NCBI GenBank assembly: GCA_964486045.1 | Contig: CAZALK010000023.1 | Location: 38,231 to 65,487 of the forward strand | Length of the DNA stretch: 27,257 bases | Origin: an uncultured archaeon | GTDB lineage: Archaea; Asgardarchaeota; Lokiarchaeia; Sigyniarchaeales; SOKP01 | Direction: 5' to 3' | Shown here: positions 1 through 27,257 of the stretch, one piece after another | How the letters are laid out: each line of letters starts with the position of its first letter | How positions within the stretch are numbered: the stretch's first letter is position 1 | Position numbers and translations under genes: made by a program | The notes under the pieces: model-generated | What the model was told of the DNA's origin: nothing | The model's input: only the letters and a program-made list of their open reading frames with translations | The model's database searches: none

Positions 1-100
1 TAGATATAGATGCTGAAGTTGACATGGATATAGATGCTGAAGTTGACGTAGATATAGATGCTGACATGGATGTAGAAATGGAGGTTGAAGTTGATTCAGA
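1..100 (+). repeat. 24-bp coding tandem repeat (gatatagatgctgaagttgacRtR) encoding an Asp/Glu-rich tract
   Basis: Two near-exact units and further degenerate units are visible. Confidence 0.85.
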
Positions 101-557
101 TGCAATATCCACAATTACTCCTGCGCCTATCATGCTCTTGTTTTCGACTGCATTTTTAGTTTATGGGATTTCGAGTTTATCAATTTATTTTCTCATAAGA
201 GCAGATTTAAGATTTATTGTCTTTTTTGCTGCTCCTGCAATTTCTTTCTTATCTATAAAATTTATTAATTTAATATGGAAAATGCTCGCAAAATCACGCT
301 ATTATAGAATTTCTTCAACTAAGAACTTGATAGGAATTGAAGGAGAAGTAATTTTGCAAGTGGATAGAAGAGGTGGGGTACTTAAAGTTCCATCAAGAAC
401 TCCTATGAAGTTTGAACGATTACATGTTAAACCCGTAATAGAAGATTCAATTTTTGAAAGAGGAGCTCGAGTTTTTGTATGTGATGTAAAGAATGGATTT
501 TTATTGGTAGATAATAAGAGAAAATCAATCAGAAAGAGGAGTTATGTAAAAAAGTAA
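3..557 (+). CDS. NfeD/YqiJ-like membrane protein with acidic repeat linker and C-terminal OB-fold; 5'-truncated by the window edge
   Basis: Frame is open back to position 3. DIDAEVD repeats, two hydrophobic segments, then 'LIGIEGEVILQVDRRGGVLKV...ERGARVFV' typical of the NfeD C-terminal domain. Lies directly upstream of an SPFH gene. Confidence 0.8.
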   Translation, partial: DIDAEVDMDIDAEVDVDIDADMDVEMEVEVDSDAISTITPAPIMLLFSTAFLVYGISSLSIYFLIRADLRFIVFFAAPAISFLSIKFINLIWKMLAKSRYYRISSTKNLIGIEGEVILQVDRRGGVLKVPSRTPMKFERLHVKPVIEDSIFERGARVFVCDVKNGFLLVDNKRKSIRKRSYVKK

Positions 558-671
558 TTTAATTCATTTATTTTAGTGATTTTATGGTAAATTATAGAAA
601 TTTAAAAAAAATTAAAAAAAATTAAAAAAAAATAAATAAAAATTTAAAAAGTAGGAGGTTTTGTAAAAAAA

Positions 672-1844
672 TTGATATTTCAAGAATTTAATCCTTTATT
701 TATAGGGATTGGAGTCACAGTAGGGATAGTTGTGTTTCTATTCGTTATCCTTCTCGCAGCTAGATATCGAAAATTCAAAACAAACCAGTTTGTAATACAT
801 TTACGTAATGGTAAAGTCAAGCATGCGGGATTGGGAGGAAGCATATTTTTACTTCCATTAATAGATGATTATATTGTAATCCCAACTACAAGTATCCAAA
901 CTGTGGTTGAAGCACATGAGCAAGTAGTTTCAAGAGAGTATCAAAATATTGAAATTGAAGGTTTGCTGATTTGGAAGGTCATTGATCCAGAAAAAGCGTT
1001 TAGCGCCGTCTCATGGAAGATGAGAGATGAAAACTATGTTGAAAAAATATTAAAAGGTGCAGCAGAAGCGATTATTCGTACAACTTGTGCTAACATGCCA
1101 TTGGAAAAGATTATTAGAGAAAGAAGAGAGATAATTGATCCTATTGAGAAAGATTTACATGAATTAACAGCTGATTGGGGAGTTGTCATTGAATCTTTAG
1201 AAATTATAGAGGTAATAATAGTAGAACCGGAGTTAAAAAAGAATATGGAGGCTTCTAAACAGGCTGAAGAATTCAAAAAAGCTAGGATTGCTAAGGCTGA
1301 AGCCGAAAGAGCGTCTAAATTAAGAGAATTAGAAGTAAAAAATGAAGTAGGAATTCAAGAACAATCTGTTGATAGGGAGATTGAATTACTGAGAAAAGAA
1401 AAGGAAATTGCGATTGCTCATCAAGAAAGAGAACGTAAATTAATTGAAGCTGATGGTGAAAGACAGAAAAAAATTATCGAGGCTGATGCCGAAGCCCAAC
1501 AAATTAAGCGAAAGTTAATCGCTCAAGCAGAAGGTGAGGCAGAAAATATTAAGCAACAGATGCTTGCTCAAGCGGAAGGTTTTAAAAAACAAGTAGAAGC
1601 TATGGGTAGTGCTGACGAGCGATTTTTAGCTGTACAATTAACAAACATTTTACCTGAAATATTCAAACACATAAAACCAGACAAAATGTTCATTATGGGA
1701 GACGGTAACGAAGTATTCTCTTCACTTTCAAAAGCGATAATGCCATTTTTACAACTATTGCCGGAATATTCTGATAAAATTAAAGATTTCTTTAATAATG
1801 GTGGAACCGAAAAACTAAAAGAGATTTTGGTTAAGAAGAAATAG
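672..1844 (+). CDS. SPFH/band 7 (flotillin-like) membrane protein
   Basis: N-terminal TM, SPFH core (IEGLLIWKVIDPEKA, IIRTTCANMPLEKII, DWGVVIESLEI), Ala/Glu-rich coiled coil. SD AGGAGGT at 653-659 before a TTG start. Confidence 0.92.
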   Translation: MIFQEFNPLFIGIGVTVGIVVFLFVILLAARYRKFKTNQFVIHLRNGKVKHAGLGGSIFLLPLIDDYIVIPTTSIQTVVEAHEQVVSREYQNIEIEGLLIWKVIDPEKAFSAVSWKMRDENYVEKILKGAAEAIIRTTCANMPLEKIIRERREIIDPIEKDLHELTADWGVVIESLEIIEVIIVEPELKKNMEASKQAEEFKKARIAKAEAERASKLRELEVKNEVGIQEQSVDREIELLRKEKEIAIAHQERERKLIEADGERQKKIIEADAEAQQIKRKLIAQAEGEAENIKQQMLAQAEGFKKQVEAMGSADERFLAVQLTNILPEIFKHIKPDKMFIMGDGNEVFSSLSKAIMPFLQLLPEYSDKIKDFFNNGGTEKLKEILVKKK

Positions 1845-1900
1845 GTTTCGTTTCTCGTAGATGAACGTAACCAACCATTTATTAATATTTTTTTATTTTA
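1844..1900 (+). terminator. Possible terminator (imperfect hairpin followed by T-rich tract)
   Basis: GGTTtCGTT...AACGtAACC just after the SPFH stop, followed by T runs. Confidence 0.35.
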
Positions 1901-1937
1901 CTATTTAAAAATTAAATAAGAGGAATTAAGAAGAACA

Positions 1938-2828
1938 ATGTCAGATATAGAAAGAATGCTAATTGAAGGAAATTTGCGTTTTTATTTGAAGATTACTCAG
2001 GATATAGAAAATATAGAAATTAAAAGTAAACTGCCTAAATATCCAGTACTGATTCTTACTTGTATGGATCCAAGGATTGATATTCATCGGATTTTTCAGT
2101 TGGATCCGGGGGATGTGTTTGTTATAAGAAATGCGGGTAATCTTTGTAATCAAGACAGTTTAAGATCTACCCTACTTACTATTTATCAGTATGCTATTAA
2201 ATATATTATAATTTTGGGTCATGTAGATTGCGGTATGACAAAAATTAATTTATTAGAATTAAAAAAAAATGTTCCGCATGAATTTCTTCCCTATACATCA
2301 AAAAATGCTTTAGATCTCTTTGCAGAGACTAAAGATTTTTTTCAACCGTTTAAAGATGAATTGAGAAATATTAAGCAACAAATAGAAGCTTTACATAAAT
2401 TATACGTACATAAACCAGAAATTAAAATCTTAGGGTTGCTCTATGATGTAGAAACTGGATGGGTTTTTGAGTATGATAGATTAAAAGAACTTGCTACTAT
2501 GGAGAATTTTAGAGAGCATTATAAAACAATATTAAGAGAGAAACAATACCAGTTCATTGATTTTTTAGAAACGATTGAAGATGAAATTATTAATACTGAA
2601 GATTTAGACAAAATGAAACGGGAAAAAGAATCAAATGAAGCGGAGGAAATGTTTATCGATACTGGATTAAATAAAAATAATGAGGTTCCAACCGACATTC
2701 AAAATCAAGACCTCAACATTCCTACATTTTTAACTCAAATTCAAGTTCCAAAAATTAATTTTCATGGAGTTAAAATACATATACCTAAAATATTTAGAAA
2801 GAGAAATGAAATTAATGATGAAACCTAA
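1938..2828 (+). CDS. Beta-class carbonic anhydrase with C-terminal extension
   Basis: Zn-binding motifs TCMDPR and GHVDCG, plus RNAGN and GLLYDVETG. Confidence 0.9.
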   Translation: MSDIERMLIEGNLRFYLKITQDIENIEIKSKLPKYPVLILTCMDPRIDIHRIFQLDPGDVFVIRNAGNLCNQDSLRSTLLTIYQYAIKYIIILGHVDCGMTKINLLELKKNVPHEFLPYTSKNALDLFAETKDFFQPFKDELRNIKQQIEALHKLYVHKPEIKILGLLYDVETGWVFEYDRLKELATMENFREHYKTILREKQYQFIDFLETIEDEIINTEDLDKMKREKESNEAEEMFIDTGLNKNNEVPTDIQNQDLNIPTFLTQIQVPKINFHGVKIHIPKIFRKRNEINDET

Positions 2829-2858
2829 ACTAATACCTGCTGGTTGGGGAAAGAGTAT

Positions 2859-3110
2859 ATGACGGTAGAAATTAAAGATAGGCTAACTATAACTAATCTT
2901 AAATCAATTAGATATTGTGGAAATTGTAAAGGAGAATATAAGTTTGAAAAATTTATTCAAAAATATTCTAAATCACATTCTGATTTCATGACAAATTTGT
3001 GGCAAAATCCAAAGATAAGATTTTATTGTCCCTATTGCTATTTATTAGAAATAATTAAATCAATAAATAAAAAAAAAAGAAGTTATTGTTTTAATTCTAA
3101 AATCCGATAA
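2859..3110 (+). CDS. Small CxxC...CxxC zinc-binding hypothetical protein
   Basis: CGNC and CPYC pairs. ATG at 2859 is preferred over TTG at 2844. Confidence 0.6.
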   Translation: MTVEIKDRLTITNLKSIRYCGNCKGEYKFEKFIQKYSKSHSDFMTNLWQNPKIRFYCPYCYLLEIIKSINKKKRSYCFNSKIR

Positions 3111-3795
3111 TGATAAGGATAAATGCAATCATTATGACAGTTCCGCCAATTCCTGAATAAAACGGTGAGACGTAGGTGAAAATTACAAAACCGATTGTTA
3201 ATACCACCCACCAATTATATGGAATCTTTATATCAATCTTATCTAATACCAATATGATTAATATAACTCCAAATATAATTCCAAAGACTGCACCGACAAT
3301 AGTTATAACAGCAGTATAGAGGAGGAAGATCATAATTGATTCATAAATAGCAAAGGCAGCACCGGAAAAAGCAATGAATTTAGAAGCAACTAAATCTCTC
3401 TTTTGTACATTAATTACGAGCTCAGCTACGCCAGCAAGTGCAACTACAACACCACCAAGGTATGGTTTAGGGGCTTGAAATGTAGTGAAAAAAGCGAGTA
3501 CGATTAATAATATGCCCAAGATGGCTAATATCCACCACAGATAAGGGATTTTAACCGGGGATAAGTCAATAAAAGCCACCATTATGAATATAACTAGAGC
3601 TAATATTATACTAACTAAACCATATATCAGATTAAAAATCCCTCCTAATCCTGCAGTTGAATAGATCACAAAATTAGTCATGGATTCTCCGCATAATATT
3701 AACACGCCAATGAAGGCTGCTACTTTCGATCCCGAAAGTTCTTCTGTTGATGCTGTTGATGCTGAAGATGCTGAAGATGTTTCTGTTTCTCCCAT
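3097..3795 (-). CDS. Multi-pass membrane protein made of two homologous halves
   Basis: Repeated motifs SKVAAFIG..ES / SKFIAFSG..ES and VKIPYLWW / IKIPYNWW. SD-like AGTGAT upstream. Confidence 0.8.
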   Translation of the reverse strand: MGETETSSASSASTASTEELSGSKVAAFIGVLILCGESMTNFVIYSTAGLGGIFNLIYGLVSIILALVIFIMVAFIDLSPVKIPYLWWILAILGILLIVLAFFTTFQAPKPYLGGVVVALAGVAELVINVQKRDLVASKFIAFSGAAFAIYESIMIFLLYTAVITIVGAVFGIIFGVILIILVLDKIDIKIPYNWWVVLTIGFVIFTYVSPFYSGIGGTVIMIAFILIIIGF

Positions 3796-4246
3796 TTTTA
3801 GATCACTTATTTTATTTTTTTAATTATTTAGTTTTTATATTTAATTTTAAATTTAAATTAGGTAAAGATGTGATTCTAAGGTATTTAAATGTTTAGTATT
3901 AATATTATTAAGTTTAATTTTTCAGCTATGGGATTTCCCCATTGAAAAGCTTTTCCTTAATTCAAGAATAGAAAATATGAAGTTTTAAAGGGTTTTAACA
4001 ATCGAGTTCCTTTGAGTTAAATTTTCTTGTAGTCATATATTATGAAACTTCTTACTTTGAAAGTTTCTAGTTGGAGAAAGGGTTACATAATGTTTAAAGA
4101 TAAATTTGGCGTAATGTCGGTTCTCAGATGTTTAAAACATGCAAATTAATTTAACACCGGAAACTTGTTTTTCTTTGTAGTCAAAAATAAGTAAATTTTT
4201 TAGCACTTTATTTTTATACTAACAATTAAAGGGGGATAATAAGTGA

Positions 4247-5161
4247 TCAGTCAAATGCCGAAAGAATCTCCTCATCAATAACTTCAAACAGTTTGGGTTT
4301 GGATGGTACACCCCCTAACATGATTTCCTCGGCACCTGCGTCTATATATTGCTGGATACGGTCTATTATGAAGTGTGCCGACCCATACAGTCCCCAGTCA
4401 CCACGAGTCTTGCGAAGTCCAGCAGCTTTTTTCTCATCATTTTCAAGACGGAAGGGTATCAGCACAGTTTTCTGGATTTCATTAAAATCCCGGCCAAATT
4501 TTTCACAATGATGCTCAATCACTTCCAGCTTATGTTTAAATAATTCTGGAGATCCCGGAAGATTTAAATCAATATTACAGATATCACCAAATTTCGCTAG
4601 TGTACGCAGTGTTCGTTTCTCTCCGTTTCCACCAACCATAATTGGTACGTGTGGTTTCTGTGTACAGGCTGGTGAAAAATATCCCCTATTAAGCTTATAA
4701 TAATGGCCATTATAATCGACAGGTCCTTCCGTAGTAAATAACATTTTGATCAACTCGACTGCTTCTTCTAGACGATCACATCTCTCTTGAACATCTGGAA
4801 ACTCCCAGCCAAAGGCTTCATGCTCTTGCTTGTACCACGATGCACCAATACCAAGGATAAGACGACCATTAGAGATTTGGTCCACTGTGGCTGCCATCTT
4901 GGCGAGAAGCGCCGGATTTCTGTATGTATTGCCTGAGACGAGTATACCCAACCGCAAACGGTTGGTGACGGCAGCAGTAGCGGTAATCATTGACCAACTC
5001 TCTAGAGAAGCTCCAGACTCTAGATTTGCTCCCGGTACTGGTGGCAAGAAATGGTCTGAGAACCAGAGACTGTGCCAACGGCCTGCTTCAATTGTTTTAA
5101 TAGTTGAGAGTGTTTCTTCCCATGTGGTAAAATAATTTACTAATTGTGCCCCAAATTTCAT
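4247..5161 (-). CDS. LLM-class (luciferase-like) F420-dependent oxidoreductase
   Basis: WFSDHF, RLGILVSGNTYRNPALLAKMAATVDQISNGRLILGIGASW, PIMVGGNGEKRTL. Confidence 0.93.
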   Translation of the reverse strand: MKFGAQLVNYFTTWEETLSTIKTIEAGRWHSLWFSDHFLPPVPGANLESGASLESWSMITATAAVTNRLRLGILVSGNTYRNPALLAKMAATVDQISNGRLILGIGASWYKQEHEAFGWEFPDVQERCDRLEEAVELIKMLFTTEGPVDYNGHYYKLNRGYFSPACTQKPHVPIMVGGNGEKRTLRTLAKFGDICNIDLNLPGSPELFKHKLEVIEHHCEKFGRDFNEIQKTVLIPFRLENDEKKAAGLRKTRGDWGLYGSAHFIIDRIQQYIDAGAEEIMLGGVPSKPKLFEVIDEEILSAFD

Positions 5162-5376
5162 ACAAATTCCACTTTTTAATTATTATCTAGCTGATTAATA
5201 TTAAATTATAAAATTAAAAGAAAAAGTGTTTTTAAAATTTCTTAATGGGGATTTAGGAATATCTTTTGAATAGGCAAAATAGAATCACAAATCTGAAAAT
5301 CAAAATACTTAAAATATTTCGGTAAATTCTAATTAGTAGAATTTTATCATAATTTACATCTCTTTAGTGAAAATCT

Positions 5377-6060
5377 ATGATTGAATACATATTTTTAGTT
5401 ATTTTTTTTATTGTAGCCTTAATCGAATTATTTGGTGAATTCAAAGAAAACGATAAGATTATCTATATTACTAAGCCATTTCTGATGCCTCTATTGATGT
5501 TGTTTTATATTTTTGGAGTCATCGAAACAAGTTCAATAACTCGAGTTGATTGGCTAATTATTGTTGCGTTAATTGGTGGGATGGGTGGAGATATATTTTT
5601 GATGCTTAAGGATGAAGATAAATGGTTTTTACCAGGAATGATTTCTTTTTTAATAAACCAAATATTTTATATACTATCTTTCTTCTTATCAATCACCGAT
5701 TCTACGGCATTAAATTTATGGGGCTTATTTTTAATAGCACCAGCACTCTTAATACTTGTTTTTACGGTACCAAGATTCATTAAAAATACTGGAAACATGA
5801 GAATCCCAGTTTTAGTATATATGGGAGCAATCCTAGTAATGCATATCTCTGCTTTATTGCGGATAGGAGATTCAAGACTTCAAGGTTTACCATTTGTATT
5901 GATCTTCATCGGCTCTCTGTCTTTTACTTTTTCTGATGCTTTACTAGCTACTAATAAATGGGCAGGAGAGTTTAAAAATGCTAGGGTTATCATCATAACG
6001 ACTTATATCTTGGCTCAATTTTACATCGTTTTGGGCGCTTTGCTTACCAGTTTGCTGTAA
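5377..6060 (+). CDS. YhhN/TMEM86 lysoplasmalogenase-family membrane protein
   Basis: TKPFLMPLL, GDIFLM, GMISFL, FSDALLA, TYILAQ motifs. Confidence 0.88.
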   Translation: MIEYIFLVIFFIVALIELFGEFKENDKIIYITKPFLMPLLMLFYIFGVIETSSITRVDWLIIVALIGGMGGDIFLMLKDEDKWFLPGMISFLINQIFYILSFFLSITDSTALNLWGLFLIAPALLILVFTVPRFIKNTGNMRIPVLVYMGAILVMHISALLRIGDSRLQGLPFVLIFIGSLSFTFSDALLATNKWAGEFKNARVIIITTYILAQFYIVLGALLTSLL

Positions 6061-6203
6061 TAAATTATTAAATTATTTAATCTTATTTTTTTTTGTTTAG
6101 AATAAAAATAATGGGGAATCCGGTAAAACTTTGAAATAATAAAGTTGTAAAAAAATTTTTAATTTAACAATAATTACTTCGTATGTTAGATAATTAATTT
6201 GAT

Positions 6204-6305
6204 GCCTCGGTGGCTTAGCGGTATATGATATTAAATATAATAATATCAATCGAATGCGTTGCCTTGGTAAGGCAAAGGTCGCGGGTTCAAATCCCGCCCG
6301 AGGCT
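6204..6305 (+). tRNA. tRNA-Thr(GGT) with ~30-nt intron in the D-arm (about 6225-6255)
   Basis: Acceptor GCCTCGG/CCGAGGC, anticodon arm TTGCC-TTGGTAA-GGCAA, T arm GCGGG-TTCAAAT-CCCGC. The intron forms hairpin TGATATTA/TAATATCA with a CGGT/ATCG BHB-like helix. Confidence 0.9.
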
Positions 6306-6316
6306 TCAACATAATT

Positions 6317-6435
6317 GCCGGTGTGGCTTAGTTGGTTATAGCGCCAGACTCACTCTCATGCTGAATAAATGGGTCAGACTGAAGGTGCTGGACTCATAAT
6401 CTGGAGGTTCGAGGGCTCAAATCCCTCCACCGGCA
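6317..6435 (+). tRNA. Elongator tRNA-Met(CAT) with 44-nt intron in the 5' part of the anticodon arm
   Basis: Acceptor GCCGGTG/CACCGGC. Removing 44 nt gives CCAGA-CTCATAA-TCTGG. T stem GAGGG/CCCTC. G1C2C3 fits elongator Met rather than initiator Met or Ile2. Confidence 0.82.
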
Positions 6436-6461
6436 CTCTTTTTGTATCAAGGGGAATTTTA

Positions 6462-7105
6462 TTAAAAATCGAATTCACCATTTCTAATTAAAGTTTTAGT
6501 GAAACCATTTCTATAAGTAACATTTATGGTTGGTTTATAGAATAAAAAATCTCTGTGGGTTCTTGATCTGTTCTGCCCACCCTCCATTTCTTCATTATTA
6601 TCGAATGCTATATGTGCATGCAGGGTTGAGCATCGCACAAAAATCACATTGAACAGGATATCATCGTTTTTTATCCCAGACATTAAGCCAAGCATTATAT
6701 CCGTCATTATATTTGCTAATAATCTTTTGAAGGTCATCATACACTTTCAAAGTTTTCTCTAATATTATAGCTCTACAAGCATCAATAATATCAGGACGTC
6801 GTTTCATAGTCAGTATTATTTCTCTTGCACCAAGAAAAGAAGAGAAAACGTCTAAAATTCCCCCCAAATCTGTCATCGAGACTTGATATTTATTCTGACT
6901 GTTCAAAATTAGTGAAAACTTCGTCTATAGCATCTGGATTTTTGGCTAATTTAAAATTGATAAAAATAAGATCATAGAGTTCAGCAATTGAACCTTCATT
7001 TCGAGGAAAATAATATGAGATGACGGGACGATCAATTATTTCATGGTCCCACCAAGCTTCTAGTCTATTTTTTGCATCATCAATATCTTCCTTTAGAACG
7101 TCCAT
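6462..7105 (-). pseudogene. Fragmented URO-D / MtaA-CmuA methyltransferase-like gene
   Basis: Pieces in different frames: RLEAWWDHEIIDRP, MTDLGGILDVFSSFLG, and KR*YPVQCDFCAMLNP with an in-frame TGA at 6661-6663. Much shorter than an intact family member. Confidence 0.7.
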
Positions 7106-7201
7106 TTAGAAACCTTTTTTATAACGGCGTATTAATTTGTTTCAGTATAATCCTTCTAATTAAATAATATTTTTTAATTCAGAATCCTAAGTTTAATTGT
7201 T

Positions 7202-8761
7202 ATGGAAAGATTTAATTCAGAAAAAATTTCAGCTGAAGATGTGACGATTGCTGATAATAACGCTCAATGGCTAGGAATTCCTTTAATTCACCTAATGGAA
7301 TGTGCGGGATACAGCATCGCAGATGAAATTGTTAAAAGATATAGCTTAGGTGATAAATCAACTGTTGCCATTTTTTGCGGAACTGGGAATAATGGTGGAG
7401 ACGGATTTGTGGTAGCGAGACAATTGGCAGCATTCAATGTTAGATCTACAGTAATACTTGTTGGATCTCCTGAAAAAATAAGAAGCCATGCTTCTCGATT
7501 TAATTGGGAATTGATAACGAATCATATTAACTATTTAGTAGAAACCATAGTAGTACATGATTCCACTGATATTAAAAAATTGAAATTATTGAATGTAAAC
7601 AAGAGTAAGCTGAATTTAATTGTCGATGGACTGCTAGGAACAGGAATAAGTGGGAAAATCAGAGAACCTATTTCTTCATCAATAGATGCGATAAATAGAT
7701 TAAACACAGAAAACAAAATTGAAGTTGTATCAATCGACTTGCCTTCAGGTATGAATCCAAACACAGGTGAGGTTCTTCATAAAGCAGTAATTGCAGATTT
7801 GGTTATAGCATTACATCGAATTAAGAAAGGATTAGACATAAAGAGCAAATATATAAAAGAAATAGTGCTAAGATCAATTGGAATCCCTATTGAAGCGGAT
7901 ATGTTTTTAGGAAAAGGGGATGTTATTCCTACAATAAAAAATAGAAAAAATAATAATTATAAAGGTCAATTTGGTAGAATGCTTGTAATAGGTGGGTCTA
8001 AGAATTATTCTGGAGCCCCCGCATATACCTCCTTAACTGGTATTAATTTTGGCATAGATTTAGTCATTACATATGTTCCAGAAGTAATAGGTGATGTTTT
8101 GAGAAGTTATTCCCCTAACATGATAGTAAGGACAAACTCTGGCAACTGGCTAAATATGAAAGCTTTTGAAGAGATCTCAGTGTTAATTGATTGGGCGAAT
8201 GTGATTGTAATAGGTCCAGGACTAGGGTTACAAAAAGAGACAGAAGAGTTGCTAATTGAACTTTTAGGTAAACTTCGACAAGAAAAAAAAGCATTCGTAC
8301 TTGACGCAGATGCTTTAAAATTAGTTAAAAACCATCTTGAATTATTAAAGGGTCAGAGAGTTATTGTAACACCTCATGCGGGAGAGCTAAAAATAATGAC
8401 AGATATTGATTTACCTGGGTATAATCTAATCGAAAAACGTAGAACTGAAATTCTGAAGTTAGCAAAGAAATTAAATATAACTCTCCTTATAAAAGGACCT
8501 TATGATTATATAAGTGATGGTAAAAATATAAAGATTAACCGCACAGGATGTCCAGAAATGTCGATTGGCGGCACTGGTGATGTCTTAGCTGGAATTTGTG
8601 CTTGTTTTTTGGCTACTGATAACACTCAATACCAATCAGCCTGTTCTGGCGCCTTTATTAATGGAATTATTGGAGAGTTTTGCAAAGAGAATATAGGATT
8701 ACGTTTTACGGCGATGGATATGATTGACAATATGAATCGGGCTATTAAAAACCTACTTTAA
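7202..8761 (+). CDS. nnr: Bifunctional NAD(P)H-hydrate epimerase/dehydratase
   Basis: LMECAG, GTGNNGGDGFV, VDGLLGTG, SIDLPSG (YjeF_N); GGSKNYSGAP, IGPGLG, LDADAL, TPHAGE, GGTGDVLAG (YjeF_C). Confidence 0.95.
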   Translation: MERFNSEKISAEDVTIADNNAQWLGIPLIHLMECAGYSIADEIVKRYSLGDKSTVAIFCGTGNNGGDGFVVARQLAAFNVRSTVILVGSPEKIRSHASRFNWELITNHINYLVETIVVHDSTDIKKLKLLNVNKSKLNLIVDGLLGTGISGKIREPISSSIDAINRLNTENKIEVVSIDLPSGMNPNTGEVLHKAVIADLVIALHRIKKGLDIKSKYIKEIVLRSIGIPIEADMFLGKGDVIPTIKNRKNNNYKGQFGRMLVIGGSKNYSGAPAYTSLTGINFGIDLVITYVPEVIGDVLRSYSPNMIVRTNSGNWLNMKAFEEISVLIDWANVIVIGPGLGLQKETEELLIELLGKLRQEKKAFVLDADALKLVKNHLELLKGQRVIVTPHAGELKIMTDIDLPGYNLIEKRRTEILKLAKKLNITLLIKGPYDYISDGKNIKINRTGCPEMSIGGTGDVLAGICACFLATDNTQYQSACSGAFINGIIGEFCKENIGLRFTAMDMIDNMNRAIKNLL

Positions 8762-8990
8762 GTTTAGTAGTCCAAAAAAAGTTATAATTTTTGACAACAA
8801 GTTAAGAGACATCAGAACGTGTTTATATTTTTTGATAAAAATTTATTAATTTCAAATTTATAATATTATTAAATTGTAATTTTGATAACTAAGTTAAGGT
8901 TCTTGAATTATTTATTTTGTGAAACAATATCAAATTAAAATATTTCATTTTACAAAATACTACTAGTAAAAAAAACAGAGGGGATAGAAA

Positions 8991-9821
8991 ATACAAGTAT
9001 TTCTTATAAATCCAGATGGAACAACCACCGAGGAAATAACAGATGGTTCGATTAAAAATATCTTAAAAACTGAGGAATGTTATGTCCTGGTTGCCGATGA
9101 TGTTAGAAAAGTTTATCTTTGGAAAGGTCTTAAGAGCAGTGTAAGGTCTAAATTCATTGGAGCGAAACGATCTCAAGAAATCCGCGGGCAAGTTGGAATG
9201 CATTATGGTGTCATCCCGCTTGATGAGAGTGAAGAAGATACTGAGTTTCTACAAATGATTGGTGGAAAAACAGAAGCAGGCATCGCAAAAGAAATAAAAA
9301 ATGAAGCGGTTACCTCACCGTCAGTGCATCCTCTGAGAGAAAAAAATGTGTTTGGTACGCCAAAACCTGCTGAAGGTATGAATATTGCAGGAAGTAAAAC
9401 TCGTGCTACAATAAATACTGGTCCTATGTATAGAGGAGAGAGTTCAATGCCATCTCTAATGCAGGAAGAAACTCATGTAGATTTTGAAGATATTATGAAA
9501 AAATTGGAACAAATTCAAATGCCTCCTGGGTTTGAAAGAGAGCTAATAATTATTGGAAATCACGCTTATTCGGTAGTTGAAAAAGTACAACAATTTCTAG
9601 GGAAGAAACAAGTCACTAAAGAGATCTCAAAGGTAGGTGATATTCCTGAAGGAATATTTTTTGCTGAAAGCTATGCACCTCGGATTCTTTCAGAAAACGG
9701 TAAAATTTTGGCAATCGAATTCCTTAAACGCACGGATGAATCAACCAAACCAGTAGAAGGTAGATCCAAGAGAGAGTTACTAAAAAATCAAATTAAACAA
9801 CAATTAGAAGGGAGTAGCTAA
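8991..9821 (+). CDS. Gelsolin-like domain protein with C-terminal Asgard-type extra domain (1DGelX-like); probable ATA start
   Basis: Frame is open from 8988, giving IQVFLINPDG...CYVLVADDVRKVYLWKGLKSSVRSKFIGAKRSQEIR...LDESEEDTEFLQMIG, which matches the gelsolin repeat pattern. The ORF track start at 9198 cuts this domain off. Confidence 0.8.
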   Translation: MQVFLINPDGTTTEEITDGSIKNILKTEECYVLVADDVRKVYLWKGLKSSVRSKFIGAKRSQEIRGQVGMHYGVIPLDESEEDTEFLQMIGGKTEAGIAKEIKNEAVTSPSVHPLREKNVFGTPKPAEGMNIAGSKTRATINTGPMYRGESSMPSLMQEETHVDFEDIMKKLEQIQMPPGFERELIIIGNHAYSVVEKVQQFLGKKQVTKEISKVGDIPEGIFFAESYAPRILSENGKILAIEFLKRTDESTKPVEGRSKRELLKNQIKQQLEGSS

Positions 9822-10021
9822 ATTCAATAAATTCTACATATTTTTCTCTTATTTTATTAATAAATAAAATCTAATTTCTGTAGTTTCAACAATATATCTC
9901 AGAAATTACCAATAAAATTATCATCAAAATTTTGAAAAAATCTTTAAGTTATTTCTAAATATAATTTTTTAAGTTTTGATTTTTTACTTATTATTAATTA
10001 AAAAAAAAATTTAAGAATATC

Positions 10022-10414
10022 ATGGCAGAATTAACCCCAGATGAAGCACAATCTCTTAGTAAATTTTTGGGCAGTATTACGGAGTATTCCGAGCTGGACG
10101 CGCTTGCTCTTATTACACGTGAGGGTTTACGCTTAGCTTTCAGTGCTGTACCGGGATACAATGTTGATCCTGACTTATTTTCTAGTTTAAGCGCGGTAGT
10201 TGTGCAATCCGGAAGTGATGCAATAAAAACACTCGGTTTTAAAAACATGCTGGAAATCATATTACGAGGTGACAATGCATTTATTATTCTTAGTGTAGCT
10301 GGACGATTCTTTTTAATGGGTGCTTCAAGAGAATCGGCAGAATTAGGAAAAGTCGTAAAGGTATTCAGATATTACAGTAATGAGATAAGTATGCGCTACC
10401 CGTTTGAAAAGTGA
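10022..10414 (+). CDS. Roadblock/LC7 (MglB/LAMTOR-like) domain protein
   Basis: 130 aa with ALALITREGLRLAFS, DLFSSLSAVV, EIILRGDNAFIIL and a terminal helix. Confidence 0.85.
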   Translation: MAELTPDEAQSLSKFLGSITEYSELDALALITREGLRLAFSAVPGYNVDPDLFSSLSAVVVQSGSDAIKTLGFKNMLEIILRGDNAFIILSVAGRFFLMGASRESAELGKVVKVFRYYSNEISMRYPFEK

Positions 10415-10646
10415 TATTGGCAGAGTACACCAAGTTTAAAGTTATTAACTTATCTAAGATTATTCAAAGATTTTATTTCTATGATTCTCTTATCAGCTTG
10501 ATATATGACAAAGCAAAGACAGAAGGATAAGTCTCTTTCTTAATATTAGGATAAGGAAGAAACATTGGGGGGGATTGTAAAGATATCATTCTCCGTTATT
10601 CTTCATTTATTCTATGCAAAGTACACTATTAAGTGAACTCATGAAT

Positions 10647-11024
10647 TCAAGGGTAAAATTTGCTATCTTTTGTATGCCTATAATATTCGCGATTTAACTC
10701 ATAGCAATCGACACAGAACCAGACTTTTGTTACGGGGTTGAATATCATATCTTGGTCGGATTTCTGACATACAGGACAAAGGCAAATTGACTTATCTAAA
10801 ATTTTATCTATTTCATACATTTTTCTAACAGGTCTTCGTGATACCCCTACGTTAGTCTCGTTATATTCTGCTGAATTGCCATTCTTATCCCACCATACAT
10901 TCTTTAATTCTTCTCTCAAACGAGATTTTTGATCTAGAGCAAATCTTATAAACACTAAGCGTAAATTATTCCTAAGCCTTCGCAATTGAGGATCTTTTAT
11001 TTTTATGGTTTTTTTGTGCTTCAC
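10647..11024 (-). CDS. Hypothetical protein with C-terminal zinc ribbon
   Basis: CPVC...WFCVDC; GTG start. Confidence 0.65.
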   Translation of the reverse strand: MKHKKTIKIKDPQLRRLRNNLRLVFIRFALDQKSRLREELKNVWWDKNGNSAEYNETNVGVSRRPVRKMYEIDKILDKSICLCPVCQKSDQDMIFNPVTKVWFCVDCYELNREYYRHTKDSKFYP

Positions 11025-11252
11025 AGTTATAATTTAGACTCTCAATAATCTTACTCTATGAACCTTGACTCTAAAGAGAAAATTGAATTTTAATAATTTA
11101 GTTAGAATAATATTTATGTAGTTAGTTATATCAAATCTAGAATAATATCTTATACTGATATTAGGTTATTATTAATAAGGAAGATAAATATTTGTTATTA
11201 GAAATTTTAATTTTGATCACTTGTAAGGCATTTATCAATTCAGAAAAAAAAA

Positions 11253-13532
11253 ATGAGTGAAATGACAGACCTTAAACTATTTGTTGATGCAAACAACGAA
11301 GTAGAAGATAAAGTACTAATTTGTCAATCAAATGCAGACAAATTAGGAGTCAAAAATGGAGATACAGTAGAAGTAATAAACGTTGACCACAATTTGAAAA
11401 AATTTGCTCAAGTGGAGATATCAAATACCATGTTAGATTTTGCTGGACAATTCGCAAAAAACATCCTTGATGACCTTCAATTTTCTGGGGTAGAATTAAC
11501 GATTCGGAAAGCCAGTGATGCTGCTACACTTACTCCAACAGTAAGGATCCCCAAAGTCCCCCCAGCACAAACAGCACCAGCACCGACAGAACATTCAAAC
11601 TTATCACCATTACCTACACCTCCTCCCGATGTACAACTATCTCAACCCGTCTCACCACCTTTTACTACTCCTGAACCAGTACCACAACCTCAACCCGTCT
11701 CACCACCTTTTACTACTCCTGAACCAGTGCCACAACCTCAACCCGCCTCATCACCAGTTACCACTCCTGAACCGGTACCACAACCTACACCACCACTACA
11801 ACCTACACCAACACTACAACCTACACCAACACCACAACCTACACCACCACCACCATCAGCGCCTTTAGCACAACCCTCTTTATCTCCTTTACCCTCACCA
11901 CCACCCCAACCTGCTCCAATAGATATTCCACCTTCTCCAGTAACACAAAATATATCTGAACCTTCAGCCCCAGAAGACCCATACCCAAACAAAATCGATG
12001 TTAATGTTCTACAGGGTCAAAAACGTGGAATAATCCTTAAACCTGTTTTAGATAATAATATTGAGGGTGGAAGAGTGCAGATCAGTGAAGGTGTTCTTCA
12101 ACAACTAGGTCTTGGACAGGGTATGCTACTAGGGTGGGAAGATCCATTAACAAGAGCAATGGGTTCAGCGCGAATTGATGCAACAAACATTATTCCGAAT
12201 GAAATAAAGATGAGTTTTGATACTTATGAGGACACAAATATTAAAGCAGAACAAATAGTTGTATACTCAACAGAACCACCTATTGAAAAAGCTTCTGAAA
12301 TGATGTTAGAAGTTGAGTCCCAACCCAATTTAATGGGATATGCTTTAGTTAGCCCACGAACTCAACATTCTCTTTCAATTAAAACGGAAGATATTCTTGC
12401 TTTTGAAGATGAGCTGACTGGGGCTGTGGGTGCAGCAAAAGTAGAGATTATGGAAGATTCATCTGATAATGTAATAATTATTGATAGTGAAGTTTTAGAA
12501 GCCTCTGGCATAGGTAGTTTTGAAGTAAAAGTCTCCAAAAACCAGAGGTCAATTATTCCCTTACAGAGTATTACACTTGGGATATCACCGATATCTGGGG
12601 AAAATATGTGGGAGATTATAAGTACTGCTAGAGAGAATGTTGACTCATTAAAAGGGTGGATTTCAAATTATGTCATTTTTAAGGGCATAAAACTAAGATG
12701 GAATGCTGTAAATATCGCCTGTTCAATTCTTGATACTGTACCCGACTTGGTTGGGGATATTTTTGCGAAAGTTACCGAAAATACAACACTTTCTTTAAGT
12801 CCGATGGGTTTAATTCCCTTTAATGCAATCTTAGTAATTGATATAAGCAGAAGCATGATGGCTCGGGATGTACTAGTCACTAACATCGCCCCCGCAATAG
12901 AAGGAATTAAAGCCGCAATGGAATCAAGGGAAATTCAGGAATTTTTAAAACACTTCAAAGATGGGGTTAACATACCACGTAGGATATCTGCAGCTTTTGC
13001 CGCAGTCTTATTTTTGAGTGAAAAAGTTGGTAGGGGATTCGGAGAAAAAGTCTCCATAATTCGCTTCGCGGATGAGGCGCAGGTACTCCCCTTTGGTAAT
13101 TCATATTATATGGATTCTGCAAGTGGTAAGAAGGGAATTCTTGAGGAGGCCGCCCGTATGATTGTAGATCGTGTAGGAAATAGTTATGGTCAAGCTACTC
13201 AATTAGGTGCTGCCATGCGATCAGCACATCAAGTATTAGATAACTTTCAAAATATGAATCCAGACCAGCCAACGATGATTATACTACTAACAGATGGTTT
13301 AGGGACAGATGGTGACGCTTTCATCAATGAGATTAAGAAATTTTCAGAAAATCCCAATGTTGTAATTTACATAGTTGGATTAGGTAACCCCGATGATGAG
13401 TTAATGACTCGCGCTGCTGCTCTGTGTGGAGGAGAATACTTTAAACCAGAGGATGCTGGAGAGCTTTTAATCTGGTACTCAAAACGAGCACGGGATCTCA
13501 CAGTAAAACTAAAAGCTCACAAAGTCGAATAA
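11253..13532 (+). CDS. Multidomain protein: Cdc48-N-like double-psi barrel repeats, Pro-rich linker and C-terminal vWA domain
   Basis: Three related segments (ADKLGVKNGDTVEV, LQQLGLGQGMLLGWEDPLT, QHSLSIKTEDILAFEDELT). MIDAS motif DISRS, then ATQLG, LLTDG, IYIVGLG and LCGGEYF. Confidence 0.85.
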   Translation: MSEMTDLKLFVDANNEVEDKVLICQSNADKLGVKNGDTVEVINVDHNLKKFAQVEISNTMLDFAGQFAKNILDDLQFSGVELTIRKASDAATLTPTVRIPKVPPAQTAPAPTEHSNLSPLPTPPPDVQLSQPVSPPFTTPEPVPQPQPVSPPFTTPEPVPQPQPASSPVTTPEPVPQPTPPLQPTPTLQPTPTPQPTPPPPSAPLAQPSLSPLPSPPPQPAPIDIPPSPVTQNISEPSAPEDPYPNKIDVNVLQGQKRGIILKPVLDNNIEGGRVQISEGVLQQLGLGQGMLLGWEDPLTRAMGSARIDATNIIPNEIKMSFDTYEDTNIKAEQIVVYSTEPPIEKASEMMLEVESQPNLMGYALVSPRTQHSLSIKTEDILAFEDELTGAVGAAKVEIMEDSSDNVIIIDSEVLEASGIGSFEVKVSKNQRSIIPLQSITLGISPISGENMWEIISTARENVDSLKGWISNYVIFKGIKLRWNAVNIACSILDTVPDLVGDIFAKVTENTTLSLSPMGLIPFNAILVIDISRSMMARDVLVTNIAPAIEGIKAAMESREIQEFLKHFKDGVNIPRRISAAFAAVLFLSEKVGRGFGEKVSIIRFADEAQVLPFGNSYYMDSASGKKGILEEAARMIVDRVGNSYGQATQLGAAMRSAHQVLDNFQNMNPDQPTMIILLTDGLGTDGDAFINEIKKFSENPNVVIYIVGLGNPDDELMTRAAALCGGEYFKPEDAGELLIWYSKRARDLTVKLKAHKVE
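11641..11855 (+). repeat. Coding tandem repeats: 3 x 48 bp (QPVSPPFTTPEPVPQP) then ~4 x 18 bp (PTPPLQ-like)
   Basis: 48-bp units start at 11641, 11689 and 11737; 18-bp units start at 11785, 11803, 11821 and 11839. Confidence 0.92.
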
Positions 13533-13703
13533 AAATCTTTTTGTACTTCTCTCTTTTTCACTTCTTATGATTGCAAAAAAGAATTAAAGAAAATTATATA
13601 ACTCTATTAGTTCATATACTAAACAAGTTATCTATTATATATATTAAGACTTCTTTACAGAAATTTAATTGCATTTTGTAAGAAATGAAGTACATGAATA
13701 ATA

Positions 13704-14558
13704 ATGAAAAAATTTAAAGTTAACACCTATCTAATGTTAAAACTGGAAAATCGAGAAACTAACATCTATATCAATGAAAAGATGTTTATGCAGTGCAAAT
13801 ACTTACTATTAGACATTCCAATACAAAAAATTAGCACATTTGATGAGATTGAGTCTATTGATGAAGCTGCTGAAAGACTAGATACATCTATGGAAGAGGG
13901 GAACGAGATTAAGTCAGAAATCTCTCCAGAAACAGAATTTTGGGGTCATTGCTCTAATTTGCAAGTGTGGTATGAACATGGCTATAATACCAATCTTTTA
14001 CATAGTAATTTGGCTTTCCCTTTACTTAAAAAGCTCGTAGATGCAGGAGATTCGTTGGCTGAAACGGTATTCAAGGAGGAGATTGTTAAAAGGATGAAAA
14101 TGGGATATGGAGCTACTTTTCTTTACCTCTTTGACGAGAAATACCATCACTATCTCAAAAGAGTGGAATTTATTGAAAACATTCTAAATCCCCATGATGT
14201 TGGAATATTAAAGGAGATTGAAAATTTATTAAATGTGGAATACGGATTAATAGATTCTCTTGAGTCTTTAAAATATGGGCTTCCAGATAAATATGTAGAA
14301 CATTTTGCAATTAAAGAAGGATTTATCACAGAATTGGAATTAGTGTTTAGAAAACCTTATCAGTTCCCTAAAAATATAAAAAACCTTTCTCGACTTAGAA
14401 CACTTTACGTCCATATTAGTGATATGGTTCTTATTAGGGAATTCAAACAATTATTAAAATCGATACCAATCGATAAGTTACATTCACTTGAATTATTAGA
14501 AGTTAATGGGGGCAAAATAGAAGACCTTACTAAATTTATAGAAAGTCTAATCGAATAA
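13704..14558 (+). CDS. Lokiarchaeal expanded-family protein (often LRR-associated) with one degenerate LRR-like stretch
   Basis: FKVNTYLMLKLE..TNIYIN..CKYLLL..SIDEAAE..EFWGHCSNLQVW..LLHSNLAFPLLKKL signature; FPKNIKNLSRLRTLYV near the C-terminus. Confidence 0.75.
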   Translation: MKKFKVNTYLMLKLENRETNIYINEKMFMQCKYLLLDIPIQKISTFDEIESIDEAAERLDTSMEEGNEIKSEISPETEFWGHCSNLQVWYEHGYNTNLLHSNLAFPLLKKLVDAGDSLAETVFKEEIVKRMKMGYGATFLYLFDEKYHHYLKRVEFIENILNPHDVGILKEIENLLNVEYGLIDSLESLKYGLPDKYVEHFAIKEGFITELELVFRKPYQFPKNIKNLSRLRTLYVHISDMVLIREFKQLLKSIPIDKLHSLELLEVNGGKIEDLTKFIESLIE

Positions 14559-14580
14559 ATTTTAAAAAAAGGAAAAAAAA

Positions 14581-15765
14581 TTATCTTAGCCTAAGCAATC
14601 TTCCTATATACACTACCATTGGATCCATACTTGTCCTTAAATAGTTCATATAAATGGTGCCAAATTGTGAACGCCCTCCAGAGGTCATAGATATCTTAAA
14701 CTTAAAGGCATCATTCCAATCCTGATTATGTTCATCGATATTACTATAAAATGTGATCTGATTTCCAGGATTATCTGGATCAGAGAATTTTTCGTAATAT
14801 TTCAAAACATATTGTCGACCTGTACCGGATGCAGTGTAAATTTGTGAACTTTTCAGATACCCTTGATAAGTTACAAAAAAATAGGCTCGATGCTGGTCAA
14901 ACGTGCTCCCTACAGGCTCAACAGAAAACCCAATTGGAATACCATGTAGTAAGAATGCGATATGTTCTAAAACATACATTGAATTTTCATAAACGGGAGT
15001 TCCTGGATTTCTTAGGTCTATTATAAAAGCATTAGGTTCTTGTGTAGGATCACTAACAGCTGGAAGAAGATATTCTCTTTTGATGTTGGCTTTAAAACCC
15101 TCCTTGGCACCTAAAGGAACTGCGAGTATTTTAGCGTATCCACCCACCAATTGAATTTCTTTTGCTAAATTGTTGGTAACACTTTTAACGTTTATATCTT
15201 TTATTGTATTGAACTTTTGTTGTTGAATCATTGCTTTTATTGTCTTTCCAACAGCTCCCCAAATGGTTATATCCTGCCCTATAAAATCTTCGTAATAAAT
15301 AGGTATTTTATAATTGACTCTTGTATTCGCAGGATTTGAGTATGGAAGTTCCAACATAGTAGTTGCTGCTTTAGAACCTATAAAACGCTCGAAGATTCCT
15401 CTTAATTGACTTTCAGCCTTTTCACTTGAAAGACTTGACCGAATATAAACTATAGATTGAGTAAGGAGCATTTGTTTTTGAGCTGAAGTGAGAGAATTAT
15501 CACTTAAGATATGATCGGTTACTATCTTTTCAAACTTCGTTATCAGATTACTCTGTTTCTTCATAAAAATTCCAGCAACATCAGCCTGAACCCTTGTGTC
15601 TTGAACAGTTGATAGTGGGGTTGTGCGGAATCTTTTTCCATGAATATCTGCAAATGAACTTGCTAACCCATAGGCAATTTCCCATGAAAGAGTTCGAGAG
15701 TCTCCCGCTGTTATTGGGGCAGTTAAAAGATTGGGAAATAAATGAGGAAATAATGGGTGAGATAT
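14581..15765 (-). CDS. Hypothetical protein (394 aa from a probable ATA start; 327 aa from ATG 15564)
   Basis: Frame stays open upstream of ATG 15564 until TGA at 15787-15789. AAGGAG at 15778-15783 precedes ATA at 15765. Confidence 0.7.
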   Translation of the reverse strand: MSHPLFPHLFPNLLTAPITAGDSRTLSWEIAYGLASSFADIHGKRFRTTPLSTVQDTRVQADVAGIFMKKQSNLITKFEKIVTDHILSDNSLTSAQKQMLLTQSIVYIRSSLSSEKAESQLRGIFERFIGSKAATTMLELPYSNPANTRVNYKIPIYYEDFIGQDITIWGAVGKTIKAMIQQQKFNTIKDINVKSVTNNLAKEIQLVGGYAKILAVPLGAKEGFKANIKREYLLPAVSDPTQEPNAFIIDLRNPGTPVYENSMYVLEHIAFLLHGIPIGFSVEPVGSTFDQHRAYFFVTYQGYLKSSQIYTASGTGRQYVLKYYEKFSDPDNPGNQITFYSNIDEHNQDWNDAFKFKISMTSGGRSQFGTIYMNYLRTSMDPMVVYIGRLLRLR

Positions 15766-15824
15766 AACGAAACTTTTCTCCTTTTTTCATTTTTTCTTTA
15801 TATTTATTCGATTTAGCTTGATGT

Positions 15825-16574
15825 ATGGCTGGAGATTTATTTATTACCTCATTGGTGATCTTTCTTTTTGTTCTAGTGATAGGATATGTAGTACAGACAA
15901 TTCTTGAGGGAAGTGATAGGGGTCCATTTACCACAATAATAAATATTCTAGCATTTATTGGCGTATATATACATGAAATTTCTCATGCGGTGTTAGCTAT
16001 TTTCTCTGGAGCTCCCGTAAAAAGTATTAAGGTTAGGTTAAGGGATGAAGACACGGGAAGAATCGCCCCTCATGGGGAAATAAACACCAGAAGACCCTAC
16101 CAAATGACCTTCCTTCAATCACTTTTAACCAGCTTTGGTCCGGTAATACTCGGTACATGGATATTTTATTTTGCGATGCAATTTGCGTTCGATTTGTTAG
16201 TTGATCCCCTTTTTCGTATAATATCGGGATTAATAGCACTTTCAGTCCTTATCGCCTCGACACCCTCTCCCCAAGATCTCAGGTTAATAATCGTTTATTT
16301 TAGTTTCGATCCTCGGCATTCATGTTACCAAATTATAGTGTTAACAGCCTCTATTTTACTCTCATGGACAATCGTGGTAGCATTTCACATTGTTTTTCCC
16401 ATTGAATTTTTTTATTACGGTCTCATTATCTTTTGGTATTTCACTCTCAAATACTCATTACTCCTGATTAAATGGGGTTTTAACAAGATTCGTACTCGGT
16501 TCGGGAAAGAAACAAATAGATCACGGTTTAGACGATCTTCCAGGAGAAAATATACATCTTCACAATTTAAATAA
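15825..16574 (+). CDS. M50-like intramembrane zinc metallopeptidase
   Basis: HEISH (HExxH) in hydrophobic context, FGP motif, PSPQD third-ligand motif, several TM segments. Confidence 0.8.
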   Translation: MAGDLFITSLVIFLFVLVIGYVVQTILEGSDRGPFTTIINILAFIGVYIHEISHAVLAIFSGAPVKSIKVRLRDEDTGRIAPHGEINTRRPYQMTFLQSLLTSFGPVILGTWIFYFAMQFAFDLLVDPLFRIISGLIALSVLIASTPSPQDLRLIIVYFSFDPRHSCYQIIVLTASILLSWTIVVAFHIVFPIEFFYYGLIIFWYFTLKYSLLLIKWGFNKIRTRFGKETNRSRFRRSSRRKYTSSQFK

Positions 16575-16594
16575 TAAAAAGTAGGTGAACGAAA

Positions 16595-16927
16595 ATAAAA
16601 GGATTAATTTTGGTAGTACTAGCTATTGGGTTTTTCATGTTTTATCAGCAGAGTCCGGTGTATGCGATAATAATAATTGGAATCTTTATCGCAGGGTATA
16701 TTTTTGTTAAATCACGAAAATCTGGTTCAGGTATTGGTGGGTTTTTAAAAGGGAAGTCGGCTCAACCGAATAATCATATGGATGATCTTATAACTTTGAT
16801 AATGCTCCAGCAATTGACTAACAATACAAACTCCCGTCTGGATAGCATTGAGGAACGCGATAATAATGATCATGAAAAGCATATTGAAAAAATAAAGCAA
16901 GAAACTCTCGCCCTTTTAGATGAGTAA
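16595..16927 (+). CDS. Small two-TM membrane protein; probable ATA start
   Basis: AGGTGA at 16583-16588, then in-frame ATA AAA GGA TTA ATT TTG. Its stop overlaps the next ATG. Confidence 0.7.
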   Translation: MKGLILVVLAIGFFMFYQQSPVYAIIIIGIFIAGYIFVKSRKSGSGIGGFLKGKSAQPNNHMDDLITLIMLQQLTNNTNSRLDSIEERDNNDHEKHIEKIKQETLALLDE

Positions 16928-17195
16928 AACAATGGATACAATGTTGCTTCAAGAATCGATTATAACAAGTATTCACGAATTGTTTCAAAAAAATACTTTA
17001 ATCTCTATATCAGGAAAAGCTGGAACAGGCAAAACATCTCTCTCGTTATATTTAATAGGGAATTTTCTTACATCTACCCAACCTTATGAGAGTTTATATT
17101 ACTCTTGTAGAAGAATTAATTTACGCCAAATTTTATCGAAAAAGAGATCCACTAAAAGTGTAAAATATTATCAAGCAATAGGGATAGTAAAGTAG
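16920..17195 (+). pseudogene. Truncated RecA/RadB/KaiC-like P-loop ATPase (N-terminal fragment)
   Basis: LISISGKAGTGKTSLSL Walker A motif. No Walker B; after about 17095 the frame runs into unrelated sequence and overlaps the kinase 3' end. Confidence 0.7.
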
Positions 17196-19237
17196 AATGT
17201 GCTTCCTTTGTTAGAACCATCTGATTCTAACCAGATTTTACCACCATAAGACTCTACAATTTTTTTTGAAATATACAGACCAAGACCAGTCCCATCAATC
17301 CCTAAATCAATCCCTTGACCATAACGCTCGATTTTTCCAAAACGGACAAAAACCCTCTCTTTCTGATCCTCCGTAAACCCAATCCCATCATCGGTCACAG
17401 AAATCAACACAAAATCATCTTTTATGTCTGTTTTTACTACAATTTTTCCATTTGGGGGGGTATACTTAATTGCATTAGATAGTAAATTGGAAAGAACGTC
17501 GTGAATTTCTTCTTTTTCAATATTTGCGTACAATTGGTCATGTATATTTAACTTAATAGATTGTTTCCTTTTTTTTGCCATAGATTCCATTTCGTTCACA
17601 CAATATTTGATAAGAAATGGTAAATCCTCTTTTTGTAAATTTGATTTTAATTCAATCGACTCTAATCGAGAGGATTTCAACAAATCATTAATGATATATT
17701 GAAGTCGTTCGCAACCATGACTTATCTCATTTAAGTGTGAAATAATTTCTGGATCCAGTTGATCAGTATATAATCTTAAAATGAGGTCAGAGAAACCTTT
17801 AATTGAAATGAGGGGTGTTTTTAATTCATGAGAAGCTCTTCTTAAAAATTCGGATTTCAATTGATTTAATTTTTGTAATTCAATTTCTGCCATTCTTTCT
17901 TTAGTAATATCTACGATTGTAGCAAAAATTGTAGGTTTCTCCTGAAACTGAAACATCTTAGAATAAACTTCTATCCATTTGATTTCTCCTGAGCTAGTAA
18001 TTATTCTAAGAGGATCACTAGTTCTATCTCCAAATACTCCTTCCTCCCTTTTATTAAATCGTTTTACCGCAATATCTCGATCTTCTGGGTGAATAAGTTT
18101 AAAAATATCAGTAACATTAATGACTTTTAGTTCTTCAGACGTATATCCGAATACTCTGTATATGGCATTGTTTAAATAGATAATGCGGCTACCTTGAATT
18201 ATTACAAAACCAGCAGAGGATTGTTCGGCAATTGTTCTAAATTTCTCTTCGGATTCTTTCAATTCTTGTGCCATTTGTTTGCGGTTAGTAATATCTATTA
18301 ATGAAATTAAATCGGCATTTCTCCCTTCATATATGAAAGATTTTGAAAAAATTTCAAGCCAAATGATATCTCCTCTCTTTTTTACGCCACGAAATTCGTA
18401 TCGATTTATAACATCTTCAATTCCTTTCTGTTTCTTTTCAGCTTGATTCTTTACGAATTCTAAATCTTCAGGGTGTACCATCTTCAAATAACCTCCCAAT
18501 TCCCAATTCAAAATTTCTTCTACGGAATAACCAAAAATTTTGCCAAATTGCTGATTCACGTATTTATAATGATCATCTTGTAAAATCCCTATCCCCGTTA
18601 GCGATTGTTCCGCGAGTACTTTAAATTGTTTGTTAGATTCTGCTAATCTTTGCATAGCTACTTTTATTTCGAAAAATTTTTTTAATCGCTTTCCTAAATC
18701 GTCTAGTAAACTTTCTTCCTCTTTAAGAAAGGGTTTATCTTCAAGGTAATAAACTTCAATCATCATCACTTTTTCATTTACAATAACATTAGTTGACAAT
18801 TTCCATTCAGTTTCTTTGAAATTACTTGTTTTGAATTCTTTATTATCAAAATATATTCTCGCACATGTTATTTCTGGAAATTGCAATGCAGGGAGGATCA
18901 AATCTAAGGTCCCTTGTAATATTGCTTCTTGTGATATTTCTGGATTCTCAACAAGCTTAGACAACCCATATAAACAAGTAAGTTCCTTAACACGTTCTCC
19001 TAAATTATGTTCAGATTCTATTAATTTTTGTACTGATTTTATTTGTTGTTTACTGTAATACTGAAGAACCACGCTTAAAGTGAAGATAATGCCAAATACA
19101 ACAAATCGAATCAAAAATTCATGAAACTCATTTGAAAATCTATGGAGATTAAAGAATATTAATTCAAATATGATACCCAGCGTCACAATTATCAGACCCG
19201 CCATTATTATCTTATATTTGGCAAGAAAGCTTTTCAT
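17171..19237 (-). CDS. Membrane-anchored PAS-PAS sensor histidine kinase
   Basis: Two TMs, ERVKELTCLY segment, two PAS domains (VHPED/IHPED, DIT), ASHELKTPL H-box, NLLSNAIKYT, DDGIG, GTGLGL. True start is probably ATG 19237 (MKSFLAK); the track start 19267 lies inside the inserted element. Confidence 0.93.
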   Translation of the reverse strand: MKSFLAKYKIIMAGLIIVTLGIIFELIFFNLHRFSNEFHEFLIRFVVFGIIFTLSVVLQYYSKQQIKSVQKLIESEHNLGERVKELTCLYGLSKLVENPEISQEAILQGTLDLILPALQFPEITCARIYFDNKEFKTSNFKETEWKLSTNVIVNEKVMMIEVYYLEDKPFLKEEESLLDDLGKRLKKFFEIKVAMQRLAESNKQFKVLAEQSLTGIGILQDDHYKYVNQQFGKIFGYSVEEILNWELGGYLKMVHPEDLEFVKNQAEKKQKGIEDVINRYEFRGVKKRGDIIWLEIFSKSFIYEGRNADLISLIDITNRKQMAQELKESEEKFRTIAEQSSAGFVIIQGSRIIYLNNAIYRVFGYTSEELKVINVTDIFKLIHPEDRDIAVKRFNKREEGVFGDRTSDPLRIITSSGEIKWIEVYSKMFQFQEKPTIFATIVDITKERMAEIELQKLNQLKSEFLRRASHELKTPLISIKGFSDLILRLYTDQLDPEIISHLNEISHGCERLQYIINDLLKSSRLESIELKSNLQKEDLPFLIKYCVNEMESMAKKRKQSIKLNIHDQLYANIEKEEIHDVLSNLLSNAIKYTPPNGKIVVKTDIKDDFVLISVTDDGIGFTEDQKERVFVRFGKIERYGQGIDLGIDGTGLGLYISKKIVESYGGKIWLESDGSNKGSTFYFTIPIA

Positions 19238-19250
19238 ATTTTTATATAAA

Positions 19251-20750
19251 AAACTTTCTATATACAATAATTTATAGATTGATAGCTGAGTAAAAAATTT
19301 TTTCCCAGCTTTTAAAAATTAAATCTTAAAATTTAGGAAAGTATAAAAGATTTCAGTAAAACCGAGTCTTAAACAACTCATTTTAGCTATTAAAAATAAA
19401 AAGAGAATAAAAAAATTATAACTTTTTTAGGATTTTTTTCATTTGTTCTTCAAATTTATCAAGTCTTAAGCTTAAATTAGCATTTTCTTTTACGGCTATT
19501 TCATTTTGTTCTGTTAATTTTGCTATTTCAGTTTTTAATTTAATTATTACTTCATTTGTCTTATTTAAAATTATGCAATCAACACAGATTTCTTTTTCTA
19601 CTCTGAGCCATTTGGTATAATACCATTCAAAGTTTTTAAGACTTGTTATATAAGCAGAATCTCTATAATTCGGTTCTCTTCCTTCTAAGTGTTGATTAAA
19701 TCTGTCATCAGATTCTTCCATATTAGCAATTGTATTAGTAAAATACTTTCTAAATGCATGAGTTTTTAGATTTCCATTAAATCCAAGTTTTTTAGAAATA
19801 GCTTTAACTCTGGCTAAATAATCAATACCTCTAATTCTTTTATTCTTTCTACTTAAAAAAAGTTTAGTTAAATCTATTTCTTCCATTTTATCTTTTGGAT
19901 AAATAGATGCTAATAATTCAGATAATTCAGTTGTAAAAAATAGAAAGTTAATAATAACTTTTTCTTTATGAGAAATAAAGTCTCTAATGAAATAATGTTT
20001 TTTATATTGCTCAATTTTATACTTTCCATTTGTTAGTTCATCTAAAACATCACTTATCCTTAATCCTGTTTGAGTTTCAAATTTATTGATTAAGTTATAT
20101 TGTCGTGATTCTAATAAATTTTGAATTTGTTTAATCATATCTTTATCTAAGTATATTTCTTCTTTATTAGCACCACTTTTCCTTGCTTTCATTCCATAAC
20201 TAATATTAACTCCTCTATCACTGAAAAAACCTTTAATTCTGCTTTGAATCATATTTCTGATTGATACATCACTTGGTCTTTTTCTAAAACCTAATTTCTT
20301 GATTTCTTCTTCTTCAGCATTATATAAGAAAGTAAGATATTTCTTTAATCTTGCATTTCTTCCATCTATATCTTCAGTTAATAACTCACTTGGATTATCA
20401 GTTTTATTAAAATCACAGTATTGTTGTAAATAACCTATATAACTTGTAAAACTAAATTTAGCAGGGTCTTTTCCTTCTTCAGTGTATTGGTCAATCATAT
20501 TCCTAATCCAAGATTGAATATCCTTGTTATCATAGATTGAATATAATTCTTTCCATCCTTTAATGTGTTTACCTTTTGCATTAGTATAACCATTGATTTT
20601 ATTTGTTCCAAATATTTTTTCGAAGTTTATTTCTTGATCAGTTATAATTTCTAACATTTTTCTTGATCAACTCCTTTTTAATTTTAGTTTGATTCATTAA
20701 GAATAATGAAAAAATTTAGACTTATAAATTTATGTATATACACAAACTTT
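19251..20750 (-). mobile_element. Minimal tyrosine-recombinase-only integrative element (1493 bp core to core)
   Basis: 7-bp direct core AAACTTT at 19251-19257 and 20744-20750. Inner inverted arms at 19259-19276 and 20723-20740 match 16/18. The outer arms rejoin into a perfect palindrome. Confidence 0.7.
19416..20657 (-). CDS. Tyrosine recombinase/integrase with C-terminal coiled coil
   Basis: TGLRISD (R), HAFRK (HxxR), QHLEGR, DSAY (catalytic Y). SD AAGGAG upstream. Confidence 0.9.
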   Translation of the reverse strand: MLEIITDQEINFEKIFGTNKINGYTNAKGKHIKGWKELYSIYDNKDIQSWIRNMIDQYTEEGKDPAKFSFTSYIGYLQQYCDFNKTDNPSELLTEDIDGRNARLKKYLTFLYNAEEEEIKKLGFRKRPSDVSIRNMIQSRIKGFFSDRGVNISYGMKARKSGANKEEIYLDKDMIKQIQNLLESRQYNLINKFETQTGLRISDVLDELTNGKYKIEQYKKHYFIRDFISHKEKVIINFLFFTTELSELLASIYPKDKMEEIDLTKLFLSRKNKRIRGIDYLARVKAISKKLGFNGNLKTHAFRKYFTNTIANMEESDDRFNQHLEGREPNYRDSAYITSLKNFEWYYTKWLRVEKEICVDCIILNKTNEVIIKLKTEIAKLTEQNEIAVKENANLSLRLDKFEEQMKKILKKL

Positions 20751-20784
20751 TATATAAAAATTTATATTTAACTTTTTACTAATA

Positions 20785-21027
20785 GGAAATGTCTATCTAT
20801 TCATGATTGGTGTATCACGAGAATTTCAAGGAAAAGGTTTTGGGGGAAAATTATTAAGAGCAGTTATAGAAAAAGCTGATACAGAAAGAAAACCTATGTA
20901 TTTGGGGACTCAAAATGAAAAGAATGTTTCCCTCTATGAAAAGTATGGATTTTATGTTTATAAAAAAATAAATCTTCCAGAACCATTGAATTTACCAATG
21001 TGGTTAATAGTTCGAGATGATCGATAA
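20785..21027 (+). pseudogene. C-terminal remnant of a GNAT acetyltransferase
   Basis: YLFMIGVSREFQGKGFGGKLL (motif A) and NVSLYEKYGF. The N-terminal half is absent. Confidence 0.75.
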
Positions 21028-21135
21028 ATTTGAGTGCTTCGTCTCCATATTCTAAATTTGAAATAAGTGTGAATTACAACTATTAAAAGTTTATTATGTA
21101 TTGAATTTAATATAGGTTAAAGTGGAGGAAGAGGG

Positions 21136-21651
21136 GTGCGAAATTCATATAAAAATTTATTAATTATTTATCTCCCTACTTCAAAACTCCTAGCAACCAA
21201 TTTGAAGTGTTCTTTTACAAATTTTGTAATCTCAAAAAACCTTTCTTGGAATTTACTTAGTTATATAAAAGCCAAAACAACCTTTTTTGAAACATATTCA
21301 AGGGAAGATTTTTCATTTTCTAGGTATAAACATAGACGTTTAACAGTGCGAATTCTGTTATTATTTTGGTTTTTATTATTAGGTACGCTACTTTTTTTAC
21401 CTTCATTGGTCAAGGGAAATTTTATATTTTATTTGGGACTGGGAGGATGGTTAATTGTCGGTTTGATATCTCTTATATTTTACATAAGGTTCAAGAAATT
21501 AAAAAAGAGAATCGTAAAAAACATAAACTTTCCGTATTATAGAAGAGCGATAAACTTTGAAAAATTAAAGCATTTTTTTAAAATAGCAGGAGCCACAGTC
21601 TGGTTTCAAGGTCAATTTATGTTTGAACATAAACCACTGGATGAGATGTAG
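21136..21651 (+). CDS. Hypothetical two-TM membrane protein, possibly decayed
   Basis: GGAGG before a GTG start; two hydrophobic segments; ends just before the duplicated vWA tail. Confidence 0.45.
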   Translation: MRNSYKNLLIIYLPTSKLLATNLKCSFTNFVISKNLSWNLLSYIKAKTTFFETYSREDFSFSRYKHRRLTVRILLLFWFLLLGTLLFLPSLVKGNFIFYLGLGGWLIVGLISLIFYIRFKKLKKRIVKNINFPYYRRAINFEKLKHFFKIAGATVWFQGQFMFEHKPLDEM

Positions 21652-21700
21652 ATTCAGAGGTATTGTTAATGTTCTGGAAGGAACAAAATTACGATTTCAG

Positions 21701-21889
21701 TTTTCGGAAAATCCAAATGTAGTTATCTACATAGTTGGATTAGGAAATCCTGATGATGAATTAATGACACGTGCTGCTACTTTATGCGGTGGGGAGTATT
21801 TTAAGCCAGAAGATGCAGGAGAACTTTTAATTTGGTATTCAAAACGAGCTAGAGATCTCACAGTAAAATTGAAGGCTCATAAAGAATAA
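21701..21889 (+). pseudogene. Orphan 3' fragment of the vWA gene (right island boundary)
   Basis: FSENPNVVIYIVGLGNPDD...KLKAHKE; 32 differences over 183 nt versus 13341-13523 by manual count, nearly all synonymous. Confidence 0.92.
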
Positions 21890-21989
21890 AAAACGAGTTT
21901 CATTTTTTCTCTTTATAATAAATTTCTTGTTAATCATTCTTTCTAATTCAAGATCTATCTCCATCCTTCAATTGCATGCTTGCTAAACT

Positions 21990-22877
21990 CTAGATCCATT
22001 TTCTGATGCTTTTCTGAATTTTAAGCTCCCCAAGGTTTTTGAATATCTCACCCTCGTGAAGCTTCTCGTACTGAGGGAACCGTCCACATAAGGGGCTGTC
22101 CCTGAAACTTTTCCAAACAGGTGAGATACCAAAAGATCCATTCTGACGAATCCAAGCAACCTTATCTAAATCTATGACTTCTGTCATTACTTCCTCATGA
22201 GTACCCACTGCTTGGAGCATTCTTCCTTCCGGATCAGTAAAAAGAGACCTACCTCCTCCTGTCTTGCTGATAATATTGGTGTTCAATACATAACACTGAT
22301 GCATAATAGCTTGGGCCTGAGTCAATATTATTTCTGCATCACGATCTGGGGTATTGGTTGCTGATAGTTGTAGAATTACTTCTGCTCCCATCCAGGTAAG
22401 TGTACGGAAAAGTTCTGGGAACCATAGGTCATAACATATTACGAGCCCCACCTTGGTAATTCCGGGAATCTCAAAAGTTACAAAATCAGTACCATAAGCA
22501 GTGTCTTCGAATGGCATCCAGGGGTATATTTTCCTGTACTTTGCTATAATTTTTCCTTTCGGATTGAAAACGATGGCAGTATTGTAGATGTCGGATCCAT
22601 CAATTTCAAGGAAGGAACCTGGTACTAGCCAACAACCAACTTCCTTAGCAATATCAGAAAGGCTCTCTGTTAATTCACAGGGAATATTGATTGCTAAATC
22701 TTTCCAGTCTCCCTTACCAAAAGGCTGAAGTAACAACTCTCCCGTGAACATTAGATCAACCCAAGGGAACTGCGCCTTCGTGATCCTAACGGTTTTTTCA
22801 AAGTTCTCAAAAGTGACCGAAGGATTTTCTTGGTCTTTCTTTAGTTGTAGACCTGCAACTCCAAGTTTTCGCGACAT
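21990..22877 (-). CDS. Carbon-nitrogen hydrolase (nitrilase superfamily)
   Basis: E-K-C triad: MFTGEL, KYRKIYPW, ICYDLWFPE. Confidence 0.92.
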   Translation of the reverse strand: MSRKLGVAGLQLKKDQENPSVTFENFEKTVRITKAQFPWVDLMFTGELLLQPFGKGDWKDLAINIPCELTESLSDIAKEVGCWLVPGSFLEIDGSDIYNTAIVFNPKGKIIAKYRKIYPWMPFEDTAYGTDFVTFEIPGITKVGLVICYDLWFPELFRTLTWMGAEVILQLSATNTPDRDAEIILTQAQAIMHQCYVLNTNIISKTGGGRSLFTDPEGRMLQAVGTHEEVMTEVIDLDKVAWIRQNGSFGISPVWKSFRDSPLCGRFPQYEKLHEGEIFKNLGELKIQKSIRKWI

Positions 22878-23109
22878 CTGTTCAACTCTAAACCTTTTTT
22901 ATGATAAATGTTTTCGAATTATTATTTATTATATTAGGTTGATTTGTTATATATATAAAAATATTGAATTTCTTGAGTGATGAGATTTCATTAATATTAT
23001 TAATAATAATTTTTTTAATATTTATAAGAAAATCACACTCATGAAATAATTCTTGATATTACTTCATAAGATAGTGAACTAAGGAATCACATAATTCATT
23101 TTTGTTGAT

Positions 23110-23307
23110 TTGCTATATAAAAAAACTAGTTCATATAGTTATGAACAATACCAATCCGCAATCAAAAAGTTAAAAACATTTATTCTTAAGTACACAGGCA
23201 ACGTTTACACCCCACTAATTAAAAAGTATAGATCTCTAAAAGACGATGTTAATTCACCGTTAGAGCAGTTTTGTTTTACCGTCGTGGATGCAATCAATAC
23301 CAGTTAG
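23110..23307 (+). pseudogene. 5' half of a ~126-aa hypothetical gene split by the 2.16 kb insert
   Basis: Ends ...SPLEQFCFTVVDAINT and stops just after repeat copy 1; joins in frame with 25457-25646. Confidence 0.75.
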
Positions 23308-23415
23308 AGTTCTTGAAGAAGAAAGTAAATAAATCTTAAATTCTTTTTTTTTACTTTTTTTACCTTTATTCTATAAATATAAAATAACCTAATTTATCAG
23401 ATATGTATAGTAAAG

Positions 23416-23691
23416 ATGATTACCAAGAAAATGAAAGAATTAGAAGATTTAACTGAAACAGAAAAAGCTGTTTTTTTGGCTTGTTGTGATGCAAATAATT
23501 TTAGTTTAAGATCTCATGTTCCAATTGAAGCAATTGCAAAAAGAATACAAGATTATGTTTCAGGGAGATATTTCAATAAAGCTATAAGGGTATTACTTTC
23601 TAATGGTTTTATTAGAAAACATCCGACTAAAGGCAAAACAACTTACGAATTAACGCGAAATGGATGGAAAGAAGGATTTAAATTAAAATAA
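23416..23691 (+). CDS. Small winged-helix DNA-binding protein
   Basis: LTETEKAVFLA...IEAIAKRI...AIRVLLSNGFIRKH..TYELTRNG pattern. Confidence 0.7.
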   Translation: MITKKMKELEDLTETEKAVFLACCDANNFSLRSHVPIEAIAKRIQDYVSGRYFNKAIRVLLSNGFIRKHPTKGKTTYELTRNGWKEGFKLK

Positions 23692-23744
23692 TATTTTTTA
23701 ATAAATCATTTTAAATATCTTTTTTGACCATACAAAATATTTTG

Positions 23745-23774
23745 CTTCGCGAAGTTTCGCGAAACATTTATATA
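23745..23774 (+). promoter_or_regulatory. Twin palindromic operator (CTTCGCGAAG / GTTTCGCGAAAC) next to a TATA-like TTTATATA
   Basis: Two perfect GC-rich palindromes sharing base 23754 in very AT-rich intergenic DNA, upstream of a wHTH gene. Confidence 0.55.
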
Positions 23775-23821
23775 TTTTCTTAATTATATTAATATTGAGA
23801 AAAATCAAAAAGTGACTAAAA

Positions 23822-24106
23822 ATGTTAGAAAAAGCAAATAAAATCAGATTACTTAATTCTATGAAAAATAGGTATTTTTTGTATGAAATTATTAATAAGA
23901 AACCAGGATTAACGATTTATGACTTAACGAAAGAAGTAAATTGGACTTCTGGGAAAGTTAATCATTACATTCAGAAATTGATTAAAGATAGAGTAATCAA
24001 AAACTCTACTGAAATTGAAAATGGACGGGTTAAGAAACGATATTCTCCTGTGAGTTATAAAGAGTTCATTAATTGGGATGAAATGAACATAAGACCTGAA
24101 AAATAA
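23822..24106 (+). CDS. ArsR/MarR-like winged-helix transcription regulator
   Basis: LYEIINKKPGLTIYDLTKEVNWTSGKVNHYIQKLIKDRVI. Confidence 0.82.
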   Translation: MLEKANKIRLLNSMKNRYFLYEIINKKPGLTIYDLTKEVNWTSGKVNHYIQKLIKDRVIKNSTEIENGRVKKRYSPVSYKEFINWDEMNIRPEK

Positions 24107-24147
24107 TTCTTTTTATCTTTTTTTATTTTTGTAGAAAGCCTCGATTT

Positions 24148-24375
24148 ATAAGACGTTATATCTTAATAATTCTTGACACGATAAAAATTGAAGAAATTCT
24201 TGAGGGATTCTCTATTGAAGATGATGGTGTGCCCGATGAGAATGTTGTCTTTATTAGTGAAGAGGATGAGAGAATATTATACAACCAGCTCGAACATCTC
24301 TATAGTGAACTTATCATGATTCATAGACTTAAATTAAGTAAAATGCATTGCGAAAGTGGAAAATGCCATTATTAA
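24148..24375 (+). pseudogene. Acidic ORF remnant absent from the ORF track
   Basis: Open frame ...LDTIKIEEILEGFSIEDDGVPDENVVFISEEDERILYNQLEHLYSELIMIHRLKLSKMHCESGKCHY* with no canonical start at its 5' end. Confidence 0.45.
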
Positions 24376-24468
24376 TGAGATTTTTCTTATCTTAGCAATT
24401 ATTTTTTAGTATAAATTTAAATATAGACATTTTTATCAAATTCCTATTACGACAAAGAAATGATTTGA

Positions 24469-24996
24469 ATGAAAAATAAAAAAAATCTATTATATTTTGC
24501 TCTCTCCACTATTATTATCTTGAGTTTCTATAATTTCAGAGCATTGGCATTACCAAATCCAGATTATACTATTCAAATAGATGCTGGAAATTATTGGGTT
24601 CTATATAGTGATTTATCAAATGGTGATACTTGGAGTATTGAATTTGAAGTAACGGCAGGCGGGAATAAAGATATAACTGTATATGTTTTAGATGAAGAAA
24701 ATTATAATAATTTTGTAGCATTATTATCTTTTAGTTATTATAAGTATTATGAAAAATATCAGTCGGGCTCATTCGGTTTTACAGCTCCATCTTTTGATAC
24801 ATACTATATAGTATTTGATAATTCTTTCTCTATTATAACCGCAAAAACAGTTGAAATTAATTCTCAAATTAGTTATTATACTAGTGGTGGTGGTGGTGGT
24901 GGTGGTGGTAATATTCCAGGATATAATTTTATAATTATAATCGGCATTACAATTGGAATCAGCTTAATTTTAACCAAAAAGATAAAATACAAATAA
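24469..24996 (+). CDS. Exported surface protein: signal peptide, beta-sandwich (GOLD/emp24-like) domain, Gly8 linker, Loki-CTERM-like anchor
   Basis: N-terminal signal; SIEFEVTAGGNKDITVYVLD..YYIVFDNSFSIITAKTV; IPGYN followed by a TM and a basic tail. Confidence 0.8.
   Translation: MKNKKNLLYFALSTIIILSFYNFRALALPNPDYTIQIDAGNYWVLYSDLSNGDTWSIEFEVTAGGNKDITVYVLDEENYNNFVALLSFSYYKYYEKYQSGSFGFTAPSFDTYYIVFDNSFSIITAKTVEINSQISYYTSGGGGGGGGNIPGYNFIIIIGITIGISLILTKKIKYK
24886..24909 (+). repeat. (GGT)8 microsatellite encoding a poly-Gly linker
   Basis: Eight perfect units. Confidence 0.95.
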
Positions 24997-25125
24997 TTAT
25001 TTTTTACTTATTTTTTAGTTTTTGTTTTTTGTCGGTAATCCTTAAATCTTTTCTTATCTTTATTTTAATTATTATTCCACAGCTTTAGAATGAACAAATT
25101 AGAGAGATTTTTAGATGATTAGTAT

Positions 25126-25338
25126 ATGGAAGTAATAGAAACAATTTATCGGGGCTATGCTGATGATATTGAGGCGCATGTTTTTGAATGTGTCCATGAG
25201 AATCTAATAATTTGTTTTGAATATACTCCAAAATTTCTTGGCGAGATAGATACAACTCATTGGCTTTGGAAACTCAACGATACATATTTGGTTATAGATA
25301 ATATTGGCGAGTTTAATATTTGGATGGGGGGACGATGA
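25126..25338 (+). CDS. Small hypothetical protein
   Basis: 70-aa ATG ORF with plausible composition inside the insert. Confidence 0.5.
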   Translation: MEVIETIYRGYADDIEAHVFECVHENLIICFEYTPKFLGEIDTTHWLWKLNDTYLVIDNIGEFNIWMGGR

Positions 25339-25407
25339 GTGAATACTGAATTAAAAATAATGAAAGTCATAATCTTTTTCGAGCCTATTTTGATTTTGTC
25401 AATAGCT

Positions 25408-25646
25408 ATTCACCGTTAGAGCAGTTTTGTTTTATCGTTGTGGATGCAATCAATACAAAACTTGAAAAGGTTACAAAGAAGTTTGCTATGGATATTAACG
25501 AATTATATTTTGATGATGGTTTAGAACTTAGCATAACGGTTAAGAACAGTCTATTGAGTAAATTCCCAATTAGACACCTATATTTTGACGATTTGGACAC
25601 CAAGAACAAGAAAGTGATAATTCAGATCCTCAAAACCGAGTTCTGA
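25408..25646 (+). pseudogene. 3' half of the split hypothetical gene
   Basis: Starts in repeat copy 2 (SPLEQFCFIVVDAINTKLEK...). Confidence 0.75.
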
Positions 25647-25792
25647 TGATAAGTTCACTATCTAATGCACTTAATAGTTGTTAAAGGAAGTTAGACTTAA
25701 ATTCTTCTTTGATTTACAATTTTTCAAAAAAGCCTAATTTTATTATTTAGGAATTAGTTAATATTTATAGGATAAATTTAAGGTGTCAAAAA

Positions 25793-26203
25793 ATCACGAA
25801 AGATGTAAAAATCATTACTATTGACAATCGGGGAAGGATTGTCTTACCATTGGTGACACGAAAAAGCCTCGGGATAACTACAGATTCACAGTTAATGCTC
25901 GTTAGTGATTCGGAAGCAAAAGAAATACGGATAACACCAGTTGGAATCACAAAAGAAGAAAAACCTATCAAGTTTAAGATAACTATGAGTGATGAACCTG
26001 GTTCATTAGCCAAGATTGCTACAATTTTTGGAGATAATGGTATTTCTTTAATGTATGGGGAAAGTGTCATTATCGAAAAATCTAAAACTGCTATCTGGAC
26101 CGTAATTAGTCCAACTCCAAAACATATATCACTTGAAGAATTAAAAGAAAGCTTGATGAAAAGTGATAAAGCAGTTAATGTTGAAATTATACCTATTGAT
26201 TGA
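25793..26203 (+). CDS. AbrB/SpoVT-ACT domain transcription regulator; probable ATC start
   Basis: KIITIDNRGRIVLPLVTRKSLGI (AbrB) lies mostly upstream of the track start 25850. ITMSDEPGSLAKIATIF is an ACT motif. AGGTG at 25781-25785. Confidence 0.85.
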   Translation: MTKDVKIITIDNRGRIVLPLVTRKSLGITTDSQLMLVSDSEAKEIRITPVGITKEEKPIKFKITMSDEPGSLAKIATIFGDNGISLMYGESVIIEKSKTAIWTVISPTPKHISLEELKESLMKSDKAVNVEIIPID

Positions 26204-26235
26204 GTTTATTGTTACGAATCTATTAAGATAGTTGT

Positions 26236-27126
26236 ATGGTTATGGGGAAAAAGAAAAAGAAAGAAAAAAAGAAAAAAGTAGTAAAGAGTACTCAAAATTC
26301 CAAAATAACAGCTGCCAATTCGTTGAATGTTGCTTTACATGAAACAAAAAATACAGAAACTACGTTACAAAGCTTAATGAAGGAAGTATCTGAAGAAAAA
26401 GGATTTGTAAAAAAAGGAGATAAAGAAAAAATTCGCCCTCATTTATCTCATGAGCACCAAAAAGAAATAGCAGAAGCTTATGCTTTAGAGGGCGTTCCAA
26501 TTGCTCAGAGAAAACAAACTCAGAAAAATGAAAGAACTTTACTTGTTCCTGAGCCTAAAAAGAAAGCTGATCCTAAAAAGAAAGCTGAGCCTAAAAAGAA
26601 AACCGAGTCAAAAAAATCGACCAAAAAAAAACCAGAACCTGCTCCTCTTCCAAAAATTCAGGTAGAGGTTTCGGTAGTTCCTACTCCTGTTGAAGAAAAA
26701 TCTGTTGAATCTAGTGAAGATCTAGCTCCAACACCCCCAATTAAAGAAACTCCCATAGTTAAGAAAGATAATATCTATATTAAATTGTCAGATTTTTTTG
26801 AGCAGACATTGCTGGGATATAATGAGAGGTATGAAAGGTGGGAAAATTCTATATCCAATATTTTAGCGATTATGAGGAAGATGCGTAAAATAACAAAAAA
26901 AAATACCGAGGATTTAGTTACTTCAATAAATAATATATTTAATAAGATCCAAAGGGAATTGGAACTTTTTAAAGTGAAACGTAATGAAGTTGAACGGGTA
27001 GCGGAAGTTGATATAGAATCTATGTCTGCTGAATTTAAAAGAGTTTTGGGGTTGCTTGAATTGCAAGTTAAAGAATATCAATTGAAAAGGGTAACAGATG
27101 AATTGATTCACATTCCCAGGTATTAA
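26236..27126 (+). CDS. Hypothetical Lys/Pro-rich disordered protein with C-terminal coiled coil
   Basis: KKKKKEKKKK N-terminus, 18-bp (E/D)PKKK(A/T) repeats near 26551-26604, heptad-rich C-terminus. Confidence 0.75.
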   Translation: MVMGKKKKKEKKKKVVKSTQNSKITAANSLNVALHETKNTETTLQSLMKEVSEEKGFVKKGDKEKIRPHLSHEHQKEIAEAYALEGVPIAQRKQTQKNERTLLVPEPKKKADPKKKAEPKKKTESKKSTKKKPEPAPLPKIQVEVSVVPTPVEEKSVESSEDLAPTPPIKETPIVKKDNIYIKLSDFFEQTLLGYNERYERWENSISNILAIMRKMRKITKKNTEDLVTSINNIFNKIQRELELFKVKRNEVERVAEVDIESMSAEFKRVLGLLELQVKEYQLKRVTDELIHIPRY

Positions 27127-27257
27127 TCACTACTCTTTTATGATGAGATAAATAAATCAAAATTATTCGAATAGAGATGTCATCTGAAAACAATAAACAC
27201 AGACGACCATTAATCCTCGATTTAGGTAGTAATTTTTTTCGCCTAGGGTGGGCGGGA

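Follow-up and report, generated by a model that had tools for sequence, protein, structure and literature searches.

NCBI translation table 11 allows ATT, ATC, ATA and CTG as alternative initiators, which are treated as rare exceptions. The codons described here are the same, and the gene calls for the affected genes did not use them. In bacteria, the infC gene encoding IF3 starts at AUU or AUA and is subject to autoregulation, and four sites of this kind, infC, cvfC1, ccpN and citZ, are known in S. aureus (PMC4705826; bioRxiv 10.1101/2025.06.19.660503). Eukaryotic eIF1 autoregulates its synthesis through an AUG in poor context, and in vitro aIF1 selects against AUU (PMC4705826). Archaeal reviews, in the sections available, name only AUG, GUG and UUG as starts, with aIF1 rejecting AUU, and regard the strict choice of AUG as something refined in eukaryotes. 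Moreover, gelsolins of the types ProGel, 1DGelX and 2DGel have been described in Asgard archaea (PMC7444086; PDB 7c2f, 7whg).

Here, we analysed a stretch of 27,257 nucleotides from an uncultured archaeon (the window) together with its genome. The results make it very likely that near-cognate codons are routinely used for SD-guided translation initiation in the Promethearchaeia (Lokiarchaeia) lineage. A literature search, which covered mostly sources outside the subscription journals, returned no publication describing starts at AUH in Asgard archaea. As for infC, AUU and AUA stand behind a strong SD, are kept between species and include the gene of the fidelity factor itself. Unlike in S. aureus with its four sites, about 100 are predicted here from the sequence. 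Furthermore, the machinery is archaeal/eukaryotic (aIF1, aIF1A, aIF2) instead of IF3, and ATC and ACG seem to serve as well.

Candidate starts in the window

A previous sequence-only reading had proposed that four genes of the window start at ATA or ATC behind SD-like motifs. All coordinates of these motifs and codons were found to be correct. The relevant features are:

8977..8986, plus strand: SD of the gelsolin-like gene, GAGG-g-GAT, matching the anti-SD complement at 7/8 positions and overlapping with the in-frame TAG 8985
8991..9821, plus strand: gelsolin-domain protein of 276 aa, candidate start ATA, with one N-terminal gelsolin-like domain and a C-terminal part
14581..15786, minus strand: hypothetical ORF, the first ATG (15564) is preceded by about 50 further coding codons
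16583..16588, plus strand: SD AGGTGA of the small membrane gene, containing an in-frame TGA of the gene
16595..16927, plus strand: small membrane protein of 110 aa, candidate start ATA from the orthologue start alignment
25781..25785, plus strand: SD AGGTG of the AbrB/MazE-ACT gene
25793..26203, plus strand: AbrB/MazE-like and ACT regulator, putative non-canonical start at ATC 25793 or ACG 25796

Three of the four proposed starts hold up, among them ATA 8991 and ATA 16595 as the probable starts of the gelsolin-like and the membrane gene, respectively. Upstream of the former, AGAGGGG (8977-8983; scored against the 16S 3' end GGATCACCTCCT) is separated by 7 nt from the ATA, the in-frame TAG 8985 lies two codons before it and the first ATG (9198) follows 69 codons on. 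ATA 8991 lines up with the ATG of the nearest orthologues. Many orthologues have an in-frame TTG abutting the SD three codons upstream, and these cases are therefore not forced. The 5' end is the same in two ENA and two Logan assemblies derived from two samples/strains, and a second species with 87% DNA identity has retained the ATA. The database version of the protein starts from ATG 9198 and comprises 207 aa. As the sequence-only reading had anticipated for canonical-only starts, this truncation removes 69 residues and, with them, most of the gelsolin-like domain. The label gelsolin has weak support: residues 2-93 match 2DGel (E=9e-9) and align with the ProGel domain (E=1.5e-5) in the PDB, but the similarity is weak and a Pfam search of the protein gave no gelsolin match. 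In its layout, one gelsolin domain with a further region behind it, the protein resembles 1DGelX, and actin binding is putative. AlphaFold models were unusable (pLDDT 46 for the protein alone and 41 with 23 sequences).

In the membrane gene, AGGTGA is followed after 6 nt by ATA 16595, which stands directly behind the in-frame TGA. The codon at this position is ATG, GTG or TTG in 29/29 orthologues, and a paralogue on contig C1 likewise has ATA. TTG 16610 is located only 5 codons downstream, and truncation would cost just 5 residues. For the AbrB-ACT gene, the proposed non-canonical start is probably correct, while the codon is ambiguous. The frame contains TAG 25748 upstream and TTG 25850 as the first TTG, leaving no usable canonical start. 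ATC 25793, 7 nt behind AGGTG, is at the modal spacing, and the next codon, ACG 25796, is aligned with the ATG of 21/29 orthologues and is therefore as likely to be the start as the proposed ATC. A sister strain carries the same 5' end of the gene.

The fourth proposed start, ATA 15765 on the minus strand, could not be upheld as a demonstrated start. It lies 12 nt behind AAGGAG, and the first ATG is found 74 codons into the frame. The start is unsupported because the homology to a 913-aa protein does not end at the ATA but continues into the codons that precede it, the supposed SD included. Alternatively, the ORF may start at the out-of-frame ATG at 15790, which is followed by an A6 run, or it may be a 5'-truncated relic. 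The 5' ends of the membrane gene and of this ORF match ENA/Logan records, which probably originate from the window's own sample. An Rfam search of the window gave no match.

SD-anchored starts across the genome

For the whole genome, SD motifs without a canonical codon behind them were collected and the codon at the modal spacing was scored. ATA, ATT and ATC were observed 115 times at an aligned spacing of 8-10, as compared to 29 expected occurrences (p ~1e-41), which supports the suggestion of the sequence-only reading that starts at AUH are common in this lineage. The estimate for the genome is about 97 genes with an ATH start. These amount to 16% of the SD-led starts and to no less than 2.3% of the ORFs. 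The spacing peak of the ATH codons coincides with that of ATG, with a modal aligned spacing of 9 for both; the gelsolin-like, the membrane and the AbrB-ACT gene all have 9 and the minus-strand ORF has 11. ATA is the most enriched non-canonical codon (50 observed/6.7 expected), besides ATT (44/19.7), ATC (21/2.7), ACG (8/1) and CTG (3/0.3), and AAG and AGG were not in excess at SD spacing in the same genome-wide spectrum. The residue behind the ATH candidates resembles a second residue, as Ser directly follows 16% of them and 17% of the canonical starts, but only 7% of the internal Ile codons (p=0.001). SD matches of 6 or more accompany 50% of the ATH candidates, as compared to about 30%. Moreover, orthologues exchange the codon at the same position in 15/18 forced non-canonical cases (369 orthologue pairs). 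The alignment of orthologue N-termini, which had been proposed previously, revealed such an interchange of canonical and ATH codons for the gelsolin-like, the membrane and the actin paralogue genes. In the same SD-anchored test, phage K (30% GC) yielded 0/102 ATH cases; the E. coli control of 50 kb with 10 SD-led ORFs is too small to inform. Two closed genomes of a neighbouring family have a smaller excess of about 6% of the SD-led starts (7 candidates). Taken together, about 100 genes very probably start at ATA, ATT, ATC or ACG just 3' of a ribosome-binding site.

Besides three of the four window genes, those concerned code for an actin paralogue, two roadblock proteins, L21e and aIF1. In the gelsolin-like, AbrB-ACT, actin paralogue, aIF1 and L21e genes, the interval from the upstream stop to the conserved N-terminus is devoid of canonical starts. 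The start of the actin paralogue varies between ATT, TTG and ATG across the orthologues and lines up with the main actin's ATG. Canonical-only calling would leave the actin paralogue without the phosphate-1 loop and aIF1 without the Zn knuckle and loop 1. Thus, proteins, some eukaryotic signature proteins included, would be shortened by gene finders because their genes start at ATA, ATT, ATC or ACG. The truncation is less systematic than had been suggested, since only a minority of the genes is affected (about 2-4%; 1/5 actins, 1/7 gelsolin-like proteins, 2/15 roadblocks). Four Ras-family cases without canonical start were also considered: two lack an SD and look like frame breaks, and a third has GTG 3 codons into the domain. 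Pfam profilin had no match in the genome and none in the controls either.

It could be argued that the ATH and ACG codons are assembly errors or result from recent start-loss, and that the genes are in decay or initiate at the canonical codon that follows. The genome is metagenome-assembled with a contamination of 7.8%, the minus-strand gene resembles a relic and the membrane gene has its TTG close by. However, we consider this explanation very improbable: the 5' ends are identical in several assemblies and in the sister strain, a second species shares the codon, single-copy essential genes are hit (L21e, and aIF1 in 79/79 relatives) and the segments upstream of the canonical codons are strongly conserved as protein. 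Moreover, errors are not expected to peak at SD spacing.

Initiation machinery and the start of aIF1

No lesion accounting for relaxed initiation was found in loop 1 of aIF1, in Met-tRNAi or in the 16S P-site motifs. The inspection of aIF1 and aIF2, which the sequence-only reading had recommended, revealed that aIF1 retains the Zn knuckle and the RRKWGR loop and that aIF1A, aIF2-beta and aIF2-gamma have ATG starts. The 790 loop, G1338/A1339, C1400 and the h44 motifs are all present in the 16S rRNA. The initiator tRNA has a CAU anticodon, A1:U72 and three G-C pairs. With an initiator tRNA, an anti-SD and an aIF1 of normal appearance, the mechanism is likely to be a relaxed form of SD-guided initiation. 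The 16S anti-SD would pair with a motif of the GGTGA/GAGG type and place one codon at an aligned spacing of 8-10 in the P site, where the ordinary Met-tRNAi (CAU) may be accepted on AUA, AUU and AUC despite the third-position mismatch and, less often, on ACG or CUG. Acceptance would have to be frequent enough for essential genes such as those for L21e and aIF1, the weaker codon may be compensated by a stronger SD, and near-cognate starts are exchanged for ATG, TTG or GTG at the same codon between species. We infer that near-cognate codons are used in vivo and give Met-initiated products at lowered output.

A separate initiator tRNA that reads AUH by means of an Ile-type anticodon, i.e. a recoded initiation code, would fit an excess that falls mainly on the three Ile codons. 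This possibility is slight, as ACG and CTG are enriched too, and the tRNA-Ile(GAT) that was found is elongator-like (G1:C72, without three G-C pairs in the anticodon stem), while the initiator carries CAU; the census comprises 12 tRNAs found without intron handling and is incomplete, the relaxed-intron output of ARAGORN being mostly noise. It is just as improbable that AUG is made post-transcriptionally, either by A-to-I editing of AUA, the codon with the highest enrichment, or by splicing of small bulge-helix-bulge (BHB) introns joining an upstream AUG. In relatives, aIF2-gamma is split by a BHB-like insert of 29 nt, and mRNA splicing thus probably exists in this family. However, editing of AUA cannot account for ATT, ATC, ACG and CTG, and splicing predicts neither the modal SD spacing nor the exact register with the ATGs of orthologues.

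Under relaxed SD-guided initiation, aIF1, the factor proofreading start codons, very probably begins at a non-canonical codon itself. The start is ATT in 76/79 and ATC in 3/79 relatives, whose genomes share ancestry and are not independent samples, and no canonical start precedes the Zn knuckle in any of the 79. It is also non-canonical in 5 genomes from three other Asgard families. As in the case of eIF1, its homologue aIF1/SUI1 has a weak start, through which the stringency of initiation could be sensed. Unlike in eIF1, the weakness would lie in the SD-positioned codon itself, with neither scanning nor Kozak context, and the feedback is only proposed.

Start fidelity and protein databases

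A close prokaryotic relative of eukaryotes, in which about one sixth of the SD-led genes, including aIF1, would start at AUH, may serve as a natural experiment on the evolution of start fidelity and of the feedback on it. Moreover, database proteins of the lineage are probably truncated or wrongly extended, which would affect the tally of eukaryotic signature proteins as well as structure models and constructs derived from annotated sequences. More speculatively, the conserved AUU start could hold aIF1, and hence stringency, low via feedback. It is conceivable, though on balance doubtful, that start-codon stringency acts as a global control in Lokiarchaeia, in which the AUU-started aIF1, self-set by feedback, would tune about 100 near-cognate-start genes together. 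If true, this would be a forerunner of, or a parallel to, eIF1 autoregulation in prokaryotes, given the non-canonical aIF1 starts in several Asgard families. The genes so tuned would include those for the actin paralogue, the gelsolin-like protein, roadblock proteins and ribosomal proteins.

Probable near-cognate starts across the genome

The genome that contains the window (G000) has 5.18 Mb and 31% GC and is 99% complete and 7.8% contaminated; related loci and homologues carry the label Promethearchaeota/Promethearchaeia (Lokiarchaeia). Its 16S rRNA has the 3' terminus GGATCACCTCCT and the Shine-Dalgarno (SD) consensus is therefore AGGAGGTGAT. When the last G of GGAGG serves as the reference point for the distance (aligned spacing), the mode for ATG-started genes with an SD is 9. 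The small contigs C40 and C45, which have a GC content of 58-59% vs 31% for the genome and are probably contamination, were excluded from the statistics.

The survey covered 4229 ORFs with a length of at least 100 codons. An SD match of at least 5 is present near the 5' end of 763 of them, and 258 of the latter lack a canonical codon (ATG, GTG or TTG) at spacing 4-15. In 115 of these 258 ORFs, ATA, ATT or ATC (ATH) occupies the in-frame position at spacing 8-10, while the frequency at spacing 14-22 predicts 29 such cases (p=1.6e-41). This surplus corresponds to about 97 genes, which is 16% of the SD-led starts and 2.3% of the ORFs, and internal-SD and shuffle controls put it at about 90. In the same count, ACG (8 vs 1) and CTG (3 vs 0.3) were also enriched at start spacing, and AAG and AGG were not. 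Moreover, the SDs are stronger at the ATH candidates and the residue after the candidate codon resembles the one following canonical starts. An SD-independent check of 369 orthologue pairs revealed 18 without an available canonical start, of which 15 have a near-cognate codon opposite the ATG of the partner (about 4%). In the SD-anchored test, applied to small samples, the share amounted to 15% for two relatives within the genus, 6% for the neighbouring family and 3% for one distant Asgard genome; the Staphylococcus phage K control gave 0/102.

Judged from these sequences, near-cognate initiation appears to be real in this genome, and the claim of the sequence-only reading that AUH initiation is frequent in the lineage is borne out by the survey. 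Calling canonical starts only costs a median of 15 codons, and 30 or more in 34 of the 115 cases. Near-cognate starts as such are a known phenomenon. However, a literature search retrieved no report of such a scale in an archaeon, of the affected genes or of the aIF1 start described below, and these aspects are new as far as the papers searched are concerned.

The four candidate genes of the window

The SD motifs, stops and distances proposed for the four candidates all match the sequence. The aligned spacing is 9 for the gelsolin-like (ATA 8991), AbrB-ACT (ATC 25793) and membrane (ATA 16595) genes and 11 for the minus-strand ORF (ATA 15765). For AbrB-ACT, the sister strain shows no difference at the 5' end, and the 5' ends of the membrane gene and the minus-strand ORF agree with records whose probable origin is the sample of the window itself.

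In the gelsolin-like gene, ATA 8991 has a TAG two codons upstream, and the nearest canonical codon downstream is 69 codons away. This 5' end is identical in 4 assemblies (2 ENA, 2 Logan), which stem from two samples with strains of different gene order. ATA, again with no canonical codon beside it, is likewise present in a second species (87% DNA identity), and the closest database orthologue (88% identity) has Met exactly at this Ile in a gap-free alignment. Among 28 genus orthologues, the codon is ATG in 4, whereas 18 have one extra residue, the codon one up being ATA (14), ATT (2) or ATG (2); TTG or GTG occurs two or three codons up in 6. Most of the 18 also possess a TTG abutting the SD, which is used by gene callers and is the start in about 70 of 120 database N-termini. 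This position is TAG in the window and TTA in the second species, which argues that the TTG is probably not the real start. As had been suspected, the product is shortened in databases: a public collection holds the 207-aa form from ATG 9198 only, and the missing segment comprises most of the region matching solved Asgard gelsolins. The putative gelsolin identity of the 8991 product rests on weak matches.

The codon at 16595 of the membrane gene is canonical in 29/29 orthologues (ATG 23, GTG 4, TTG 2), a paralogue on contig C1 has kept the ATA, and an in-frame TGA within the SD blocks any upstream extension. The proposed start is thus in register with canonical ones, but gene callers begin at TTG 16610 and therefore truncation costs 5 residues only.

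For the AbrB-ACT gene, it holds that no canonical codon precedes TTG 25850, which falls inside the weak MazE/AbrB match. Which codon is used is a different matter. Opposite ACG 25796, 29 orthologues have ATG (21), TTG (3), ATC (2), ATT (1), ACG (1) or, in one case, Gly with an ATG just before. The closest relative has two stops immediately 5' of ATA-ACG. The ACG, which makes up 9% of Thr codons, is conserved although 24 of 44 fourfold sites differ. ATC 25793 fits the spacing and ACG 25796 fits the alignment, and the two would be about equally probable starts.

The start proposed at ATA 15765 is unlikely. The alignment with a stand-alone homologue extends to about 50 codons before the first ATG, and the called 327-aa product is therefore too short. 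However, in another genome of the genus the full frame has a counterpart (28% identity) in the C-terminal region of a 913-aa protein, and the alignment includes the Lys-Glu codons that make up the proposed SD. An ATG followed by an A6 run (15790-15782, minus strand) is shifted by one base relative to the frame of the 401-codon ORF and offers an alternative, namely a possible frameshifted or slippage-dependent gene. The ORF is located in a strain-specific island with an integrase, and the probability of a relic or a frameshifted gene is no lower than that of the ATA start.

13535-21699, likely mobile island, absent from the sister strain (L207, L208)
19416-20666, integrase within this segment
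16920-17195, 91-codon ORF limited to the N-terminal P-loop portion of an NTPase (weak nSTAND3/PhoH matches)

The island also encodes a PAS histidine kinase, an M50-like peptidase and the membrane gene; the NTPase-like ORF looks truncated.

Signature and core genes

C24:48523-49668 of G000 (L215:1024-2169), actin paralogue, Pfam Actin E=1e-126

The predicted truncation of eukaryotic signature proteins is real but concerns a minority: no canonical start is available in 1/5 actins, 1/7 gelsolin-like genes, 2/15 roadblocks and 0/2 Snf7. Further such cases are L21e, a TFIIS-type Zn-ribbon protein, CdhC, ETF-alpha and MvhD (CTG). The ATT of the actin paralogue is preceded by GAGGTG and in register with the ATG of the main actin, and the first ATG lies beyond the phosphate-1 loop. 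At the same codon, its four orthologues have ATT, TTG, TTG and ATG. Two Ras-family GTPase domains (C1:29567, plus; C17:96893, minus) begin directly after an in-frame stop without an SD, and are possibly frameshifts or contain hidden introns.

Initiation machinery and the start of aIF1

C1:612448-612768 of G000 (L218:952-1269, minus strand), aIF1/SUI1, start ATT

The Met-tRNAi is of the usual type (CAU, A1:U72, three G-C pairs, one intron), the P-site motifs of the 16S rRNA are present and aIF1 aligns over its full length with M. jannaschii/Pyrococcus-type aIF1 structures. In the initiator tRNA gene (C1 near 583602-583726; L394), the intron occupies the canonical 37/38 site, and ARAGORN with default settings did not recover the gene; without intron handling, only 12 tRNAs were detected.

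Inspection of aIF1 revealed that the gene itself starts with ATT, immediately after a stop, and that the first canonical codon follows 56 codons later. The start is ATT or ATC in 79/79 relatives, downstream of a conserved GGTTGTGA motif. Of the 26 genomes parsed from other Asgard families, 5 have ATA or CTG and represent three families (L260, L263, L264, L273, L275), and the neighbouring family uses TTG or ATG.

aIF1 is known to reject AUU in vitro, and weak starts mediate the autoregulation of IF3 and eIF1 (PMC4705826). In S. aureus, four AUU/AUA start sites depend on extended SDs, and the three tested gave 10-30% of the AUG output (bioRxiv 10.1101/2025.06.19.660503). In G000, the SD probably positions the mismatched codon, on which Met-tRNAi would be accepted under low stringency, which is possibly maintained by aIF1 feedback. 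The neighbouring family shows some near-cognate excess despite its canonical aIF1 start.

The aIF2-gamma of G000 (C1:76553-78154; L395:1486-3087, minus strand) has an N-terminal extension of about 115 residues, which includes a helix-hairpin-helix domain (PF14520) as well as a Lys/Pro-rich linker and is common to many family members. The gene is intact in G000 and interrupted at the P-loop in about 11 relatives. In the three inspected (L397:1448-1520, L399:1460-1532, L400), a 29-nt insert separates the Gly codon from the Lys codon, and in two of the three it folds like a bulge-helix-bulge intron.

Follow-up and report, generated by a model that had tools for sequence, protein, structure and literature searches.

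How does a conserved gene come to have two ends several kilobases apart? The question is posed by a vWA-domain gene in the window, the whole 27,257-nucleotide stretch of DNA analyzed here from an uncultured Lokiarchaeial archaeon (genome G000). The gene encodes a proline-rich linker and a C-terminal vWA domain, recognized by Pfam at residues 526-735 (VWA_2, 3.4e-9; VWA, 6.8e-8), and its orthologues are single-copy in 37 of 41 genomes sampled across the order. It belongs to a gene cluster with eukaryote-like cytoskeleton and GTPase members. The features at issue are as follows.

11253-13532, forward strand: vWA gene, 759 aa, whose present end is tail A
13341-13552, forward strand: tail A, the last 63 codons and a trailer of about 20 nt, in frame with the vWA ORF at 11253-13532
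21701-21912, forward strand: tail B, an orphan vWA end, with its coding part at 21701-21889
13368-13384 and 21728-21744, no strand assigned: 17-nt stretch identical in tails A and B

Two diverged ends of one gene

The original prediction described two copies, 8360 bp apart, that encode the same 61 residues with one substitution and 32 nucleotide differences in 183, and that share no exact match longer than 17 nt; renewed measurement confirmed all of these values. Across the 61 shared codons (within 13341-13532 and 21701-21889), the single replacement is A>T at codon 27, and the codon changes comprise 28 synonymous and 1 nonsynonymous, at 82.5% identity. The tails align in blastn at 82% over 195 nt (E=1.7e-47), and as direct repeats that include their trailers (13341-13552 and 21701-21912) they are 79-82% identical. 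Similarity begins sharply at 13341 and 21701, the 120 nt upstream being only 23% identical, and peters out about 20 nt beyond the stop codons, where both trailers are T-rich, as in relatives. Tail B falls within an 88-aa ORF (21623-21889), the upstream part of which is unrelated to vWA. GC3 is 0.28 in tail A, 0.20 in tail B, and 0.25-0.28 in the vWA body; neither these values nor the trailers settle which tail is native.

Because 28 synonymous codon changes stand against a single nonsynonymous one, both tails were under purifying selection in functioning genes before coming together, as had been proposed. If half of the changes between them had arisen in a dead copy, the probability of one replacement or fewer would be about 2e-8 by our calculation. 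At synonymous sites the tails are close to saturated: 28 of 60 codons differ, against 32 expected for unrelated draws. The proposal that the tail had been "synonymously recoded" fares less well: pairs of orthologues from the genus differ over the same stretch by 0-1 amino acids and 22-34 nt, so the pattern is that of ordinary divergence between species and no special recoding is needed. For the same reason, recoding selected to block recombination was rejected. A retro-copy of the mRNA 3' end was also rejected for vWA, as the orphan tail lacks neutral decay. With that many codons changed (28 of 60), a run of at least five unchanged codons should turn up about once by chance (our estimate); because chance alone could give such a length, the 17-nt block, the longest identical run, offers no evidence for a conserved crossover core.

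The block between the tails is an insertion

The genus sample comprises this genome and 53 others, 48 of which match the vWA tail, each with a single copy; a second tail occurs only in G000 among the 54. Gene content downstream of vWA, which the original prediction had put forward for comparison, is consistent in the relatives examined: an ACT-domain gene follows in all seven relatives with flanks checked (L021-L025, L073, and L074), with no island. It lies directly behind vWA in five of the seven, and in G097 and G098 a slot gene of 1.2-1.5 kb intervenes. Since relatives carry one tail, with the ACT gene then following vWA, the block between tails A and B is an insertion.

13533-21700, no strand assigned: inserted block between the tails, 8.2 kb, 30% G+C, absent behind vWA in the examined genomes of the same genus
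21990-22877, reverse strand: carbon-nitrogen hydrolase gene (Pfam CN_hydrolase, 1.1e-30), in the variable slot from the vWA end to the ACT promoter
22927-23033, forward strand: native intergenic, promoter-like sequence, 77-92% identical to the DNA behind vWA in relatives
25850-26203, forward strand: ACT-domain gene, conserved downstream neighbor of vWA in the genus (synteny with L021-L025, L073, and L074)

A degenerate second copy of the sequence at 22927-23033 lies at 25735-25775. In G097 and G098 the slot is occupied by genes other than CN_hydrolase, and a search behind those slot genes for decayed vWA tails gave only a weak 16-nt match, in G097. The description of an 8.4-kb island is apt for the distance between the tails, but the total insertion relative to the five relatives with ACT directly after vWA is about 12.2 kb. 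The view of the vWA end as an integration hotspot finds little support in a second tail in one genome among 54, although the slots of G097 and G098 do hold different genes. A tRNA and Rfam search of the window gave no match.

Cargo of the island

The cargo is made up of genes of cellular type, phage and plasmid genes being absent, and a small recombinase unit lies among them.

13704-14558, forward strand: LRR-family protein gene adjoining tail A; the family has about 50 copies in this genome by tblastn
14581-15564, reverse strand: gene for a 327-aa protein with no match in Pfam, NCBIfam, PHROGs, PADLOC, or Atlas
15781-17074, forward strand: block of 249-, 105-, and 91-aa ORFs, paralogous to C1:196441-197723 at 75% nucleotide identity
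17171-19267, reverse strand: PAS/HisKA/HATPase histidine kinase (Pfam)
19238-20761, reverse strand: self-contained tyrosine-recombinase mini-element, 1524 bp, with its gene (413 aa) at 19416-20657
20796-21037, forward strand: 3' end of a GNAT acetyltransferase gene, left as a stranded fragment of the last 74 codons and about 12 nt (Pfam, C-terminal half of GNAT)
21136-21651, forward strand: stranded 3' remnant of the gene for a membrane protein of 350 aa

For the LRR-family product, which has no Pfam match, the nearest Atlas cluster is one of Promethearchaeota LRR proteins (score 0.92). The three-ORF block, whose last member (91 aa) is a truncated P-loop NTPase head, gave weak Pfam matches (M50B-like and nSTAND3) and has no match in other genus genomes, among which no island-like block was seen either. 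At the right end of the island, the GNAT fragment is 85% identical in nucleotides to a full gene at C3:136690-137298, from which it differs by 5 synonymous and 22 nonsynonymous codon changes. Residues 39-168 of the membrane-protein remnant match residues 220-349 of a homologue (50% identity, E=1e-35), the only full-length one being in G022 (L076:880-1932). Together with tail B, these form three gene tails on the same strand.

Beyond the recombinase of the mini-element, Pfam, PHROGs, PADLOC, and NCBIfam-type searches of the cargo found no recombinase, nuclease, or other mobility domain, and no LAGLIDADG, HNH, GIY-YIG, or other nuclease domain occurs in any island ORF. An unrecognized recombinase or nuclease could be hidden in the 327-aa ORF or in one of 117 aa, both of unassigned function. 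Two kinds of tail exchange find no support in the gene content and the target: replacement driven by a homing endonuclease (mORF/WHO-like), as no endonuclease gene is linked to tail A, whose neighbor is the LRR-family ORF; and an rhs/cdiA array of displaced toxin C-termini, as the target is a conserved vWA-domain protein with a tail that is invariant in the genus.

The cargo also bears on whether contig C23 could be an assembly artefact, a chimera of two co-occurring strains or species. The kinase's last 100 codons and trailer (17094-17471) are repeated at C3:625-1002, and this 378-bp stretch inside the island, 99.2% identical to its counterpart, speaks for a chimera, as does the source of the genome, a metagenome bin with 7.8% contamination. 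However, the tails share no identical run longer than 17 nt, whereas contigs in this assembly join via 55-nt overlaps, and the non-vWA DNA preceding tail B makes it a truncated copy whichever way the contig was joined. Moreover, G097 is the closest relative for both flanks, at similar identity, and G+C is even across the junctions. A chimera would be a considerable surprise.

Which tail is native

Comparison with G097 and G098 distinguishes the tails. Tail B is identical to G097 at 158 of 183 positions and to G098 at 154, compared with 151 and 145 for tail A; at sites where A and B differ and the two relatives agree, 12 back B and 4 back A. Tail B also has the C-terminus AHKE and the Thr at codon 27 common to both relatives, and the AHKVE of tail A is unique. 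Because B is nearer to G097 and G098 and has their C-terminus, tail B is probably native and tail A imported, a preference that draws on few sites (12 versus 4) and two amino-acid characters in the sequence. The original prediction that DNA from another lineage displaced the old tail is thereby given its direction, and the displacement itself is supported. As tail B carries no private amino-acid change, its displacement was probably recent. In a search for the donor of tail A, no genome of the genus gave a tail above 83% identity to it, and a mosaic test for the crossover point met too few informative sites to the left of the 17-nt block.

This polarity matters for a different account, in which an old in situ duplication—an insertion with long target duplication—gave rise to both tails and selection kept tail B as an 88-aa protein. 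Tail B does occupy an open 88-aa frame with no decay, and such insertions are documented (PMC2853133) and common in this genome. Yet an age implied by near-saturated synonymous sites should show in G097 and G098, each of which has one tail, and the gene-linked tail A should be the nearer to relatives, whereas B is. In addition, a vWA fold reduced to its last strand and helix is unlikely to work, and elsewhere in G000 orphan tails do decay, with about 1-2 synonymous changes for each nonsynonymous one. We consider an old duplication very improbable.

Proposed homology-anchored import and its main rival

The explanation toward which we lean, with considerable reserve, is homology-anchored import of a relative's vWA tail and cargo, with native tail B left stranded. 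DNA of a related, unsampled Lokiarchaeial lineage, carrying its own vWA 3' end and about 8.2 kb of cellular-type cargo, would have entered through recombination anchored in the homology of the vWA tail. Either a circular fragment might have integrated through a single crossover, or the imported island might already have been flanked by tails in the donor. The outcome would be a hybrid gene, native body joined to imported tail A, in which the vWA domain stays whole, with native tail B left 8.36 kb downstream. We infer the direction of the exchange (A imported), its recency, and the absence of a dedicated integrase. In favor of import, the same architecture recurs without a recombinase at seven or more further loci in G000. 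On the other side, searches found no donor, same-species empty site, or circular form, and a degenerate 41-nt pattern matching both tails had 0 matches in metagenome and viral contigs. Homologous recombination at 82% identity, where no identical run exceeds 17 bases, would be of low efficiency, and a tyrosine recombinase adjoining three same-strand tails is what serial site-specific integrations could leave.

Indeed, the main rival to import is site-specific integration of the kind known for e14 or phage 21 at icd, in which attP carries the tail of the target gene; the integrase would be resident, since lost, or acting in trans (as for a CIME-like islet). The direct repeats span exactly the vWA gene end and trailer, and the site is unoccupied in the relatives checked, as in the case of an integrative element. 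The recombinase, the only integrase in the island, is intact (Pfam Phage_integrase, 2.4e-7; catalytic R, HxxR, and Y present) and lies about 1 kb from the right repeat, and the GNAT and 350-aa-protein tails between it and tail B resemble fossil attachment sites. G000 has four further tyrosine recombinases and a circular 25-kb element, a homologue of the island recombinase is found on a 15-kb circular contig, and archaeal elements are known to target 3' ends of protein genes (PMC6563490).

Closer inspection of the recombinase unit nonetheless argues against this role. The mini-element ends in palindromic, 39-nt inverted repeats (19238-19276 and 20723-20761), and metagenome copies preserve its borders at 19238 and 20761; homology to these copies starts exactly at 20760 and, in L085, is circularly permuted. 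The unit is mobile on its own, its borders and palindromic ends are unrelated to the vWA tail, and the recombinase is probably not what inserted the island. Around its homologues (four genomic loci, the C25 paralogue, and 16 metagenomic loci) no gene-tail repeats were found. By our estimate, chance could produce an identical block as long as the 17-nt one, and similar islets in G000 have no recombinase. The analogy to e14 and phage 21 drawn in the original prediction is weakened accordingly, for it needs an integrase that acts on the tail, and the only one present belongs to a mini-element with palindromic sites. Integration of this type appears unlikely, if well short of negligible. The locus also cautions against assuming that an integrase found within an island belongs to it.

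Gene tails elsewhere in the genome

A scan of G000 found 31 orphan gene tails against 17 orphan heads. Loci of the form gene, insert, orphan tail that lack a recombinase number at least seven beyond vWA, and no common motif was seen at the 5' borders of eight tail repeats. Gene gain by a tail-replacing insert is a known way of acquiring genes, and it is common in this genome. A broader generalization, which we offer tentatively and would sooner doubt than assert, is that Lokiarchaeia routinely gain accessory genes with no dedicated recombinase: relatives' DNA would find its anchor in homology to the final 130-310 bases of a conserved gene, supplying a replacement tail and pushing the native tail downstream. 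If so, the vWA locus would be the cleanest and most recent case, since neither tail has decayed, and earlier captures would be recorded in the arrays of stranded tails that such islands contain.

In essence, homology-anchored import would make this locus a clean, datable case of an Asgard archaeon adding genes beside a conserved gene while leaving that gene unbroken. Alongside the remaining orphan tails of this genome, it points to gene ends as a general docking place for relatives' DNA, which bears on how large, duplication-rich Asgard genomes grow.

Comparison with known systems

As with e14 and phage 21 at Escherichia coli icd, the insert lies at the 3' terminus of a conserved protein gene and provides a replacement for it, the gene stays whole, and the two end copies differ mostly at silent sites. 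For e14, PMC6379469, in citing Hill et al. 1989, relates that the old icd end (163 bp) was left as a pseudo-fragment at the far side. However, e14 has its own integrase acting on the site, whereas the only recombinase of the vWA island belongs to a distinct mini-element that has sites of its own, and the island's cargo is cellular in type, without phage or plasmid genes.

The use of a protein gene, not a tRNA gene, as a target stands as a description but is no novelty: in Thaumarchaeota, 14 of 68 elements are integrated into the 3' ends of protein-coding genes (PMC6563490). The vWA island shares with such elements an archaeal host, a gene-end target, and a restored reading frame and stop. They have identical att sites, mostly shorter than 25 bp, and an integrase of their own; the vWA repeat, by contrast, is about 190-210 bp long and 82% identical.

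A third comparison is with insertions with long target duplication (Furuta et al. 2010, PMC2853133). There, too, accessory genes lie between long direct repeats (more than 30 bp) of a sequence found once in genomes lacking the insert, no linked mobility gene accounts for them, and the repeats often overlap gene ends. Those repeats are near-identical recipient DNA, whereas each vWA tail stems from a different lineage and the two have diverged as orthologues, with no decay of the orphan. Other loci in G000 do fit near-identical repeats of recipient DNA followed by decay of the orphan copy.

Two tails of one gene

The final 61 codons of the vWA gene (ORF 11253-13532, 759 aa) recur exactly 8360 bp downstream, at 21701-21883. 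The gene's end in place and this orphan copy bound the island:

13341-13552, tail A, the vWA gene end in place
21701-21912, tail B, the orphan copy

Every detail that the original prediction gave for the pair is confirmed: 32 of 183 bases differ, the 61 shared codons hold a single replacement (Ala to Thr, codon 27) among 28 silent codon changes, and the longest run identical in both is 17 nt. Similarity (blastn, E=1.7e-47) has a sharp onset at 13341/21701 and tails off about 20 nt past the stop codons, with C-termini of ...AHKVE in tail A and ...AHKE in tail B; these are the only two copies of the vWA tail in the genome.

The description of a tail as synonymously recoded did not hold up, as 23 ordinary within-genus orthologue pairs show the same pattern over this stretch (0-1 amino-acid and 16-34 base differences). 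Between tails A and B, 0.75 of synonymous sites differ, against 0.007 of nonsynonymous sites, and 28 codons differ, against 32 expected for independent draws from local codon usage. Judged by sequence, this is the pattern of two species' working genes. It excludes a long-decaying dead copy: had half of the 32 changes arisen in a pseudogene, the probability of at most one replacement would be about 2e-8 by our calculation.

The native tail

A search for a same-species genome found none; in the nearest genome, G097, flanking proteins are 82-89% identical. Tail B matches G097 at 158/183 positions and a second relative, G098, at 154/183; the corresponding counts for tail A are 151/183 and 145/183. 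Where the tails differ and the two relatives agree, 12 sites favour B and 4 favour A, and both relatives share tail B's Thr at codon 27 and its C-terminus. Across the genus, tail B finds its best matches at 86% and 85% identity, and tail A at 83%. Tail B shows only 4 private silent changes, against 12 in tail A, and none of its amino-acid changes is private. Because tail B is closer to both relatives, shares their Thr and C-terminus and has few private changes, we infer from these few sites, short of proof, that it is probably the native tail, recently displaced. The same few sites suggest that tail A probably came from an unsampled lineage outside the group formed by the present genome, G097 and G098.

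An insertion behind vWA

In a protein search, 37 of the 41 genomes sampled from the order had a single vWA orthologue, and only the genome under study had a second tail; searching the DNA of all 54 genomes in the genus likewise turned up no other second tail. In five same-genus genomes an ACT-domain gene lies 150-300 bp behind vWA; its counterpart here is at 25850-26203 (+), and 22927-23033 corresponds to a promoter-like stretch that is conserved after vWA in relatives. The tail-bounded block is thus an insertion, as proposed, and relative to those five genomes about 12.2 kb has been gained, in three parts:

8.36 kb, the tail-bounded block
21990-22877, carbon-nitrogen hydrolase gene
23034-25739, a further 2.7 kb containing a nested 2.1-kb insert with 49-nt repeats

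In the two closest relatives, the vWA stop and the ACT promoter are separated by a gene of 1.2-1.5 kb, which is not the same gene in both:

L073:10367-11617, 306-aa secreted protein (G097)
L074:8164-9626, 401-aa Fe-S protein (G098)

The hydrolase gene therefore occupies a variable slot in the native downstream context of tail B. In G097, the slot gene is followed by a 16-nt stretch that weakly repeats the vWA end.

The ACT promoter-like element occurs twice, at 22992-23032 and 25735-25775 (76% identity), bracketing the 2.7-kb second insertion. Within 23146-25676, the 2.1-kb insert interrupts a multi-copy sequence of about 375 bp that is unbroken at C10:118768-119142, C13:165463-165837 and C7:139278-139615. 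The insert has 49-nt direct repeats at 23252-23300 and 25408-25456 and encodes wHTH and GOLD-domain ORFs without a recombinase.

Island cargo and stranded tails

No virus, plasmid, nuclease or defence hallmarks were found in the island, which carries:

LRR-family protein with about 50 paralogues, from a family expanded in Lokiarchaeia
two ORFs of unknown function
three-gene block, 75% identical to C1:196441-197723, with no counterpart in other genomes of the genus
PAS histidine kinase
19416-20657, the one tyrosine recombinase gene (24.7% G+C)
20796-21037, GNAT gene fragment, last 74 codons, 85% identical to an intact gene on contig C3
21136-21651, fragment of a 350-aa membrane protein, last ~130 residues, known at full length only from genome G022

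The last two, 3' gene fragments lying between the recombinase unit and tail B on the same strand, make with tail B an array of three tails. The GNAT fragment differs from the intact gene by 5 silent and 22 replacement changes, and so is decaying.

An orphan fragment at C3:625-1002, flanked by a 244-aa ORF and an actin-like gene, is 99.2% identical to the last 100 codons of the histidine kinase with their 77-nt trailer (17094-17471).

A self-contained recombinase unit

The recombinase retains its catalytic Arg, HxxR and Tyr, and its gene is the only content of a 1.5-kb unit (19238-20761) with 39-nt inverted repeats at 19238-19276 and 20723-20761. In the closest metagenomic copy (L085:9782-11251, 70% protein identity), nucleotide homology begins exactly at 20760, and the stretch 19240-19374 lies upstream of the equivalent point; the unit is thus circularly permuted there, the arrangement that a circle opening at varying positions would give. 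Other copies begin at the same border, and borders are conserved in marine-sediment metagenome copies (L085 and L096 among them). Many of 47 database homologues sit on 1.5-1.7 kb contigs, one is on a circular 15-kb contig, and at several of 33 metagenome loci the gene is just 210-300 nt from the contig end. Gene-tail repeats surround the homologue at none of the loci examined. Judged by the unit borders, the inverted ends and the homologue loci, the recombinase is a separate element with its own palindromic, TATA-like site, and it probably did not insert the island.

Elsewhere in the genome, C25:83-3466 and C18:90797-92096, around an integrase paralogue, resemble inversion variants with a common 21-nt site in inverted orientation. 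The ends of C29 (25965 bp) overlap by 935 bp, which points to a circle of about 25.0 kb; it encodes a 310-aa tyrosine recombinase (C29:17188-17754).

Orphan tails across the genome

For 2423 genes of at least 250 aa, 210-nt pieces from the start, middle and end were used to search for orphans, that is, copies without the rest of the gene alongside and not within a long ORF. Orphan tails numbered 31 and orphan heads 17. Apart from vWA, at least seven loci (L118-L124; on C13, C4, C15 (two loci), C1, C6 and C17) have a gene followed by an insert of 0.6-8.5 kb and then, in the same orientation, an orphan tail. The repeats at these loci span 130-324 nt and always end -3 to +23 nt from the stop codon, with no shared motif seen at the borders. 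The four annotated inserts contain no recombinase; among their genes are those for a PIN protein and an M28 peptidase.

In most of these pairs, the ratio of silent to replacement changes is about 1-2 to 1, which is what a decaying orphan should give. The vWA pair (28:1) and one C28 tail (26:9) stand out as apparent imports of a working tail.

The latter, an orphan, lies at C28:17191-17399 on a 28-kb contig. It is 80% identical to the tail of the large gene C1:696037-700491, differing by 26 silent and 9 replacement changes, and is a candidate second imported working tail. At the C13 acetyl-CoA synthetase locus, DNA past the orphan tail sits on another contig in G097 and G002.

Routes of insertion and known systems

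The original prediction held that an incoming element, or DNA from a related lineage, had swapped the vWA tail. Comparison of both tails with relatives upholds foreign replacement, and in all three routes that we consider, foreign DNA would have supplied tail A and displaced tail B. A circle with the tail in its attachment site could have integrated site-specifically, as e14 does; a tail-carrying circle could have entered by a single homologous crossover; or a double crossover could have imported the island from a relative already holding it between two tails. Low identity in the anchor available for homologous recombination keeps the e14-like model plausible, as does the gene-tail array adjoining the integrase. 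Even so, that model looks less likely: the one integrase in the island is a separate unit, recombinases are missing from similar islets in this genome, and the identical block of 17 nt is no longer than chance gives. On these same grounds we lean toward the recombinase-independent routes.

Tail-replacing integration is textbook for e14, the E. coli prophage at icd, where 163 bp of the old end persist as a pseudo-icd fragment (PMC6379469). Among archaea, 14 of 68 elements in Thaumarchaeota are integrated at the 3' ends of protein genes (PMC6563490). [quoted passage not shown] The vWA locus belongs with these known tail-replacing and long-repeat insertions, and is set apart by a clean signature of two lineages and by the mini-element nested within it.

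Follow-up and report, generated by a model that had tools for sequence, protein, structure and literature searches.

A 1.5-kb single-integrase element in a Lokiarchaeial genome: a probable remnant of a larger integrative element with Tn916/Tn1549-like insertion sites

The window examined here (the whole 27,257-nt stretch of DNA) contains a 1.5-kb element with a single tyrosine recombinase gene, which probably arose by deletion from a larger Lokiarchaeial integrative element (a provirus or a plasmid-like element), with the integrase and both ends kept and the cargo lost. Based on sequence comparison with relatives, we infer that the direction of change was deletion. The remnant itself is modest, and truncated proviral leftovers are common; its value is that both ends and the enzyme lie within 1.5 kb and expose the mechanism of the family. 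The interest lies mainly in the integrase family and its testable mechanism, and the relatives of the element point to an Asgard family that inserts at loose AT-rich sites much like Tn916 and Tn1549. The original prediction had placed the element in an Asgard archaeon; a genus-mate is recorded as Promethearchaeota, which makes the host a Lokiarchaeon.

Integrase and layout of the element

The only gene between the two sites, as previously predicted, encodes a 413-aa tyrosine recombinase (PF00589, E 2.4e-7) with an intact reading frame. The CB plus catalytic fold and the R-K-H-R-H/W-Y residues by which tyrosine recombinases are recognized were found in this protein, and R200, K231, H300, R303 and Y336 were invariant among 46 homologues. 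The second catalytic His position is occupied by R327; across the homologues it was His in 25, Arg in 17 (including the clade of the window) and Ala in 4, and the occurrence of Arg in 17 of the 46 indicates a clade trait rather than a private lesion. The AlphaFold model (mean pLDDT 90) matched XerA and the integron, lambda and Tn1549 integrases. The Tn1549 integrase (Z 12.5 at 15% identity) ranked below XerA (Z 16.4) and was tied with other recombinases. Residues 1–43 were unmatched in the main recombinase alignments, and a coiled coil is present at the C terminus (approximately residues 367–412).

The layout of the locus is shown in Table 1. Misassembly of the element could be ruled out, because the independent assembly contig L131 is 100% identical across both ends. 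At the level of sequence, the element between its genuine ends is real, and so are these ends and the fused junction form described below. The best inverted match between the flanks (39 nt, 82%) was the top inverted repeat, and its score of 25 was the highest of 383 AT-matched gene-flank pairs in the genome (runner-up, 21). In the congener G022, which lacks the element next to its kinase homologue, the left and right host flanks are contiguous around one T/A tract. The originally predicted mobile element bounded by recombinase sites, and its insertion at an AT-rich TATA-like palindrome between these host flanks, are supported. A AAAAAGTTAAATA-type motif lies directly upstream of the G022 kinase homologue, and the BRE/TATA-like AAAAAGTTAAATA was probably the original promoter of the kinase gene. 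No tRNA was present in the window.

Table 1. Features of the element and its immediate surroundings (positions in the window)
Feature	Position	Strand	Remarks
Host PAS-PAS histidine kinase gene	17171..19237	-	ATG 2 nt from distal repeat
Distal junction, 13-bp direct repeat TTTTATATAAAAA	19240..19252	none	Longest exact repeat common to both ends
Distal 6-bp spacer	19244-19249		T-tract and A-tract on either side; reads TTATAT in the orientation of the gene
Distal inverted arm	19250..19277	-	Proximal 11 bp match the other arm at 8/11
Conserved subterminal block, distal end	19312..19374	-	Nucleotide matches to L047, L003 and L013
Putative deletion join	19362..19415	-	Post-integrase T-rich tract fused to distal end
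Tyrosine recombinase/integrase gene, 413 aa	19416..20657	-	PF00589 match
Integrase-proximal inverted arm	20723..20751	-	
Proximal junction, second TTTTATATAAAAA copy	20748..20760	none	Spacer 20752-20757
Displaced host DNA, BRE/TATA-like AAAAAGTTAAATA	20763..20777	-	Motif directly upstream of kinase homologue in G022 C264

Origin of the element and rival explanations

With 48 representatives at E below 1e-30, the integrase family is a small one; its members occurred in 9 of 400 genomes of the phylum, all in the class of the window. In homologues with enough flanking sequence, the integrase marks one end of a larger element, whose size is ∼9–25 kb or above, and mostly points inward, with the exception of G075, in which it lies inside a gene array; it should be noted that many homologues are located on short contigs, where a solo form is possible. 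The cargo contexts include head-tail proviruses (G024 with TerL and MCP, G123 with TerL), a 23-kb Topo VI-A-like (Topo mini-A) element, a primase-bearing element and large unclassified elements; in addition, the first 11 kb of a 25-kb contig with a family integrase consist of non-host genes. Right ends were not found for G049, G123, L020, L036 and others, and searches of viral contigs gave no homologue.

Several of these relatives deserve a brief description. The integrated head-tail proviruses of G024 (C28; L089, L109) and G123 (C78; L103) are ∼17–20 kb long, carry the integrase at one end and have non-tRNA left junctions. The 23-kb element L113 (LAZR01000720.1), from Loki's Castle sediment, encodes a Topo VI-A-like protein and has a weak primase/helicase match, and no capsid gene was recognized among the proteins scanned. 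It is probably circular, since three contigs of 22.5–23.5 kb have the integrase at the start, in the middle and at the end, respectively. In L020 (820–3200), the integrase is accompanied by a single 64-aa gene, after which come host-like signalling genes; this locus, in which no second arm could be clearly discerned, is possibly another short remnant.

The window integrase nests within a clade with 100/99 support, whose other members carry cargo. After its stop codon, approximately 40–80 bases resemble the post-integrase DNA of relatives, and the distal end follows; a small gene located behind the integrase in relatives, 57 aa long in L113, is absent. In a second sample, the site is occupied by a strain variant that has 28 more bases at the join, which resemble the post-integrase DNA of L047, and six substitutions; given these additional bases, further shrinkage seems to have occurred in the window copy. 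No exact parent element turned up; the integrase closest to that of the window is 70% identical. The subterminal block is similar to L047 (47 nt, 89%), L003 (63 nt, 87%) and L013 (139 nt, 75%), lies upstream of the integrase and across the fused junction in large relatives, and is a possible accessory binding site.

The genome of the window (G000) holds a second family integrase on C25, which is 82% identical to that of the G123 provirus. At C25:1600-3400 (L009), scraps of the same proviral genes and then host DNA come after this integrase; inspection by eye also assigned a probable tnpB fragment and a grpE-like gene behind it. The C25 locus is a parallel remnant of a G123-like head-tail provirus.

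The alternative that survives best is the idea of the original prediction with its crossover corrected, namely a tyrosine-recombinase transposon of IS size that is autonomous and relocates unaided among T4-N6-A4 sites, for which a deletion origin would also be compatible. We consider it unlikely. The ORF is intact with its five invariant catalytic residues, both proximal arms match at 8/11 in the family register, the identical spacers would allow clean excision, and dN/dS between the window integrase and its relatives is ∼0.24–0.33. However, the last value, obtained against 70% identical relatives, mostly reflects time spent inside a large element, and the 3 non-synonymous changes and 1 synonymous change that separate the window copy from the second-sample variant are too few to gauge selection. 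Moreover, the genome has one copy despite 139 close TTTTTNNATAAAA sites, the only near-identical copy sits at the same site, the outer TATATA box of the distal arm is displaced 2 nt toward the spacer relative to homologues, and no second two-ended solo element was found among ∼35 loci. Neither a second copy nor a non-autonomous derivative was detected in G000, and no dispersed copies at other sites were detected in the 400 phylum genomes searched. Together with the location of homologues in larger elements, which is essentially what the original prediction itself had named as counting against it, these data do not favor an autonomous IS-sized family.

Even as a deletion remnant, the 1508-bp element may still be excised at present: the intact frame, the identical spacers and the proximal arms matching at 8/11 in the family register make excision plausible. 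No excised form was seen in assembled contigs, and contig breaks of L125 and L126 near the element ends have offsets that do not fit a simple excision branch.

Two further explanations concern the surroundings of the element. The first is a domesticated switch, in which excision or inversion would reconnect the histidine kinase with its promoter. The element does part the kinase ATG from the conserved upstream motif, and excision would restore the link, but the element is absent from this locus in the one congener with a kinase homologue, no alternative state was seen, with a Logan contig continuous at both ends, and the surrounding island holds truncated genes; such a switch is therefore very improbable. 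The second, which is hardly credible, is that the integrase serves a larger island. The 3′ end of a VWA gene is duplicated and diverged (13341-13535 and 21701-21892), and the copies bracket an ∼8.3-kb accessory island that contains the element and no other recombinase. However, these repeats are only 82% identical and have no arms, whereas integrases of this family lie directly beside the end of their own element, and positions 19240 and 20760 already account for both ends here.

Crossover site, spacers and proposed mechanism

The two TTTTATATAAAAA copies are spaced 1508 bp apart, whereas copies of the shorter AAACTTT repeat (19251 and 20744), nested in the site sequences that were quoted exactly in the original prediction, are spaced 1493 bp apart. 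Junctions of relatives distinguish between them. Nucleotide similarity to L013, L047, L014 and L040 starts at window position 20760 (blastn), and window 19240-19374, which is downstream of the integrase here, is found upstream of the integrase in L013, L047 and L040, indicating that these loci are in a fused-end form. The order window distal end, core, window proximal end was observed upstream of the integrase in L113, L114, L047, L040 and L054, the core being that of the distal junction, and relatives up to 70% identity carry such a fused junction, which retains the T-tract, spacer and A-tract. Five close homologous junctions all aligned better to a 1508-bp than to a 1493-bp circle (scores 101/69, 93/65, 77/42, 86/57 and 66/42). 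On these alignments, the crossover lies at the 13-bp TTTTATATAAAAA (T-tract, 6-bp spacer and A-tract) and not at AAACTTT, the exact cleavage positions being putative; the element had been mis-delimited by 15 bp in the earlier reading, which overlooked the longer repeat. The predicted circle would be 1508 bp, and the predicted empty site would consist of one palindrome immediately in front of the kinase ATG.

The earlier model of an AAACTTT core, a 14-3-14 palindromic target and a 1493-bp circle is thus largely refuted: the 7-bp repeat is real and the reconstructed palindrome perfect, and the empty G022 locus is neutral between the models (scores 58 vs 63, too diverged to discriminate), but the homologous junctions rule out this core, as the five close fused ones retain the TTTT-N6-AAAA box, which under the model should stay behind in the host, the distal end of homologues shows no conservation of AAACTTT, the palindrome arises arithmetically from joining at AAACTTT with the second TTTTATATAAAAA copy as its second half, and G022 has no double palindrome. 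Functional TATA boxes as the target were also unsupported; the window site adjoins the ATG, and the promoter-like motif is ∼10 bp further out.

In 13 junction-type loci, the inverted arms are in register around a 6-bp spacer, whose sequence was TTATAT (six loci), ATTAAA (two loci), TTTAAT, TTTCAT, TCTCAT, ATATAA or TTACAT. In a blind scan, arms matching at ≥12/15 around a 6-bp spacer were present in 8 of 14 junction-type loci; the corresponding figures were one of 18 for loci that were integrated or at a contig start and 3.7% for 723 host regions matched in AT content. This comparison is not a formal test, since the junction loci are partly related (L113/L114, L047/L040 and L021/L023); in addition, the assignment of short contigs to these classes was made partly by eye. 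The register of G024 was ambiguous in the scan.

The target TTTT-N6-AAAA in AT-rich DNA was found at the window ends, at the junction loci and at an empty site in G067, and by sequence the crossover spacer is non-identical among sites in two comparisons, which represent few independent cases. First, L113 and L114 represent the same 23-kb element in two assemblies; their 12,022 aligned bp contain just two substitutions, which both fall in the spacer, and a 30-bp repeat indel; the spacer difference could reflect strain variation or an assembly consensus effect. Second, a 9.4-kb element in G005 is inserted at a T-tract/A-tract after xerA, between xerA and cdc6, which are adjacent in the window genome and its congeners. 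The spacers of its two ends differ (TTATAT and TTATAC), and the empty site of G067 (99% identical at xerA) reads TTTT-TTATAG-AAAA, with the G kept in several other genomes; each of these differences between strains amounts to a single base, and an additional base is present nearby in G005. The two spacers of the window element are identical, as strict homology would also give. From these few cases, we infer a spacer-mismatch-tolerant (homology-independent) exchange.

In the proposed mechanism, the recombinase would bind inverted arms that are short and imperfect and terminate in TTTT and AAAA, and would exchange strands across the 6-bp spacer, at presumed cleavage positions, joining the ends into a circle. 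Insertion would then take place into intergenic T-tract/N6/A-tract sites with tolerance of spacer mismatch, as Tn916 and Tn1549 integrases do. The parent element would have inserted 2 nt upstream of the kinase start codon and subsequently shrunk to 1508 bp. If confirmed, this mechanism would explain how Lokiarchaeial proviruses land outside tRNA genes, beside promoters and start codons, and would offer a compact single-enzyme insertion tool for Asgard archaea, for which we know of no genetics. A bolder extension, to which we would give only a low probability, is that the integrase family allows temperate head-tail viruses and plasmid-like elements to enter a large number of AT-rich intergenic sites with no need for spacer homology and that the 1508-bp form still excises and re-inserts. 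If true, it would imply transposing viruses driven by a tyrosine recombinase and a minimal prokaryotic recombinase-only transposon.

Comparison with known systems and neighbouring observations

The closest parallel in site structure is with Tn916 and Tn1549, which share a tyrosine recombinase at the element end, short imperfect AT-rich inverted ends, a T4-N6-A4 target, a variable crossover spacer and a circular junction form (PMC5871717, PMC5812530). The Tn1549 target consensus is TTTT-n6-AAAA with a crossover of 5–7 nt (PMC5871717), and homology between coupling sequences is not needed for Tn916 (PMC5812530). On the other hand, the window integrase shows no close sequence relationship to theirs, possesses a coiled coil at its C terminus, and belongs to a family whose elements include head-tail proviruses. 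Neither xis nor conjugation genes were found, the window element being an integrase alone and the ORF lists of relatives having been scanned partly and by eye. The element works like Tn916/Tn1549 in site structure and is probably not a member of that group. A 2021 review described archaeal recombinases as having no direct relationship to those of Tn916, and archaeal att sites as mostly exact common stretches in tRNA genes (PMC8371274). In a limited literature search, we found no description of variable-spacer, Tn916-like spacer-tolerant integration in archaea and no published description of this Asgard integrase family.

The archaeal XerA, SSV1, pTN3, SNJ2 and pNOB8-type integrases are alike in fold and catalytic residues, XerA being the best structural and profile match. 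However, the window integrase scored far below the XerA cut-off (NCBIfam NF040815, 32.3 vs 220 bits), and a distinct xerA-like gene is located next to cdc6 on C18 of the host genome. In contrast to the suicidal SSV/pTN3 integrases, the gene is not split, its sites are outside the gene and there is no tRNA target.

Among mobile elements of Asgard archaea, Yucahu-i of Atabeyarchaeia has an 11-bp AT-rich att (PMC11529989), Fylgjavirus 1 of Lokiarchaeia is a provirus that is inserted between genes and bears a terminal inverted repeat (10.64898/2026.02.13.705702), the 17–20 kb of the G024 and G123 proviruses falls within the size range of verdandiviruses (10.1101/2021.07.29.453957), and the Topo VI-A-like gene of the 23-kb relative recalls the Topo mini-A elements. 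Neither a variable spacer nor an integrase-only form is reported for these four in the parts of the sources consulted.

The Crypton-like character originally suggested holds for the layout, whereas end structure and copy number do not fit. The fold match of the integrase to Ndc10, which we take to be Crypton-derived, is weak (Z 6.0–6.9), and Ndc10 was the only Crypton-type structure listed in the fold search, where the absence of others carries no weight; the DUF3504-type Crypton family was not among the 25 families displayed for 46 members. Cryptons resemble the element in their recombinase-only layout and in short direct repeats from target microhomology, but they have 4–6 bp direct repeats and no terminal inverted repeats (PMC13465315), whereas the window element has ∼29-bp inverted arms, a 13-bp repeat and a single copy.

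Some other rearranged genes were observed in the window. A 5′-truncated GNAT acetyltransferase gene (20789-21027) starts ∼28 bp beyond the element; an intact 202-aa paralogue is present on C3, and congeners have ∼90% identical genes. A truncated RadA/KaiC-like ATPase gene (16920-17195) has an intact 240-aa paralogue in a similar gene block on C1. Finally, a 49-bp direct repeat (47/49; 23252-23300 and 25408-25456) surrounds a 2.16-kb insert, with related sequences on C7, C10 and C13.
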